The notes beneath the pieces are model-generated. The model saw nothing but the letters and a program-made list of their open reading frames with translations, ran no database searches and was not told the origin of the DNA. This document shows positions 1-64,000 of a stretch of 64,000 bases of DNA, in pieces. The translations under genes were made by a program, and so were the position numbers. Within the stretch, counting starts at the first letter, position 1. Each line of letters opens with the position of its first letter. Source of the DNA: an uncultured Candidatus Saccharibacteria bacterium (lineage in GTDB: Bacteria; Patescibacteriota; Saccharimonadia; Saccharimonadales; AWTP1-31); assembly GCA_964409615.1 (NCBI GenBank), contig CAYPDT010000001.1, forward strand, positions 142,629-206,628. Direction: 5' to 3'.

Positions 1-565
1 CGCAGCGAATACCGCCAGTACAGTAAGTTACAACCGGTTTGTCCTTGATGTCGTTATATTTATCACTTTCAAGGTCGTCTAGAAAATCACGAGTTGTTTT
101 AGTTTCGGGTACTACAGCATCTTTGAATTTACCGACAGCTGCTTCATACGCGTTGCGGCCATCAAAAAAGACCACATCATCACGCTCAGAAACCAGCTTG
201 TGCACTTGTTCAGGTTTTAAGTGTTTTCCCCCACCTATTACACCATGTTCACTCACTTTAATTTCGTCTGGAGCTCCAAAAGCTACGAGTTCATCACGGA
301 CTTTAATGCTTAAACGAGGAAAATCAGTACCGGTACCGTCACTCCACTTGTACATAATACCCTTGAAGATTACCGAGCGATTCATCTCACGCTTGTATTC
401 ACGCAGGTTCTCGATGTCGCCGCCAAGTGTACCGTTAATGCCGTGTTTACTGACAATTACGCGCCCTTTAAGACCGAGTCGGTGACATAGCTCTTTCTGC
501 CATCGAACAGTCATTGCCGCATCAGCTACAGGCACAAATTTGTAATACAAAATTACCTTATTCAT
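1..565 (-). CDS. trhO: tRNA uridine(34) hydroxylase TrhO / UPF0176 rhodanese-domain protein; the C-terminal part lies beyond the window start
   Basis: Absent from the ORF track because it runs off the edge. My minus-strand translation from ATG 565 reads MNKVILYYKFVPVADAAMTVRWQKELCHRLGLKGRVIVSKHGINGTLGG...PVVTYCTGGIRC. This is the YceA/UPF0176 N-domain followed by the rhodanese CTGGIRC active-site loop. Confidence 0.75.
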   Translation of the reverse strand, partial: MNKVILYYKFVPVADAAMTVRWQKELCHRLGLKGRVIVSKHGINGTLGGDIENLREYKREMNRSVIFKGIMYKWSDGTGTDFPRLSIKVRDELVAFGAPDEIKVSEHGVIGGGKHLKPEQVHKLVSERDDVVFFDGRNAYEAAVGKFKDAVVPETKTTRDFLDDLESDKYNDIKDKPVVTYCTGGIRC

Positions 566-625
566 CACAAGCAGTATACACTATAACCCCTGTTGGTTAA
601 ACCTATTACACCATATTTTTCACTA

Positions 626-646
626 TTCCAAGGTGCGACCTTGGAA
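626..646. repeat. Intergenic palindrome family, copy 1: TTCCAAGGTGCGACCTTGGAA (one mismatched pair next to the centre)
   Basis: Read directly. Lies in the divergent region between trhO (start 565) and the ABC exporter (start 886). Flanked upstream by ACCCCTGTTG (586-595) and ACACCATATTTT (608-619), which also flank copy 4. Confidence 0.8.
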
Positions 647-885
647 ATCATATGTTACTTTATTTACAACAATATGGTATCTGTTTGTGAATATGTGTTA
701 CACTTTTAAGCAATATCATTTAACGGAAAGGGCGGCCACAACCACCATGTCGGAACCAACAACTATCTCTTCGGTCGCCCACATTGCGACACGCTAGACG
801 GTCGGAATTGTAAAAAACCTAAAATAAACCTGTTCGATATATAATTACATTTTAATAAGCGATGAGGCCAAGGAGGCTCAATCGC

Positions 886-2679
886 ATGAAAACTCAACCT
901 ACTATTGGCCCTATGGCCACACTTCGCCTGTATTGGCAAAGCGCTCTCAAATTTAAAAAACCCATGGCTTTGGTGTATGGTTTAATGCCAGTTGCTCAAA
1001 TTGCCGAAGAAACTATCTCGCCACTGCTAGTTGCTTCTATTTTGAATAAGCTGGCTTCGGGACGCTTCGATGAACTTACTAGTGAAAAGGTATTGCCTGT
1101 TATCGGCATCATTATCGCCATTGAACTGTTTTCACATTTTCTTTGGATTACCATTGTTCGTATTTTTTGGCGCTGGCAAGAAAACGTTATGCGCGACTTA
1201 GCCGAACGGTCGTCTGATCATCTGTCGACCATGAGCTACCGTTTCTTTAGTGACCGGTTTGCCGGATCGCTAGTGAACCAAGTTAGTAAATTTTCTGGCT
1301 CATTCGAGCGCCTAACCGATTCTATGACATGGAATGTCTACAAGTTAGTAATTGGTGCAGTTGCTACCTGTGTGGTTTTACTACCAAAGGCACCGATAGT
1401 TGTAGCCGGCATAATCGGTATTGCAACTATCTACATTCCTACCGTCTGGTACTTCCGTAAAAAGCAGGTGCCCTTTAACAAACGTTGGGCACAAGCCGAA
1501 ACACATCGCACTGGGCAACTTGCTGATTACGTTGGCAACATTATTGCCGTAAAGTCATTCAGCAATGAAAAGCTCGAAAAGAAGCTGATCCGCAAACGAT
1601 TCGATGAGGTGTTTGATAGATCAATAGACACCATGCGTTTAAACATGAATCAAGAATTGGTCAGTGGTGTCATACAGCGTAGCTTGAATGTGTTCGTGAT
1701 TGGATTCTCCATCTGGTTGGCAACAACTGGCCGAATAGAAGTTGGGGTCATCTACCTATCGCTCGAGTACACTCGTGCTATTCTGCGACGTCTTTGGGAT
1801 CTTAACAGTACATTCCGCAACATCACCCGTGTGTTTGGTGATGCACACGATATGACCGAAATCTTGCAAATCACACCAGAAGTAAAAGACCCTATTGAAC
1901 CGGAAACACCACAGATAACCGATGGCGCCATCGCCTTCAATCAAGTGACATTCCGCTACGAGGGCGACAAGTCGAAGACCAAAACTAAAACCTTGTTCAG
2001 TAATCTTGCACTCGATATTAAACCAGGTGAAAAGATTGGTTTAGTTGGTCCAAGTGGTGGCGGTAAGACCACTATTACAAAGTTGCTGCTTCGATTCATG
2101 GATATTCAAGACGGTAGCATAACCATTGACGGTCAAGATATTGCTGCCATCAGCCAGCAAGACTTGCGTAGTTACATAGCCTACGTATCGCAAGAGCCGA
2201 TTCTGTTCCATCGCAGTCTGTACGATAACATTCGTTATGGAAAACTTGGCGCTACAAAGCAAGAAGTCTTGGCAGCTGCCCGACACGCTCATGCTGACGA
2301 ATTCATCGGCAGCCTGCCGGAAGGCTATGAAACACTGGTGGGTGAACGCGGTGTCAAATTAAGCGGTGGGCAACGCCAACGAATTGCCATCGCCCGTGCC
2401 ATGCTGAAAGATGCACCCATTTTGGTGCTCGATGAAGCCACAAGTGCCCTAGACAGTGAAAGTGAAGTTCTGATTCAGGACGCACTCTGGAAACTCATGG
2501 AATCTAAAACAGCATTAGTCATAGCTCATCGGCTGAGCACCATTCAGAAAATGGACCGCATCATTGTGCTAGACAAGGGTTCTATTGTAGAGCAAGGAAC
2601 ACACACCGAGCTCATCAATCAAAAAGGTGTCTACGCCAAGCTCTGGGCGCATCAATCAGGCGGCTTCTTAGAGGATTAA
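886..2679 (+). CDS. ABC exporter, fused permease/ATPase (MsbA/multidrug type), subunit 1
   Basis: TM domain plus NBD with Walker A GPSGGGKTT, signature LSGGQRQR, Walker B ILVLDEATS and H-loop AHRLST. Start moved from 862 to ATG 886, which follows AAGGAGG at 873-879. Confidence 0.9.
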   Translation: MKTQPTIGPMATLRLYWQSALKFKKPMALVYGLMPVAQIAEETISPLLVASILNKLASGRFDELTSEKVLPVIGIIIAIELFSHFLWITIVRIFWRWQENVMRDLAERSSDHLSTMSYRFFSDRFAGSLVNQVSKFSGSFERLTDSMTWNVYKLVIGAVATCVVLLPKAPIVVAGIIGIATIYIPTVWYFRKKQVPFNKRWAQAETHRTGQLADYVGNIIAVKSFSNEKLEKKLIRKRFDEVFDRSIDTMRLNMNQELVSGVIQRSLNVFVIGFSIWLATTGRIEVGVIYLSLEYTRAILRRLWDLNSTFRNITRVFGDAHDMTEILQITPEVKDPIEPETPQITDGAIAFNQVTFRYEGDKSKTKTKTLFSNLALDIKPGEKIGLVGPSGGGKTTITKLLLRFMDIQDGSITIDGQDIAAISQQDLRSYIAYVSQEPILFHRSLYDNIRYGKLGATKQEVLAAARHAHADEFIGSLPEGYETLVGERGVKLSGGQRQRIAIARAMLKDAPILVLDEATSALDSESEVLIQDALWKLMESKTALVIAHRLSTIQKMDRIIVLDKGSIVEQGTHTELINQKGVYAKLWAHQSGGFLED

Positions 2680-2699
2680 GCAGGAGGTACCCCTCCTGC
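2680..2699 (+). other. Stem-loop GCAGGAGG-TACC-CCTCCTGC immediately after the ABC-1 stop codon
   Basis: Perfect 8-bp stem with a 4-nt loop, read directly. No U-tract follows, so it is more likely an intra-operon stabiliser or attenuator than a full terminator. Confidence 0.35.
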
Positions 2700-2765
2700 T
2701 CCCCTGGAGCATTATCTGTAACGGCGTAGTATACTGTTAAAAACTAGTTCTGCTTTTATTTTTAT

Positions 2766-4550
2766 ATGAACACACGGCAACAACGCATCCGCGACAAACA
2801 GACCACGCGCAGCATCCATCGGCTGTTCTGGCGAGCCATGACTAACAACAAGAAGTACTTTATTGTTACAGTCCTGCTCCATGCTCCCGCTTTTGGTATT
2901 ACACACGTGGCCATACCGCTACAGGTTGCCTATGGTATCCAAGCAATCCTCACAAAAAACTTTGCAGCCGTTCCACATTACGCCATTGTCATAATGCTAT
3001 TAGCAGTTAGCTACAACGTATTGCTTGGCTTTGCCACCTGGGCATTTAACCGTGATGGTGTTGAAGGTGCTAGCTATGTGCAAAAACAAATTTTTAGTAA
3101 TTATCTTTCGAAAGACTATGAATTTTACAGCAACACCTATGTTGGGGCGCTGGGAGCGCAAGCCTCTCGTATGCGAGATGCTTTTATCGACTATAATCGC
3201 ATTACCCTCTTCGACATCCCAAAAAGTGCCGTTATTATAATCGCTGGGCTGGGCGTTATTGCCTCAAAATCTATCCTTTTGGCTTTGGTGACCGCTGGCT
3301 GCATGCTGCTGGTGCTAAGCTATACCATCATAACCAGTCAACTTCGTCTTAAGTACCGGCGCTTGGTGAGCGAAGCTAGCAGCCACTTGTCTGGTGTTAT
3401 TGGCGATGCGCTTGGGCACGGTGCAACAGTCAAGAGTTTCGCAACTGAAGAGTATGAAGCTAAGCGACTTGAAGCACCACTTAGTGCTTGGCGTAAAGCT
3501 CAGCTGCAATCGTGGGACCTGTTTACTCCAGCCAACACCGGGCGCAACCTGCTTAATGCCTTCACGACCTGCGCATTACTTATCTTAACTTCACGTATGT
3601 ATCAGCAAGGTACAATAACCATCGCAATTGTTACTTTGGTTCAGTTATACGCCGTTAAGTTGGTTGGCGTAACATTAGACATTGCCGAAATTATTAAATC
3701 CTACGAAACAGTTATGGGCTCAGCTTACGAGCCAATGGTCACTATGAATATTCGACCTAGCGTTCGAGATACCGAAACGCCGCAAAAGATTATATCCCCC
3801 GTCAAACATCTGACTTTCGATGCCGTAACCTTTCAATACCCAGACAATGCTGCCGATATCCATGCCATCGACACACTATCCTTTCAGGTTAAGCAGGGTG
3901 AAAAAATTGGTATAGTCGGTCGTTCTGGAAGTGGCAAAACTACACTCACCAAGTTACTGTTACGCTTTATGGATGTCAGTGATGGCAGTATACAAATTAA
4001 TGGGATTGATATTCGTAATATCACCCAGCATGATCTTCGTAATCTCATCGCCTACGTTCCGCAAGAACCACTCCTGTTCCATCGGACTGTATTAGAAAAT
4101 ATCGCGTATGCTGCACCCAAAAAATCTACAGAGGATGTTGCCGAAGCCGCCAAGCTTGCGCGGGTAGATGCTTTTGTAGAAGACTTGCCAAACGGTTATC
4201 AAACACTTGTTGGCGAACGAGGCGTTAAACTAAGTGGCGGACAGCGCCAGCGCATTGCAATAGCGCGTGCCATACTTCGCGACGCTCCAATCTTGGTACT
4301 CGACGAAGCCACCAGCTCGCTCGACAGCGAAAGCGAACAATTCATTCAGGATGCATTTGATAACTTAATGAAGCACCGTACTACTATTGTTATCGCGCAC
4401 CGGCTCAGCACAATCCAGAAAATGGACCGCATATTGGTAGTTGATAAAGGCAGCGTCATCGAGCAAGGTAGCCACGTCGAGCTACTCAAACATAAAGGTC
4501 TCTACGCCAAACTCTGGGCTCACCAATCTGGCGGATTTATAGAAGAATAG
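2766..4550 (+). CDS. ABC exporter, fused permease/ATPase, subunit 2 (probable heterodimer partner)
   Basis: Walker A GRSGSGKTT, LSGGQRQR, ILVLDEATS, AHRLST. Same architecture as the upstream paralog. Both nucleotide-binding sites look canonical. Confidence 0.9.
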   Translation: MNTRQQRIRDKQTTRSIHRLFWRAMTNNKKYFIVTVLLHAPAFGITHVAIPLQVAYGIQAILTKNFAAVPHYAIVIMLLAVSYNVLLGFATWAFNRDGVEGASYVQKQIFSNYLSKDYEFYSNTYVGALGAQASRMRDAFIDYNRITLFDIPKSAVIIIAGLGVIASKSILLALVTAGCMLLVLSYTIITSQLRLKYRRLVSEASSHLSGVIGDALGHGATVKSFATEEYEAKRLEAPLSAWRKAQLQSWDLFTPANTGRNLLNAFTTCALLILTSRMYQQGTITIAIVTLVQLYAVKLVGVTLDIAEIIKSYETVMGSAYEPMVTMNIRPSVRDTETPQKIISPVKHLTFDAVTFQYPDNAADIHAIDTLSFQVKQGEKIGIVGRSGSGKTTLTKLLLRFMDVSDGSIQINGIDIRNITQHDLRNLIAYVPQEPLLFHRTVLENIAYAAPKKSTEDVAEAAKLARVDAFVEDLPNGYQTLVGERGVKLSGGQRQRIAIARAILRDAPILVLDEATSSLDSESEQFIQDAFDNLMKHRTTIVIAHRLSTIQKMDRILVVDKGSVIEQGSHVELLKHKGLYAKLWAHQSGGFIEE

Positions 4551-4592
4551 TTACAGAACACAAAACAGCTTGGGCATTTTAGCTTGTAGGCT

Positions 4593-5168
4593 CTAGGCAG
4601 CTGCATCTAAATCTGAACGCGTAGGCAAAAAGCGTACTGCAGATTCTACAAGACGACGTCCTCTATGGAGCCTAAGGCCCTGCATAAGTGTGCCTAAGGT
4701 TGGCACCTCGATAGTATGAATACCAACAGCCTGTGCATTTGCGATATCGCGCCTGGCATCATGGCCAATCATTACCACGCTGGTTGGGTCGGCATTAAGT
4801 TCATTAATAATTCGCTCATAAAAGGCTGGAGTCGCCTTGGTCACTACTCGTTTACCAGCTAGAAACGGACCGAAAATATGGTCGGCATGGCTGCGTATCC
4901 CAGACAAAGCTCCAACAAAAGGATTGTCGCTCGCCATCCCAAAGCCAGCAATATGCCCAATGTCACGTGCTTCACAAATACTGGTACGAACTTCAGGTAG
5001 TACAGGGTTTGTCGCAAAGGCGACAGCTTGATCATAGTCAAATAAGACAGTCGGAGGTTGGCCAACTTCTTCACAAAGCATTTGCCAATTAATATCTATA
5101 ACAGAATCCGCCCTAAAGCTTAGTGGAAAACCAACTGGCTCTTTGGGCGATTCTGTATGGTGTGACAT
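4593..5168 (-). CDS. HAD-superfamily-like hydrolase (weak)
   Basis: Motif I-like LFDYDQA, and a C-terminal motif IV-like MIGHDARRDIANAQAVG. The motifs are degenerate. Confidence 0.4.
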   Translation of the reverse strand: MSHHTESPKEPVGFPLSFRADSVIDINWQMLCEEVGQPPTVLFDYDQAVAFATNPVLPEVRTSICEARDIGHIAGFGMASDNPFVGALSGIRSHADHIFGPFLAGKRVVTKATPAFYERIINELNADPTSVVMIGHDARRDIANAQAVGIHTIEVPTLGTLMQGLRLHRGRRLVESAVRFLPTRSDLDAAA

Positions 5169-5199
5169 ATGTATTAGAATTTACGAAATAATCAGTAGA

Positions 5200-5868
5200 C
5201 TATTCAGCAGTTTTTTCAGCTTCTGCTGATTTGTCGTCGCCACCGTTTGCGGCAGGAACTGCGGAGGCATCCGCATCTTCTGCCTCAGCCTCTTCAGACA
5301 TTTGTGCTTTTGTCTCTTCGACAGTAGCAATGGCGTGCTCGGCCTCAGTGATAATTGTGACACCAGCAGGTACTTTCAGGTCAGCAACAGCTAGTTTGTC
5401 GCCAATCTCTGTCAGGCTGCTTGGGTCTATTATTATCTCATCGATTAAGTCTTTTGGCAAGGCTTCTATTTCGATTACATCGAGGTTGCGAATAACCATC
5501 AGGCCAGCTTTTTCTGCTGGAATCTCTACATCTTCCGCAAAGTGTACTGGCACTTCGGTTTGCTGTTTCTCATCAGCCTTAATAGCGTTAAAAACAACAT
5601 GGCGAATCATATGTTTGCGCGGCTCAAAATCAACATCTTTGATGAGTGCCATGTACTTTTTAGAACCAACCGTTAGGTTAACGGGGTGGTGCTTGCCAGC
5701 AGCATTAAATACTTTTAACAAGTCGGTATATGGCGCCATTACATGCAGCGACTCCTTACCATGGTCGTGTATTACGGCTGGAACATTTCCTTCACGGCGG
5801 ATTTTTCCAAGCCCCTTGCCTAATACTTCACGTTTCTCGAGCGTTACAGCGATTGTTTCGCTAGTCAT
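5200..5868 (-). CDS. rplY: 50S ribosomal protein L25 / general stress protein Ctc, with an acidic C-terminal tail
   Basis: N-terminus LEKREVLGKGLGKIRREGNVPAVIHDHGKESLHV...HHPVNLTV is typical of long-form L25/Ctc. Confidence 0.85.
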   Translation of the reverse strand: MTSETIAVTLEKREVLGKGLGKIRREGNVPAVIHDHGKESLHVMAPYTDLLKVFNAAGKHHPVNLTVGSKKYMALIKDVDFEPRKHMIRHVVFNAIKADEKQQTEVPVHFAEDVEIPAEKAGLMVIRNLDVIEIEALPKDLIDEIIIDPSSLTEIGDKLAVADLKVPAGVTIITEAEHAIATVEETKAQMSEEAEAEDADASAVPAANGGDDKSAEAEKTAE

Positions 5869-5961
5869 TCCGGTTACCCTCCGTCATTCAACAATTAGTA
5901 CTGCTTATTATATCAGAGACAAACACCGCTAACGTTGTTGAATCTACCAATAACGAACTAT

Positions 5962-6702
5962 TTAGCCGCTCGTTGCAAATTCTTTTCGCAATGAATCTTT
6001 TTTACTGTCGTCGACTACAGCGCGGGTGGCATTGAAAAGAGGTAAGTATAAAGAGTTTGGTGTCGTAGCTACCAATTGTCGTATTCGAGGCACTGCGAAT
6101 CGCAGAATTCTTAATTGGTTCGCCTTGGTTGGCTCAACGCGGGTTAGTCGGTTTCCAAAGTCCTGTGCCAGGTCAACAGCACTATCTACCACAATCCCCA
6201 CTTGCATAAGCACCTGCAGCCACTGGTTAAATCTATCCTCTGTGCCGGTTTGATTTTCAATCTCAAACAATCGAGCGGTTTGTACGCCCTCGAACAATGC
6301 GAGTCGCCCTAATGCATGCGGATGAAAGGCCATACGACGCGTTAGGGCAATTTCTTTTATCGCCATAGTAGCGTCAATCACACGAGTTGTTTTTTCTGCA
6401 GACCAATCGCGCGCTAAAGCCTGCATATTGCTCGTTAGCCCGTTATATTGTGCATCAGCATTGTCTAATGGCGCCATGAATAGTCGTGCAACTTCTGCAT
6501 CGTATGACTCTTCTCGTTCAACCTGAGGAGCTTGCCCATCCAGAATGTCATCAAGATTACGACATGCTGCAAGCATGGCTTGCCACTCGTTGCTCTGATC
6601 ATCCGACACATACAGGCCAAACTTATCTGCTGCCGTTGCAAATATCTCTGCACCCCTACTATAGGTATGTAGTTGCGGGTCCTCTAATGCACTACTGGCC
6701 AA
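5962..6702 (-). CDS. Squalene/phytoene-synthase-like (head-to-head trans-isoprenyl diphosphate synthase fold) protein
   Basis: First Asp-rich motif AMLAACRNLDDILDG (compare A.YA.CR..DD..D in CrtB/CrtM). Second motif GIVVDSAVDLAQDFGNRL (compare LRDVGEDF.N.R). Overlaps the upstream gene by 11 nt. Confidence 0.45.
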   Translation of the reverse strand: MASSALEDPQLHTYSRGAEIFATAADKFGLYVSDDQSNEWQAMLAACRNLDDILDGQAPQVEREESYDAEVARLFMAPLDNADAQYNGLTSNMQALARDWSAEKTTRVIDATMAIKEIALTRRMAFHPHALGRLALFEGVQTARLFEIENQTGTEDRFNQWLQVLMQVGIVVDSAVDLAQDFGNRLTRVEPTKANQLRILRFAVPRIRQLVATTPNSLYLPLFNATRAVVDDSKKDSLRKEFATSG

Positions 6703-7498
6703 AACGTTCTCCCGTAACTTTATGTGCTAGTTGCATCGCAATTCTCCCGGCATGGCTGCTGGTTGTGCTAGCAAAAAGCTGCAAGGTATTGCCGAGAACT
6801 CGCAGGTCTTCACCTACAGAAGCCTTTTCAAGTATATAGGTTGACTCTAGTTCAATTCTTTGACGCAATAAATCGTCTGGATCTCCCTCTAATTCGTAAC
6901 CGTGGTGCAGGTTACTGAATTCATCGAATATTCCAGGTAAGGCTAATGAGCGAACTTTAATCCATTCATCGGCTTCTTTTGCGCCGATAAGATGGTGAAC
7001 CTTTTCTAAGTAAAGACCTAGTAGTGGTCGTGGTCCAATAATAGACATTTCCCTCTTGGCAACGTTTGCCAATTGTAAAGATTCATCAATACGCAGCAGG
7101 CTCAAGACTTGTCCAAGAGGGCTCCTACATGGGTCATCGTGCCGACCATTACTGTGTGTATCCTCAGAGGCACCAGGCATAGTTGTTAGTTTGAAAATAG
7201 TAAACGGCTCACCATCTACTCCAATCCTTCTTTGTTTGAAGACGGGTCGTTCGTGATCAATATATTTCACAGCGAGAGCACCTGCGGCTGTCGGGATGGC
7301 GGTTATCGGCAAAACTCCTAGCCCTAAAAGGGCATCAAGAGCAGCTTTTTGTGGACTGCGTAGATAGTCCCTGCCCACCGGCATGTTTGCTGGGTCCCAC
7401 AATTGAGGTTCGGCCAATAACCCTCTCAGAGCGCCATAGTCTTGTTTTTTTCTAATCATTATTGCTTTGTAGTCTACCGCATCAGCAGAGTAATGCAA
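6692..7498 (-). CDS. Polyprenyl-phosphate sugar-phosphate transferase (bacterial sugar transferase family)
   Basis: One TM helix, then PVFKQRRIGVDGEPFTIFKLTTM and MSIIGPRPLL, the family signatures. TTG start as given in the track; an internal ATG (MIRKK) is also possible. Confidence 0.7.
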   Translation of the reverse strand: MHYSADAVDYKAIMIRKKQDYGALRGLLAEPQLWDPANMPVGRDYLRSPQKAALDALLGLGVLPITAIPTAAGALAVKYIDHERPVFKQRRIGVDGEPFTIFKLTTMPGASEDTHSNGRHDDPCRSPLGQVLSLLRIDESLQLANVAKREMSIIGPRPLLGLYLEKVHHLIGAKEADEWIKVRSLALPGIFDEFSNLHHGYELEGDPDDLLRQRIELESTYILEKASVGEDLRVLGNTLQLFASTTSSHAGRIAMQLAHKVTGERFGQ

Positions 7499-7519
7499 GC
7501 ATAACCAAAAATCATATTT

Positions 7520-7538
7520 TCCAAGGTCCGACCTTGGA
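7520..7538. repeat. Intergenic palindrome family, copy 2: TCCAAGGTCCGACCTTGGA (perfect, 19 nt)
   Basis: Read directly. Lies in the divergent region between the sugar-transferase operon (start 7498) and dedA (7554). Confidence 0.8.
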
Positions 7539-7553
7539 CAGTGACTATACGTT

Positions 7554-8234
7554 ATGTGCAGAATCGGTTACTATATATTGGTGTTTGACATAGAGCAAAT
7601 TATTTCAGCTGGTGGCATTTTGCTCGTTTCGTTAATTGTCTTTGCTGAATCTGGTTTATTGATTGGTTTCTTCCTTCCGGGAGACACTTTACTCTTTGGT
7701 GCAGGCCTAGCTGCGAGCCAGGGCAAATTCTCACTTTTTTGGCTAATTTTCTTTGTAGTGATTGCTGCAGTTATTGGTGATAATGTTGGCTACAGCATTG
7801 GTCGCCGTGCCGGACCGCGAATTTTTAAGAAAAAAGACGGCATCCTTTTCAGACAAGAATACATTCAAAAAGCCGAAGAATTCTATTCAGCCCACGGCGG
7901 TAAGACCATTATCATGGCTCGCTTCACCCCTATTGTTCGCACATTCGCTCCGGTAGTTGCGGGTGCGAGTAAGATGCCTCGTCAAAAGTTCTTAGTGTAT
8001 AACATCATTGGTGGTATTTTGTGGGGCGCTGGTTTGCCAGTACTAGGGTATGCACTGGGCAGCCGCATTCCACACCTTGATCATTACATCGAAAAAGTTA
8101 TTATCGGTGTTATGGTTCTGAGCCTATTATTAGCCTTTGTACATCTGCTAAAAGATAGAAAGACGCGAACCTTGATGCTCAACGGAATCAAAGCTCAAGC
8201 GCGCAAGCTTCTGCTGAACAAACGCGTCGACTAG
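7554..8234 (+). CDS. DedA/SNARE-associated family membrane protein
   Basis: FAESGLLIGFFLPGDTLLFGAG plus the multi-TM layout typical of DedA. Confidence 0.85.
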   Translation: MCRIGYYILVFDIEQIISAGGILLVSLIVFAESGLLIGFFLPGDTLLFGAGLAASQGKFSLFWLIFFVVIAAVIGDNVGYSIGRRAGPRIFKKKDGILFRQEYIQKAEEFYSAHGGKTIIMARFTPIVRTFAPVVAGASKMPRQKFLVYNIIGGILWGAGLPVLGYALGSRIPHLDHYIEKVIIGVMVLSLLLAFVHLLKDRKTRTLMLNGIKAQARKLLLNKRVD

Positions 8235-8713
8235 GCAAAGCTATTTGGGTCATTTCGAGCTGCAACTGTCTGTGCGGTAATAAATGTAATCAACGCATTG
8301 CAAGGTTTTTGTGGTCCAGTGTAGTGCATTGATTCTAGCGTAAAATCGTCTGGCAAAATAACGTCAAATTGATGATCTTCGGCCGGCTGGTAATCATAGT
8401 CAAAAAGCTCTTGGTATGGTATTTCTGTAATGAATTCTCTAATGAGTGCACCAAAAATATTTGCATGTCTTGCGACTAAAAGTTCACCTATTGGCTGGTA
8501 GTAACTTCGGAGAATGCGGCTTTTTTGAGCTTCGGTAGCAAGAGGGTCTAACACGGCAGCTTCAGGAGTCTCGAACTCACCGACCGGCCACTGAAAATTT
8601 CCGGCATTATCGGTATCAACAAGCTTCATTTTTGCATGGTGAAGCCATGGGAAACGAATAGCGTGAAATGATCGCACGAGAGCAACGCGCTCATTATATA
8701 AAACGTTACTCAA
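8231..8713 (-). CDS. Hypothetical protein (160 aa)
   Basis: ORF lies 27 nt downstream of the HExxH protein gene on the same strand. No motif recognised. Confidence 0.5.
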   Translation of the reverse strand: MSNVLYNERVALVRSFHAIRFPWLHHAKMKLVDTDNAGNFQWPVGEFETPEAAVLDPLATEAQKSRILRSYYQPIGELLVARHANIFGALIREFITEIPYQELFDYDYQPAEDHQFDVILPDDFTLESMHYTGPQKPCNALITFITAQTVAARNDPNSFA

Positions 8714-8740
8714 AAATTACTCCCCTCATAATGCCAGTTC

Positions 8741-9574
8741 TTACCAGCATATAAAATTGTTACGTGGGATTTCTAAACCATTTGTAACCATCGGCCGGTA
8801 GCTTGGCGAAGCTGCGTCAACATCATATGCAGAACGCTCTAATGGTGATTCTTCATGCCAGGTCTCAACACGTCGTTTGGTTTCATTATCTATATATTTT
8901 GTTGCTCGTTGGCCCCCATAAACTGCACCAGCAATACCGAAACCCGAGACCAAGAGCCCGTGCATGTCATTTCTCTCCATACCCAAAAGCGCAGTCAGAC
9001 CGCCAGTAGCTACTAAGCCTACTACCATATTTTCCACTCGAGACTTCCCTTTTTCACAAAAAGTTCTGTACCGTTGCTGTTGTCTCATCATACGAAGGTT
9101 ATAGAAGTCAACAGCATGCTTCAATTCATGTAAAAGTATTACATCCATCTCAGCTGACGAACTTAATGTATATCCCTCAAAAGTCTCAGGAGTCATCGTG
9201 GTGGCGACTTCGTCCCCTGCTTGTCTCGCTACAAAATCAAATGCCCGTGAGAAGCCTATGCACTGCGCTAATCCCAGCTGAATAATTACCCTTTTCTCTT
9301 CAGCAACATTGTCCGCTCTACCGAATATATAATGCTGGCCCTCTAGTTGTGCTCCCTCCAGATTTGTGTTGGATGGCACAATTTCACCAATAGTGATGTC
9401 AACGTCGGGCAGAAGCCTGGATACACCATCTGATAATGTATGCATATTCGCTACTACTGCATCAGTATCGATGTCTGGGCGCGGCGCTAAACCACGGCTG
9501 ATTAAATCTTCAGCGAAAAAGTCATAGTTAATAGTAACGCGCGGAGCTTCTCCTGCAGACACAATTGTATTCAT
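8741..9574 (-). CDS. Hypothetical membrane protein with a zincin-like HExxH motif
   Basis: ILLHELKHAVDF (HExxH) in the soluble N-domain, followed by two Gly-rich TM segments (VVGLVATGGLTALLG, LLVSGFGIAGAVYGG). Confidence 0.5.
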   Translation of the reverse strand: MNTIVSAGEAPRVTINYDFFAEDLISRGLAPRPDIDTDAVVANMHTLSDGVSRLLPDVDITIGEIVPSNTNLEGAQLEGQHYIFGRADNVAEEKRVIIQLGLAQCIGFSRAFDFVARQAGDEVATTMTPETFEGYTLSSSAEMDVILLHELKHAVDFYNLRMMRQQQRYRTFCEKGKSRVENMVVGLVATGGLTALLGMERNDMHGLLVSGFGIAGAVYGGQRATKYIDNETKRRVETWHEESPLERSAYDVDAASPSYRPMVTNGLEIPRNNFICW

Positions 9575-9580
9575 TAAAAA

Positions 9581-12394
9581 CTATTTTAACATTTTTTTGA
9601 GGAATTGGCCAGTATAAGACTCTTTGACCTTCGCTACATCTCGTGGCGTGCCCTCGGCAACAACCTGGCCGCCACCAGAACCACCCTCGGGGCCCATATC
9701 GATAATATGGTCAGCCGATTTAATAACATCCAGATTATGCTCAATGACCACCATACTATTTCCAGTATTAACTAACGCATTTAAGACTTGTAGTAGTTTG
9801 GCCACATCAGCAATGTGGAGGCCGGTGGTTGGCTCGTCAAGTATATAGAGCGTTCGGCCTGTTGGGCGACGAGATAACTCGGTAGCCAGTTTAATGCGCT
9901 GGGCCTCACCACCACTCAAGGTTGTTGCTGGTTGGCCAAGACCGATATAGCCAAGACCGACGTCTACAAGGGTTTGTAGCTTGCGGGCGATAGAAGGAAT
10001 ATTGCTGAAGAACTCTAAAGCTTGCTCGCAGGTCATCTCTAGAACATCACTAATAGTCTTGCCTTTGTAGTGAATCTCAAGGGCTTCGCGGTTATAGCGC
10101 TTGCCATGACAAACTTCACACGCAACATACACATCGGGCAAAAAGTGCATTTCTATCTTGATAATGCCGTCGCCAGCACAGTTTTCACAGCGCCCGCCCT
10201 TAACATTGAAGCTAAAGCGACCAGCACTATAGCCCCGCAGCTTAGCTTCGGGCACACTGGCAAACAGTTCACGTATTGGTGTGAACAATCCGGTGTAGGT
10301 TGCTGGATTGCTTCGTGGAGTTCGACCGATTGCAGACTGGTCAATTATTATCACTTTGTCTAGATGGTCGATGCCCTTAATCTCGTCGTGCTTACCGGGT
10401 ACAGAATTGGCTCGCATCAGCCGAGCCGAAAGTTCTTTGGCAAGAATGTCATTGATAAGACTTGATTTACCAGAACCCGACACGCCGCTCACCACAACCA
10501 ACTTACCAAGCGGAATTTCAACCGTAACATTTTGCAAGTTGTTTTCGCGTGCGTTAACAATAGTCAATGACTTATCGTTGCCCTTGCGATATTTGGTTGG
10601 TGGTTTGATTTCTTTAGCCCCACGCAAGTACTGGCCGGTTATGCTCTTCTCGGTCTGTGCCACCTCGTCTGGCGTACCAGAAGCAACCACCTCACCGCCA
10701 TGCACTCCGGCACCCGGGCCAATATCGAGCAAGTAGTCAGCCGTACGGATTGTATCTTCATCGTGTTCAACCACAATTACGCTGTTACCAATATCACGGA
10801 GGTGTTTGAGAGTTTTGATTAACCGTTCGTTATCACGCTGGTGCAGGCCAATCGACGGCTCGTCGAGCACGTACAAAACCCCTTGTAACCCAGAACCAAT
10901 TTGGGTTGCCAAACGTATTCGCTGGGCCTCGCCACCGCTCAAAGTTGCAGCGCTGCGAAGCAGGTTTAGATAGTTCAGGCCAACATCCTGCAAGAACTGT
11001 AATCGTGCACAAATTTCTTTAAAAATCATGGCAGCAATGTGCTGCTCTTTATCGTTCAGACTGATGCTGTTGAAATACTTGATCGCTTCATCAATTGATA
11101 GCTCACAAATATCCATAATTGACTTACTACCAACGGTAACAGCCAATACTTCGGGCTTAAGACGTCTACCACCACAGGCATGGCATGGTCGTTCTTGCAT
11201 AAAACGTTCGATGTCTCGGCGTATAAAGTCGCTATCGGTATCTTTGTGACGCCGCTCTAGGTTATTCACAACACCTTCATAGGTAGTATCAAATGTACGA
11301 CCAGAACCAAGCGAAACCGCGTACTTTTCGTTACCAGTGCCATACATCAAAATTTTCATGGCAGCTTCATTTAGCTCGCCAGTTGGAACATGCAAGCTGA
11401 ATCCATGCCGGTCGGCTACTGCTTGCAGTTTTTTCATGTACCAAGCATCTGTATTGATACGATTAAACGGGCGTATCGCACCCTCGGCAATGGTTAACCG
11501 ACCATTCGGTATAACCAGGTCTGGGTCAACCTCTAGGCGTGAGCCAAGGCCAGTACAAACAGGACATGCGCCATGGGGGCTATTAAAACTAAACGTACGA
11601 GGCTCAAGTTCTGGAATACTAATCTCTGGATGGTCAATACACGCGTATTGCAAGCTATAACTATGGCCCGCCTGTTGGTCTGCGTCTATAACTTTAAGCT
11701 TACCGTCAGCCAATTCTAGGGCTTGCTCAACAGATTGAGCTAAACGGCCCCGACTTTCCTCGTTATTAACCAGGCGGTCGACTACAATCTCGATGGTGTG
11801 CTTATACTTTTTATCCAGTTCTGGAAATTCATCTAGGGCGTACACCACGCCATCCACACGAGCACGTGCAAAACCAGCTCGCTGGTACTGCTCGGGGATA
11901 TGTTCGAATGCGCCTTTTTTATCGATTACTACCGGTGCCAAGATAAGCAACCGTGCATCAACCGATTGGCTAGCCACTTGATCAACGATTGCTTGAGTGG
12001 TTTGGCGTTCTACCGCCTTACCACAAACCGGACAGTGTGGCACTCCAATACGCGCAAACAATAAGCGAAGATAGTCATAAATTTCAGTAACCGTCGCCAC
12101 GGTACTTCGGGGATTACGACTGGTAGATTTTTGGTCGATAGAAATTGCCGGACTCAGGCCATCAATCTGGTCAACATCGGGCTTTTCCATGAGGCCAAGA
12201 AATTGTCGAGCATAGCTACTCAGTGACTCTACATAACGGCGCTGACCCTCGGCATAAATGGTATCGAAAGCTAGGCTCGACTTACCAGAACCGCTCAGAC
12301 CAGTAATAACAACCAACTTACCGCGTGGAATACGTACATCCACGTTTTTTAGGTTGTGCTCTCTGGCACCTTTGACATCAATATATCCACTCAT
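9581..12394 (-). CDS. uvrA: Excinuclease ABC subunit A
   Basis: 937 aa. Two ABC modules ([20 protein letters not shown]; two LSGGEAQR signatures) and zinc-finger Cys clusters. N-terminus [13 protein letters not shown]. Confidence 0.97.
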
Positions 12395-12448
12395 CGTGAC
12401 GTATTAGTATACGCGCTTGGCAAGACTTTTTCCAGACCCAAACCTGCT

Positions 12449-13186
12449 CTACCCTCTTCGAGGAGTAAACTCAACAGGGTTAAGCACAAGTTCGATTGGC
12501 AAAACTTGACCAATTGTTTCAATTGCTTTTGTCACTTGGAGCGGAGTAGCCTCCATGTGAATTCGCCCAATACCAATATGCGGCAAATAAGGAGCAGTCG
12601 TTCGCATAGCACGAACTCGATCAGGCAAGCCGTTAACAGCAATTTCATGTTCAGTTGCAAAGAATTCTGCTTCCAGACTAGTGGCAGCAGGCGTAATGCC
12701 GAGGGACCGACCGCCACTTATACCCCTTCTATCATCTTCAGGGTTTAGCTTACTGCCAGCTTGGGCGGCATCAGGATCACCGAAGCGATGCACTTCGGCC
12801 ATAGTAGCTCTGATTACTCGGCCACCTAGGTCGAATCTACCAATATCGTCTGCAATGCTTTGTTGTATACGAGCCCTGTCTGCAGGATGCCATACAAAGC
12901 GACTCCGCTTACCATAAGCCTGAGTTATACGACGCTCAACAACACGCAGGCATAATCGTTCTGGACTGAATAGAGTGACTACTGGTCGCTCTGCTGTTTT
13001 ACGACCAGCATCATCGTAAATTTTTACAGGAGGTAACTCGTGAAGTTTTTCCTGTAAGTCGGTAAACATAAAATCAAGCTCGTCAGTATGCTGTACTCGA
13101 TGTAATACCCCAAAGTTAGGCTCAAACCATCGCTCATCTCTTAGATTTGAGCGAGGCCGTGGAGCGCTATTTCTTGCCATGTCCAA
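12449..13186 (-). CDS. Hypothetical protein (possible degenerate 2H-phosphoesterase-like C-terminal motif)
   Basis: Only YLPHIGIGRIH resembles the HxTx motif of LigT-type enzymes. Otherwise unrecognised. Confidence 0.45.
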   Translation of the reverse strand: MDMARNSAPRPRSNLRDERWFEPNFGVLHRVQHTDELDFMFTDLQEKLHELPPVKIYDDAGRKTAERPVVTLFSPERLCLRVVERRITQAYGKRSRFVWHPADRARIQQSIADDIGRFDLGGRVIRATMAEVHRFGDPDAAQAGSKLNPEDDRRGISGGRSLGITPAATSLEAEFFATEHEIAVNGLPDRVRAMRTTAPYLPHIGIGRIHMEATPLQVTKAIETIGQVLPIELVLNPVEFTPRRG

Positions 13187-13269
13187 ATTATAAACCCCAA
13201 TACGTGCATTTGGTGTTGTATTTTAGCAACCTGTATATAGACTTGTGCCGCTACTGTATAATTCATGGA

Positions 13270-14103
13270 ATGAACGTAGCTATCCAAGGGATACGCGGCT
13301 CCTTTCACGACCAGGCCGCACAAACTTTTTTTGATCAAGAAATTACACTTAACGAATGTCGCAGCTTTCGGGACGTATTTACGGCTGTCCAAAATGGTTC
13401 GGCCGAATTTGGTGTTGTAGCTGTAGAAAATTCCTTGCATGGGTCAATCAACCCGGTCTACCGACTTTTAGCTGACCAACATGTTTGGGTTTGCGGCGAA
13501 GTTCGTCTGCAAATTGGCATGTGTCTGGTTGGGCATACTCACCAAAATCTTGAAGAGCTCGATAACCCCGAAACTACAGTACTTTCACACTTTGCAGCTT
13601 TCGGCCAATGCGAACAATGGCTGCTTACTAATATTCCTCAAGCCCGTCAGGTAGAAGGCCAAGATACCGCCGAAGCCGTACGCCAAGTAATCCAAAAACA
13701 AGACGTACACACTGTGGCTATTGCCAGTCAGCATGCCGCAAACTTATATGGAGGCACCATCTTACAGACCAATCTTAACGATGATCCCGACAACTACACG
13801 CGATTTTTTATCATCCGTAAAGACCGTAAAGATGAGTCGAATAGTACCCGCACTAGCATCATTCTACGAGAATCTACATCTGATAAACCTGGAACGTTAT
13901 TCGATGCACTTGGTAGTTTCGCTAAACTAAACATCAATCTTACCAAGCTTGATAGTCATCCTCGCCCAGGCAAAGAACGCACCTATGCTTTTTACATTGA
14001 TTTCGACGAAGCGCTATCGAGTGATAAGGGTAAACAGGTTATTACAGAACTCCAAACACAGGGCTGGGATGTACAAATTCTTGGCTCATACCAAGCGCGT
14101 TAG
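13270..14103 (+). CDS. pheA: Prephenate dehydratase
   Basis: PDT domain (IQGIRGSFHDQAA, NYTRFFII) plus an ACT domain (LTKLDSHPRPG). Start moved to ATG 13270 because the track's 13147 start overlaps the convergent 12449-13186 gene. TATAAT at 13257-13262 sits 7 nt before the ATG. Confidence 0.85.
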   Translation: MNVAIQGIRGSFHDQAAQTFFDQEITLNECRSFRDVFTAVQNGSAEFGVVAVENSLHGSINPVYRLLADQHVWVCGEVRLQIGMCLVGHTHQNLEELDNPETTVLSHFAAFGQCEQWLLTNIPQARQVEGQDTAEAVRQVIQKQDVHTVAIASQHAANLYGGTILQTNLNDDPDNYTRFFIIRKDRKDESNSTRTSIILRESTSDKPGTLFDALGSFAKLNINLTKLDSHPRPGKERTYAFYIDFDEALSSDKGKQVITELQTQGWDVQILGSYQAR

Positions 14104-14124
14104 CATAAGCACTACATAATATTG

Positions 14125-14152
14125 TTGACATTGTTGCAATTAGGTTTATAAT
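14125..14152 (+). promoter_or_regulatory. Sigma70-type promoter TTGACA-16-TATAAT
   Basis: TTGACA at 14125-14130 and TATAAT at 14147-14152, read directly. It sits 29 nt upstream of the small ORF at 14181. Confidence 0.5.
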
Positions 14153-14180
14153 CTCGCTTAATTTAAGTGGGAAGTCCGCC

Positions 14181-14387
14181 ATGTTAGATTTCATCGTTCT
14201 AGGTATTGTTCCAGGTACAAATTTCACCATCACATTTGCATGGTCGTTAGTCTTTGGCCTCATTTTTGCCGTGCTTGTTCTAGCTTACATCGAACTACGT
14301 AAGCCAAATCAAAAGTCAGCTGTCAGCACAACAACAGACCAGGCAGTAGAATTAGAGGCTATTAACCCTCAAGGTCTGTTGGCATAA
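14181..14387 (+). CDS. Small membrane protein (68 aa)
   Basis: Consensus promoter plus a GGGAAG Shine-Dalgarno. Two hydrophobic helices (FIVLGIVPG..., WSLVFGLIFAVLVLAYI). The 3' end overlaps sbcB convergently by 26 nt. Confidence 0.55.
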   Translation: MLDFIVLGIVPGTNFTITFAWSLVFGLIFAVLVLAYIELRKPNQKSAVSTTTDQAVELEAINPQGLLA

Positions 14388-15837
14388 TTGCCTCGCCATA
14401 CAGCCGCAAGTCTTCTAACAAATATTTTTGGTTTTGCGTTAAGTCTTTACGTTGACTAATTTCTTGTAGTCGAGCAAAGTATCGAGCCAGTTTACTGTTA
14501 CTGCCGCCAGAAGTAAGTTGCTCTGCCTTATACTGCTCCCATGCCTGCTTTTCTTCGTCGGTAAGCTTACGAGGGAAATTTCGAGCTTTATACAACGGTA
14601 GAAGCTCTCGTAGTCGTGTATCTCTGCATTTAGCAATAAAGCCTGTCAGCTCATCAGGCTTAGCGATTCGAATTTTGTTCATCAGCTGTTGGTCTTCGTT
14701 ACTCATAAAACCATCGTAGATTTTGGCATCGACAGTCTTGTCTTCCAGTGCAAAACGCTGCTGTTGTTCACCATCCATAATAGCTAGCGCGCTCAAAACG
14801 CGTTCGGTGAATTCTGGCATCTGCTGTAATTTTTGGGCATGCTCCTTAATTGTGGTCAGGTTAATGTCGAGTCGCTGTTGACTGTCTTCGTCTATAACAG
14901 CTAGAGGTGCCAGTGCTGGGCAACGATTGTATTGAAGGGTCTTAACAGGTAGCCGTGGTTTTGCTGGGTCGCGGTCTTCGGGTTTCTGCCACTTCCAGGC
15001 CTCAACCATCTGATCAATGGTATAATCTGCAAACTGCTGCGGGTCGTATCGTAAATCATACACCAATGCGCCGCCACGCTTAGGGTGATCTGCTAGCTTA
15101 ACTACCACAGCCGTTTTCTGATAGGTGCTTGAGTATTTTCCAGAAGAATATACAAAAGGTTTACTGGCATCAACCAAGCTTTTAATGGCTTCTTTGCCTC
15201 GCATTGTAAGTAGGTAATCGAAAAGTTTGGGCTGCTTACTTCGGATAAGTTGCGCTAATGAAATGGTAGCCAATACATCATTGAGGGCATCATGAGCATT
15301 TGCATGGTCGAGTCCGTTCATTGAGGTAAGCAACTCTAATCGGTTTGTAGGATTTCCCTTGCTATCTACCGGCCACTTAATTCCATCTGGGCGAAGGGCA
15401 CGCGTCATGCGCACAACATCAAGCAAATCCCATCGGGAGCGGTCGTCCTTCCATTGCCATTGGTACGGGTCGTAAAAATTCCGGTAATGCAATGCTCGCA
15501 TGAATTCATCATCAAAGCGCACCGTATTGTAGCCCACAAAAATAGTACCTGGTGTAGCAATTTCGTTAGTGAATGTCTCTAGAAAATCAGCCTCTGTAGT
15601 ACCTTCTGCCTGGGTGTATTGCGGTGTGATTCCAGTGATTAAGATGGCATCCGGCTCGGGCAAAACATCTTCTGAAAGTGCAATTAAAATATTGTGAGGG
15701 TCACCAATTGGGTTGAGGTCGAGGTCAGTTCGCTGACCGGCAAATTGCATGATGCGCGCATTGCGCGGATTTATACCACTCGTTTCGAGGTCGTAAAAGT
15801 AAAAACTATCTGCCATGCAAGTAGTGTACCATTGCAT
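14362..15837 (-). CDS. sbcB: Exodeoxyribonuclease I
   Basis: DnaQ-like exonuclease motif FYFYDLETSGINP, then HDALNDV, then the SH3-like/helical C-domains. Start could equally be ATG 15816 (MADSFYFYDLETSG). Confidence 0.85.
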   Translation of the reverse strand: MQWYTTCMADSFYFYDLETSGINPRNARIMQFAGQRTDLDLNPIGDPHNILIALSEDVLPEPDAILITGITPQYTQAEGTTEADFLETFTNEIATPGTIFVGYNTVRFDDEFMRALHYRNFYDPYQWQWKDDRSRWDLLDVVRMTRALRPDGIKWPVDSKGNPTNRLELLTSMNGLDHANAHDALNDVLATISLAQLIRSKQPKLFDYLLTMRGKEAIKSLVDASKPFVYSSGKYSSTYQKTAVVVKLADHPKRGGALVYDLRYDPQQFADYTIDQMVEAWKWQKPEDRDPAKPRLPVKTLQYNRCPALAPLAVIDEDSQQRLDINLTTIKEHAQKLQQMPEFTERVLSALAIMDGEQQQRFALEDKTVDAKIYDGFMSNEDQQLMNKIRIAKPDELTGFIAKCRDTRLRELLPLYKARNFPRKLTDEEKQAWEQYKAEQLTSGGSNSKLARYFARLQEISQRKDLTQNQKYLLEDLRLYGEAIMPTDLEG

Positions 15838-15865
15838 CGGCAGCTAGACATGAACAGCATCAATA

Positions 15866-15894
15866 TTATTAGATCACATTTTTACTGTTTCCAA
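15866..15894 (-). promoter_or_regulatory. Candidate sbcB promoter TTGGAA-17-TAATAA(T), with the -35 element inside palindrome copy 3
   Basis: On the minus strand, TTGGAA runs 15894->15889, followed by a 17-nt spacer and TAATAA at 15871->15866. Confidence 0.35.
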
Positions 15895-15912
15895 GGTCCG
15901 ACCTTGGAAACA
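15886..15912. repeat. Intergenic palindrome family, copy 3: TGTTTCCAAGGTCCGACCTTGGAAACA (perfect, 27 nt)
   Basis: Read directly. Separated by 2 nt (15913-15914) from the photolyase stop codon at 15915-15917, and 48 nt upstream of the sbcB start. Confidence 0.85.
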
Positions 15913-15914
15913 TG

Positions 15915-17300
15915 TTAGGGGGTGTGTTGAGAGATGTAGCGAGCGAGGTCGAACTTGCGACGCAGACCATTGTAATTCATATATCGAATCGTGCCGTACA
16001 CCGGACGTTCGAACCATGGTCGGTCATGCAGCCCAGCTACACTCCACAAAATACCAACATACCCATTTGGGTCACCACCATCCAAGCTGTAGGTGTCATT
16101 TAGTTGAATCAATATTTTTATGGCTTGCTCCGGGGATTCTGTCCATTCTAGGACCTTCTTAGCCCAGTACATGCGCATATATCCGTGCATCTTGCCTGTC
16201 TGCGTCATTTGTTTTTGAGCAGCGTTCCAGGCATCATCATGAGTCTGAGCCGCCTCGAGCTGGGTGTAGGTATACACAATTTCACGCTTATCATTGGCAT
16301 GTTTGGCCAACGTAAGGTTGGCCCAGTTTGCCACACCATCTAGTGAATCGTAATTTTGGTTGTAGTAGCAGTAGTTATCGCTTAGCTCACGACGAACAAT
16401 CAGTTCTTCTAAAAATGCGTCGGCGTCTTGTCGCAGCTTAGAATCCTCGGCAACAGCTAACTCTACCTCAAGCGCAACTCGCAACGCAGAGAGTTGGCCG
16501 AAATGTAGATAGGGGCTTAGTTCGCTCTGACCATCTTCACTTGGGTCATTACGCCGTTCAGCGTAGCCAGCGAGACGCATTGTAATAAATGCTCGTAAAA
16601 TTTTATGGGCCTCAGCTTCTCCTGACTGCATAGATAGAACTTGCCCGGTTTTCTTAAGACCACCAAGCAGCTGAGTAATGTCCGACTGTAGTTCACTGAG
16701 TTTTTTGACCACGCCCGGCCAGCCATGAGGATGCATTAAAAGTACACTGGGTTCTACTGAATATTCTTGTAGTAAACGATGGATTTTCGGTCGAATTGTA
16801 CGGGCCGCGTACTCCTGCTTCTGACTGCTTTCCCAGACTGGGATTACATTATGCGCGTCGACAACATAGACCGCACATGCGGCATCTTTGGCGGTTGCTT
16901 TTTGTAACTTGCGAGGGCCTCGCAGAGGACTCATATCGAAGTAGATTGCCGCCGGTTTAGTGTGATGCATAATAGCTTTCAGATTTGACTGCGGATCACC
17001 GAGTAACATTATGAAAGGAATATCGTAATCCGCTAATGTCTGCTCCACCTGCTTCAAACCAGTCAGCATCCAATGGAATTGCTCATATGTTCGATGGCCC
17101 GCAGTTGGCTTGAGGCAAAATACTACCGCTAAGGGCAAGCCCAAAGTAATAGCTTTAGCCTGGGCTTCTAATAGTGCAAAGTTGTCAGTCACTCTCTGGT
17201 CACGACTCATAACATACAGAACACACTCTCCTTGTTCGGGAGCATTATTGAGTAGCTTACTACGAAGCATTTCCACTCCGAACCTGCGCTTGCCGAGCAA
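15915..17300 (-). CDS. phr: Deoxyribodipyrimidine photolyase, class II type
   Basis: C-terminal FAD-binding region NYCYYNQNYD...DDAWNAAQKQM..TGKMHGYMRMYWAKKVLEW matches the class II CPD photolyase signature. Start may be the internal ATG at 17270. Confidence 0.85.
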   Translation of the reverse strand: MLGKRRFGVEMLRSKLLNNAPEQGECVLYVMSRDQRVTDNFALLEAQAKAITLGLPLAVVFCLKPTAGHRTYEQFHWMLTGLKQVEQTLADYDIPFIMLLGDPQSNLKAIMHHTKPAAIYFDMSPLRGPRKLQKATAKDAACAVYVVDAHNVIPVWESSQKQEYAARTIRPKIHRLLQEYSVEPSVLLMHPHGWPGVVKKLSELQSDITQLLGGLKKTGQVLSMQSGEAEAHKILRAFITMRLAGYAERRNDPSEDGQSELSPYLHFGQLSALRVALEVELAVAEDSKLRQDADAFLEELIVRRELSDNYCYYNQNYDSLDGVANWANLTLAKHANDKREIVYTYTQLEAAQTHDDAWNAAQKQMTQTGKMHGYMRMYWAKKVLEWTESPEQAIKILIQLNDTYSLDGGDPNGYVGILWSVAGLHDRPWFERPVYGTIRYMNYNGLRRKFDLARYISQHTP

Positions 17301-17538
17301 GCCCTTCTAAAATCATACCTTCTACTATTACGAGTGATGTGAGGGCAATATCCGCTTGAAACACAACCTCGGCATGAGATGGGTCATATAACATTGCCGT
17401 ATTGATAGACACCAACGCAGCAGTTGTTGCTGCCAAGCAGCCGCTGACAATACTTCGGCCTAGGTGGTTTATGGTACGTGGATGGACTGAAAATAATGAC
17501 TGATACTGTCGCGGTATTTCTTCGGGGTTTTGAGGCAT
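17260..17538 (-). CDS. Small hypothetical membrane protein (92 aa)
   Basis: Fills the gap between obg and phr. Starts 2 nt after the obg stop. Has one or two hydrophobic segments. No motif recognised. Confidence 0.4.
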   Translation of the reverse strand: MPQNPEEIPRQYQSLFSVHPRTINHLGRSIVSGCLAATTAALVSINTAMLYDPSHAEVVFQADIALTSLVIVEGMILEGLARQAQVRSGNAS

Positions 17539-17540
17539 AC

Positions 17541-18821
17541 CTAATATTCTAGCGAGCCAATGGCAGGATGGCCAATGGTAATTTTCTGACCCGGCTCTAT
17601 ATCCATGCGTCGTAGCTGATGCATAATGCCCATTTTGGCCATAATATCTCGTAAACGCTCGACACCATGTCGACTATCGAAGTCGGTGCGTTCGGCAAAA
17701 CGCTCAATTTTACGGCCGGTAACCACAAAGCCGCCGTTTTTCTTTTCAGCCTTCCAGCTATCTTGCGTTTCGGGCAAGCGAAGTACTGGCAAGCCTTCAT
17801 TAGCTTCTTTCTCTTCCACAACACGAGCGTGTTCGATGTCTACCAGCTTCTTTACGGCATAAAGCATCTCGCGCACGCCCTCACCGCTCTTTGCCGACAT
17901 AGCAAATTGCTGCGTGCCTTTAGGAATAGCTTTTTTCAAACGCTTCTGTAAATCGGCGACTATATCTGCATCTAGGCCGTCAATCTTATTCAAGACTACA
18001 ACCTGCGGCTTAGTAGATAAATCTACCTGGTATTCTGTAAGTTCTTTTTGGATGGTTTGGTAAGTCTTTACCACGTCATCGTTGTAAGCATCAATAACAT
18101 GGATGAGTACACTAGTGCGTTCGACATGTCGCAGGAATTCATCGCCTAGTCCTTTACCCTGGCTAGCACCTTCGATAAGCCCCGGTACATCGGCAAGCAG
18201 TAGGCTGTTTTTATTATCCAAATCAACAACACCCAAATTAGGAGTAAGTGTGGTAAATGCATAGTTGGCAATTTCTGGACGAGCATTACTGCTACTAGCC
18301 AGTAGTGTGGACTTACCAGCATTTGGCATACCCACGATGCCAACATCGGCGATAACCTTGAGCTCAAGGAAAAGCTCCAACACCTCGCCGCGTTCACCTT
18401 TTTCTGCAACTCGAGGAGCTTGGCGTCGTGATGATACGAAGTGAGCATTGCCAAATCCACCCTTGCCACCTTTAGCAATTATTGTTTCTTGCTGGTCAGA
18501 AATAAAATCGGCCAGAATATCACCCTCGGCATTACGGACAATTGTTCCCACTGGAATTTGAATTACCAAGTCTTTACCACTCTTGCCGTGCATCTTTTGC
18601 TTGAAGCCTGGCTTGCCAGCTTCGGCGCTGAGCTCTTTGTGGTAACGGAAGCTGGCTAGAGTATTTTGGTTACGGCTTGCAAGCATAACAACATTGCCAC
18701 CGTTACCGCCATCTCCACCATCTGGACCTCCACGGTCAACAAATTTTTCATGTCGAAAACTAACTACGCCATTACCGCCGTCGCCCGCTGCTACAGTTAC
18801 TTTTGCTTTATCGACAAACAT
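17541..18821 (-). CDS. obg: GTPase Obg/CgtA
   Basis: Gly-rich Obg fold (GGDGGNGG), G1 GMPNAGKST, G3 DVPGLIEGA, G4 NKID, and a C-terminal TGS-like domain. Confidence 0.95.
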   Translation of the reverse strand: MFVDKAKVTVAAGDGGNGVVSFRHEKFVDRGGPDGGDGGNGGNVVMLASRNQNTLASFRYHKELSAEAGKPGFKQKMHGKSGKDLVIQIPVGTIVRNAEGDILADFISDQQETIIAKGGKGGFGNAHFVSSRRQAPRVAEKGERGEVLELFLELKVIADVGIVGMPNAGKSTLLASSSNARPEIANYAFTTLTPNLGVVDLDNKNSLLLADVPGLIEGASQGKGLGDEFLRHVERTSVLIHVIDAYNDDVVKTYQTIQKELTEYQVDLSTKPQVVVLNKIDGLDADIVADLQKRLKKAIPKGTQQFAMSAKSGEGVREMLYAVKKLVDIEHARVVEEKEANEGLPVLRLPETQDSWKAEKKNGGFVVTGRKIERFAERTDFDSRHGVERLRDIMAKMGIMHQLRRMDIEPGQKITIGHPAIGSLEY

Positions 18822-18916
18822 TAGTTATATAATACAATTTTTTCTGAAAGTTTACAACCTGTAGCTATGTGATAGAATAGTCAGGTTTGCTTATTAATTT
18901 TACTTAGTCACCGATA

Positions 18917-19651
18917 ATGCCCCACACTTTGGAATCACTAACCATTACCACTGAATTCCCTCTTTTGAGAACTAACGAGGGTCGTCTATTAGACGTCTCT
19001 TCACTTGACCACGATTATCTGCAAGATGGTTTCATAATAGAGGAACAAGATCCGCTGACAGTTATAGTGGAAGATATGCACAAGCTACATAGCCGAATTG
19101 CAGCTGCAATCGTCGGAAGAGTCGGGTTGTTACCGACAGTTCGTTTGGTAAAAGAGTTCGACAGCAAAGCCTTTGGCAATCAAACTGCTCCACACCTCGA
19201 TGGATTTGATTATCGATTTTGGCAAGTAAATACACCTCATGCACCGGGACAAGATGAGTCGTTCAGCCCATTTACTCGTTTGCTGATACGTCGATTTAAT
19301 ATAGATGATGCTGAACACCAGGCTCTTCATAACCGCTACCAGCGCTTACAAAATACGAGCCCCTACGAAAGTATTTGGTTTCACCCGGTTGATTTTGATT
19401 TGCTTGATGACGGTAAAACCGAAAAAGCATTAAACAGGCCGCCAGATGATATGTTCAGTGGCGAGGCCGGCCCTAGTCGGACGTTGGTCTTCCCAAATGG
19501 CTATGACGCATCAGAAGCGAGTGAACCTGGAGTTCTCTACGTACACTCTGCCCACACTGCTCAAGACATGAGCGGAGCTCCATCATCAGCTACTCGCTTG
19601 CTCACCATGAGTCGCATTGAGCCAACTAGCATACCACTAATTACACAATAG
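18917..19651 (+). CDS. Hypothetical protein (244 aa)
   Basis: Clean ORF in a divergent arrangement with obg. No motif recognised. Confidence 0.5.
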   Translation: MPHTLESLTITTEFPLLRTNEGRLLDVSSLDHDYLQDGFIIEEQDPLTVIVEDMHKLHSRIAAAIVGRVGLLPTVRLVKEFDSKAFGNQTAPHLDGFDYRFWQVNTPHAPGQDESFSPFTRLLIRRFNIDDAEHQALHNRYQRLQNTSPYESIWFHPVDFDLLDDGKTEKALNRPPDDMFSGEAGPSRTLVFPNGYDASEASEPGVLYVHSAHTAQDMSGAPSSATRLLTMSRIEPTSIPLITQ

Positions 19652-19701
19652 CAAGTGTCGGCAACAATGACAGGCGGCCAGCAAATCACACAAGTATCTT
19701 A

Positions 19702-20730
19702 CTAATAGATGTACGAGTAGCCGGCAGCGGCATCGGGTGATAGAGTCTTGTAGCTGACTACGCCCCAGCCAGCAACGTTCATCTCGGAAACATGTACTGT
19801 TCCATCTGCGTCTACGGAATCGACATAGCCAACGTGGCCATAGTAGTCGCGTGGCGGTGTCCAGATAACAGCTCCGGCTTGCGGAACACTACCAACAGAG
19901 AACCCAGCTCGTTGTGCTAAGACCTTCCAGGTACTAGCATTACCAAGGTTACTTGGGATTGGACGGCCAGCTTGAGCACGACGATTAGCAGCATACCAGG
20001 TACAATAACCGTAGTCATATCCGTTTGATCCATAGATAGCACCACTGCCACCCCATGCGAATCCACTACCATAACCAGCGGCTGTCGCAACGCGAGGGGT
20101 AACTACCGGCGCCACACTACCATCTCGCAAGAGTAACTTACTACCAATACGCAAGCCCGCGGCATCAATATCATTGTCAGCAATTACCTGCTCTTTGTTT
20201 GCCTTATATTTAGACACAATCGAATCAACGGTATCACCGTCTTTAACTACGTAGACCACACCATTGACTGGAGCAATTAAGATAACTTTGCCGGCGTCAA
20301 TATTGTCGCCCTGCAGGCCATTTGACCATCGAATAGTATCGGAGGTGATATTGAACTTAGCAGCGATACTAGGAATAGTGTCGCCTGCGACGGTTGTATA
20401 GTTACGAATGTCTTTGTAGGATTTTAAGCTCGTAGCTACAACTTGAGGCTTGGCGATTACAGTGTCATCAGATGCTGAAACAGCAAGCTGAGCATTAACA
20501 GTATCTGCTTTGTTAGCTACAGATGGCGCTTCTGTTAAGTTGGTTAGACGGGCTACGTGCACAGCAATATCTGCAGATGAAATCTGGTCAAGGGCACTTG
20601 TAACAGAACTTGTGTCGTTGGCGTTAACAATACTGTTGTTGGCACTTGGGCCCGAGCTTGGGGTTCTTAAGACAAATATAGTTACACCAGCCAACATAAT
20701 AAGGTTAGCTAGTAGAATGCCGTATCGCAC
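19702..20730 (-). CDS. Peptidoglycan hydrolase: N-terminal TM anchor, two LysM domains, C-terminal CHAP domain
   Basis: LysM: YTTVAGDTIPSIAAKFNI and YVVKDGDTVDSIVSKY. CHAP: CTWYAANRR...YGHVGYVDSV. The true start may be a non-canonical ATT at 20844 (see findings). Confidence 0.8.
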   Translation of the reverse strand: MRYGILLANLIMLAGVTIFVLRTPSSGPSANNSIVNANDTSSVTSALDQISSADIAVHVARLTNLTEAPSVANKADTVNAQLAVSASDDTVIAKPQVVATSLKSYKDIRNYTTVAGDTIPSIAAKFNITSDTIRWSNGLQGDNIDAGKVILIAPVNGVVYVVKDGDTVDSIVSKYKANKEQVIADNDIDAAGLRIGSKLLLRDGSVAPVVTPRVATAAGYGSGFAWGGSGAIYGSNGYDYGYCTWYAANRRAQAGRPIPSNLGNASTWKVLAQRAGFSVGSVPQAGAVIWTPPRDYYGHVGYVDSVDADGTVHVSEMNVAGWGVVSYKTLSPDAAAGYSYIY

Positions 20731-21016
20731 TATTCGTTTGCGATACCGCTTTGTGAGTGTTTTTTGAAGTTTTTGTGTTTTGGCTGTAGCGTCTCCGAAA
20801 CGAGTTACGGGTCCGGCGTTCAGCGCTTTACTAAAACTACGAATAATAATCTCCTGATGTGTAAAACATCATGGCTCAAAGTAGTTTATTACTTAATTTT
20901 GAGAGTTATCGACAGTACTCTTCTCTACTAATATTGAACGTGCTACTTTGAGGCAATTACGAGTGAAATATGAACAAATACACGTAATTGCTAGGAATCA
21001 TAGTAGCATATTTAGT

Positions 21017-21055
21017 CAACAAAACCAACACCCACAACAGGGGTGACCCCTGTTG
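21017..21055 (-). terminator. Candidate intrinsic terminator downstream of mltG
   Basis: Minus-strand hairpin CAACAGGGG-UCA-CCCCUGUUG (21055->21035, 9-bp stem), followed by the U-rich tract UGGGUGUUGGUUUUGUUG. Confidence 0.45.
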
Positions 21056-21094
21056 CTAAGAAGTGAATATTATCATACCACACCATATTTTCCC

Positions 21095-21121
21095 TGTTTC
21101 CAAGGTCGGACCTTGGAAACA
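21095..21121. repeat. Intergenic palindrome family, copy 4: TGTTTCCAAGGTCGGACCTTGGAAACA (perfect, 27 nt; centre base inverted relative to copy 3)
   Basis: Read directly. Separated by 11 nt (21122-21132) from the mltG stop codon at 21133-21135. Flanked by ACACCATATTTT (21080-21091) and ACCCCTGTTG (21046-21055), as in copy 1. Confidence 0.85.
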
Positions 21122-21132
21122 TAGTGGGTGGG

Positions 21133-22176
21133 TTATTGGCAGAGTTTTTTACAATGTTGTGCGGTGAGAGCTTCGTGGTCTTGAAGTGTTTTACTGAAGT
21201 AGGTAACTCCATCGTCGCCAGCGACGAAGAAGAGCCAATCAGTGTTAGCTGGGTTAGAGACGGCTTGCAGCGAACTTTCGCTGACATTACTAATTGGACC
21301 GGGCGGCAAGCCTTTACGGTAGTGCGTGTTGTATTCAGATTTATAGGTCACTGATGGCTCTTGGCCAGCAATAATCGAACCATAAAATGCAGTAACATCT
21401 GAGCCAAGCTCCATATCCACACTCAACCGCTTTAAGAATACCTGGGCTACCTTAGGTTTATCTGCAGGCTCGGAAACTTCTTGCTCAACAATTGATGCCA
21501 AGATTATTGCTTGATGTACAGTGAGACCCTTAGCAGCAAATGAAGCCCTAACGCTGGGGGTTAGCCGTTTCGCCATCTCATCTAATGATGCTGTGACAAT
21601 TTGCTGAGGAGTAGTTTCGGCAGTTTTCTGGAAAGATTCTGGATACAAATATCCTTCAAGTGATGCACCGACAGGCTTATCTACCAAAGCGGGATGCTCA
21701 TTGTACAGCGCCGGGTTAAACGCTTTCTCGACTGCAGTAGGGTCAAAACCAGCGTTTACAAATGTCTGCTCAATCTGATCAAGTCGCTGACCAGGCTTAA
21801 TAGTAATGAGGTTGCTGGCAACTTTCCCTTCGGTGATAATATCGACAATCTCGGCTACGGTTTGATTTGGCTTTATTGCGTAAGTGCCTGCCTGAATAGC
21901 ATCTTGGAGCCCCTGGTTACGTACGTATTGCTTAAAAGCCCACGTACTACGAATTGCGCCTTTCTGATAAAAAATATCAGCCACCTCACTTAAGCCAGAG
22001 CCTTTGGGAATAGTTATGGTAAGTGTTTTTTGACTGGTACTCACAGCTTTTAGATTATCAAAGTAATACTTACGAGCAACGTACACGCCGCCACCAATAG
22101 CCAAAATTACTGCTAAAAAGATAACCAATAATAACCTTCGCATGCCGCGTGGACGATGATGAGATTGCAGACTCAC
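21133..22176 (-). CDS. mltG: Endolytic murein transglycosylase MltG (YceG family)
   Basis: N-terminal TM anchor. C-terminal signature EYNTHYRKGLPPGPISN...WLFFVAGDDGVTYFSKTLQDHE. Confidence 0.9.
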   Translation of the reverse strand: MSLQSHHRPRGMRRLLLVIFLAVILAIGGGVYVARKYYFDNLKAVSTSQKTLTITIPKGSGLSEVADIFYQKGAIRSTWAFKQYVRNQGLQDAIQAGTYAIKPNQTVAEIVDIITEGKVASNLITIKPGQRLDQIEQTFVNAGFDPTAVEKAFNPALYNEHPALVDKPVGASLEGYLYPESFQKTAETTPQQIVTASLDEMAKRLTPSVRASFAAKGLTVHQAIILASIVEQEVSEPADKPKVAQVFLKRLSVDMELGSDVTAFYGSIIAGQEPSVTYKSEYNTHYRKGLPPGPISNVSESSLQAVSNPANTDWLFFVAGDDGVTYFSKTLQDHEALTAQHCKKLCQ

Positions 22177-22598
22177 CCTCGTAACTCCGGGTGACTATCG
22201 AGAAAGTCTTGCAAGATATAGGTAGCCGCTAGAGCATCAATGTCGCCTTTTTGATAGGGTTTGCCACGCGCCTGGAGTTCTTCTTCGGCCTTTCGAGACG
22301 TCAGCGCTTCGTCTTGTTCATGGATTGGAATGCTCACAAGTTTTTGGATTGCCGTGATTTGCGACTGAACGTGCTTAGTCTGTGCAGTCTCTTGGCCATT
22401 CAAACCCCGCGGCAAACCCACAACAAGCGTGTCGGCTGGGTCGTTGCTGAGAAGTTTTTGGACTGCCTGCGGCAGCTCTTGCGGAGTGGCCACAATGGTA
22501 CTGTGCGGCGAAGCAATACCTACCGCCGTATGCGCCGAAGCTACGCCAGTTCTTGTTTCACCGATATCTAGAGCATAGATGCGATTAGTTGCTTGCAT
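22173..22598 (-). CDS. ruvX: Putative pre-16S rRNA nuclease / Holliday-junction-resolvase-like YqgF
   Basis: IYALDIGETRTGVA motif. Start moved to ATG 22598 (MQATNRIYALDIG). The track's longer form would overlap the upstream gene by 128 nt. Confidence 0.85.
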   Translation of the reverse strand: MQATNRIYALDIGETRTGVASAHTAVGIASPHSTIVATPQELPQAVQKLLSNDPADTLVVGLPRGLNGQETAQTKHVQSQITAIQKLVSIPIHEQDEALTSRKAEEELQARGKPYQKGDIDALAATYILQDFLDSHPELRG

Positions 22599-24357
22599 TG
22601 CCGGTTTGTTCAAACACAAAGGTAATTTTCTTAGGATTCTTAGGAGTTTTATAGACCCAGAAAGGACTATAGTCAACATCAACTTCTTTGACACCTGGTC
22701 GGTTACCGACAATAAGCTGTACTTCGCCCTTCTTTTTGCCAGCTACTTCAGCCTTGAGAGCATCTTCGTTAACCTCGGCACCAGTACTAACAGTCGACTG
22801 TACTGACAGTGTTTGCAAGCCGCTCGATTTTTTATCGGTCACCCGGAAAATAGCCTTGGTAAGTCCATCGTTCTGAATACTTTGCTTGGTAGAGTCAATC
22901 TGTGACTTTGCACTATTAACGACTAGTGCCTTTAGTTGGTCACGCTTTACGCCTAGCATCTTGTAAATAACAATACTCGTGACCGTCACATCGCTGGCTT
23001 CGGTACCAACGGCTGGCGCGGCCGTAACAGTAGGAGCATCCGCACCAAACGTCTCGACTATACTAAACAAGTCGGCATCTTGGAATTGTTTTTTTAGGTC
23101 AGTTAGGGCAGCGTCTTTACTCTTGTCGTTTAGCTTTTGCTTTGCAGTCTCGATATCTTGGTCGCTCACCACAGTGACTTCCCTGTTTGTTCCGCCAGTC
23201 ATGGCGCTGCTATCGGTACCAGCTACATTACTGAAGCCAGAGACGGTGAATGTTCGGCCGCCGCTAATGTTGTATTGGTCGCCGGGATTCTGGGCAACTA
23301 CCTTAACGGTGCCTGTGGTAAATGATGGGAAGCTGGCGTTCTGACACTTGTTACCAATTTTAACGCTGTTAAAGCTGATATCGGTTTGCGTGATAAACGT
23401 CTGGCCACCATTGCTAACTCCGGTGCCGCTGGGGATTGTAACCTCATCTTGTGCGCAGTCGGTCAGCTTAAGGCTGACCGTACCAGTAGCTTTTTCACCA
23501 ACGTTCTTTTTGCCAGTGGCAGTAACTTTCTCGGCATCGGTTTTTTGAACTTGCTTTTCGATAGCTGGGATAATCCCCTGCTTTTCATCGAAGGTTTTGG
23601 TAGAAGTGCTGGCTGTAAAGTTCACACTTGTATTAACACTCACATCATTTGTCTTAATAATGATTTTGGCGGTGGGTAGTACAAAGTTTGCCAAATACAG
23701 ACCAATTAACAGGACGACAAAAACACCGCCGCCAATGAGTAGCTTAGTGCGAAACTTCTCGAAGTTAGGAATTTTAAGCTTTTTGTCACCCTTGCCTGTG
23801 CCGGCTGGCTTAGCTTCGGCTACATCTTCAGCATCTGTCTCAGCTTCGTCGTCGAGGTCAATAGTTTCTTCTGCGGGAGCAATCGGCGACTTGACGCTTT
23901 GACTTACTTTTTTGGCAGTTGCTAGTTCGCCAACGGTCTTTTCTTTGTCGAGAGGCTCATCACTAACCTCGTCGCTTTCAATATCGTCTGGCAGGTCATC
24001 GGCGGCATCATCTTCAGAAACGCCAGCCTCGGCATCGCCAAGCGCAATATCGTCTGACGGTACGTCGGGAGCTGCTGGGATGGCTGGTTTGGACTGCAGT
24101 GTCTTGGCCACGTGTAACTTAACAGCACCGGCTAAAGGTAGTAGCCCCGACTCTGAGGTAATGAGTACTAACTTTTTCTTGTGAGTATCACCGCTGCGCT
24201 TTAAGAGCTTCATATTAACAATGCTTTGTAGCACTGCTGCGCGTTTCGGCAGTACCAAAGCGATAATTTTGTGGTCGCTACTAGCAATCTTATCGATAAT
24301 GCTCGTTATCTCATCATCGACGTCGACATAAATGGTATCTTTGCTTGCTTCTGCCAT
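22585..24357 (-). CDS. Hypothetical bitopic membrane protein (590 aa)
   Basis: Has a roughly 90-aa cytoplasmic N-domain, a long acidic linker (DDAADDLPDDIESDEVSDE), one TM (LLIGGGVFVVLLIGLYLANFVL) and a roughly 350-aa Thr/Val-rich external domain. Confidence 0.6.
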   Translation of the reverse strand: MAEASKDTIYVDVDDEITSIIDKIASSDHKIIALVLPKRAAVLQSIVNMKLLKRSGDTHKKKLVLITSESGLLPLAGAVKLHVAKTLQSKPAIPAAPDVPSDDIALGDAEAGVSEDDAADDLPDDIESDEVSDEPLDKEKTVGELATAKKVSQSVKSPIAPAEETIDLDDEAETDAEDVAEAKPAGTGKGDKKLKIPNFEKFRTKLLIGGGVFVVLLIGLYLANFVLPTAKIIIKTNDVSVNTSVNFTASTSTKTFDEKQGIIPAIEKQVQKTDAEKVTATGKKNVGEKATGTVSLKLTDCAQDEVTIPSGTGVSNGGQTFITQTDISFNSVKIGNKCQNASFPSFTTGTVKVVAQNPGDQYNISGGRTFTVSGFSNVAGTDSSAMTGGTNREVTVVSDQDIETAKQKLNDKSKDAALTDLKKQFQDADLFSIVETFGADAPTVTAAPAVGTEASDVTVTSIVIYKMLGVKRDQLKALVVNSAKSQIDSTKQSIQNDGLTKAIFRVTDKKSSGLQTLSVQSTVSTGAEVNEDALKAEVAGKKKGEVQLIVGNRPGVKEVDVDYSPFWVYKTPKNPKKITFVFEQTGNASN

Positions 24358-24389
24358 AGTTATTTACACTCGTTCTTTATACACGTTGT

Positions 24390-25739
24390 TTAAACTCGTA
24401 ATATTTTATCAATTTTTTGTCGAAAAGACCCGCCGGGCCCGTTAGGACCATCTTGCTGAACAGTATCTAAACCAACACGCAACAACCCCATAGCCGTAAT
24501 AAACGTATGGTCGGTTACGGTGCCAGTCTCGTCGGTGATACCAACAACATGACTCGGTTTGATGTGCTGTACAACCGGCTTACGCGTAAACGGCAAATCG
24601 GCATACCAGTTAGATGACTCGAGGCGCTCCATGAGCATATCTAGGCTCGATCCGCCTCCGCATAATAGAATCCGGCGTGGTAAATGATCAAGCTGGGTAA
24701 ATTCGCCAAGGGCTAATTCTACGCCTGCCGTCCAAACGTCAAGCGTTTTGGTTAGACTTTTTTCGAGAACTGGGACCTTAGACTGCGGAACTTTATGGGT
24801 AGAGATTCCAAGCTTGAGCTCTTCTGCCTGCACGAAGCTTACTCCCAAGTCACGTTCGATGCTACGCGTGTAGGCCCGACCACCAATACCAAACATCTTA
24901 GTACCTTGTACCCCGCCATCGTTAATAACAGCAATGTCGGTGGTACCACCGCCAATGTCCATAAGGATGGCGCTCATACTGGCGTTAGCGTCATCACCAA
25001 TTACTGAACGAGCCACGGCAAATGGTTCTGCTGCCACGGCGACTAAGTCTAGGTCGAGCTCTTTGGCGGTGCGCTCGAGGGCACCAATATGAATCATAGG
25101 TGCAAAAGCGGTATACAACTGTACGACCACCTCTTTACCCTTAAAGCCTACTGGGCTGGTAACTGGATAGCCATCAATTTCGATATTTACTAAAGCACTG
25201 TTAACTAGTCTAATTTCAACGTCTTTGCCGCCAAGCTCCCAAGCTAGCTGCTGTTTGGCACGTTCCCGTGCCCGCTGCTGCACTAGGCCAATAATGCGTT
25301 CAACCTCGGCAATATCAAGTTCTTTTTCTGGGTTCTTGCGATTACAGCGCACTGTAGTGGTAGTACCCTTCACAAGCTCGCCGGCGATACCAATAATGGC
25401 TGACTTAGTGCTGACTCCCGCTTGTTCTTCGGCCTGAGTAAGTGCTTCATCACAGTTATTAACAACTGAGGCAATATCGGCGATTGCCCCGGCTTGCATA
25501 TCGCTCAGTTCTTGATGCGCTCGGCCAACACCAACAATTTCGATACCATCTTCAGTAATTTTGCCAACCAGCGCTTTGACGAACTCGGTACCGATATCAA
25601 GTGCAACTAGGTAGCGGTCGTCATCGTTTTTTCCTCTGCAGGCCTTGGCCAATGCAGTGGCTTTAAGTTTGTTTATTTTATCTAGCATAAGCTGTTTTAG
25701 TATACCACCGGGAACGGGGTTGAGCCAGTGTTTATGCAA
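24390..25739 (-). CDS. ftsA: Cell division protein FtsA-like actin-fold ATPase
   Basis: YLVALDIGTEFVKALVGK, then ILMDIGGGTTDIAV, then LLCGGGS, which are the actin/HSP70-fold phosphate and adenosine motifs in FtsA order. Confidence 0.75.
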   Translation of the reverse strand: MHKHWLNPVPGGILKQLMLDKINKLKATALAKACRGKNDDDRYLVALDIGTEFVKALVGKITEDGIEIVGVGRAHQELSDMQAGAIADIASVVNNCDEALTQAEEQAGVSTKSAIIGIAGELVKGTTTTVRCNRKNPEKELDIAEVERIIGLVQQRARERAKQQLAWELGGKDVEIRLVNSALVNIEIDGYPVTSPVGFKGKEVVVQLYTAFAPMIHIGALERTAKELDLDLVAVAAEPFAVARSVIGDDANASMSAILMDIGGGTTDIAVINDGGVQGTKMFGIGGRAYTRSIERDLGVSFVQAEELKLGISTHKVPQSKVPVLEKSLTKTLDVWTAGVELALGEFTQLDHLPRRILLCGGGSSLDMLMERLESSNWYADLPFTRKPVVQHIKPSHVVGITDETGTVTDHTFITAMGLLRVGLDTVQQDGPNGPGGSFRQKIDKILRV

Positions 25740-25745
25740 ACCATA

Positions 25746-26042
25746 TTACTTAGTTGGGGGAAATTCGATAGGAGTAAGCGCCAAACCCGAGGCGGCTACA
25801 GCCTCCCATTCGGCCGGCCCAACAACTTCAATAGTCAAATCACCCACAATTCGCGGCAGATACGATGCGTGGTCAACCACTACCCCAGCTTGCGCCAGAG
25901 CCATCTTGGCGGCCTCTCGCTGCGCCGGATTTGTTAAAGCAATATCAAATACCTGACCTTCAACACCAAAATCGTGGCGCAGAAAAAGCTCCCCAAAAAT
26001 TAGCGGAACCGTTGTTTCACCACTACTGCTTTTTGCAACCAT
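25746..26042 (-). CDS. Hypothetical protein (98 aa)
   Basis: Strong AAAGGAGGG Shine-Dalgarno 8 nt before ATG 26042. Tightly packed upstream of ftsA (6-nt gap). Confidence 0.6.
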   Translation of the reverse strand: MVAKSSSGETTVPLIFGELFLRHDFGVEGQVFDIALTNPAQREAAKMALAQAGVVVDHASYLPRIVGDLTIEVVGPAEWEAVAASGLALTPIEFPPTK

Positions 26043-26086
26043 GGTTATATCCCTCCTTTAATAACCATTATGTCTTTTGTTTGCGT

Positions 26087-27985
26087 CTAGACTAAAGCGG
26101 CTTTGATGCGTCGGACACCGGCGCTACTGGCCTCTTCTTTAAGAATTTTGAACTTCTTGCCGTCTTCGATAAGCTGCAAGGTGTGGTCAACATGTGGGCC
26201 ACCACAAATTTCAAAACTGAATGGTTTTTTTGCACCATCAGCAATCATTTTGTACACCTTAACTGTTTCGCCATAACGGTCTCCGAACTGACCAAGAGCA
26301 CCAAGTGGTCCGGTTGCTTCTGCGGTAGGATATTCAGCCCATGATACCTGTAGGTCTTTGCCAATTTGCTCATTTACGATAGCTTCAACTTGGTCGAGTT
26401 GTTCACGAGTAACTTTTTCGGGATGACTAAAGTCGAAACGTAGTCGTTCTTCGGTAATGTTCGAACCGCGCTGGATAACATGGCCGCCCAAGACATCGCG
26501 TAGCGCCTGGTACATCAAGTGTGTAGCAGTATGGTATTTCTTGTGTTGCATGGTCTGGCCACCCAAGCCACCCTTAAACTGTCCCTTGGTTGCCGTGCGT
26601 GACATTTCGCGTTGCTTTTGCATGTGGGTATCGAACTGCTCGCGCCAATCACTAGCCAAGTCGATGTCTTGTTGCTTGGCTTCTTCTTCACTCAGCTCGA
26701 CCGGGAAACCGTACGTATCGTAGAGTTTAAAGATAAGTTCCCCATGATGATTTTTCTCTGCTCCGTCAAATAACTTCTTAAATTCTCGGAGTCCTTTGGT
26801 GAGAGTTTGGCGAAAGGCTTTTTCTTCTTTCTGCATAATGTTCATGATTTCATCGCGTTTTGCGGCAATCTCTGGGAAGTCTTGGTGGTAGCAATCGGTG
26901 ATAATAGGTACGGCTAGTTGCATTAAGTCTTTTTCGATACCTAGGTCGAAGGCAAAGCGGACCGCACGCCGAATCAGGCGACGCATCACATAGCCTTGTT
27001 CTTTATTACTTGGTGTAACCCCATCTACGGCTAGGAAAGCAGCAACACGCAAATGGTCGGCGATAACTCGCATTGCTGCGGTATGGTCGGCATATTTTTT
27101 GCCTGTTTGTTTTTCCAGGCCTTCAATGATTGGCCACAGAAGGCTGATTTTGAACATGTCGGAGCTATCGATAGCGGCAGCCGCAATACGCTCTAGGCCA
27201 CCACCAAAGTCAACATTTTTGTTCGGTAGTTCTTCGAAGCCTTTTTCGGTACGTTTGTAGGTCATAAAGACTGAGTTGCCGATTTCCATAAACCGGCCGC
27301 AGTCACAGTTAGGATGACAATGCTCACCGAACTCAGGATTATGCTCGACATCATCAAACATATAGAACACTTCGCTGTCTGGGCCACAGGGGTCGCCTAC
27401 GGGCGTTGTTGCCGGCTTGCCGCCGCGACTCCACCAGTTTTTTGCACCGTCATAATAGAAGATTCGTTCGCCCTCTTTTATCCCGCGCACGTAGCCGTCA
27501 GCCTCCGAGCCAATTAATGCTGGTTTAGCATCGATACCTTTGTCTTTGAATAATTTTTGCCAAATGGCGACCGATTCATCATCTTTGGGAAGGTCGAATT
27601 GTTGGTCGCCAGCAAAGACTGTGACAAATATTTTTTCTGGGTTTAGCCCAACTTGCTCTACTAAGAAACTGAAAAACCACGGCAATTGCTCGGCTTTAAA
27701 ATAATCACCAAAACTCCAATTACCAAGCATCTCGAAGAAAGTAGTGTGACGATTGTCGCCTACCTCATCGATGTCGTCAGCACGGAAGCAAGTCTGACTA
27801 TCGGCGACCCGACTACCAGCAGGATGTGGCTCACCCAATAAATACGGCAATAGGGGCTGCATGCCTGAACCAGTAAAAAGGGTGGTTGGGTCATTATCTG
27901 GCACAAGCTTAGCGCGTGGGATAATTACATGTTTATTTTGTTTACAAAATTCTAAGTAGGCGTTACGTATAGCTTGTGCATTCAT
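26087..27985 (-). CDS. alaS: Alanine--tRNA ligase, short form (632 aa; catalytic, tRNA-recognition and editing domains; no C-Ala domain)
   Basis: N-terminus IRNAYLEFCKQNKHVIIPRAKLVP..DPTTLFTGSGMQ. Editing motifs HTATHLMYQALR and CGGPHV. Ends about 240 aa earlier than typical bacterial AlaRS. Confidence 0.92.
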   Translation of the reverse strand: MNAQAIRNAYLEFCKQNKHVIIPRAKLVPDNDPTTLFTGSGMQPLLPYLLGEPHPAGSRVADSQTCFRADDIDEVGDNRHTTFFEMLGNWSFGDYFKAEQLPWFFSFLVEQVGLNPEKIFVTVFAGDQQFDLPKDDESVAIWQKLFKDKGIDAKPALIGSEADGYVRGIKEGERIFYYDGAKNWWSRGGKPATTPVGDPCGPDSEVFYMFDDVEHNPEFGEHCHPNCDCGRFMEIGNSVFMTYKRTEKGFEELPNKNVDFGGGLERIAAAAIDSSDMFKISLLWPIIEGLEKQTGKKYADHTAAMRVIADHLRVAAFLAVDGVTPSNKEQGYVMRRLIRRAVRFAFDLGIEKDLMQLAVPIITDCYHQDFPEIAAKRDEIMNIMQKEEKAFRQTLTKGLREFKKLFDGAEKNHHGELIFKLYDTYGFPVELSEEEAKQQDIDLASDWREQFDTHMQKQREMSRTATKGQFKGGLGGQTMQHKKYHTATHLMYQALRDVLGGHVIQRGSNITEERLRFDFSHPEKVTREQLDQVEAIVNEQIGKDLQVSWAEYPTAEATGPLGALGQFGDRYGETVKVYKMIADGAKKPFSFEICGGPHVDHTLQLIEDGKKFKILKEEASSAGVRRIKAALV

Positions 27986-28030
27986 ACCTCTAGTATAACA
28001 GAGGTGGAACTAGCAACAAGTAGATTAATA

Positions 28031-28741
28031 CTATTGCGGTAGCTTTGCAAAATGTACGACGTCTAAACTCACATGTTCACCCTGCCTGCCGTCTTCTGGA
28101 TAAGGTAGTCCAAGCGCCACGCCCATGTCGGTATACGTTGGGTTTAGTATATTTCTGAGATGACTGGAGCTATCTGCAAAGCATACAAAGGTTTTAATTT
28201 GGTTCAAATTAGCTTCTTCCGACACGTCGGCAACCCCGATGTTTTCACCGAGCACCTGCCAATCTGGCACAAAACTGCCGGCCGATTCAGTCAACTCAGT
28301 GTGGCGAAATTCATCGCGCTCGGTGAGCTGTAGCGCAGCTTCATGAGATGAAGTTTGTAGATTAGGTTCAAGTGATAGTGGTGATCGATTGTATAAAGCT
28401 CGTAGCTTATTTGTAGCCTCTAACCAACCTTGCGGGGTGGTCATATCTGGAGCGGTAGAGGCATCAATATTTAATTCAAATCCACAAGGATGAGGAATAT
28501 TAGCGGGGCTAGTATTGTCGATGCGCGTTGCGCTATCGGCATGCTCGGCGACAACGGCCATGAAATCGCGACTTTCAGTCAATGGCTGTTCTGTGGCGCT
28601 TGACATGTCATGTGAAAAAACAGATTGGAGCAACATGCCTGCTACGACACTAACAACAAAACCTCTCACCACCTTTTGGGGGGTCAGCTTCACTTCGCCG
28701 GCATGGGCGTGTTGGAATGTATTATGGCGCCGATTAGGCAT
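28031..28741 (-). CDS. Secreted CAP/SCP/PR1-like domain protein
   Basis: N-terminal TM/signal (VVRGFVVSVVAGMLLQSVF). C-terminal SSSHLRNILNPTYTDMGVAL is typical of the CAP (SCP) domain. Confidence 0.6.
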   Translation of the reverse strand: MPNRRHNTFQHAHAGEVKLTPQKVVRGFVVSVVAGMLLQSVFSHDMSSATEQPLTESRDFMAVVAEHADSATRIDNTSPANIPHPCGFELNIDASTAPDMTTPQGWLEATNKLRALYNRSPLSLEPNLQTSSHEAALQLTERDEFRHTELTESAGSFVPDWQVLGENIGVADVSEEANLNQIKTFVCFADSSSHLRNILNPTYTDMGVALGLPYPEDGRQGEHVSLDVVHFAKLPQ

Positions 28742-28876
28742 GTTTGCTCCTTGTACGTATCACGTACATCTATGTACAGAGCAAACTTGAGTTGCAATTC
28801 GCGGTTTCGCCATTAGCTCCACGTAGTCCAGGCGACCAAATACGGTCTACGCTTCAAAGCTGCAATTGCTCTGTAT
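28742..28876 (-). promoter_or_regulatory. Structured 5' leader of the CAP-domain gene with alternative pairings that sequester the Shine-Dalgarno
   Basis: On the RNA there are three segments: X = CAGAGCAA (28873->28866), Y = GUUUGCUCUG (28786->28777), Z = GGAGCAAAC (28750->28742). Y can pair with X or with Z. Z contains the AAGGAG Shine-Dalgarno and abuts the AUG. Confidence 0.45.
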
Positions 28877-28882
28877 GAGCAT

Positions 28883-28911
28883 ATTATACAATATATAGTA
28901 ATTTATTACAA
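28883..28911 (-). promoter_or_regulatory. Promoter TTGTAA-17-TATAAT for the CAP-domain gene
   Basis: Minus strand: TTGTAA at 28911->28906, TATAAT at 28888->28883. Predicted TSS is near 28876. Confidence 0.45.
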
Positions 28912-28916
28912 TACTA

Positions 28917-29963
28917 TTAGCAAATTATCCCGCCGCCGGCTACCTCTTGACCGACATACAGCACTGCCGACTGGCCGGGAGTGGCTGCTCGAATTTCGTC
29001 ATCTAATTTGATAATTACTTCTGCACCTGAAACTTGGAGCTGTCCTTTCACCAAGGGCGCGCGGTGCCTCGTACGTATTTTAACCGGAGAACCACTTGTT
29101 AGTGGTTTAGCAATCCAATGCATATCTGTCAGCGTAAGTGTATCTGCCCACAAACGCTCATCATCGAGCTGACGAGTAACGTAAACTTCGTTCTTGGCCA
29201 TATTCTTACTGGTTACGTAGTATGGCACGCCTCCTCCAACGTCGAGACCGTGGCGCTGGCCGATGGTATAAAAGATGGCGCCCTCGTGTCGCCCTACCTT
29301 AACGCCTAGATTATCGATAATGTCTCCTGGTTTTTGGGGGCCAAGTTCGTGAACCAGGAAATCTTTAATTCCCACCTTGCCCACAAAACAGATACCCATG
29401 CTCTCTTTTTTTGTAGCCGTCACCAGCCCAAACTTTTCTGCTAGTTTGCGAACTTCTGGCTTGGTATATTCACCAAGTGGGAACAGGGTGTGTTTAAGGG
29501 CGTCCTCGGTCACTCGGTATAAGAAGTATGTTTGATCTTTATTATCATCTTTTGCACGAAGCAGTTTGCCGTCTTTAACACGGGCATAGTGACCAGTGGC
29601 AATCATGTCGGCCCCATCCTGCAAGCAGGTTTCTAAGAAAATTTTAAACTTTACTTCTTGATTGCACATGATATCAGGGTTGGGTGTACGACCAGCTTGG
29701 TATTCAGCCAACATGTAGTCGACGACTTTTTGACGATATTCTTTTTGGAAATCATACATCTTGAACGGTATCCCCAGCTGCACAGCCACACGCTTTGCGT
29801 CTTGATAATCCTCTTTCCAAGGGCACGGCATGCCTGGCAAGTCCTGGCTCCAGTTCTTCATATAGACACCGGTAACGTCGTAACCAGCTTCTTTCAATAG
29901 CGCGGCAGTCACTGATGAGTCAACCCCACCACTGAGGCCAACATATACTTTGGTATGTTTCAT
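28917..29963 (-). CDS. mnmA: tRNA-specific 2-thiouridylase MnmA
   Basis: PP-loop VGLSGGVDSSV, catalytic Cys region NPDIMCN, and the typical length and C-terminal barrel. Confidence 0.95.
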   Translation of the reverse strand: MKHTKVYVGLSGGVDSSVTAALLKEAGYDVTGVYMKNWSQDLPGMPCPWKEDYQDAKRVAVQLGIPFKMYDFQKEYRQKVVDYMLAEYQAGRTPNPDIMCNQEVKFKIFLETCLQDGADMIATGHYARVKDGKLLRAKDDNKDQTYFLYRVTEDALKHTLFPLGEYTKPEVRKLAEKFGLVTATKKESMGICFVGKVGIKDFLVHELGPQKPGDIIDNLGVKVGRHEGAIFYTIGQRHGLDVGGGVPYYVTSKNMAKNEVYVTRQLDDERLWADTLTLTDMHWIAKPLTSGSPVKIRTRHRAPLVKGQLQVSGAEVIIKLDDEIRAATPGQSAVLYVGQEVAGGGIIC

Positions 29964-29979
29964 TGTTAATATTATACCA

Positions 29980-30444
29980 TTAAATTAGTCGTTGCGCCAA
30001 AGCCTGGCTATTCGACTTAAAGAGCTGTTGTAAGCTGAAATCAAACTGTTTTGTGGATGTCCTAATGACGCATCCGCCCGCCAAATTCGGCTGGACTCCA
30101 ACCGATATCAGCGTGTTAGGATGCCCGTTTTCGCGGAACCAACGGATAAGAATTCGGAGAGCACGTTGGCTGGGTTCTGATGCAAAACTAATCTGCACCG
30201 ATGGTGCTGTGCGCCGCACAAATTGCAGCTTCTGGATGAGCTGTTGTCGGTCTTGCGCATGAAGCGGATTGATATCGGCCTGTTTAAGAATTTTATTAAG
30301 TGGCGGGCTCATATACGGCAGCTTACTGGCTGACTTAGAGGCCCCTAGAAATTCATCCAACGCAAACAATTCTCGTTGAATCTTACCCAAGTCGAGGGGA
30401 GTGACGACGGAATCCGGTAACTGTACGCCTGGGTCAGAACTCAC
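29980..30444 (-). CDS. Hypothetical protein with an ATP-synthase-delta/OSCP-like C-terminus
   Basis: C-terminal NLAGGCVIRTSTKQFDFSLQQLF resembles the LIGG.VIR.G...D.S motif of AtpH. No atpA/G/D genes are adjacent. Confidence 0.4.
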   Translation of the reverse strand: MSSDPGVQLPDSVVTPLDLGKIQRELFALDEFLGASKSASKLPYMSPPLNKILKQADINPLHAQDRQQLIQKLQFVRRTAPSVQISFASEPSQRALRILIRWFRENGHPNTLISVGVQPNLAGGCVIRTSTKQFDFSLQQLFKSNSQALAQRLI

Positions 30445-31042
30445 GTTTAATGTCCTCTACAATTGCAGTCTTATTGGCTTCTAGGTTGGTTAGAATAAAC
30501 TTGATTTGATCATCTATTTCTAGATGCGAACCCAGCGTCTGCTGCACGTGATGCGTCACAACATCTGCCATGTTTTGCTGAAAGCGCTCTAGGCGTCGCG
30601 CTTTCTCGATTTTTAGTTCTTTATCAAATTGCTCGCGGACCATCTGCTGATATTCAGAGATTGCCTTATCGATACGTAGAAACGCTTCGTTCATATGCTG
30701 CTGTGCGGCTGCCACAGACTGCTTTTGGTCGGAAAACTCTTCTTTGATAATTTCACCGGCACGCTCTTTGACGTACTCGGTAACCTCTTCACCAATAGAG
30801 TGCAGATCTTGCTGTAAGAATGCCGCATTTTCTTCGAGAGTTCGCTCGAAACGCGCCTCGCCCTTTTCACGGAGGTGTTGACGATACTCTTCGGTAAAAA
30901 GCTCATTGCTCCGGCCACCGCCACCACCACCGCCCCTGACGCGACCGAGACGAATGGCCACCCAAATGAAAGCTAGCAGTACTGCCAGTACACTTCCGAC
31001 CCAGGTCAACAACAGTGCTAGTTGTACGTCCATACCCACCAT
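30434..31042 (-). CDS. Hypothetical membrane-anchored coiled-coil protein (ATP-synthase-b-like architecture)
   Basis: One N-terminal TM, a Gly7 run (RGGGGGGGR), then about 150 aa of charged heptad-like helix. Overlaps the downstream delta-like ORF by 11 nt. Confidence 0.4.
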   Translation of the reverse strand: MVGMDVQLALLLTWVGSVLAVLLAFIWVAIRLGRVRGGGGGGGRSNELFTEEYRQHLREKGEARFERTLEENAAFLQQDLHSIGEEVTEYVKERAGEIIKEEFSDQKQSVAAAQQHMNEAFLRIDKAISEYQQMVREQFDKELKIEKARRLERFQQNMADVVTHHVQQTLGSHLEIDDQIKFILTNLEANKTAIVEDIKREF

Positions 31043-31093
31043 TCAATCTTGCTTATGTATAAAAGTATAGCACGCACTCCCCCGTTCGCTCAT

Positions 31094-31120
31094 ATTTTCC
31101 AAGGTCCGACCTTGGAAAAT
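31094..31120. repeat. Intergenic palindrome family, copy 5: ATTTTCCAAGGTCCGACCTTGGAAAAT (perfect, 27 nt)
   Basis: Read directly. Abuts the cysteine-desulfurase stop codon (31121-31123), and is 51 nt upstream of the start at 31042. Confidence 0.85.
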
Positions 31121-32251
31121 CTAAAGCAGGGAGGCGAGGTTGGAGACGGTGGTCATAACGTCGGCCTTGGTTGTAGAATGGCCCATAGTAAACCGTAGGC
31201 TTGCTTGTGCATCGGCGTCACTCAGACCAATCGCTGTAAGTACATGCGATGGCTCGTCGCTACTTGCGCTACAAGCCGAGCCAACCGCACACATGATTCC
31301 CTTTTCATCAAGTTCCATCATCAACCGTTCGTTGTCGGTGCCTTGGATTGTGATATGTACATTGTTTGGTGATCGATACTTTAAAGAACCGTTGACCACT
31401 GCCTGTGGTAGCTGCTGCGATAACTGGTTGATGAATAATTTTTGCAAGTCTAGCATGCGAGCGTGTTCTGATGCCCGCTTCTTGGCAGCACGTTGAAGTG
31501 CATGACTAAAGCCTATAATACCCGCCACGTTTTCGGTTCCGCTTCTCCGGCCGAATTCTTGGCCACCGCCCACAATCCGGGCAGCTAATTGTACTTTTGC
31601 ACTGGCGTACAGTGCTCCCGATTGCTTAGGACCATAGATTTTACCGCCGTTAAGCGTCATCATGTCAACACCGAGTCTTGTTGTATGTAGGTCGAAGTAC
31701 AACGGGGCTTGCGCCGCATCGGTATGAAAGTATAACGGCAGAGGATTGCCTTGTGCCTGACGGTGCTGTCGGATATCATCTAACGCTTTAGCAATACGAG
31801 CTACAGGCATTACGGTTCCGAGCTCGTTGTTAACATACATCACGCTCACCAACACCGTATTATCAGTAATAAGGTGCACTAATTGGTCGACATCAACTCG
31901 CCCATCTGCTTTAACGGGTGCTAAACTGTGACTATATTCTTTCGCAGATTCCAAGACCGAATCGTGCTCCACCGCGCTAACCACCATATGAGCACCCGCA
32001 AACTGACTCATGACACCATGAATTCCTAAGTTATTGGCTTCGGTACCGCCTGCTGTAAAGGTGATTTCTGCCGGGCGTACACCCATGGTTTTGGCTACGG
32101 TATGACGAGCCTCGGCAATATCTTTTGCTACAGCCTTTGCATCGAGATACAAGGCACTTGGATTATAAAAACGCTCCGTAAAATACGGCGTCATGCTTTC
32201 TAAAACGATTGGGTCGAGCGGTGTTGCTGCTGCATGATCAAGATAAATCAT
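31121..32251 (-). CDS. Cysteine desulfurase (class V aminotransferase, NifS/IscS-like)
   Basis: MIYLDHAAATPL, FTAGGTEANN, SGTENV and the active-site loop GSACSAS. Confidence 0.85.
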   Translation of the reverse strand: MIYLDHAAATPLDPIVLESMTPYFTERFYNPSALYLDAKAVAKDIAEARHTVAKTMGVRPAEITFTAGGTEANNLGIHGVMSQFAGAHMVVSAVEHDSVLESAKEYSHSLAPVKADGRVDVDQLVHLITDNTVLVSVMYVNNELGTVMPVARIAKALDDIRQHRQAQGNPLPLYFHTDAAQAPLYFDLHTTRLGVDMMTLNGGKIYGPKQSGALYASAKVQLAARIVGGGQEFGRRSGTENVAGIIGFSHALQRAAKKRASEHARMLDLQKLFINQLSQQLPQAVVNGSLKYRSPNNVHITIQGTDNERLMMELDEKGIMCAVGSACSASSDEPSHVLTAIGLSDADAQASLRFTMGHSTTKADVMTTVSNLASLL

Positions 32252-32264
32252 AAGCTACCTCGGG

Positions 32265-32633
32265 CTACACTTGGCTATAAATCTCGTTTTTAACACGCTG
32301 TCGATATAACTGTGCGGCATCACGAAGATGACGAGCTTCATCGGACGTCACATACTGATAACGATTACCATCCTGTGCTTTCAAAATACCGTTGGGCCGT
32401 ACATCATATCGAGTCGTCTTGCTGCGTGGTTGACCATTTTCGTCGGTCCACTCTTCGTGCCATACCCATGTACGAGCATCGAGGCAAAAGAACTCTCTTC
32501 GACCGCCTTCTGGTACTGGCCCAAAAAGTGTGCCACCAATTTTAGCTTCATGACGGATAAGATTACGGTATAGCTCTGCCCGCCTATCTTCTTGACTCCC
32601 ACCCATGATTATCTTAAAGAGACGCTGAATCAC
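32265..32633 (-). CDS. Hypothetical protein (122 aa)
   Basis: ORF overlaps the upstream ORF by 20 nt, consistent with an operon. No motif recognised. Confidence 0.5.
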   Translation of the reverse strand: MIQRLFKIIMGGSQEDRRAELYRNLIRHEAKIGGTLFGPVPEGGRREFFCLDARTWVWHEEWTDENGQPRSKTTRYDVRPNGILKAQDGNRYQYVTSDEARHLRDAAQLYRQRVKNEIYSQV

Positions 32634-33141
32634 GATTCACCCCTAGGATGTTGGTATCTGCAAACATTTCGCCGGTGAGGCCCTGTTCGGCATAGGCGGC
32701 ATCGATTTGAGCGGCGATTTCGGCCATGCGCGGGTCATCGAGTCGAGTTTCTGCTGTTGGTTGTTGCTGCGGAACTGATTGATCAACTGGGGTAGATTCT
32801 GGCTGACGGTGCGAATACGAGTCGCTAACCATCTGACGATACTGTTCAACATTACTTCCTTGGTCCGTTTCATAGGTGATTTCAGGGGCCGGAGCTACGG
32901 GAGCTTCTAGTTTCTGTGGCTTTGGTGCCTTGGGTGTGTATTCTGCACTACTGTCTTCTGTTGCAAGACGGCCAACACTTTTAGCTCGTTCTGGGGTATC
33001 TGCCGCATGTACTTCATTGGCAACTTTGGTAAGAGCATCAGTGGCCACATTAACATCGTTATAAAAGCGCTCGGACATCACAGAGATGACCTCGGGCGCG
33101 GCTTCAAAAAAGTCTGAGACTGATTCTGGTAAAAATTTCAT
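32614..33141 (-). CDS. Hypothetical protein (175 aa, low-complexity Pro/Glu/Ala-rich centre)
   Basis: ORF lies 5 nt downstream of tatD on the same strand. No motif recognised. Confidence 0.5.
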   Translation of the reverse strand: MKFLPESVSDFFEAAPEVISVMSERFYNDVNVATDALTKVANEVHAADTPERAKSVGRLATEDSSAEYTPKAPKPQKLEAPVAPAPEITYETDQGSNVEQYRQMVSDSYSHRQPESTPVDQSVPQQQPTAETRLDDPRMAEIAAQIDAAYAEQGLTGEMFADTNILGVNRDSASL

Positions 33142-33146
33142 AATGG

Positions 33147-33941
33147 TTAAACGAGTCTAAATAGCCTTTCGGCATTTTGAGTGGTGACACGAGCAAATTC
33201 TTCCGGCGTTTCACCTCTCAATTGGCTCAAAAATGCAGCTGTTACTGCCACATGTTTAGGCTGGCACATTGTACCACGAAAAGGTGCTGGAGTCAAGAAT
33301 GGGGCATCTGTTTCTAGCACTATCCTATCGAGGGGAGCTCCCTTGGCTGCTGCGAGCTGACCAGGGTCTTTGGTGAATGTCATAATGCCGTTCAGTCCAA
33401 TGTGGAGGCCGTGGTCGAGTATGGCCTGCAACTCTGCAACACCAGAACTAAAACTATGCACCACTCCAGGGAGGTTGAACTCTTCGTAAATTGGCCAGAA
33501 ATCCTGCCAGACATCCGTACCCCCGGATTCTTTACTGCCCCGTATATGGAAAATCACTGGCAAATCATTCTCTTGGGCAACAGTTAACTGAAACCGCAAC
33601 ATCGCTTGTTGATCATCTTTCTCTGAGTGCCCATAGTAATAATCAAGCCCAATTTCACCAACAGCTATCACTGTTGGCTGGTTTGCTAGATCGCGAAATT
33701 CTTGCAAAGCTGTAGGGTCGTTAACATATTCTTTTGCTTCATGCGGATGTAAACCAATGCTAGACCAAAGACCTTTGTGCTGTTGTGCTAGCTTAATCGC
33801 CAGCTTGCTGTCTTCTAGCGTACAACCAACGCACATCATTTTGGCGACGCCATCGGCTCGTGCTTCTGAAATTGCTATTTGTGGGTCAACACCATAGTCG
33901 GCAATCTGAATATGGCAATGGGTGTCAACAAGTTGATGCAT
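33147..33941 (-). CDS. tatD: TatD-family metal-dependent DNase/hydrolase
   Basis: LVDTHCHI, GEIGLDYY, VIFHIR, HSFSG and ETDAPFL are the TatD metal-ligand motifs, in order. Confidence 0.9.
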   Translation of the reverse strand: MHQLVDTHCHIQIADYGVDPQIAISEARADGVAKMMCVGCTLEDSKLAIKLAQQHKGLWSSIGLHPHEAKEYVNDPTALQEFRDLANQPTVIAVGEIGLDYYYGHSEKDDQQAMLRFQLTVAQENDLPVIFHIRGSKESGGTDVWQDFWPIYEEFNLPGVVHSFSSGVAELQAILDHGLHIGLNGIMTFTKDPGQLAAAKGAPLDRIVLETDAPFLTPAPFRGTMCQPKHVAVTAAFLSQLRGETPEEFARVTTQNAERLFRLV

Positions 33942-34110
33942 CTTTTAATAGTACACCCAACTAACTGTAGGGTGCCAGCAGCTCATAACCATGTCAGTGT
34001 GTCGTCGGGCCTGCTGTGCCGAGGCACATCCGCAGGCCAGGTAGATTATATTTTTCAATCTAACTGAGACGAGGACAGTGCCGAGGGGCACAGGCCACGA
34101 ACGACACATA

Positions 34111-34698
34111 CTACACGGTGTAGAGGTCGCGGGTAGCTATGTATTCTGCGATTGCGCCACACACTAATCCGCCGACATCATCACCCTGGGCAATTTTCTG
34201 TCGTACCTCGGTGGAACTTACAGTTTCTACTCCCTGTAGTGGTAGTTCAATGATGTTTGGTGCATTTGGTACAGCAAAGCCTTCGCGAGGCACAACTGCC
34301 ATCGGCAAGGTTTGCAGCATCCGCTCCCCTTCGTGCCAGGTAGCCATAGTGGCAACAGAATCAGCACCGAACACAAATCGACAATTTGCACCGTATTCTT
34401 TCTCTACATACCGAACTGCTTTATAGGTTTCGGTTAGTTCGGGTTGATCTAATTCAAATGGGTCTATGAATACTCTTTCGGGTATCGATACTGTCTGTAC
34501 TAGCTTTTCCAATAAGCCAAGCCGATGGATGCGGTCGAGGCCAATAGTTTTGTCGCGTCTTTCGCCAGATGGCAGTAAAACTACCTGACCGCAGTCTGGC
34601 ATTTCAAAACATGCTTCAACGATAGCTCGGTGAGCTTCTGTAGGTGGGTTGAAGCTTCCACCAAATATGAACGTCTCGGGTTTATTTGTTAGTGTCAT
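34111..34698 (-). CDS. nadD: Nicotinate-nucleotide adenylyltransferase
   Basis: FIFGGSFNPPTEAHRAIV (the (H/T)xxH motif) and a C-terminal VSSTEVRQ (ISSTxxR). Start set to ATG 34698. The track's TTG at 34734 is itself the -35 TTGACT of the predicted promoter. Confidence 0.85.
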   Translation of the reverse strand: MTLTNKPETFIFGGSFNPPTEAHRAIVEACFEMPDCGQVVLLPSGERRDKTIGLDRIHRLGLLEKLVQTVSIPERVFIDPFELDQPELTETYKAVRYVEKEYGANCRFVFGADSVATMATWHEGERMLQTLPMAVVPREGFAVPNAPNIIELPLQGVETVSSTEVRQKIAQGDDVGGLVCGAIAEYIATRDLYTV

Positions 34699-34706
34699 AT
34701 TGACAC

Positions 34707-34734
34707 TATATATTATGCGTGATACATTAGTCAA
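34707..34734 (-). promoter_or_regulatory. nadD promoter TTGACT-16-TATATA (near-leaderless)
   Basis: Minus strand: TTGACT at 34734->34729, TATATA at 34712->34707, then 8 nt to the ATG. Confidence 0.45.
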
Positions 34735-34756
34735 GTAATAGTTATTAATACACTAA
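34727..34756. promoter_or_regulatory. 30-bp imperfect dyad TTAGTCAAGTAATAGTTATTAATACACTAA in the nadD/nadE divergent region (candidate NrtR operator)
   Basis: 11 of 15 symmetric pairs match. The outer TTAGT/ACTAA arms and the inner TAATA-GT-TATTA are palindromic. Overlaps the nadD -35. Confidence 0.4.
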
Positions 34757-34772
34757 CTAGTAAGGAACTACT

Positions 34773-36707
34773 ATGGAACGAGAACAATCCACCCTATTCG
34801 AGAAACCAACCGAAGACTATCTGCGTGCATCAAATGGCGTTTTCGAGGTAGCTGTTGCCGACCCTAAGACAAACGTTGAGCGAATTTCGGAGCTATATAG
34901 CAAAGCAGTTAACCAAGGCACACAGTTATTGACCCTGCCGGAACTTGCTGTTACTGGCTATAGTGCAGCTGACTTGTTTTTCGATCAACATGTTTTGGCT
35001 GAAAGTAACATCGCAGTCGAGCGACTAGCCCATCTGACAGAAGGCGGGCCAGCAATAGTCGTTGGAGCGCCCCTCGAAGTAAATGGCTTGCTTTACAACT
35101 GCGCATTTATGTTGGCCAACGGTAAGGTTGCGGGGGTAGTCCCTAAGAGTTACCTGCCGAACAATGGTGAGTTTCGCGAAAAGCGTTGGTTCACTAGTGG
35201 CAGGGGTGTTGTTAATCAAGATATACAACTCGGGAACCAACAAGTGCCTTTTGGGACAGACTTACTCTTTAATGTGAGCGATAAACTAGTCGGTGTTGAG
35301 ATTTGCGAGGACGCCTTTGCTACCGTCTCTCCAGGAAGAATGGCCGCTTTAGCTGGAGCACAGGTGGTGGTTAATCCATCGGCTAGTAATGAGCTTGTCG
35401 GCAAAGCTCCCTACCGCCGAGCATTAGTCACCGGGCACGCCGCCAGCGCCGTGTGTGCTTATGCGTACACATCGGCTGGCGCCGGAGAATCGTATGCCGA
35501 TGTAGTGTATGGCGGGCATCAAATAATCAGTGAGTTAGGCAAATTATCTGCCGAGGTGCAACCATTTACCGAAAGTACCGACCTACTTACCTACGATATT
35601 GATTGTGCATACATAACACACGACCGTCTGAATAATAAGACGTTCGCCGACCAAGCCGCTGAGTACCGAGCCGAGCACCCTTACCGCATAGTCGAGGCGA
35701 ATGCGCCCCAACCAACCGACCAAGAGCTATACCGAACGGTCGACCCTCATCCTTTTGTACCCAGCAATCCTGAAACATTAGACGCTCGATGTGAAGAGAT
35801 ATTTGCCAGTCTTTCATATGGCCTTGCTCGCAATATAAAAGAGAACAACAGCGGCGCAATCGTTATCGGCTTGTCTGGTGGTCTTGACTCAACACTAGCT
35901 TTGCTGACTGCAGTGTATGCCTGCGACCGGCTCGGCTTGAGCTACGACTTCATCCACACCCTAACAATGCCGGGCAAAGCCAGTAGTGACCGAACCCAAG
36001 ATAACGCCACCCTACTTGCCCAGACACTAGGAACAACCCACAAAATAATACCTATCTGCGACCTGGCTAAGCAGACTATGCAAGCCTTTGGGCATGATGG
36101 GGTGACCGAAGATTTAGCATACGAAAATACACAAGCTCGCCTAAGAAAGTCATTACAAGAAAACTATGCTAACACCGTACGTGGACTAGACCTCGGTACC
36201 GGAGATATGAGCGAGATAGCTCAAGGCTGGAACACATTTGCCGGTGACCAAACAAGTATGTTCAATCCACACTCTGGCACTCCAAAAACACTCATCTCGC
36301 ACCTCGTTCGATGGTACGCCAACCGCCGCGCTAATGAAGCAATGGCGCCTGTTTTACACGACATATTAGATACCCCAATCTCGCCAGAATTAACTGGTAG
36401 TGGCGACCTCAGCCAGACTACCGAAACTCGAATCGGACCTTACGAACTACACGACTTCTTCCTGAATGAGCATAAGCGCCGTGGCAGTAGTATTAAAAAA
36501 ATTGGCTTCTTGGCCACGCGCGCCTTTGAAGGCATATACGACGAGCCAACAATCGAACACTGGCTACTAAGCTTCATGCAACGCTACACAAGGAACCAAT
36601 GGAAAATACTTGCTAGCCCTGGCGGCACTAAGATTGGTGAAGTCTCTTTAGGTCAACGCAATGACCACTGCTTGCCTCCTAACCTAGCCCCTGAATGGTA
36701 CTTGTAA
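34773..36707 (+). CDS. nadE: Glutamine-dependent NAD+ synthetase (CN-hydrolase domain plus NAD synthetase domain)
   Basis: N-terminal nitrilase-like domain (LTLPELAVTGY, VEICED) and C-terminal PP-loop GLSGGLDSTLAL. 644 aa. Confidence 0.9.
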   Translation: MEREQSTLFEKPTEDYLRASNGVFEVAVADPKTNVERISELYSKAVNQGTQLLTLPELAVTGYSAADLFFDQHVLAESNIAVERLAHLTEGGPAIVVGAPLEVNGLLYNCAFMLANGKVAGVVPKSYLPNNGEFREKRWFTSGRGVVNQDIQLGNQQVPFGTDLLFNVSDKLVGVEICEDAFATVSPGRMAALAGAQVVVNPSASNELVGKAPYRRALVTGHAASAVCAYAYTSAGAGESYADVVYGGHQIISELGKLSAEVQPFTESTDLLTYDIDCAYITHDRLNNKTFADQAAEYRAEHPYRIVEANAPQPTDQELYRTVDPHPFVPSNPETLDARCEEIFASLSYGLARNIKENNSGAIVIGLSGGLDSTLALLTAVYACDRLGLSYDFIHTLTMPGKASSDRTQDNATLLAQTLGTTHKIIPICDLAKQTMQAFGHDGVTEDLAYENTQARLRKSLQENYANTVRGLDLGTGDMSEIAQGWNTFAGDQTSMFNPHSGTPKTLISHLVRWYANRRANEAMAPVLHDILDTPISPELTGSGDLSQTTETRIGPYELHDFFLNEHKRRGSSIKKIGFLATRAFEGIYDEPTIEHWLLSFMQRYTRNQWKILASPGGTKIGEVSLGQRNDHCLPPNLAPEWYL

Positions 36708-36714
36708 GGTATAC

Positions 36715-37401
36715 TTGAATTATATGGAATATCCTGAATACACCGCACCAATACTGACAATCGACAGCGTTATTTTTCAGCTGATTGACGACCGCTTATA
36801 CGTACTGCTCATAAAGCGCTTGCGGGAGCCGTTTAAAGACACCTGGGCATTGCCCGGTGGCTACAACCCACAGGGGGAAACAACCAGACAGGCTATGGAG
36901 CGTATCCTAAAAGAAAAAGCTGGCGTAGACACCAATGACCTTGGCCTCGTAGAGCAGCTGTACACTTTTGATACTGTGGCACGTGACCCTCGTGGTCATG
37001 CTGTTTCGGTCACCTATCTGGGTCTGGGTAAAGATGTTGTACCTGTGGGCAGTAAATCATCACAAAACCCTCAATTCTTCCCTGTTGATGACCTGCCCGA
37101 GCTAGCCTATGACCATGCCAAAATCATCGGCTATGCACATGAACGACTGGCTAGCAAAGTAACCTATACCAATGCCATCTTTGCCTTACTGCCTCCGTTG
37201 TTCACACTCAGTCATCTGCAAGCTGGGTACGAAGCTATTTTTGGCCACAGCTTAGACAAACGTAACTTCCGCAAAAAATTCTTGTCGCTGGGTTTGATTC
37301 AAGAAACCAAAGAGTTTCATATGCAGGGGGCCCATCGGCCTGCAAAACTCTACAAGTTCAATAAGCAAAGCTTAGAGTCGCTTTCGCGAAGCTTTGATTA
37401 A
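36715..37401 (+). CDS. nrtR: NrtR-like Nudix-related transcriptional regulator
   Basis: N-terminal Nudix fold with a degenerate box GGYNPQGETTRQAMERILKEKAGV (REUxEE replaced by RILKEK). The C-terminal segment LDKRNFRKKFLSLGLIQET...RPAKLYKFN is typical of the NrtR winged-helix domain. TTG 36715 or ATG 36724 could be the start. Confidence 0.7.
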   Translation: MNYMEYPEYTAPILTIDSVIFQLIDDRLYVLLIKRLREPFKDTWALPGGYNPQGETTRQAMERILKEKAGVDTNDLGLVEQLYTFDTVARDPRGHAVSVTYLGLGKDVVPVGSKSSQNPQFFPVDDLPELAYDHAKIIGYAHERLASKVTYTNAIFALLPPLFTLSHLQAGYEAIFGHSLDKRNFRKKFLSLGLIQETKEFHMQGAHRPAKLYKFNKQSLESLSRSFD

Positions 37402-37416
37402 CACTTAGCGATTCTG

Positions 37417-37446
37417 TTGAATTTTATCGACAAAGTTGTCTAATAC
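37417..37446 (+). promoter_or_regulatory. Promoter TTGAAT-18-TAATAC with dyad GACAAAGTTGTC in the spacer
   Basis: TTGAAT at 37417-37422, dyad at 37429-37440, TAATAC at 37441-37446. Upstream of the racemase-led module. Confidence 0.4.
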
Positions 37447-37476
37447 ATATAAAATAACCCTAAATAAAGAAAGGTC

Positions 37477-38202
37477 ATGATGTCGACGCCCATTACGCGT
37501 ACGCTCGGTATCGTGGGTGGGACTGGTCCGGCTGCAACCGCTTTTGCGTTTAGCCGTCTAATATCTTTGTGCCAAACAGAATACGGTGCCACGCAAGACA
37601 CTGATTTCCCAAATATTATTGTCACTAATCTACCTGTGCCTGGCGTGTCAGAAACTGGCCCCGACGACAAGAATGATACTGATAAGGCAACTCGGCATAC
37701 GCTTGCCAGGAGCTACAAAATACTGACAGATGCGGGTGCTGAAATTATTTATATGGCCTGCAATACCCTACAGTCTCACCGGCCCGCAAAAAATAATTCA
37801 TCTGTTATCGAAGTCAGCCCTATTGATGAATGCCTGCTATACATTCAAACCGCATATCCTAGTGCACGAGTGTTGGTACTATCTAGCCGGTACACCAGTG
37901 ACCATCAGTTATATCAAGCTAGTCCCTTTGCAGACGGCCTCAATTTTGTACAGGCTACCGCCGAGATGCAGGACATAGTTGATCAATTAATCCTGGGTGG
38001 CATGAGTGGCAAAGACTTAGCAAAAGACAAATCAACGCTACAAGCCCTTTGTCAGCAAGCTAAAGAGAAAGCCGACGTAGTAATTCTAGGCTGCACTGAA
38101 CTTTCGTTACTTGCCAACCAACAAGCCATCGAGCAAGACGGAGTTGTTGATGCTCAAGAAGCGGCTTTACACAAATTATTAGAGATAGGAGCGCAATCAT
38201 GA
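37477..38202 (+). CDS. Aspartate/glutamate racemase family protein
   Basis: Both catalytic Cys motifs are present: YMACNTLQ and ILGCTELS. 241 aa. Confidence 0.75.
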   Translation: MMSTPITRTLGIVGGTGPAATAFAFSRLISLCQTEYGATQDTDFPNIIVTNLPVPGVSETGPDDKNDTDKATRHTLARSYKILTDAGAEIIYMACNTLQSHRPAKNNSSVIEVSPIDECLLYIQTAYPSARVLVLSSRYTSDHQLYQASPFADGLNFVQATAEMQDIVDQLILGGMSGKDLAKDKSTLQALCQQAKEKADVVILGCTELSLLANQQAIEQDGVVDAQEAALHKLLEIGAQS

Positions 38203-39965
38203 AACATTATCCAGGACACCCCGCCGAGGCAATGCCGCAAGCGACCGAAATGCTTTTAGCCGAACTACGTGAGCAACGTCATTTTGAACCTGAACAATAC
38301 CTTGATTCGAAAGCGGCACTACTGAATGATTACATGGCAAGTTCTGGGCTCAAATCTTGTGTGATTGCCGAGAGTGGTGGCATAGACTCAGCAATTGTTG
38401 CAGGTATTGTGAATCACGCGCGTCAGCAAGAAGGTTCGCCAATCGAAAACGTAGTGGCCGTTACACTGCCAGTGTATCGTGACGAGTTTACCAAAAACCA
38501 AAGCTCATCTGCATCTAAAGCTCATGCCGTTGGTGAAGCATTCGATATGGATGTTACTGAAATTGATTTAACTGACCTGCATAAATTACTAAAGAGAACG
38601 GTAGATGAGGCACTTGGTGTTGTAGGTGATGATTGGGCCGGCGGCCAAGCCGTTGCCCTAGCACGTACGGCGCCCTTGTATTACATTACTAATCTTGAAA
38701 AACAGCTTGGGCGTCCTGCAATATTGTGCGGTACGACTAATCGTGATGAAGGGGCTTACCTTGGGTATGTTGGCAAAGCTAGCGACGGCATGGTCGATGT
38801 TCAGCTGATTAGCGATTTGCACAAGTCTGAGGTTCGCGCTTTAGCGGCGCACATTGGGGTCCCTCAAGAAATTATCGACGCCGCTCCGACTGGCGATATG
38901 TACGACGGCCGCGAGGATGAGCAGGTATTTGGAGCAAGTTATGATTACGTTGAGCTGTTATTACTCTTGAAGTCTCTACCCGGTGATTTAGCAGACCTGT
39001 ATTTAGCAAAGTTATCCCCCGAAGACCGTTCACGTACCCAGGAAGGCCTCGATAATCTGGAAGAACTACACCGCTTTAATGGGCACAAATATAACGTAGG
39101 TTCACCAGCTAAGCACCTAGACGTAATGGAAAGCGGCGTGCCTGGTGGCTGGCCATACTCCCGTATTAAGGTTGGGCGAGAGCCAGTTGGAGCCGAACAT
39201 TTTGTAAATGCTTTCGATTTACACGAGGATACGTTACGAGCAGTTTTGTTTGATACCACTGAATATCCTCAGCTCCAGACCACTAGCCTAGAAATACCTA
39301 AAGGTGAGGCTCAAATAGTAGAATACGTACTGGGCAAAACCGTCATTGATGCACTATTAACCGACGCCGACATCCACAAATGGATTCCGGCAAATACATA
39401 TGGCTATACTACCGATTTTAAAGAGGGCGACCCAGTGGGCTCATGGCGAGCAAGTGTTTTTTCACCTGAATTAGCCGATTTATTGTGGAGTCGCATTTCA
39501 CGGACAATCCCAGCACAGCGACACTTTAATCAAGATCCTCAGCTAGAGGTTGAGCCTGGGAGTGTTTGGAGACCTATTGGTGTTAGCCCCTTGCACCGCC
39601 TTATTAAATATACCGATGGTGGTGCCCTAGTGCCTCATTACGATGCCAGTTTCACTTATCCAGGAACACCCGACGTAAAAACGCTTAAGTCACTAGTTGT
39701 CTACCTTGACAACTACGGTATCAGTGGTGGTGCTACTCGTTTTCTGCATGATGACCGACTGAGCATACCAGTTAGCGAACGTGATTTAGCCGACCGTGAT
39801 GAACTTGCAAACGAAGCTGACGTATTAGCACGGGTGGCACCAAAAGTCGGTTCGGCTTTATTGTTTGATCACGTTTTGTTGCACGATGGCGAACCAGTCA
39901 CCCCCACCGCTCCAGACGGCAGTAAAGTGATTCTAAGAACAGATATTGTTTATACCAAATGCTAG
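38199..39965 (+). CDS. Fusion protein: NadE-like PP-loop (NH3-dependent NAD synthetase family) domain plus prolyl-4-hydroxylase-type 2OG-Fe(II) oxygenase domain
   Basis: N-terminal half has ESGGIDSAIVAGIV (SGGxDS), CGTTNRDEG and DLHKSEVR. C-terminal half has ALVPHYD (HxD), GGATRF and LLFDHVLLHDGEPV (distal His). ATGA overlap with the racemase gene. Confidence 0.65.
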   Translation: MKHYPGHPAEAMPQATEMLLAELREQRHFEPEQYLDSKAALLNDYMASSGLKSCVIAESGGIDSAIVAGIVNHARQQEGSPIENVVAVTLPVYRDEFTKNQSSSASKAHAVGEAFDMDVTEIDLTDLHKLLKRTVDEALGVVGDDWAGGQAVALARTAPLYYITNLEKQLGRPAILCGTTNRDEGAYLGYVGKASDGMVDVQLISDLHKSEVRALAAHIGVPQEIIDAAPTGDMYDGREDEQVFGASYDYVELLLLLKSLPGDLADLYLAKLSPEDRSRTQEGLDNLEELHRFNGHKYNVGSPAKHLDVMESGVPGGWPYSRIKVGREPVGAEHFVNAFDLHEDTLRAVLFDTTEYPQLQTTSLEIPKGEAQIVEYVLGKTVIDALLTDADIHKWIPANTYGYTTDFKEGDPVGSWRASVFSPELADLLWSRISRTIPAQRHFNQDPQLEVEPGSVWRPIGVSPLHRLIKYTDGGALVPHYDASFTYPGTPDVKTLKSLVVYLDNYGISGGATRFLHDDRLSIPVSERDLADRDELANEADVLARVAPKVGSALLFDHVLLHDGEPVTPTAPDGSKVILRTDIVYTKC

Positions 39966-41866
39966 AACATCAGCCTGCAATTACCTACAAGCAACCCGAG
40001 TTACCGCCAGATTTCGATGCCTGGCAAGCTCTTGGTGTGAACCAAGATGTTACTACGGCAGCAGCTGATTCTGCTTGGCAAGAGCTGCCAGAAGCCGAAC
40101 GATCAGCAGATAGGCACTTTGCTTGGAAAGTCTTGCGCGACCCAGCCTATGCAGCGCTATACACAGCCACCAATAACGTACAACGCTTGTATGATGCCGG
40201 GTTTTTTATTGATGCCGTACCCTTAGAAACGGTCGACGCACTGAGGCATACTGAGCACGACATAACGACTCCTTACCATGCCATCCAGGAACAGATGAAA
40301 AACGTCGATTATGCCGATGGAAAGCCTGTTGTTTTGGTTACAACTGGCGGCTTCTCGCCAATTCACTGGGGCCACTTGTCGATGATGAAAACCGCTAAAC
40401 AGGCCCTAGAAGAACAGGGCCGCGCCGTAGTCGGTGGCTATATATCACCATCTCACGATGATTATGTTGGTCAAAAATACGGCGGGAGTGCTAAGCTGTC
40501 GGCTCCACATCGCATCTATCTTGCCCAACAAGCCGTCGACCAGCCTGAATATCGTGACTGGCTAATGGTCGACCCCTGGGAATCGCAGTATGCTCCGACT
40601 GACGTAAACTTCACCGACGTTATTCGTCATTTACAAACATACCTCCAAACGTTCGTCGACGAACGCGGCTTTGATGTGATGTATGTTAACGGGACTGATA
40701 ATGCTGGCTTTGCTGATGTGCTTAAATACATGAATGGCGGTGTGACTGTTAGCCGTAGTACAGCCGACGGTGACCGACCAGCAATCTTTGAGCAACCGGA
40801 AATTGCCGAAGACCCGCGCCTTTTATTTGTACCAAGCGAAGACCCTAGCTCGGAATTTTCATCAGCGAGCGTGAGGCGCTGGCGACCACAACTTATGCCA
40901 GCCGATGTCAGCAAGAAGTATTTTGGCTGGCGCGTTGGCATGATGAGTCGTGATACCGACATTACCCCACCCTCGACAAGTTATATGATTCGTGATGATG
41001 GTGGCTGGGCCATGAAACAGTATTTTCCTGAAGGGCCAACCTTTGACGCCATGCAGCAGATTGAACATTTCAAAACTGGCTTAAGCATAGCAATTAAAGC
41101 TGCCTTCGCTGACGTCGAAACGCCTGATACACCTCGTACAGTAGACGTACACTACCTACCACTCCACGAACAGCAACAACTGGCCGATGCGCTGGCTGCC
41201 GAACAGCCTGTGCTCAATCTAGATGGCTGCACTAACAGAGATGGTGGCATAAACTTCTCTCGATTATTTGCCATCGCTTCAGGGCAAGAAAAACCGCTCG
41301 ACCTTGTGGCTCGGCCAGGTTTTCCAGATGTTGAAACCCAAATTGCTGGAATAGCGGCTGGTGAATACCTGTTGCTCGACGATGATATCGCATCTGGAGC
41401 AACCGTCAACCACCTCATGGGTCTACTCCCCGACCATATTCGTATCACTGCTCTCCAAACGCTTTACAATCAGTCGCGTCGTCTTCATAGCGAGATTAAC
41501 CAGCGCGAAGTAACTGACATGGTAGACCTACGTGACTTTATGCTCGGCTCATACATTGGAGGCTTGGTTGTTCCTAGCCCCGACTACTCTGATATAGTTC
41601 GCGCGCCCTACATGTTGCCCTTTGTTTCGAGCTTCAGCCGAGCAGCCATTCCACTGTCATCAATGCGCCGTTTTTCACAAGAATGCTGGCGATTGAACGG
41701 AGAATTATTCGAAGGGTTCGCTGACCAAGGTCATCAGTTTACTCTGGGCGATGCCTCGCCAGAATTTCAGACTCTGATGTTACAACTCGGTTTTACTCCA
41801 GATACATCCGTCTCGTCTATTGCTCGGTATTACGAGCAGTTTCTGCGACGCGCTTCGGCACGATAA
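39959..41866 (+). CDS. Fusion protein: N-terminal helical extension, eukaryote-type NMN/NaMN adenylyltransferase core, and type I phosphoribosyltransferase domain
   Basis: NMNAT core: VVLVTTGGFSPIHWGHLSMM, GGYISPSHDDY, VDPWESQ, SSASVRRW. PRT domain: EYLLLDDDIASGATVNHL. 7-nt overlap with the upstream gene. Confidence 0.65.
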   Translation: MLEHQPAITYKQPELPPDFDAWQALGVNQDVTTAAADSAWQELPEAERSADRHFAWKVLRDPAYAALYTATNNVQRLYDAGFFIDAVPLETVDALRHTEHDITTPYHAIQEQMKNVDYADGKPVVLVTTGGFSPIHWGHLSMMKTAKQALEEQGRAVVGGYISPSHDDYVGQKYGGSAKLSAPHRIYLAQQAVDQPEYRDWLMVDPWESQYAPTDVNFTDVIRHLQTYLQTFVDERGFDVMYVNGTDNAGFADVLKYMNGGVTVSRSTADGDRPAIFEQPEIAEDPRLLFVPSEDPSSEFSSASVRRWRPQLMPADVSKKYFGWRVGMMSRDTDITPPSTSYMIRDDGGWAMKQYFPEGPTFDAMQQIEHFKTGLSIAIKAAFADVETPDTPRTVDVHYLPLHEQQQLADALAAEQPVLNLDGCTNRDGGINFSRLFAIASGQEKPLDLVARPGFPDVETQIAGIAAGEYLLLDDDIASGATVNHLMGLLPDHIRITALQTLYNQSRRLHSEINQREVTDMVDLRDFMLGSYIGGLVVPSPDYSDIVRAPYMLPFVSSFSRAAIPLSSMRRFSQECWRLNGELFEGFADQGHQFTLGDASPEFQTLMLQLGFTPDTSVSSIARYYEQFLRRASAR

Positions 41867-42701
41867 GCTCTTCACTAGGCACAATTAATCGAGGAGTAGA
41901 CTCCAAAATGTCATCTATTTGTGCTGGGCTAAAGCGTCGTTTGCCCGGAAGTTTTTGCCACTCTCCACCGTACGGAGATTTTTCTGGCTCAACAGGGTTG
42001 ATTATACGGCGCCAACCATCGCTGAGTGATGGCCGTATATCAGTAGGGTCTTCGGGATTAACCGGATTATAATCGAGGATAGTACAGTTTTCTATCTGCT
42101 CGTTCTTACTGGTATCAAGTTCGTGATATTCGTGAGGCATCATACGCTCTAACAAAAAGCGAGCCGCCCACATTGTTTCACCGTGCATAACGGCAATGAC
42201 CTTTTTATCTGCCTGCTCTCGACTTAATGTGCCCAGCCAGTCTTTTACGTCTAGGCTTTTATCTACCATGCTTTGCCCACCGGCGTAACGAACAAATAGG
42301 CTAGCCACTTTACGCATTTTTTCGATATGTGGGAACATCTCTAGCCGCTGTTCTTTTGGTACAGCACCGTACTCTCCCCAATCTCGCTCAACTATACGTA
42401 TATCTGGCAGCCAACCGATAGCCTCCCCGCCGATATGGCGTGCAGTCTCTAGGCAACGATAGTACATCGACACATACCACTGATCAAATGACTCTGGTGG
42501 CAAGCCATTATCTCGCAGCCATTCTCCAGCCATCTGGGCTTGTTCAACTCCTTTCGGATATGACAAGCGTTGTTCAAAATCAGGTCGAGCATAAATTTCG
42601 TCACGCTGCGGATGAATCAAGCCATCTTTTTCCAGATTAGTTACGACATTAATCTCACTCTCTCCATGACGGACCATTACAAGTCTATTGGGCATATTCA
42701 T
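41817..42701 (-). CDS. Histidine phosphatase superfamily (phosphoglycerate-mutase-like) protein
   Basis: LVMVRHGESE (RHG motif) and VIAVMHGETM (second catalytic His). AAAGGAG Shine-Dalgarno. The 3' end overlaps the convergent fusion gene by 50 nt. Confidence 0.7.
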   Translation of the reverse strand: MNMPNRLVMVRHGESEINVVTNLEKDGLIHPQRDEIYARPDFEQRLSYPKGVEQAQMAGEWLRDNGLPPESFDQWYVSMYYRCLETARHIGGEAIGWLPDIRIVERDWGEYGAVPKEQRLEMFPHIEKMRKVASLFVRYAGGQSMVDKSLDVKDWLGTLSREQADKKVIAVMHGETMWAARFLLERMMPHEYHELDTSKNEQIENCTILDYNPVNPEDPTDIRPSLSDGWRRIINPVEPEKSPYGGEWQKLPGKRRFSPAQIDDILESTPRLIVPSEELIVPKRVAETARNTEQ

Positions 42702-42772
42702 GGCAAACTCCTTTTTTACTTAGTGTGTATGTAACGTTTTCCACATTTGAATACTACACCCAATACTTAGTG

Positions 42773-42801
42773 TTGACAATACATTATGTATTGTGTACCA
42801 T
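42773..42801 (+). promoter_or_regulatory. pncA promoter TTGACA-17-TACCAT
   Basis: TTGACA at 42773-42778 and TACCAT at 42796-42801, read directly. Confidence 0.45.
42776..42794. promoter_or_regulatory. Perfect 19-bp palindrome ACAATACAT-T-ATGTATTGT filling the pncA promoter spacer (candidate operator)
   Basis: Read directly. 9+1+9 perfect inverted repeat overlapping the -35 and the whole spacer. Confidence 0.5.
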
Positions 42802-42814
42802 GAAGCTATCATAC

Positions 42815-42839
42815 TTAGTGTATGTTTTACATTTACTAA
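42815..42839. promoter_or_regulatory. 25-bp dyad TTAGTGTATGTTTTACATTTACTAA between the pncA promoter and the Shine-Dalgarno (candidate operator)
   Basis: 9 of 12 symmetric pairs match. Shares the TTAGT/ACTAA arms with the nadD/nadE dyad. Confidence 0.4.
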
Positions 42840-42853
42840 ACAAGGAGATAGTT

Positions 42854-43537
42854 ATGGATAATCAAGCACTCGTTATCGTTGACGCACAGCGTTGCTTTAT
42901 GCCAGCTGAAGAAGGAGTACGACTGAACGTACCTGGCTTTGGCGAGTTAGGAGTTGAAGGCGGGCAGAATATTGTCGCTCCACTCAACCAGCTCACCGAC
43001 GCCTTTAACAGAAGTGGATTACCAGTATTCACCACCCAGGATCAACACCCCGAAGAAACTGCCCACTTCTCTGCAGAACCAAACTTCGTGAATACCTGGC
43101 CCAAGCACGGCCGTGCAGGAACCCCCGGCGGCGAACTCCACCCCGACCTACTTGTAGCTCAAGACCCTTGGCGAGCAACTCGAACAATCAAAGGTGATGT
43201 TGTCGCCCAGGGGCCAGAAGACGACACCAGCTATACCGGCGCACTTGCCCACGATAAAGATGGAGAACTATTGCCCGACGCCCTTCGGCGGCTAAAGGTG
43301 ACTGCCGTGACCGTTGGCGGCTTAGCTCTTGGCGATGGAGCCGAAAACAAGCTATGTGTGGATTCAACCGCAGTTGACCTGTTCAAGCAAGGCTTCGAAG
43401 TGACTGTAGTAACCGATGCCGTTGAAGCCGTGTTGCCAGAGAACCGAGCTAAGTGCTTACGAAACCTCGCCAAGTTGGGCCTCAAGCTAGCAACTACCGC
43501 AGAAGTTCGTGAACTAGTGGCCGACATATACCGCTAA
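42854..43537 (+). CDS. pncA: Nicotinamidase/pyrazinamidase (isochorismatase family)
   Basis: ALVIVDAQRCFMP, TQDQHP, and the catalytic Cys region NKLCVDSTAVD. Start set to ATG 42854 behind AAGGAG (42842-42847). Confidence 0.85.
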   Translation: MDNQALVIVDAQRCFMPAEEGVRLNVPGFGELGVEGGQNIVAPLNQLTDAFNRSGLPVFTTQDQHPEETAHFSAEPNFVNTWPKHGRAGTPGGELHPDLLVAQDPWRATRTIKGDVVAQGPEDDTSYTGALAHDKDGELLPDALRRLKVTAVTVGGLALGDGAENKLCVDSTAVDLFKQGFEVTVVTDAVEAVLPENRAKCLRNLAKLGLKLATTAEVRELVADIYR

Positions 43538-43573
43538 ACACCTGTAAATAACTGATTGAAAGAAGAAACTATA

Positions 43574-44848
43574 ATGGAAACTCAAACCTACCACCCCGAA
43601 AGTGTTGTGCCTTATGGTCCACTACTCGAAGAAACCATGCTTAGCTCTGGCTTAGACTATTACAAACCCACCATGAGCCAAGTTCAATACGAGCAATACC
43701 CTGATGCCGAAGTAACCTTTACCTTCAAGAACCGTAACAACGAGAACCTGACTCAATATGTAGACCCATCTGCCCTGAATGACAGACTGGAAGCAATCCG
43801 GGAACGTGGTTGGTCTGAGACCGAGCTAGGCTACTTTGCCTCGCTACAAAATAGTAAGGGCGAACGAATGTTTAGTGATAGCTTCGTAAATTACTTACGC
43901 AACAACGAGCTCGCTCCTGTACAAGTGGGGGCCGACCCCGAAACCAACGACCTAGCTATCACTACTACCGGCGAAGCACCTGTGGTAACTTTCTGGGAAA
44001 CAGTAGTCATGAGCGAGGTAAACGAGCTGTACTTCGAGTCCGTCGTCCAGCAAGAGGGCCTAGACTTATTTGCTGTTTACGAAGAGGGCGACCGCCGCTT
44101 ACAAGAGAAGATAGCAATACTGCAAGCCAACCCAGACATACACTTCTCTGACTTTGGTACCCGTCGTCATTTCAGCCGACGCTGGCAATCGTATGTTTTG
44201 GACCAGCTGCGCGAGAAATGCCCTGATAACTTTATGGGCACCTCTAATGTCGGTTTCGCCATAACCAAAGACGTGAAGGCAATCGGCACCTTCGCTCACG
44301 AAATGCCTATGGTCTATGCCGGGTTGGCTGATGCAACTGGTCACAGTATCCGAGACTCACACAACCGGATGTTGCAAGACTGGTATGGTCAGTACGACCA
44401 AGATTTGTCGATAGCTCTGACCGACACCTTTGGGAGCGATTTCTTCTTCGAAGACTTTACCGCCGAACAAGCTCAGCAGTGGCGCGGCTTGCGGCACGAC
44501 TCGGGCGACCCCTTTGAGTTTGGCGAAAAAGCGTTGGCTTTTTATGAAGCAAACAATGTTGACCCAACAACTAAAACAATAGTTTTTAGCGATGGGCTCG
44601 ATATGCAAACCATAGTCGAACTGCACAACTACTTCAAAGGCCGCGTGAATGTTGTCTTTGGCTGGGGTACTACACTTACCAACGACCTAGGCTTGCCAGC
44701 CCTCAACATAGTAATGAAGGCTACGCATGTGAAGACTTTTGCTGGTGACGAAGCTGACCTGGTAAAACTGAGCGATAACGTGGGCAAGCACACTGGACCA
44801 CAAGCCAAGGTTGACCAATATGAGCAAGAATTTGCAGTAGCGCGATAG
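43574..44848 (+). CDS. pncB: Nicotinate phosphoribosyltransferase
   Basis: DYYKPTMSQV, FSDFGTRR, GTSNV and RHDSGDP are type II PRTase (PncB) signatures. TTG 43556 is an alternative start. Confidence 0.85.
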   Translation: METQTYHPESVVPYGPLLEETMLSSGLDYYKPTMSQVQYEQYPDAEVTFTFKNRNNENLTQYVDPSALNDRLEAIRERGWSETELGYFASLQNSKGERMFSDSFVNYLRNNELAPVQVGADPETNDLAITTTGEAPVVTFWETVVMSEVNELYFESVVQQEGLDLFAVYEEGDRRLQEKIAILQANPDIHFSDFGTRRHFSRRWQSYVLDQLREKCPDNFMGTSNVGFAITKDVKAIGTFAHEMPMVYAGLADATGHSIRDSHNRMLQDWYGQYDQDLSIALTDTFGSDFFFEDFTAEQAQQWRGLRHDSGDPFEFGEKALAFYEANNVDPTTKTIVFSDGLDMQTIVELHNYFKGRVNVVFGWGTTLTNDLGLPALNIVMKATHVKTFAGDEADLVKLSDNVGKHTGPQAKVDQYEQEFAVAR

Positions 44849-44920
44849 ACACACGGACCAACACGAAAACAAACTTCGACATCGATTTGTCATTTAGAAA
44901 AATATATAATAGGAGTAATA

Positions 44921-45712
44921 ATGAGTATCGAAATATCACCTCCAGAGGTACTGGAGAAATTTAAAGAGCTGTCACTAGAACAAATGGAGCAAATCTTTCC
45001 ATTCGAAACCCAGCCCGGCTACCCTACCGAACGATTCTTTAGTGATCAACCAGTCGTAGATATACCGGATGGCCCGTGGCAAACTCAGCAACTAGATATG
45101 CCTACCGCCGAAGAAACTCAGGCTTTCATGCGAATGGGGCTGCGGGTTGATAGTATCGGGCGGCCACTGCATCCATGGCTAGACCAGATGGTGACAAACC
45201 GTAATATTGGTGTAGTTGCCGGAAAAGGCAGCTACTGGAACTGGGGCGGCCTATCAACCGACCCCGATAATAATAAGCGAGGCAACGAAACCGCCGACCC
45301 CATTATTATCCGGCATGATCTAGCTGAGCCGCACATTCTACTTATTCGCCGTGGAGATAATAATCAGCTGGCTCTACCTGGCGGTTTTCATGACCCGGGC
45401 GAATCATTAGAAAACGCTGCTGCGCGCGAAGCCGATGAAGAAGCATTTGTACCAGTTGGAGATAGGGCAAAAGTTCAGCGAGTCTATGATGGACCAGTTG
45501 CCGACTTGCGAATCACCGCCCATGCCTGGCCACATACCCACGCAACTCGCTTTGATATGCAGAAATCTCAAAGTCGTAACTTACCAATTGGCCCATACAA
45601 AGGTGGTGACGATGCAAAAGAAGCAATGTGGCTTACAATACCCCAGGTCAATCAGCACCTTCGTGGCTCCCATCTAATCCTGGTTCGGATGGCCCTGGAA
45701 ATGTATGGCTAG
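44921..45712 (+). CDS. Nudix hydrolase, NUDT9-like ADP-ribose pyrophosphatase
   Basis: GRPLHPW...ETADPIIIRH pre-Nudix region as in NUDT9-type enzymes. Intact box GGFHDPGESLENAAAREADEEAF. Confidence 0.65.
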   Translation: MSIEISPPEVLEKFKELSLEQMEQIFPFETQPGYPTERFFSDQPVVDIPDGPWQTQQLDMPTAEETQAFMRMGLRVDSIGRPLHPWLDQMVTNRNIGVVAGKGSYWNWGGLSTDPDNNKRGNETADPIIIRHDLAEPHILLIRRGDNNQLALPGGFHDPGESLENAAAREADEEAFVPVGDRAKVQRVYDGPVADLRITAHAWPHTHATRFDMQKSQSRNLPIGPYKGGDDAKEAMWLTIPQVNQHLRGSHLILVRMALEMYG

Positions 45713-46634
45713 TATGAGTGTGCCGGAATTTGTACCCAACCAACCAGGAGTCAGCCCTGCGATTGGGGGCCATATGCTGTACCACAAACACATAGAAATC
45801 ACCCCAGAGGGTGTGCCCATTTTCGTCAAAGCTTTTGACCCTAATTTACTTACAATGCCAGAAAAAGGTCCAGGCATGCAAGCTGAGCTTGCGCACGAGG
45901 CCAGAATGTATCAGTACTTGCATGATCAGGCATTCGACCGTATGCCCGAAGACTTTTCATACGCCGATGATACTCTACGTATCCGTGCATACTTACCCGA
46001 AGATGGTTGGCAGTGGGACGTGCCTAGCGACCTAGCCACAGCTAGTACTTACGCAAGCGAAGTTCTTGACACTCTGGATGGCCTACAATCTATTCCGCCG
46101 CTCTCAACGCCCCACCCGTCTACTACATCTCTGTTCGTAGAAAAGGGCTGGCCCTTACTGCGTAAACCCGAGCATCAGGCGTTGGTCGCAAGTAAAATAG
46201 ATGCGTTTGCCCCTTTTCTGCACACTCAAAGTGCTGAAGGTGCCGAAGCATTACAACGAGTTTTGCATACTGGCGTAGAAACATTAGCTAACCTAGCACT
46301 TACTGCAGCCCAGCAAGAACACACCCAACTGGGGCATTTCGACGCGCGCCCCAGCAATATTGCCTGGCACCCCACAGAGGGTGTTCGAATAATTGACTGG
46401 AGCTGGGCGTCTAACACGTCACCACATAGCGACAGTACTATGTTCTTGATAGATGTGCACAAGGCTGATTTCGAAACTCGTAATCTACCAAGTTTTGAAG
46501 TTGATTTTAACAGAGGCCATGCTGCACTGTTCATTGGCTACTGGTTAGCCCGCTGCGTCATGCCGGCGCCCGACCAAACAGTTCGGTTTCACCAGTTTGC
46601 CTCTGCGGCAACAGCTATGACTTTGCTGGGCTAG
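45705..46634 (+). CDS. Protein-kinase/aminoglycoside-phosphotransferase-fold protein, substrate unknown
   Basis: Catalytic loop GHFDARPSNIAW (HxDxxxxN) and IIDWSWAS (DFG-equivalent). 8-nt overlap with the Nudix gene. Confidence 0.55.
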   Translation: MASMSVPEFVPNQPGVSPAIGGHMLYHKHIEITPEGVPIFVKAFDPNLLTMPEKGPGMQAELAHEARMYQYLHDQAFDRMPEDFSYADDTLRIRAYLPEDGWQWDVPSDLATASTYASEVLDTLDGLQSIPPLSTPHPSTTSLFVEKGWPLLRKPEHQALVASKIDAFAPFLHTQSAEGAEALQRVLHTGVETLANLALTAAQQEHTQLGHFDARPSNIAWHPTEGVRIIDWSWASNTSPHSDSTMFLIDVHKADFETRNLPSFEVDFNRGHAALFIGYWLARCVMPAPDQTVRFHQFASAATAMTLLG

Positions 46635-48084
46635 TTTTTGCTGATTTGGCGGTAGTGTCGTGTCGTGGGAAGAGAGTACCTTCGATTGGTCGAACAATAC
46701 CTTCTTCGAAAACATGCTTAATGCGGGCTGCAGTATCAGGCATGAAAGGTTCGAGGAGGTCAGCAATCTGAATTAGGTTGCTTGCCTGGTATGCCAGCAC
46801 CTCTTGCAGATGCTCTTCATCACCTTCTTTGGCGATGGACCACGGCTTTTGCTCTTCGATATACTGGTTGATTCCTCGCACTTGTTCCCACACGAGGTCG
46901 AGTGCTCGGTCGAATCGGCAAGCTTCGACAGCTTCCCAATACTGAGTACGGTCGTGATTAGCATCGGGAATTTCACCAATAATGCCTTTTTGATACTTGA
47001 TAATCATGGCTGCGGTGCGCTGTACAGCATTACCAAGCTCGTTTCCGAGTTCATTGTTATAGGCTTTTTCGAGTAAGTCCCAAGAAAAATCACCATCATC
47101 GTAGCTTGGGATGTGGCGAAGTACATAATAGCGGAAGACGTCAGTGCTGTACTTCTTTATAATTTCTTGTGGGCTAACCACGTTACCAAGACTCTTGCTC
47201 ATCTTCTTGTTATCAATATTGATAAAGCCGTGCACGAATAGCTTTTCTGGCAATGGCAAGCCAAGCGCTAACAACATGCCGGGCCAAATGGCAGCATGGA
47301 AGCGAATAATATCTTTACCTACCACTTGTACGTTTGCTGGCCAGAATTTCTTGTAGTCTTCGTGCTCTGGATATCCAAGTACCGTTAGGTAATTCATGAG
47401 CGCCTCGAACCAGACGTACATAACTTGAGTTTTGTCGCCAGGGACCGGAATTCCCCATGATATTTTTTGAGCGGGGCGAGAAATACTAATATCGTCTAGG
47501 CCCTCTACAATCACCGAAAGAATTTCATTGCGGCGAGTATTAGGAATTACCTCGAAGGTGCCAGCTTGGATTGCGGCACGAATTTGGTCGGAATATGCAG
47601 AAAGCTTGAAGAAATAATTCTCTTCCTCAACTCGTTCGTATGGTTTGTTGTGATGTGGGCAAACATTGTTATTTTCTTTGGCAACTGCTTCGGTGACAAA
47701 TGCTTCGCAACCAGTACAGTACAGGCCAATATATTTGCTTTTGTAAATATCTTTTTGGAGTTGTTTCCAAATAATCTGTGCTCGTTGCTCGTGCCCGGCA
47801 TCGGTTGTGCGAATAAACCGGTCGTTAGTAATATTCAGCAATTTGCCTAAATCTCGGAATTTTTGACTTTGCTGATCAGCTAAAGCTTTGGGGGTTAGCT
47901 TGAGCTCAGCAGCTTTTTCGGCAATCTTGCTACCATGCTCATCCGAGCCGGTTGAGAAGATGACTGGCTTGCCTTGCTTACGAGCGGCACGTGCCAGCAC
48001 GTCTGCCATAACAAATTCAAGAGCGTGGCCGATATGCGGGTCGCCGTTAACATAAGGGATAGATGTGGTCACATAATAGTTCAT
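46615..48084 (-). CDS. metG: Methionine--tRNA ligase, short form (489 aa)
   Basis: HIGH motif PHIGHALE, KMSKS motif present, and a zinc knuckle CTGCEAF...CPHH. No C-terminal tRNA-binding domain. Confidence 0.95.
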   Translation of the reverse strand: MNYYVTTSIPYVNGDPHIGHALEFVMADVLARAARKQGKPVIFSTGSDEHGSKIAEKAAELKLTPKALADQQSQKFRDLGKLLNITNDRFIRTTDAGHEQRAQIIWKQLQKDIYKSKYIGLYCTGCEAFVTEAVAKENNNVCPHHNKPYERVEEENYFFKLSAYSDQIRAAIQAGTFEVIPNTRRNEILSVIVEGLDDISISRPAQKISWGIPVPGDKTQVMYVWFEALMNYLTVLGYPEHEDYKKFWPANVQVVGKDIIRFHAAIWPGMLLALGLPLPEKLFVHGFINIDNKKMSKSLGNVVSPQEIIKKYSTDVFRYYVLRHIPSYDDGDFSWDLLEKAYNNELGNELGNAVQRTAAMIIKYQKGIIGEIPDANHDRTQYWEAVEACRFDRALDLVWEQVRGINQYIEEQKPWSIAKEGDEEHLQEVLAYQASNLIQIADLLEPFMPDTAARIKHVFEEGIVRPIEGTLFPRHDTTAKSAKTSPAKS

Positions 48085-48233
48085 ATGTATATTGTACCTT
48101 TGTAGCTAGGTTATTAATAGATGAGAGGGGTATGTAAAATAGTCTGCCCTAGGGCATGTTGCAATACATGCTGTGGTGCATGTTCAAAACTGATGTAGGT
48201 GTTTTGTAACAGACTGTAATACTCATTACAAAT

Positions 48234-48242
48234 ATTATACCA
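48234..48242 (-). promoter_or_regulatory. Extended -10 element TGgTATAAT upstream of metG
   Basis: Minus strand 48242->48234, 8 nt after the PRTase stop codon. It would give a leader of about 140 nt. Confidence 0.4.
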
Positions 48243-48249
48243 CTGTTTT

Positions 48250-48906
48250 TTACTTGTAGCGAACCAGTTCCAGGCCCTGCATACATAACCCCACCTCGTT
48301 GCACTGGGATGGTGTAAAGTTTGGCAAGACCTCTTCAATCAAACCATAAGCCGGCACGCCGAGTTCGTCTAAGTATGGTAGTTGGTCGCTACGAATCCAG
48401 TCGTAGGTGGCAAAAATATCATCAAAACCTATATTCAGCAGGTCTGGCACCGGTTGGGCTGTCGAACTTCCAGTAGTCCCGACATCATCATCCAGTACCA
48501 CCGTATCAATAGACTGCGAACCGAGTGTATGGTGTGATTCGGAGGTTAATTCAACAATCTTCTGCTGGCCTTCTATTCGTTTTGTGGTCATCAACGGCGT
48601 GACCGAAAGATACGGATATCGGAACTGCATATAGCGGCTAAGGTCTACGGCATGCTGAGTTGCACCATTGGCAATACCGACAATACCAATTCGGTCATTA
48701 CGCGCGATATCGTGAATTAATTGCCCTTTTAAGACCAACCCCAGTAGATAGGTGGGGCTCCGACGGCGTTGGTAGACTCGGTCGAAATCAAGTTTTTCTC
48801 CGTGTAGTCCGCTGACGAATTCGTGATGAATGCCATCATCCCTGACCCCGGCATGTAATACTGCTCGGCGATATACTCGACGGGGGTCGGGACGTTCTAT
48901 AAACAT
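48250..48906 (-). CDS. Type I phosphoribosyltransferase (orotate-PRTase-like)
   Basis: PRPP motif TVVLDDDVGTTGSS. N-terminal HHEFVSGLHGEKLDFD resembles the OPRT F.L.SG..S..Y.D loop. Confidence 0.5.
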   Translation of the reverse strand: MFIERPDPRRVYRRAVLHAGVRDDGIHHEFVSGLHGEKLDFDRVYQRRRSPTYLLGLVLKGQLIHDIARNDRIGIVGIANGATQHAVDLSRYMQFRYPYLSVTPLMTTKRIEGQQKIVELTSESHHTLGSQSIDTVVLDDDVGTTGSSTAQPVPDLLNIGFDDIFATYDWIRSDQLPYLDELGVPAYGLIEEVLPNFTPSQCNEVGLCMQGLELVRYK

Positions 48907-48953
48907 TAAGCCTATTGTATCGCAGCCGCGCGGTCACTGCTACAATAGCCAGC

Positions 48954-50198
48954 TTAAAATGGTCGGCTGAAATCAAGACGCTGAGTTGTACTACTTGGTT
49001 TTGTAACCGTCCGCGCACCTGTATATTCATTAGGGATTGGCAGTAGTTTTGTGCCATTACCTAATCGCCCCCACTCACAATTGCGCCCAATCTTAACACA
49101 ATTATCTATAAATGTTTGCATAATAGTAGGTTGCCATGCCCCAAACCAGTCGGCATGCGTAGTGGTGCCACCTGGCAACGAACCATTCATTTTATCCGAT
49201 GTAAGATACCATCCAGCGGTATTAGTGTCGAGGCCACCCCAAACAATGTTGTAGGTTACTTCAGGTAATACAACTGGGTGCGATGGTGGACAGTTATGAT
49301 TATTGTCTGGGTGAGCCATATGACTTATGTGGTCATTATTTGAAAAAGCTCCCGTTGTGGTATCCAGGTTCTGCCCGTCCCAGCACTGTTCAAATCGTAA
49401 GAACATCTGCAGACCATCACCGGGTTGGCATGTAGGAATAAGGGCTAACTGATCGGAACTTCGTGATAGACAATTCCAATGAATATATTCCGTAGATTGG
49501 GCACTAGTTGCCTTTGAGTTACCTGTCACCATGCGCAGCCCCTCGGGCATTTTTTGTACTAAAGTTTTATCAGCTCCATTTGTTTTGTAATACACATTAA
49601 TTATCGAGGGCACTCGTACATTACCCGATATGTCCATCATTGCAGGGATCCAGTAGGCGCTACGGTTGAGCGGACCGCCCGAACAGGTGCCATCACCAGT
49701 AAGCTTGAGGCTGTTGAAGTTACTTTTATAATCAGCGCCAATATTTCCAAAGAACATATGCAAATGTGCTGCGCCTTGCTGATTACGGTACACGATTGGA
49801 TCATCGTAACTGAGGTGGGACGGGAAGCAGAGAACACGAAAATTTCCGACCGGAGAGCCATTGTATAAGTCGGTATTAAGCCCGGGGATTTCCGCCGCGT
49901 TTGTCCAGGTGGCGATAGGTACTCCGGTGTCGATGCGAGTATCTATTGTAGGCTCAGAAGTGCAGCTATTGACACCGAAACGCAGCATCCAGCCACCAGA
50001 TGCGGTGTTGTCTTGAACTTTCATGTTTGGGCATGATGTCACTCCCTGTTCTACTTCAACTGAAGAAACGGGTGTGGCAGCCCCAACAGAAAATAGCAAA
50101 TATACGCCGATTGCCATAAAAATAACAATAGTGAATATGCTACCAAGATTGGATTGCCCGATTTTTTTTATACGACGACTAGGCCTTTTGTGCTTCAT
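48954..50198 (-). CDS. Secreted/anchored DUF1996-family protein, paralog 1
   Basis: N-terminal KR-rich region plus TM. YDDPIVYRNQQGAAHLHMFFGN is typical of DUF1996. Multiple conserved Cys. Paralog of 60400-61686. Confidence 0.6.
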   Translation of the reverse strand: MKHKRPSRRIKKIGQSNLGSIFTIVIFMAIGVYLLFSVGAATPVSSVEVEQGVTSCPNMKVQDNTASGGWMLRFGVNSCTSEPTIDTRIDTGVPIATWTNAAEIPGLNTDLYNGSPVGNFRVLCFPSHLSYDDPIVYRNQQGAAHLHMFFGNIGADYKSNFNSLKLTGDGTCSGGPLNRSAYWIPAMMDISGNVRVPSIINVYYKTNGADKTLVQKMPEGLRMVTGNSKATSAQSTEYIHWNCLSRSSDQLALIPTCQPGDGLQMFLRFEQCWDGQNLDTTTGAFSNNDHISHMAHPDNNHNCPPSHPVVLPEVTYNIVWGGLDTNTAGWYLTSDKMNGSLPGGTTTHADWFGAWQPTIMQTFIDNCVKIGRNCEWGRLGNGTKLLPIPNEYTGARTVTKPSSTTQRLDFSRPF

Positions 50199-50408
50199 TC
50201 AAAGTGTTAGTTTTCTAACTATACACATAATACCGCGAAATGATCGACTGTCGCAATCTAAGCGCTAGCAAGATGCCATAAAGCACAGTACCGGCACTTG
50301 TACGTTTTTAGCTTAGTGCCGTGCTGCAAATCGGCAACTACAGATGCGGCTCTGGCTTGTTTTTGCGTATCAAAGGCCAATTTATCGGTGCAAGGTAATG
50401 TTGTCTGG

Positions 50409-50828
50409 TCAGTCATTATGACGAGACTTAGCCTCTTTTTGCATCACATCGCTAATTTCGATATTAAGTGAGCGGTTAGACAAAGCGGTTTCTGACAATG
50501 CCAGCAGAATACTAAAAATCATGGCAACCAAGGCTGCACCAAAACAAATCTTACCGGCATATTCGTGCATAGCGAAGAGCAAAAACATGGATGAACAGGC
50601 TAACAGCAGCGCAATCGAAGCGCAGCCGGTCATCATCCGAAAGATAGCCAGGCGACGCTGCATTATTTTGAGTTGCCTTGTTACATGCGCATGACGATAG
50701 CCCGTGTCGTAGTCTTTGACAAAGTTTCGAACCACTACAGCTGCCCCGAGATATCTGTTAATATAGCCCAGCATGAGAATTGCTATGGCGGGGAACAATA
50801 GTGCTGGTACGGTTAGTTCTAATTTCAT
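50409..50828 (-). CDS. DUF2721-like small membrane protein
   Basis: PALLFPAIAILMLGYINRYLGAAVVVRNF and three further TM helices. The family assignment is from memory of this N-terminal pattern. Confidence 0.5.
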   Translation of the reverse strand: MKLELTVPALLFPAIAILMLGYINRYLGAAVVVRNFVKDYDTGYRHAHVTRQLKIMQRRLAIFRMMTGCASIALLLACSSMFLLFAMHEYAGKICFGAALVAMIFSILLALSETALSNRSLNIEISDVMQKEAKSRHND

Positions 50829-50866
50829 ACCTTCAAGATATCATACTGCTTATGAAACAGGTATGC

Positions 50867-52132
50867 TTATTTGTCTAGTTGTAAGTCTTTGGTTAGTGCT
50901 ACAAAGACAGCATTGGTCCAGGCGAAACCAGTCTGACTGGGATATAGCCCCTCTACTGGGTGCTTTTGTGGCTTGACGACATTATATTTTTCTAGAAATA
51001 CACCATGTCGCTCGTACCATGCTAAGTTTGTAGCTATCCATTTACGAGCAATACGGTCGGCTTCTTGGTGATATCCATAATTCTTCAAGCCTTCAATCAC
51101 AATATAATGAAGTGGTGCCCAGCCATTAGGATATGCCCACTGGGCCTTTAGCGACCCGAAGATACTCATGTCTATAATCGAACGGCTGGTCGTTGTTAGC
51201 CCGCCAGAATGCTCAAACTTAGATAACTGCTTTACTAATTGTGCAGCTTGTTCCTTGCTGGCTATCCCAGCCCATAGCGGAAAGAAACCAGCCAGTGACC
51301 AAACATCACCTTGTTGCTTTTTGGCATAGTTGTAATCGAAGTAGAAGCCTTTTCGTTTATGCCACATGTACTTATTTATCTCGTGTTTGCGCTTACTTGC
51401 CTGGCCTTGCCAATACTTAACTTGTTTAGAATCTTTGACCTGCTCTGCTGCCCACGCAAAATCGGTTTCATATTTGTACAACAAACAATTTAAATCTATC
51501 GGCAAAAAATCTAAACATTTACGCTCAAACCTGGTTGTCATATCCCAACCACTTTCGGCCTCGGCAAGGTCGTGTAAGACATTAATGTCGTAGTAACGGC
51601 TTAAGCCATGGTGAACCTTGTGCCAAAATGGATGTGCTTCGCTTGTCCACACCCGCTCATATTCCTGCTGGGCCGCTGCCATTCGGTCTTGCAACCACTT
51701 AATGTCTTTGTTGCCGGTTGTATAGATAAGACGAATGTAACTCGACAATAGCGGTGGCTGCGACCGACTCATAAAATACATACGACTGGCGTTAGGAATA
51801 AAATGGAAGCGTTTAAATATATGTATCAGGTTTTCGAGCATTCCTTCGGCTAATTGCTGATGCTTGTCGGCTAAGCCTAGGGCCGTAAAGTAGCTATCCC
51901 AGTAGTACTGTTCCCGGAAGGTGAATTTAGCCCTGGGGTCAGCAGCCGGAACAACGTATGGATGCGGTAGGCCAATTATTGTACCGTGATCTTGCTTTTC
52001 GTCATGAATTAACAACTCCCAATGCTTGTCAATGTACTGTAGAGCATCGGCAATATGAGCAGTGTCGATAGTTCCCTCTTTTTTCAGAACACGCCGAAGC
52101 AATTTTTTAGCAAGGTTTTTGTCTTGTGTCAT
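50867..52132 (-). CDS. Trehalase (glycoside hydrolase family 37)
   Basis: Signature 1-like FREQYYWDSYF, then RSQPPLLS, then signature 2-like QWAYPNGWAPLH. Confidence 0.85.
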   Translation of the reverse strand: MTQDKNLAKKLLRRVLKKEGTIDTAHIADALQYIDKHWELLIHDEKQDHGTIIGLPHPYVVPAADPRAKFTFREQYYWDSYFTALGLADKHQQLAEGMLENLIHIFKRFHFIPNASRMYFMSRSQPPLLSSYIRLIYTTGNKDIKWLQDRMAAAQQEYERVWTSEAHPFWHKVHHGLSRYYDINVLHDLAEAESGWDMTTRFERKCLDFLPIDLNCLLYKYETDFAWAAEQVKDSKQVKYWQGQASKRKHEINKYMWHKRKGFYFDYNYAKKQQGDVWSLAGFFPLWAGIASKEQAAQLVKQLSKFEHSGGLTTTSRSIIDMSIFGSLKAQWAYPNGWAPLHYIVIEGLKNYGYHQEADRIARKWIATNLAWYERHGVFLEKYNVVKPQKHPVEGLYPSQTGFAWTNAVFVALTKDLQLDK

Positions 52133-52199
52133 ACACCTTATGCTAGGCCAGTCACCACCGCATGGTCAAGCGCATCACACCAAAGTACTACACTATTGG

Positions 52200-52427
52200 C
52201 TACAGATCTATGATTTTAGCAGATTTAGTCTTGCTGCTTATTTTGGGAGCTTGTGGCAAGACTAAGGCTAGAATGAGATACGGCAAGAATCCGGGCAAGC
52301 CACCGGGCAAAAATAAAATGATAAAAATTATCCGGGGTATAACTGGGTCAATGTCGAAGTACTCTGCGATGCCTCCACACACTCCAGCAATACGTTTATC
52401 GGTAGTCGAGCGATACAGTCGTTTCAT
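52200..52427 (-). CDS. PspC-domain membrane protein
   Basis: MKRLYRSTTDKRIAGVCGGIAEYFDIDPVIPRIIF. Start set to ATG 52427. Confidence 0.75.
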   Translation of the reverse strand: MKRLYRSTTDKRIAGVCGGIAEYFDIDPVIPRIIFIILFLPGGLPGFLPYLILALVLPQAPKISSKTKSAKIIDL

Positions 52428-52540
52428 GCTTAAAGTATAGCGCACCCGTAAAAGTAACGACAAATAGGCTATTGCGCAGTAGCAACGAAAGTACTACGCT
52501 AGATATTAATTTAGATTCTAATTGAAACGAGGTTAAACCA

Positions 52541-53194
52541 ATGGCATCCCCTGACGCACTTCCCGGCATTATTAATATAGAACGACCGTTATCTGAACAC
52601 CCCCGCTTAGTTGGATTGCACATAACTGACCCAACTGCGTTAGCCGATACGCTTGAAGTACTCGGTGTTCCTACAAATGAGGTTCCCGAATGGACAATAT
52701 ACTCGGGCAACCCTGGCCAAGACATAACAGAACAACCAAAAACAATAGTATTATCGCCGCATGACGTAGACCATCAAATGCACATGAGAGCCGGCTATGG
52801 CGGCACCCCCGAACAACGCAGGAAATATACCGGCGCATTCGAGGAGTCTGCGGCTAGGGTCATCTTAAAAACATTGGTCCGTAACGTATTATCTGAGACA
52901 GGTGATATGCCTGCACCAGTGCGTAAATCGAGAGTCATAAAAAATGCAGCTTTTGTAAGTGGGTTGGTTGGTACCACAACAGCTATGCGTTATGGATTGC
53001 ATTTTGAGCCAGAAGACTTTGGAGAGATCTATCTTGGATCATTAGCCGGCGGAGCGACACTTCGTGCAGTCGCAAGTTACGCGACATCCGAAGCTCGTTT
53101 CTTAAGACGAAAAGTTCGCGAAATTACTAAAGAAAAGCCCGCCTTAGTAACGCGAATCGGCCGCTCTGTCTTACCTACCTACGAACGCACCTAG
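52541..53194 (+). CDS. Hypothetical membrane protein (217 aa)
   Basis: Soluble N-domain, then two Gly/Ala-rich hydrophobic segments and a basic tail. The architecture resembles 8741-9574 but lacks HExxH. Confidence 0.5.
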   Translation: MASPDALPGIINIERPLSEHPRLVGLHITDPTALADTLEVLGVPTNEVPEWTIYSGNPGQDITEQPKTIVLSPHDVDHQMHMRAGYGGTPEQRRKYTGAFEESAARVILKTLVRNVLSETGDMPAPVRKSRVIKNAAFVSGLVGTTTAMRYGLHFEPEDFGEIYLGSLAGGATLRAVASYATSEARFLRRKVREITKEKPALVTRIGRSVLPTYERT

Positions 53195-53244
53195 CCTTAC
53201 ATATGATTATTTTCAGCGTACAAATTTAGTTGAGAATTCAATTA

Positions 53245-53273
53245 AACAAAAAAGCACCAGATTTCTCTGATGC
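53245..53273 (-). terminator. Intrinsic terminator of ssrA (possibly bidirectional, also serving the + gene ending at 53194)
   Basis: Minus-strand hairpin GCAUCAGA-GAAA-UCUGGUGC (53273->53254), followed by UUUUUUGUUU. On the plus strand the same hairpin is followed by GUUUUU. Confidence 0.7.
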
Positions 53274-53278
53274 GTTTT

Positions 53279-53678
53279 TGGTGGAGCTGGCGGGTACTGC
53301 CCCCGCGTCCGTCAGTTTAAGTAACTAGCCGTCTACAGACATAGGTCGTTTATGATGTCTCGATTGCTCGGCCGGTAAACGACCAAAAAGTCGGGCAATC
53401 CAGTCCAATAGTCTTAGCAACGCGTATGGACGGTACGAGCTGAGCAACCAGAAATATATGGCGCGTTGGTAACCTATCTGGTGTCGGTCGAAACGCGGCT
53501 AAAGTAATTAAACTAAAGCTGGTGCTAGGCTAAAGTTGCTGCGTTGTAGCATAGCTGCAACTGCTTCTTTAGCTTCGCGAATTGAATCTTTTGCATCTAT
53601 TCAGATGTGCCTATAACGCTGACAAGCGGTCTGCAAACTAGTTGTTAAAGTCCAACGTCGAGCTTAAAATTCAGCCCC
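53279..53678 (-). ncRNA. ssrA: tmRNA (SsrA), about 400 nt
   Basis: 5' GGGGCUGAAUUUUAAGCUCGACG... and 3' ...GGACGCGGG-GGCAGUA-CCCGCCAGCUCCACCA. The acceptor stem GGGGCUG/CAGCUCC includes the G3:U pair. A candidate tag ORF follows AAUAGAU-GCA. Confidence 0.9.
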
Positions 53679-53758
53679 AATGCCAAGTATTCTACCATAT
53701 ACACAAGCATTTTTCAAACATAAGCACTATTGTTGATTTATAGTTTTTATGGTACAAT

Positions 53759-56044
53759 ATGCGCATGAAAAAACACCTTGCCGCCGTTGGTTTAGCAGCC
53801 GGAGCGTTCTTTGTATTGCCCCATGAAGCATCCGCAGAAATGTTACAGTCACCAGATGCCGCCCTGTGTGCACCCGTAGTTAATCAGCTCGGAGGAAGCA
53901 GCGAAGCATTAGTCAGCGAGATTTCGCAGTATCAACTTGATGGCATTGATGTACATGTGCAGTTACTTAAAAATAGCCGCGAGGTTGGCGTCAGCGACGA
54001 AGAAGAAATGAGCAGCTTTATTGAGCAGCTTGCTGTAGACTGTGGCTGGGGAAAAGGCCAGTATCTTAATATATTCGTTGGTCTGGACAAAGCCGATGAT
54101 CGAATCTTTTACGATGCATACGAGGCCGAAGGATTTGTAGATAATCTTTTCCCTCAGAGTCGAGTAGACGAAGCTGTTGCGCCACTTATTCCTGTCCTGA
54201 AAGATGTTAAAGCCGGGAGGCGTGATGCGTCGGATATAGTTGGAGCTTCGGCTCAATTATTACGCGACCTTGACCCTTCTTCTCTACTCAACCCAAATAG
54301 TAATGGAGGCACTAGCGGCCAAGGTGCATATGATCCAGAATCATTAAGCCCAAGTGATGAAGCTGCGAATGATGGCCCAAGTATTCCGTTCTTATTTATT
54401 GGTGAAGTTGCTGGTGGTGTACTTATAGCCGGAGCACTTGGTGCGCGAGGTTGGCGTCACCGAACAGTTAGTAGCTTGTATCGTACCGCCTCTCAGTCAT
54501 TGACTGATGCCCAAACTGCACTTGCCGACATTGAAGGCAAGTCTGCCGAACAACTAGCCATCCTGCCCGAAGATGATGCCGACGATTTAGATAATTCTCA
54601 TCGGCAGGTCGAAGCTGACTTGGCTGGTTTGGGTGAAATATCCACTAAAGCATTGATAACATTCCGTAACGAACGGCGCCGACTATGGCCAAGTACTGAC
54701 GTTGTAACCGGCCTGGCACATGAGCTAGGTGACTACGCACTTGAGTTCACCAATAACGCAAAAGAGGCTGCTTCTCTGCTAGCTGAAGTAGAGAAGCATC
54801 GGAAAACAAACGACGTCAATGCGCCTCGACTAGTAAAAATGATAGCTGACATAAAGCTTGATATCGAAGACCTAAAACGTGATGGCTGGAACGTTGTAGG
54901 TTTCGAGGAGCAACTTGGCTCAATCACAGAAACCCGCGACGAAATACACCGTTTAATTGGGCTGCATTATATCGAGAAACCAGGCGACCTGCTGGATGAC
55001 GCAGTTCCTGCTGCTGTAAAACTAACCGCCGATGTTATGGCCCTCCCAGCACGTCGTGTGCAAGCGGACCAGTTAATTCCGACTCAACGCAAAGCCATTG
55101 CAGATAAACGACCGCTCATCGATGGTAGCCAAACAGTATTTACTGGACTGACAGAAACCTACGATATGAGCTGTTATCAAGACCTTGCGGAAGTACCGGC
55201 CCAGATGGAGTCAATCTTCACACAATTAACTGATATTCAGCAGTCGGTCGAGGCACAACGTGGCACTAAATCACTTGAGTCAGTCATAAAAACTGAAGCA
55301 TTAGAAGCACAAGCACAAGACCTACTCTCGCAAGTAGATACCCTCGCAGGGAGTATCCATACCCGTGAAGCAAAACTGCTTTCTATCATTGCTGACCTCG
55401 ATGACAATGTGCGCCATATAGAAACAACCGCTCAGTCTGTGACAGACTTTGCTAATCGCGAAGATCGAGATGTTGAAGATGCCACGAGACAACTTATTGC
55501 CGATTTAAATGCTGATATAGCAGAGTTTACAAGCTCACAGATTCACATTGCAAAGCCAAAATATCTAGCTCTCGACAAACGGATGGAAGAACTAAACAAC
55601 TCAATTGAAAGTGTAACTACGCGCGCAAAGCAAGAAAAGAATGAAATGGTTGAACTTCGAAACGCCATTGAAGCCAAAAAACAAGAAGCCGAACGAGAAT
55701 TACAAAGTCTTCGGAGCTACGTAAATAGCAACCGAGGCGATGTTACTGTTAGTGCTACATTCTCTATCCCATCGGCAGACACATCAGATAGTCGCCAAGG
55801 ATTGCGCGCTCAGGTCTCGGACTTTGACAGCGTAATTTCTGACATTGAGAGTGCCCATCGTCGTGCTAAACAGCAGGTAGCGGCCGCCGAAGAAGCAGCG
55901 CGTCGCCGCCGACAACAAGAAGAAGATGATCGACGCCGAGCTGCAGCAGCAGCTTCATCATTTAGCTCATCTAGTGGCTTCAGTAGTTTTGGTGGATTTG
56001 ATAGCGGTGGTGGCGGTGGTACGCACACCGGTGGCAGCGTTTAA
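53759..56044 (+). CDS. TPM-domain protein with a very long coiled-coil and a Gly/Ser-rich tail (761 aa)
   Basis: Signal/TM (LAAVGLAAGAFFVL). TPM-like region (IDVHVQLLKN...FIEQLAVDCGWGKGQYLNIFVGLDKADDRIFYD). A second TM, about 450 aa of heptad-rich sequence, and a C-terminal SSSGFSSFGGFDSGGGGG. Confidence 0.55.
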   Translation: MRMKKHLAAVGLAAGAFFVLPHEASAEMLQSPDAALCAPVVNQLGGSSEALVSEISQYQLDGIDVHVQLLKNSREVGVSDEEEMSSFIEQLAVDCGWGKGQYLNIFVGLDKADDRIFYDAYEAEGFVDNLFPQSRVDEAVAPLIPVLKDVKAGRRDASDIVGASAQLLRDLDPSSLLNPNSNGGTSGQGAYDPESLSPSDEAANDGPSIPFLFIGEVAGGVLIAGALGARGWRHRTVSSLYRTASQSLTDAQTALADIEGKSAEQLAILPEDDADDLDNSHRQVEADLAGLGEISTKALITFRNERRRLWPSTDVVTGLAHELGDYALEFTNNAKEAASLLAEVEKHRKTNDVNAPRLVKMIADIKLDIEDLKRDGWNVVGFEEQLGSITETRDEIHRLIGLHYIEKPGDLLDDAVPAAVKLTADVMALPARRVQADQLIPTQRKAIADKRPLIDGSQTVFTGLTETYDMSCYQDLAEVPAQMESIFTQLTDIQQSVEAQRGTKSLESVIKTEALEAQAQDLLSQVDTLAGSIHTREAKLLSIIADLDDNVRHIETTAQSVTDFANREDRDVEDATRQLIADLNADIAEFTSSQIHIAKPKYLALDKRMEELNNSIESVTTRAKQEKNEMVELRNAIEAKKQEAERELQSLRSYVNSNRGDVTVSATFSIPSADTSDSRQGLRAQVSDFDSVISDIESAHRRAKQQVAAAEEAARRRRQQEEDDRRRAAAAASSFSSSSGFSSFGGFDSGGGGGTHTGGSV

Positions 56045-56063
56045 AGGAACACTCCGTCTTTGC

Positions 56064-57818
56064 TTAATGAGCTGCGGCGACAGGTTTTTGGTTGTGCCGT
56101 TCCTCTAAGTCATGGGTGTGCGGTAAAGCGAATGAAATCAAGAAGCCAATACCGATAAAACCAGCCATGTATAGTACAGCCGTTCGGGCGCCATCTGCTG
56201 ATGCTTGATGGGCAATGGTAGTCAATTCTTGTTGAACCGCTGATGACAGCTGACCAGTATTTTTAGTCTGCGTACCACCACTGAGCTCAACATCTGACGC
56301 AGAAGCGGCAACCTTAGCAGCAAGCACGGGCTTAATTTGGGCAGGAATTACTGTGCTGTTGGTGACACCAGATGCCAAGCTGCTTGATAGAGTCGTTAAG
56401 AGGACCGCCCCGATAACTGCTGATCCCAAGCTCGAACCAACTTGCCGAAGCGTATTATTAACTCCAGAGGCTTCGCCAGATTGGTGAACTGGCACGGCAG
56501 ATAATGTTACGTTACTCGCTTGAGCCATGACTAATCCCATACCAATTCCGAAGAGTATTAAGCCAGGGATAAAACTTGCAGCTGTTGAGCTGGCCGTGAT
56601 AGAAAAGTGCAAGACCAGACTAGCCAAGACCGACACAATAAGACCCACTTGAATTAAACGTTTAGGTACAATCTTTTTAGTCAGAGCTGCCGATGCTGGG
56701 GCCACAATCAACATAGTCAGTGACATTGGTAACAGAGCCAGGCCAGTATGGAAGGCATCGAGATTACGAACTGATTGCAAGAAGACTGGAATGGCAAAGA
56801 TAAGCCCAACCATTCCTAAAGATAGGAAGGCTACAACTGCAGCACCAGAAGTGAATTGCTTGTTTTGGAAAAGGTGCATCGAAACCAGTGGCGTATGACC
56901 ATGGTTCTCGGCATTAATTTGCCACCAACCAAAGATAGCTAACAGAATCGAACCTAGCAAGATACCCACTGGTGTTGGAGATAGGCCGAACGGAAGCGCA
57001 TGCCCGAAAAGTGCATAGGGTTTTATGGCCTGCCACCAACCATAGGTTGACGATTCGATAATGCCATATACAAAAGCCAGCAAGCCAGTTGCCGATAGGA
57101 AAACACCCAAGAAATCGAGCTCGGCTTTTTCCACACGGTCACGGCCTTCGGCAATCACCGTAGCTCCAACCAACAAGATAATGGCTACGAGTATGTTAAT
57201 ACGGAAGGCCCAGCGCCAGCTGTAGCTACTGGTTAGCCAGCCGCCCAATATTGGCCCAATGGCCGACGACGCAGCAGCAATGCCACCCCACACACCAAAG
57301 GCGATTCCTCGGTCACGGCCTTTATAGTTAGATACCACCAATGACGTAGTGGCCGGCATCATCAGCGCCGCACCAACACCTTCGATGATTGATTCGCCAG
57401 CAATCATCATGCCGAGGCTATGGCTGATAGAAGTTATGAATGAGCCGATTGCAAAAATAATTGCTCCTAGCATAAACATTCGCTTACGACCAAACAAGTC
57501 ACCCAACCGACCACCTGTTACGGTGAGCGCCGCAAGCGTCAGTGAGTAGCCGGTAATCACCCATTGCATGCCCTGCAGATTAGTATCGAGATCGTTAACA
57601 ATGGTGCGTAAAGAAACATTAAGTACAGTAGTATCAATAATGATAATCATGACCGCCAGACTGAGTACAATCAGCGGTAACCATTTGCGTAGTCCTTTTC
57701 GCTCGGCGACTTCTGGTGCAATCTCGTCTTTGGGTACGGCAGTTTTAGAAGTAGGTTTTTTAATCACAGAACCGGTATCTTTGCGGTTAGCTACTGCTTT
57801 TATTTTGTCTTTTACCAT
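56064..57818 (-). CDS. MFS transporter, 14-TMS DHA2 (EmrB/QacA-like) type
   Basis: Motif GRLGDLFGRKRMF (MFS motif A), about 14 hydrophobic segments, 584 aa. Confidence 0.85.
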   Translation of the reverse strand: MVKDKIKAVANRKDTGSVIKKPTSKTAVPKDEIAPEVAERKGLRKWLPLIVLSLAVMIIIIDTTVLNVSLRTIVNDLDTNLQGMQWVITGYSLTLAALTVTGGRLGDLFGRKRMFMLGAIIFAIGSFITSISHSLGMMIAGESIIEGVGAALMMPATTSLVVSNYKGRDRGIAFGVWGGIAAASSAIGPILGGWLTSSYSWRWAFRINILVAIILLVGATVIAEGRDRVEKAELDFLGVFLSATGLLAFVYGIIESSTYGWWQAIKPYALFGHALPFGLSPTPVGILLGSILLAIFGWWQINAENHGHTPLVSMHLFQNKQFTSGAAVVAFLSLGMVGLIFAIPVFLQSVRNLDAFHTGLALLPMSLTMLIVAPASAALTKKIVPKRLIQVGLIVSVLASLVLHFSITASSTAASFIPGLILFGIGMGLVMAQASNVTLSAVPVHQSGEASGVNNTLRQVGSSLGSAVIGAVLLTTLSSSLASGVTNSTVIPAQIKPVLAAKVAASASDVELSGGTQTKNTGQLSSAVQQELTTIAHQASADGARTAVLYMAGFIGIGFLISFALPHTHDLEERHNQKPVAAAH

Positions 57819-57819
57819 T

Positions 57820-59151
57820 CTAGTGTACCACCCCTTCTATTTGTTCTGGATTATGAGACAGCCGGCCAGGCTTAAACATAAATCTGAATACAACTGCTGA
57901 TAGTAATACGGTAATACCGCCAACTAACACCGGTGCGCTGACACTCAGGCTGGCTGCGATATATCCACTAAGAGCTGCCGGTAGGGCATCGCCAAAGGCT
58001 TGAACGCTACTATTAATGCCGAGCACCTCACCTTGAATTTCTTTGGTTGCCGAAGCGCTAACCAGGGCAATACTGTTGGCGAATACCTGGCCAATAGCTA
58101 CTGCCATCAGCGGAGTGACCATCAAAAGCCCAGCAGTTGTGCGTGGTACCAAGAAAAGCATTATGGAAATACCACCAAATATCAGACCGCCTTGCAGCGC
58201 CTGCCAGTTCTTAAAACGCTTGCTTATAAAGGGCGTAATCACACCTTGCCCAAGCGCCATACAGACACCAAAGAAGGCAAAGTAGTCACCCACATTGCTT
58301 TGGGTAAAACCGAGTTTATTAACTAAGAGTACCTGGAAGAATCCACGGAAGAATCCGAACCCACTGAAGAACAACAGCATTGGAATCAGAATATGTCGCA
58401 GTGTTGGATGTGTCACTGCCTTGGCTAGGTTGTGGAATGAACGGTTCCAATCAATCTTAAGGTGCCTTGCAATGTTAGCTTGAGTATTTGGGAGTCGCGT
58501 AATAATTAATATCACGTTAATTACGCTCAACGCCGTGGCAATCCAAAATGGAGTGGTCAAACTAAACCAACTTGGTGTTGTACCTAACTGCAGACTTCCG
58601 ATATGGATAAATGGAATACCTGGAGTTGCTAGTTTTCCACTGATATATGGTGCCAGCGCAAAGCCTAAGCCGAACATCATACCAACTAAACCAAAGTTCT
58701 TGGTACGGTTTTCGGGTGTACTCACATCGGCGACTACCGCTTGAGCAACGGGGAGGTTACCGCCAGTTAGACCATCTAGAATGCGGCCTAGGAACATAAT
58801 GGTTAGGTTCTTTTCCCAGATGCCATAGGCAAATATTGCATAGCCTATAGCTGTACCAGCAACTGAAAGTGCCAAGACTTTCTTGCGCCCGAATTTGTCG
58901 GATAACTGACCAAGTATTGGTGCAGCCAAAAACTGCGCAATGGCAAAGCTAGCCGTTAACCACCCAAGCATTATGAAAGCACTTTTATCGCTCCACCATG
59001 GGCCGACAACGCTGGCTGGGTTGTGTGGGTTCACTAATACTGGCAGGAGTGGAATCAAGATTCCCAATCCCATAACATCAAGGAATACAGTCAGCAATAC
59101 CGCTGGTAAGGCACGCTTTGAAAGTTCATTTTTATCTATTTTTTTTGCCAC
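57820..59151 (-). CDS. MFS transporter, 12-TMS DHA1 (tetracycline-efflux-like) type
   Basis: GQLSDKFGRKKVL (motif A) and GRILDGLTGGN (motif C-like). 443 aa. 1-nt gap to the downstream MFS gene. Confidence 0.85.
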   Translation of the reverse strand: MAKKIDKNELSKRALPAVLLTVFLDVMGLGILIPLLPVLVNPHNPASVVGPWWSDKSAFIMLGWLTASFAIAQFLAAPILGQLSDKFGRKKVLALSVAGTAIGYAIFAYGIWEKNLTIMFLGRILDGLTGGNLPVAQAVVADVSTPENRTKNFGLVGMMFGLGFALAPYISGKLATPGIPFIHIGSLQLGTTPSWFSLTTPFWIATALSVINVILIITRLPNTQANIARHLKIDWNRSFHNLAKAVTHPTLRHILIPMLLFFSGFGFFRGFFQVLLVNKLGFTQSNVGDYFAFFGVCMALGQGVITPFISKRFKNWQALQGGLIFGGISIMLFLVPRTTAGLLMVTPLMAVAIGQVFANSIALVSASATKEIQGEVLGINSSVQAFGDALPAALSGYIAASLSVSAPVLVGGITVLLSAVVFRFMFKPGRLSHNPEQIEGVVH

Positions 59152-59174
59152 GCAGTTGCCTTTCGGGATAAAGA

Positions 59175-59645
59175 TTAATTATTGTCGAATAAATGCCGGC
59201 AAGTACCGGGTTTGTCATCGTTACAGACTTCTTGATGCATAGTTTGTAGCGATTGTTCGAGAGCGGCTCGTTCTTTTTCGCTCAGTCGATCGAATACCGG
59301 TGCGTGGTACAAATTTAAAATATCCACTGCTTCGTCGGTATAACGTTCACCTTTTGGCGTAAGAGTTGTTACTCGCTCGCGCTTATTTTCAGGTCGTCGC
59401 ACAGCTTGTAGCAAGCCTTGTTCGGTCAACAATTTTATTTGCCGACTAATACTTGCTTCGGTCTGTCCCAATTTATCAGCAATTTCTTTTTGCTGAATAT
59501 GCGGTTTGTGTGATAAAACCATCATGATTTTAAACTGGCTGAAACCAATGCCTAACCGTTCTTGCAATACCTGGTCAGACTGTCGAGCCATCACGAATGC
59601 AATATGATTAAGCAGGTAACCTAGACTGTTAATTGCGCGCATCAT
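59175..59645 (-). CDS. MarR-family transcriptional regulator
   Basis: Winged-helix core QQKEIADKLGQTEASISRQIKLLTEQGLL..RRPENKRERVTTLTPKG. Confidence 0.85.
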   Translation of the reverse strand: MMRAINSLGYLLNHIAFVMARQSDQVLQERLGIGFSQFKIMMVLSHKPHIQQKEIADKLGQTEASISRQIKLLTEQGLLQAVRRPENKRERVTTLTPKGERYTDEAVDILNLYHAPVFDRLSEKERAALEQSLQTMHQEVCNDDKPGTCRHLFDNN

Positions 59646-59649
59646 ATCT

Positions 59650-59679
59650 AGATTACGCTTGCATACTTAACATGTCAAG
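59650..59679 (-). promoter_or_regulatory. marR promoter TTGACA-17-TAATCT with overlapping dyad CTTAACATGTCAAG (candidate MarR operator)
   Basis: Minus strand: TTGACA at 59678->59673, TAATCT at 59655->59650, only 4 nt before the ATG. The dyad at 59666-59679 has 6 of 7 matching pairs. Confidence 0.45.
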
Positions 59680-59688
59680 CTTTGACTA

Positions 59689-59717
59689 TTGCCTGGTGTT
59701 ATGTCGTAAAGTATAAT
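59689..59717 (+). promoter_or_regulatory. Promoter TTGCCT-17-TATAAT, 6 nt before ATG 59724 (leaderless configuration)
   Basis: TTGCCT at 59689-59694 and TATAAT at 59712-59717, read directly. Confidence 0.45.
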
Positions 59718-59723
59718 CTGGTA

Positions 59724-60422
59724 ATGCACCAAATTCTCCCAGCAGAAATAATGGGCACCCCATTTGAAGTCTTACGCCCAGATGCAGCTGAGCATTTAGG
59801 CCGACTACTTACCCCTATTGCGCTCGAGAATTTTGGACATATAACCTGGCTTGCAAGTTTCTTAGAAAGTGGCGCACCTCAAACCAGAGGCAATCTCGGT
59901 AATACTGCGCTACAACACCTGGAGCAAGTTACCAACTGCCTGAGGTACAGCCTATTGAGTTCAGGATTAGCATTTGAGCATGTGCAACAGCAACTAGTCT
60001 CTGGCCTCAACCAACGACATATTGCGTGGCACGTTGACTCCTCTGGTGATGTGCGATTCCTACTCAATATTGGAGAAGAGCCAACCTATGTCGACGTGGC
60101 TACTGATTGGGACCCTGCAATGTATCTTTCGGGCGAACTAACCTATAACCCACCCGTAGCATTTGAACGGTTAGAACTACTTCCTGGTCAAGGATATGTT
60201 GCCAATAATATAGTAAATACCGACGAGCCAATGCGGCCACATGAGACACCATACGACGAAAACAGACTCGTTTTGCGCACATCCTTATATTGCACAAGTG
60301 CAAGAAGTGAAGAAGCTTATACGCGTGCCGCCGAGGAAGGCATATTACTCCGGAGCCCGGAATACTGCAGGCCCCAGCAGCCCCTGGTAGTCAGTGCACC
60401 TATGGCTTCGGCAGGAAGTTAG
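59724..60422 (+). CDS. Hypothetical protein (232 aa)
   Basis: Start set to ATG 59724, directly behind the TATAAT box. No motif recognised. The 3' end overlaps the convergent DUF1996 gene by 23 nt. Confidence 0.5.
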   Translation: MHQILPAEIMGTPFEVLRPDAAEHLGRLLTPIALENFGHITWLASFLESGAPQTRGNLGNTALQHLEQVTNCLRYSLLSSGLAFEHVQQQLVSGLNQRHIAWHVDSSGDVRFLLNIGEEPTYVDVATDWDPAMYLSGELTYNPPVAFERLELLPGQGYVANNIVNTDEPMRPHETPYDENRLVLRTSLYCTSARSEEAYTRAAEEGILLRSPEYCRPQQPLVVSAPMASAGS

Positions 60423-61686
60423 TAGGACCTTCGTAGTCGGTGGGATAGAAGGTCATAAGACTGCGATTGCCATCACCTAGCTGACCGTTACCACAGTTAT
60501 TCATAGTCTGTATACACTTGGCTATCCATTCGTCCATAATGGCGTCGTTCCAGCCACCAAACCAGTCTGCGTGCAATGTAGAGCCATTCTTCTTGGGCTC
60601 CATGCCGGGCATTCTATCAGAAGATAGATACCAGTTAGCGTAGCTCCCCGTCGGACTTTTTGGCCAAAAAATATGGTAGCTAACTTGTGGCATAGTTTTC
60701 CAACCGGCAGGACATTGTCCGTTGTTGTCGAGCTGAACATCTGTTCGCTCCAGGCCAGTGCCATTCCAACATTGCTGGAAGTAAACCAGCGAATTGAGGT
60801 CGTAGCCATTGGGGCAACTAGCCGGTATTGTTGTTCCGGAAGTCTGCCCATAGGCATCGGCTGGGTATAGCCAGCTTGCTGAGCCATCGTAGCAGTTCCA
60901 TTCAATCTGATTATGATATCCCGTTTGGGTTGTGTTGCCACTGGAATTACCAGAAATCATCTTCAAGCCCTGGGGCATACGAGTCGTCTTTGCGGCATCA
61001 CCAGCTCGTCCGCCCGATTTGTAATACATCACGATTGCTTTTGGTATAACCACGTTACCCGTTCCATCAAGGAGTGCGGGCATCCAGTAGGCAGTGCGGT
61101 TTAGCTCGAAGCCTTCACAGGTTCCGCCACCTTTGGTTGTGAGCGTTTGCTTGGTTGAATAAGCATCGGCCATGGTGTTACCCCAGTACATATGCAGGTG
61201 CGCTTTTCCGGGTTGGCCAGGATAAACAATCGGATCGTCATAATTAAAATGTGAATATTTGCAGTACATTCTAAACTGTCCCTGCAAGCCATTGCCACCG
61301 GTGGACGAATAGCTGCCGAGTTTTATATTTTTACCGACAATCTGGTTTTGCGCGGAATCGTTAGCCCGCTCGTTCATCTTGTATTTATTAATCTCGAGAT
61401 TGTTCGGTAGCATTATGCTGCTAGGTGTCGTAGGAATGCTGCCATTGAATCGAATGGCCATACGATTAGAAGCGCTATTGTCGTTCATCATAGTAGCGCT
61501 TCCGCCAAGAACACCCTGCTCAGACTCTATGCTGCTAACGGGTGTGGCAGCCTTGGTAAAAATCAACAGCATTATACCCAGTGCTACGAATGCCAACGTA
61601 TTTGTTGAGATTACCAAAAAGTTGCGGTGCCGACTTGACCACTTCTTCAGAGGTTTTAATTTACTTTTAATAGATACTTTGCTCAT
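60400..61686 (-). CDS. Secreted/anchored DUF1996-family protein, paralog 2
   Basis: YDDPIVYPGQPGKAHLHMYWGN, with Cys and Trp positions shared with 48954-50198. Same N-terminal anchor plus the ATPVSSIESEQG module. Confidence 0.6.
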   Translation of the reverse strand: MSKVSIKSKLKPLKKWSSRHRNFLVISTNTLAFVALGIMLLIFTKAATPVSSIESEQGVLGGSATMMNDNSASNRMAIRFNGSIPTTPSSIMLPNNLEINKYKMNERANDSAQNQIVGKNIKLGSYSSTGGNGLQGQFRMYCKYSHFNYDDPIVYPGQPGKAHLHMYWGNTMADAYSTKQTLTTKGGGTCEGFELNRTAYWMPALLDGTGNVVIPKAIVMYYKSGGRAGDAAKTTRMPQGLKMISGNSSGNTTQTGYHNQIEWNCYDGSASWLYPADAYGQTSGTTIPASCPNGYDLNSLVYFQQCWNGTGLERTDVQLDNNGQCPAGWKTMPQVSYHIFWPKSPTGSYANWYLSSDRMPGMEPKKNGSTLHADWFGGWNDAIMDEWIAKCIQTMNNCGNGQLGDGNRSLMTFYPTDYEGPTNFLPKP

Positions 61687-61747
61687 GCGTTACTAAAAGT
61701 ATAACCGCTATCAGCAGTTTTAACTACCCCGCTGTCCCTTCAGTAGA

Positions 61748-62935
61748 TTACTCGCCCGTAGCGCTTTTGGCGACGCGCAAAAGTGGCATAAGGGCTGCAT
61801 TATCGCTCACCCAAGAGTTATATTCCCAACCCTGGTCAGCTGGTGCAACTGAGTTGGCATCCATATATATAACTGGCCAGTCGCCCCCTGCATAATCGCC
61901 TACGTAGGCACCGTACGTTTGTAGTGCGTCAAATAGCATATTGCCGAATTTGGAAAGCCCCGGTGGTTTGCTGACTCCAGGTGGAATACCGAGCTTTGCA
62001 CCCATGATTATCGGACCACAGCCAGGCCCGTTATCCCAAAATGTCGCGATAGATTGATCCCACTTGGGCGTATTGCGTGTACCACTACAACTTGCGTACA
62101 GTGTTTTATCACCCAGAGCGATGGCCACAGCATGATCAATTTTGTTATTGGCAAAATCACGGCCGGTAATCATGCCAGCTAACCATGACATATTGCCTGC
62201 TCTAGTACCCATATTAGCGGTGCTCGACATCGAGCTGTAGCCGACATCCGTGCGGATATCTCCGATAGCATACCCAGGGTAGCTTTGGGTCACTGTTCGT
62301 GTAGTTTGGTTAACTACTGCTTGGTAAACTTCGTAATATTTTCCACCACTTATCAAAAGCAGTACGTGATCACCATCGTTAGTATCTACGGCTAGGTTTG
62401 CTGGAGCCTTTACCGTGACAGTGATATCTGGTCGCTCACGACGAGCATTAACATCGTGCGGTGAAACTAGTTTGAGTGTCCAGGTTGGATCAGTGTCTTT
62501 GGCTGACCATATCGGATGTCCGGGGTGAACATACCAGCGCCGGACAGCTCCTGCTGCATAGTAATAATCGCCCGGCACGAGATTATTGAGTACCGGCTGA
62601 GAAAACCACTGGGTAGTACTTGGGGTAGGTGTATTGAATAATGAATTATTAGCAAAAGGTCGGTTGAGCGCTGGGTCCCAATAGCCAGTATTTGAGGTGC
62701 TCGGCGCCTGGAACTGTACATACCCGGCCGATGAACCATTACCAGCTAAGGTGCGGGCGCCGCTCACCGTGCCGTTCTCGGCTTCAAGACTAGCCACCGG
62801 AGTTGCGGCTTTAGAAACGATAAACAACACGGCGCCAACTATCATGATAGATGAAATGATAAAACCCGCGCGAAATCGTTCGCTGTGTCGAGATGCAAAA
62901 CGCTGCAAGGCAAATAGTTTATTTTGTTTTTTCAT
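61748..62935 (-). CDS. Secreted/anchored hypothetical protein (395 aa)
   Basis: N-terminal anchor plus the ATPVASLEAENG module shared with the DUF1996 paralogs. The remainder is unrecognised. Confidence 0.55.
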   Translation of the reverse strand: MKKQNKLFALQRFASRHSERFRAGFIISSIMIVGAVLFIVSKAATPVASLEAENGTVSGARTLAGNGSSAGYVQFQAPSTSNTGYWDPALNRPFANNSLFNTPTPSTTQWFSQPVLNNLVPGDYYYAAGAVRRWYVHPGHPIWSAKDTDPTWTLKLVSPHDVNARRERPDITVTVKAPANLAVDTNDGDHVLLLISGGKYYEVYQAVVNQTTRTVTQSYPGYAIGDIRTDVGYSSMSSTANMGTRAGNMSWLAGMITGRDFANNKIDHAVAIALGDKTLYASCSGTRNTPKWDQSIATFWDNGPGCGPIIMGAKLGIPPGVSKPPGLSKFGNMLFDALQTYGAYVGDYAGGDWPVIYMDANSVAPADQGWEYNSWVSDNAALMPLLRVAKSATGE

Positions 62936-62987
62936 AGTGTATATGTTTAGTATAGCAAGGACTTGATTGTAGGTGTGGAGTCACATT

Positions 62988-64000
62988 TTATTGTGCTGAA
63001 GCACAACCACTAGATGCCACCGAACCGGTAAACCTATTTACTGCTGGGAGCGGATGTGTAAGATCCCAGAAACGCTTGCCTGCTGGGGCTAGTTTACTAG
63101 CCGCATTACCAGTTGTAACCGTCCAGGGCGAAGACTTATCTTTGGTGAGCGAGTAGACAATGCCCTGATTTGAATCACCGGTAGCAATCCACCAAATTAA
63201 CCCGTAACCATTGGAGGGACCATAACTCAGGACAGCATTAGCGCCAATGCGATTCTGCTCTGGGTTGCCTGCTACACCAGGTACTGTTGGGTCGCTAGCC
63301 ATCAATGGGCTGCCGTCGGCTTTGAGTGGATCTCCGAACTCACCGACAACAAGTGCAATGTTCTTGCTGGCTACTCGATTGATGTATTGTTGGTGCTTAG
63401 CATCATTGCCATAGCCATTTATAAAGCCGTAAGCATGCCAGTCGTACAGCACGTTGCATTTACCAGCCCCAAAAGTAGTGGCCAGATTGCCATCGGCCAG
63501 TGTTTCAATCTGATTACCCAACCCCGCAAGATCAGCTACAAACATCATATCAGGCGCAAGCGCACGAACATCGTTATATAGGCTTTGGTTCAAGGATGTC
63601 CAAGCACCTTGGCTTGAGATAGGCTCGTTGAATGTATTCATCCATACATAAGGGTTATCTTTGTATTTTTGAGCGATGGTCTTAATCATCGGCAACGAAG
63701 CCTGTATCTGGCCGCTATTATATGCATAATCTGTTCCAACGGTCACCCGACACGTTACCATAACCACTATCTTTTTTGCTGTGTACTCATTCACGAGTTG
63801 GTCAAGCCCAGTCAATGTCTCATCTACACTGGGGCTGCCTGTGGGTGCGCAGTTGATATTTGGACGAATAGTATTCCAACCCCAAGCTCGAACTTGCTCA
63901 CTTTTATCGTTAGCTGTACCAAAATAGTTAAATATATAATTATTCTCAAGATACGGCGCCTGGCGCATGCCAACATTGGCGCCAATTGGCAAGAAGATAT
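62988..64000 (-). CDS. Glycoside hydrolase family 5 (cellulase/mannanase-like); the N-terminus lies beyond the window end
   Basis: Acid/base motif MNTFNEP and nucleophile motif LVVGEFG. The reading frame stays open to position 64000. Confidence 0.7.
   Translation of the reverse strand, partial: IFLPIGANVGMRQAPYLENNYIFNYFGTANDKSEQVRAWGWNTIRPNINCAPTGSPSVDETLTGLDQLVNEYTAKKIVVMVTCRVTVGTDYAYNSGQIQASLPMIKTIAQKYKDNPYVWMNTFNEPISSQGAWTSLNQSLYNDVRALAPDMMFVADLAGLGNQIETLADGNLATTFGAGKCNVLYDWHAYGFINGYGNDAKHQQYINRVASKNIALVVGEFGDPLKADGSPLMASDPTVPGVAGNPEQNRIGANAVLSYGPSNGYGLIWWIATGDSNQGIVYSLTKDKSSPWTVTTGNAASKLAPAGKRFWDLTHPLPAVNRFTGSVASSGCASAQ

Follow-up and report, generated by a model that had tools for sequence, protein, structure and literature searches.

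The window analysed here, a stretch of 64,000 nucleotides from an uncultured Candidatus Saccharibacteria bacterium, contains five near-identical copies, all in the same orientation, of a short palindrome with the core CCAAGGT-SS-GACCTTGG. Matches to CCAAGGTSSGACCTTGG fall at 628-644, 7521-7537, 15891-15907, 21100-21116 and 31099-31115, where 0.00 are expected by chance (100 shuffles), and the family thus stands as the preliminary description had it. Allowing up to 3 mismatches to CCAAGGTSSGACCTTGG adds a single, chance-like window site at 47553, so that no degenerate halo surrounds the family. The arms are perfect over 13 nt at 15886-15912, 21095-21121 and 31094-31120, the lengths given before, and in copy 1 the innermost pair is mismatched (GTG-C-GAC). 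Each window copy is predicted to fold, as single-stranded DNA, into a stem of 8-12 bp that closes on a loop of 3 nt (z between -2.7 and -5.5). TGTTTC...GAAACA ends occur in copies 3 and 4 only. The copies, which we read as probable REP elements, and their surroundings are as follows:

626-646, minus strand: copy 1 (core 628-644), between the divergent trhO-like gene (2-568, minus) and ABC exporter gene (862-2679, plus)
down to ~577, minus strand: tail of copy 1, GAAAAATATGGTGTAATAGG ... AACAGGGG
7520-7538, minus strand: copy 2 (core 7521-7537), with the shortest arms of the five
6692-7498, minus strand, and 7554-8234, plus strand: neighbours of copy 2, a sugar-phosphate transferase gene and dedA
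immediately after copy 2 on the minus strand: flank AAAATATG
15886-15912, minus strand: copy 3, 2 nt past the photolyase stop and 48 nt ahead of the sbcB start
tail of copy 3: TTGGAA, 17 nt, TAATAA
21095-21121, minus strand: copy 4, 11 nt past the mltG stop; present in the relatives L108/L109, not in L110/L111
21025-21132, minus strand: composite unit of 108 nt that holds copy 4, made of the probable REP hairpin, a promoter-like tail and a second hairpin
21037-21053, strand unassigned: second palindrome of the composite unit, ACAGGGGTGACCCCTGT
31094-31120, minus strand: copy 5, 0 nt past the stop of a NifS/IscS-like cysteine desulfurase gene, with the next minus-strand gene following after 51 nt

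All five copies are intergenic in a window whose intergenic share is 5.5% (p ~5e-7), as had been claimed. Copy 3 begins 2 nt past the phr stop, copy 4 11 nt past that of mltG and copy 5 0 nt past that of the NifS-like gene, while copies 1-5 lie 57, 21, 48, 364 and 51 nt from the next minus-strand start downstream; these recomputed distances agree with the 0-11 nt and 21-364 nt first reported, and the neighbouring genes largely match the identities first guessed for them. Also borne out are an asymmetric CAYATTTT flank, found on the same side in 5/5 copies, and a longer unit, ACACCATATTTT ... ACCCCTGTTG, common to copies 1 and 4. A half copy of ACAGGGGTGACCCCTGT, ACCCCTGTTGG, lies near copy 1, and the ACAGGGGTGACCCCTGT stem of the composite unit is the same as in palindromes beside the RAYT genes of L036 and L063. 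The statement that no copy follows 31.1 kb holds within the window and fails past its right end: contig L114, which is 100% identical to window positions 53649-64000 and extends 8.9 kb further, carries two more copies in unchanged orientation. The source genome therefore has 7 copies in ~73 kb (~1 per 10 kb), all in one orientation, on the G-rich strand, and 5/7 start 0-38 nt past a stop codon of the strand that is transcribed. An intrinsic terminator was rejected, since on either strand the hairpin gives way to A-rich sequence, with no U-tract, as had been remarked, and a terminator scan of positions 1-20000 lists no copy. A parS/ParB site was likewise rejected, with no match to the canonical parS palindrome TGTTNCACGTGAAACA at up to 3 mismatches.

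Related genomes retain the palindrome in part. L108/L109, at 95% DNA identity to the window, keep both orthologous copies (3 and 4), copy 3 with its centre base flipped and a 9-nt partial arm duplicated, and L001 has an orthologous copy 1 with the same tail between the same two genes (TrhO 85% identical in protein). No palindrome occurs in 33.6 kb of L110/L111, whose MltG proteins are ~70% identical. Alignment at mltG gives a 108-nt insertion in the window and L108 against an empty site in L110/L111; it directly follows the mltG stop and precedes a conserved TTGACA-type promoter of the LysM/CHAP gene. A target-site duplication, earlier put forward as the sign of a MITE, is not visible at this one filled/empty site, which argues against a DDE-type MITE, and we reject that candidate on this single comparison. 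The filled and empty genomes are ~30% diverged in protein, so the difference might instead reflect deletion in L110/L111.

Across the 185,579 species genomes of the GTDB species set, the 21-mer has exact matches in no more than 19 stretches, of which 18 are Patescibacteria MAGs, and the exact motif is known from only about a dozen species of that set. In two Saccharibacteria (L017, L018) and one Tagabacteria (L002) the window palindrome stands, exactly, on both sides of an ORF of 204-243 aa that matches Pfam Y1_Tnp (E = 1e-6 to 1e-11) and carries the motifs YYHxYNRG, CLMPNHFH (HUH) and RYIHxNP; CLMPNHFH and RY(I/V)HxNP are invariant throughout this transposase family, whose known proteins come from relatives and none from the window. 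Its sole NCBIfam match, to the curated RAYT model REP_Tyr_transpos (NF047646), scores 30-52 bits, below the cut-off of 80, and sequence searches of the PDB returned nothing beyond a weak ISDra2 match. By structure prediction (AF2, pLDDT 89) the fold is TnpA-REP-like: the top PDB match is 4ER8, the E. coli REP-associated tyrosine transposase (TnpA-REP) in complex with a REP hairpin (E = 1.1e-5 over 183 aligned columns; target-normalised TM 0.66; ~11% identity). The TnpA proteins of IS608, ISDra2 and IS200 are also significant fold matches, with scores under that of 4ER8, and the family has an Asn at +4 from the catalytic Tyr (YIHRN), comparable to Y115/N119 of TnpA-REP. No TnpB domain was found among the gene neighbours inspected. 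The transposase gene occupies syntenic positions in L024 and L026, where the transposases are 60% and the neighbours 56-88% identical, and at varying positions elsewhere (ruvA/ruvC, obg/sbcB, mnmA/alaS); the Obg...SbcB interval of L018, syntenic to the copy 3 region, contains a palindrome-transposase-palindrome array of the REP-RAYT-REP kind. Neither the window nor the ~73 kb of source genome encodes a RAYT-like gene, so the cognate enzyme of the source genome is assumed from relatives.

Palindrome and transposase change together. Sufficient flank is available at 74 family loci; under a strict perfect-arm criterion only 34 of these show matching palindromes to the left and right of the gene, against 0/154 shifted control positions. 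The L020 transposase is accompanied by the variant palindrome CCAAGGAG-S-CTCCTTGG and that of L024 by CCAGGGTC-S-GACCCTGG, both with compensating changes in the two arms; the palindrome is lineage-specific and changes in step with the transposase family. The two flanking copies keep no set orientation to each other: judged by loop sequence, they are inverted in 11 cases, in the same orientation in 10 and otherwise arranged in 3. The right arm together with AA forms TTGGAA in L018 and L020, and 17 nt, TATAAT/TAATAT, 6 nt and the transposase ATG follow in that order. The TTGGAA-17 nt-TAATAAT arrangement first pointed out in the window therefore has a basis, and the dispersed copies look like the transposase's own 5' end. 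In other CPR genomes the palindrome also lies in frame inside LeuRS, TsaD, GrpE and an M20 peptidase, in all three reading frames, and in other CPR lineages inside the transposase gene itself.

Overall, we believe that the palindromes are very probably REP-type elements, the hairpin substrates of a RAYT-like HUH/Y1 transposase encoded elsewhere in the source genome. The repeat family, its link to and co-variation with the transposase family, the fold of the protein, and one orthologous site that is filled here and empty in relatives are directly supported. Of the REP- or MITE-like repeat suggested at the outset, the REP form is upheld, since the palindromes flank RAYT-like genes and co-vary with them, and the DDE-type MITE is not, for want of a target-site duplication. 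Binding, cleavage and mobilisation of the palindromes by the transposase, and any effect on transcripts, we infer. By analogy with E. coli TnpA-REP and IS200/IS605, the transposase would bind the hairpin on single-stranded DNA, for example on the lagging-strand template, and cut near its foot with the catalytic tyrosine. A unit of hairpin plus 25-90-nt tail would then be copied or moved to new, mostly intergenic sites without target duplication. The tail of a dispersed copy matches the transposase gene's 5' region, with the right arm supplying the TTGGAA -35, 17 nt ahead of a TATAAT-like box; copies would therefore land as stable hairpins directly after stops, and perhaps as weak outward promoters.

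Other explanations deserve consideration. The gene and two hairpins might form an ordinary autonomous IS200/IS605-type insertion sequence, with the window copies as its solo ends or deletion derivatives (MITE/PATE-like) in place of a domesticated REP/RAYT partnership. Such an element would fit the Pfam placement in Y1_Tnp ('Transposase IS200 like'), the significant fold matches to IS608, ISDra2 and IS200 TnpA, the often short carrier contigs, and a dispersed tail equal to the gene's 5' end, as expected of a left-end derivative. We nonetheless consider it unlikely: the gene has the same hairpin at either side, unlike IS200/IS605, whose two ends differ; where contigs are long, it sits in a unique housekeeping context that is syntenic between genomes; TnpB is absent; TnpA-REP is the best fold match, over more aligned columns; and the 73 kb of source genome hold at least 7 hairpins to 0 copies of the gene. 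An operator of a dimeric transcription factor for the neighbouring minus-strand genes, an option raised in the preliminary description, is extremely improbable. A perfect dyad, the intergenic position of all five window copies and a right arm whose TTGGAA, in copies 1 and 3, forms a -35-like element 17 nt ahead of TAATAA/TAATAG would suit it, but degenerate sites are lacking, the neighbour genes are functionally unrelated, three copies adjoin stop codons, and the orthologous promoters of L110/L111, the ~70% relatives, do without the motif. The in-frame copies in LeuRS, TsaD, GrpE and an M20 peptidase argue against any promoter-bound operator, and the palindrome co-varies with a transposase, not with a regulator.

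A further option raised earlier, paired DNA-uptake sequences of the competence machinery, has some appeal because Saccharibacteria are naturally competent via ComEC (PMC10633639), and because the motif occurs in coding and intergenic DNA across CPR genomes, with copies often just past genes. The same competence paper gives no uptake sequence, however, and the density here, ~1 per 10 kb, is well under that of DUS/USS, which is roughly 1 per kb. Since ~33 kb from relatives with ~70% protein identity hold no copy, the exact motif is confined to about a dozen species and its sequence follows the transposase lineage, we would give this explanation scarcely any probability. The hairpins might also act primarily at the RNA level, as non-canonical terminators or 3'-end stabilisers at gene ends, with the transposase link incidental. 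The stable stems and the 5/7 copies lying 0-38 nt past a stop on the transcribed strand would suit such a role, and E. coli REPs are known to act on mRNA. As an origin this is very unlikely: it does not account for the fact that unrelated genes carry the same sequence, that the palindromes flank the transposase gene and co-vary with it, that two copies lie between divergent promoters, or that others are in frame in coding genes, and the hairpin is not followed by a U-tract. An RNA-level role is more likely a secondary consequence of REP-type elements than the source of them.

The partnership of repeat and transposase is of a known kind, one for which we could not find a description in Saccharibacteria or CPR; a limited literature search linked neither REP nor RAYT with Saccharibacteria or Patescibacteria, an absence that is no proof of novelty. 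To our knowledge, nearly all work on REP/RAYT partnerships concerns Proteobacteria, in which they affect the structure of the genome, the stability of mRNA and translation, and in which they have been viewed as replicators that persist for long periods by vertical inheritance. The present family extends the partnership to streamlined episymbiotic genomes of ~1 Mb, expected to be repeat-poor, in a variant with no GTAG tag and an enzyme clade annotated merely as 'transposase'. It explains recurrent CPR palindromes that would otherwise be mistaken for operators, terminators or uptake signals, flags likely ORF over-extensions that run through the repeat, and is open to experiment now that Saccharibacteria are genetically tractable. 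A broader proposal, which we put forward tentatively and think rather doubtful, is that Patescibacteria hold their own large, old RAYT-like clade (1,136 clusters at 50% identity, E <= 1e-30), co-evolving with untagged perfect-stem REPs even in ~1-Mb genomes. These repeats would then be more than extragenic passengers: they would bring along the -35/-10 promoter of the transposase, so that every insertion seeds a promoter-plus-hairpin module beside housekeeping genes, would stand in frame in the essential LeuRS, TsaD and GrpE of several lineages, and would occupy two recurrent loops of the transposase. If true, the palindromes at these two loops would suggest self-regulation or exaptation of the hairpin.

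Comparison with known systems places the family most closely beside REP/BIME-RAYT. Rickettsia palindromic elements (RPE), of 100-150 bp and without an associated transposase, can lie in frame within protein genes of a reduced genome. Palindromic repeats, a reduced genome and in-frame, peptide-adding copies are shared with them; the coding copies here, by contrast, are 17-21 nt long, occur in other CPR lineages rather than the window, and are members of a family tied to a transposase. The density of Neisseria DUS and Haemophilus USS is roughly 1 per kb, and DUS and Pasteurellaceae USS often form inverted pairs after genes and are shared across a genus or family. The short conserved motif, the inverted-pair layout after genes and the naturally competent hosts are similar, but uptake sequences are 10-100 times denser, genus- or family-wide and without a transposase link, none of which is true of the palindromes here. 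IS200/IS605 insertion sequences differ between their left and right ends in the hairpin, occur in multiple full-length copies that are identical, and often carry tnpB. With IS608 and ISDra2 the present system has in common an HUH-plus-Tyr single-stranded DNA transposase, hairpins, the lack of target duplication and strand-biased orientation, and it departs from them in its identical flanking hairpins, the absence of TnpB, hairpins that may far outnumber the gene and a gene that may be vertically inherited. In E. coli, REPs stabilise upstream mRNA and, when no more than 15 nt from the stop codon, reduce translation. The GTAG tetranucleotide is a defining REP feature (PMC8266576, PMC3479197, PMC3733652), and neither GTAG/CTAC nor CGTC/GACG was found at the stem foot of the window or RAYT-flanking copies. 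Besides lacking this GTAG (or CGTC) tag, the family is unlike REP/BIME-RAYT in its perfect, bulge-free stems of 8-13 bp that end in a 1-3-nt loop, in a protein of ~200 aa with a longer C-terminal region that falls under the NCBIfam RAYT cut-off, in a host with a ~1-Mb-class CPR genome rather than a proteobacterial one, in the transposase promoter-like tail of its dispersed unit and in the in-frame genic copies of some lineages. It nonetheless resembles the REP/BIME-RAYT systems ('REPtrons', TnpA-REP groups 2 and 3) of E. coli, Pseudomonas, Stenotrophomonas and Marinomonas in its dispersed extragenic palindromes, which may far outnumber the gene (7 palindromes in ~73 kb, against no RAYT gene), in a Y1 HUH gene flanked by those same palindromes, in a lineage-specific palindrome that co-varies with the enzyme, in a housekeeping context with synteny between species, and in a predicted fold nearest to 4ER8 with an Asn at +4 from the Tyr.

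We believe that the five intergenic palindromes of the window are very probably REP-type hairpin repeats of a RAYT-like family of REP-associated HUH/Y1 tyrosine transposases that is widespread in CPR bacteria. The preliminary description had offered an operator for a dimeric regulator, a REP/MITE-like repeat or an uptake sequence. The palindrome family itself is real: a pattern scan of the window with CCAAGGTSSGACCTTGG recovered all five noted sites, with none expected in shuffled sequence, and allowing three mismatches added only one further, chance-like site at 47553, so that the family is discrete and without a degenerate halo. The copies are:

626-646: copy 1, matched at 628-644, innermost pair mismatched
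7520-7538: copy 2, matched at 7521-7537
15886-15912: copy 3, matched at 15891-15907, perfect 13-nt arms
21095-21121: copy 4, matched at 21100-21116, perfect 13-nt arms
31094-31120: copy 5, matched at 31099-31115, perfect 13-nt arms

All five are indeed intergenic (p ~5e-7) in a window whose intergenic fraction is just 5.5%, and the distances to stops and starts held on re-measurement, as did the gene calls (MsbA-like ABC exporter, sugar-phosphate transferase, DedA, SbcB, class-2 photolyase, LysM/CHAP hydrolase, MltG, NifS/IscS-like desulfurase and TrhO-like). Folded as single-stranded DNA, each copy gives an 8-12-bp stem with a 3-nt loop (z = -2.7 to -5.5); as had been described, a T-run follows the hairpin on neither strand, and the asymmetric flank CAYATTTT (plus strand; AAAATRTG on minus) lies on the same side of every copy. 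Rfam has no family at the copies, its matches being a tmRNA and a riboswitch elsewhere in the window.

A contig with 100% identity to window 53649-64000, L114, extends 8.9 kb past the right end and adds two copies that share the tail and orientation of the window's five: one directly follows the stop of pgk, the other lies 38 nt beyond that of uvrD. All seven copies are co-oriented on the G-rich strand, GC skew being negative on the plus strand throughout. IS200/IS605 elements insert into single-stranded DNA in a strand-specific manner, and by analogy the co-orientation would fit such insertion; it could equally stem from co-orientation with transcription. The transposase gene is absent from ~73 kb of this genome by tblastn and by profile search of the six-frame translation. 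Separately, a called Nudix ORF in L114 (5072-5641) runs through a REP copy ('...FPRSDLG...'), probably from an over-extended start, and gene callers may be misled by REP copies in these genomes.

In two Saccharibacteria loci (L017, L018) and one Tagabacteria locus (L002), copies of the palindrome stand on both sides of a 204-243-aa ORF with the motifs YYHIYNRGV, CLMPNHFHLL and RYIHRNP. The ORF falls in the Pfam family Y1_Tnp ('Transposase IS200 like', E = 1e-6 to 1e-11), and NCBIfam yields a single match, REP_Tyr_transpos (REP-associated tyrosine transposase), which scores 30-52 bits, below the cut-off of 80. The family is large, with at least 7,970 proteins (90% clusters) at E < 1e-5; a profile search of 1.84 billion representatives returned 1,136 clusters at E <= 1e-30 and 15,171 at E <= 1e-10. 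A PDB search with a single transposase sequence gave no match and a PDB profile search gave ISDra2 TnpA only (E = 0.01); the link to TnpA-REP needed a fold search. Comparison with the PDB of an AlphaFold model based on 30 homologues (pLDDT 89, pTM 0.86) placed the predicted fold closest to 4ER8, the E. coli REP-associated tyrosine transposase with bound REP hairpin (E = 1.1e-5, 183 aligned columns, target-normalised TM 0.66), followed by IS608, ISDra2 and IS200 TnpA (E = 2e-4 to 3e-3, 130-146 columns). An Asn stands at +4 from the catalytic Tyr (YIHRN); the active site of TnpA-REP includes Y115, N119 and the HUH histidines H59 and H61 (PMC3479197).

Palindrome and transposase also vary together. 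Other family members are flanked by variant palindromes with both arms altered together, GTTTCCAAGGAG-C/G-CTCCTTGGAAAC in L020, CCAGGGTC-C/G-GACCCTGG in L024 and CCARGGTTGGACCTTGG in L026. A protein-alignment scan of metagenomes yielded 80 further loci (33-61% identity) on contigs without stated taxonomy, and among the 74 loci with sufficient flank, 34 carry a perfect-arm palindrome that matches upstream and downstream of the gene, against 0 of 154 shifted positions in the same loci; the criterion is strict (perfect arms of at least 6 nt), which makes 34 a lower bound. The palindromes are lineage-specific, for example ACTGTACAAGGTTCAACCTTGTACAGT, CCTGCAGGGCCAGGCCCTGCAGG, AAAGGCCAGGCCTTT and GTAGGAACGGTTCCTAC, and in several lineages (L030, L042, L057, L061, L064, L102) hairpin doublets make a larger, REPIN-like palindrome. 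By loop sequence the two flanking copies are inverted in 11 cases, in the same orientation in 10 and otherwise in 3, a mixed result as regards a fixed inverted arrangement.

Beyond the transposase loci, the 21-mer TTCCAAGGTSSGACCTTGGAA, scanned across 185,579 species with one genome each, was found in 19 stretches, 18 of them from Patescibacteria MAGs (Saccharibacteria/Saccharimonadales, Kaiserbacteria, Tagabacteria and one unclassified CPR genome); the remaining match, in a 67%-GC Kyrpidia MAG, is probably chance. The window itself comes from a Saccharibacterium: its TrhO and that of the Saccharibacteria MAG L001 share 85% identity, and the named MltG homologues belong to Saccharibacteria. 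In the Saccharibacteria loci the majority of copies are intergenic (exceptions L008 and L016). In all Kaiserbacteria and Tagabacteria loci, and in some others, copies lie within long ORFs and use all three frames (FQGRTLE, PRSDLG, SKVGPW). The exact window palindrome is retained in frame within housekeeping genes of other CPR genomes (L003 366-382, L019 3482-3498, L009 5528, L008 2359, L016 5752, L013 4379 and L007 101); these genes are TsaD, GrpE, an M20 peptidase and LeuRS, the last with the copy at one shared position in two genomes. In the LeuRS copies, FQGRTLE or FQGPTLE, the adjoining residues have diverged. Judged from these sequences, the use of all three frames suggests constraint at the DNA level.

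Comparison of related genomes points to gain and loss of copies. Two loci with 95% DNA identity to the window, L108 and L109, retain the copies after mltG and at phr/sbcB, and two with MltG 70-71% identical, L110 and L111, have no copies in 21 and 12.6 kb. Alignment of the mltG-LysM spacer reveals 108 nt extra in the window (21025-21132) and L108, starting right after the stop codon and stopping just before a conserved TTGACA-type promoter, with no target duplication visible in the spacer alignment. The inserted unit runs from the hairpin of copy 4 through a tail (AAACAGGGAAAATATGGTGTGGTATGATAAT...) to a second palindrome, ACAGGGGTGACCCCTGT, at window 21037-21053, whose stem is identical to that of palindromes adjoining the L036 and L063 transposase genes. 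The same tail follows copy 1, with half of the second palindrome at ~577-587, and L001 has an orthologue of this copy between the same genes. The second palindrome (ACAGGGGTNACCCCTGT) has one full copy in the window and may be what is left of a second family of REPs, or else the opposite end of a composite element. As a side observation, the phr-sbcB REP of L108 (12917-13025) and L109 (9763-9850), aligned with window 15838-15914, has its centre base flipped and part of the left arm, 9 nt (ccaaagttt), duplicated; judged on sequence, it looks like the product of hairpin-mediated template switching or re-insertion.

The repeat also carries a promoter-like tail. In front of the transposase gene of L018 and L020, the right arm plus AA supplies TTGGAA, followed by 17 nt, TATAAT or TAATAT, 6 nt and the ATG, a predicted promoter for a leaderless mRNA, and the dispersed copies retain TTGGAA, the 17-nt spacing and TAATAG, TAATAA or TGGTAT (alignment A3). 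The earlier remark on a TTGGAA -35 with a 17-nt spacer thus has a basis in the repeat but is not evidence for a regulator. The conserved TGGTGTAATAGG box ~19 nt past the hairpin was considered as a -10, with the dyad centred near -40 as a promoter or activator site; this was rejected because the palindrome also occurs in frame inside genes and flanking transposase genes, and the box belongs to the repeat's tail.

There are also side observations on the transposase genes. The conserved N-terminus MPSRN (L018 4310-4325, L017 3755-3770) is coded by ATGCCAAGTCGCAA or ATGCCAAGCCGCAA, resembling the REP left arm CCAAGGTCG, and in L002 a full REP overlaps the transposase start codon (MPRSDLG); the arm-like 5' end may be a vestigial hairpin. 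Many divergent CPR relatives also carry their lineage's own REP palindrome in frame within the RAYT-like gene (L028, L035, L037, L038, L040, L045, L047, L059, L072, L075, L086, L103 and again L002), at two recurrent sites, a loop after ~aa 50 and directly after the RYIHxNP tyrosine motif, as in 'NLQGQALK' and 'ILPTRPGLEG' (L040/L072) and 'SLQGPTLQ' (L038). Such copies are missing from the transposases of the Saccharibacteria clade. Self-targeting, autoregulation or hot spots where insertions are tolerated could explain them. We regard as side leads the more unusual observations, namely the repeat's built-in promoter and the copies that lie in frame within essential genes and within the transposase gene itself. 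Other features of the window are:

28790-28873, minus strand: c-di-GMP-II-GAG riboswitch variant (Rfam RF03169, 46.5 bits, gathering score 40), upstream of the next gene
28031-28741, minus strand: CAP/SCP-domain protein gene
34111-46634, mainly plus strand: dense NAD-metabolism cluster
53279-53678, minus strand: tmRNA gene (Rfam RF00023, 72 bits), unreported by ARAGORN

In L017 the syntenic mnmA-alaS interval has REP-RAYT-REP in place of the riboswitch. The NAD cluster encodes a NadD-like cytidylyltransferase, two NAD-synthase-domain proteins (one a CN-hydrolase fusion), an NrtR-type Nudix and winged-helix regulator, a nicotinamidase-like isochorismatase, NAPRTase, a further Nudix protein and an APH-like kinase, and the half of the window that holds it has no REP copies. 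The 64 kb yielded no tRNA genes.

The nearest rival to the REP/RAYT reading is an ordinary IS200/IS605 element with solo ends, and the two differ mainly in degree, autonomous versus domesticated. On long contigs TnpB is not near the transposase gene, which is surrounded by housekeeping genes. L024 and L026 both have it between an FtsJ/TlyA-like methyltransferase gene and ychF, with transposases 60% identical and neighbours 56-88%, an arrangement that fits vertical descent; elsewhere it lies at ruvA/ruvC, obg/sbcB and mnmA/alaS. An operator fails on the features tested: the motif is kept in coding DNA whatever the frame, and is therefore not a promoter operator. An uptake sequence fails likewise; Saccharibacteria are competent, and the paper on their competence (PMC10633639) reports no uptake signal. 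Nor does a terminator account for the features tested, the hairpins having no T-run. The hairpins 0-38 nt after stop codons could plausibly act at the RNA level, by analogy with the REPs of E. coli, as a consequence rather than the origin of the family. A parS/NBS-like centromere site was discarded: there is no canonical parS, and the copies do not all share the outer TGTTTC/GAAACA.

The literature searched contains no paper that connects Saccharibacteria, Patescibacteria or CPR with REP, RAYT or REPIN; these phyla go unmentioned in two broad surveys of the enzyme family, and the literal palindrome sequence had no match in papers. In its workings the system resembles the REP/RAYT 'REPtrons' of Proteobacteria (PMC5581495, PMC8266576, PMC3479197). 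With these the present family shares the HUH/Y1 fold, the flanking by a dispersed palindrome and the co-variation of the two, whereas its palindromes are without a GTAG or CGTC tag and its protein falls under the NCBIfam cut-off. We therefore do not file it in RAYT groups 2/3, and regard it instead as a distinct variant of this type of system.
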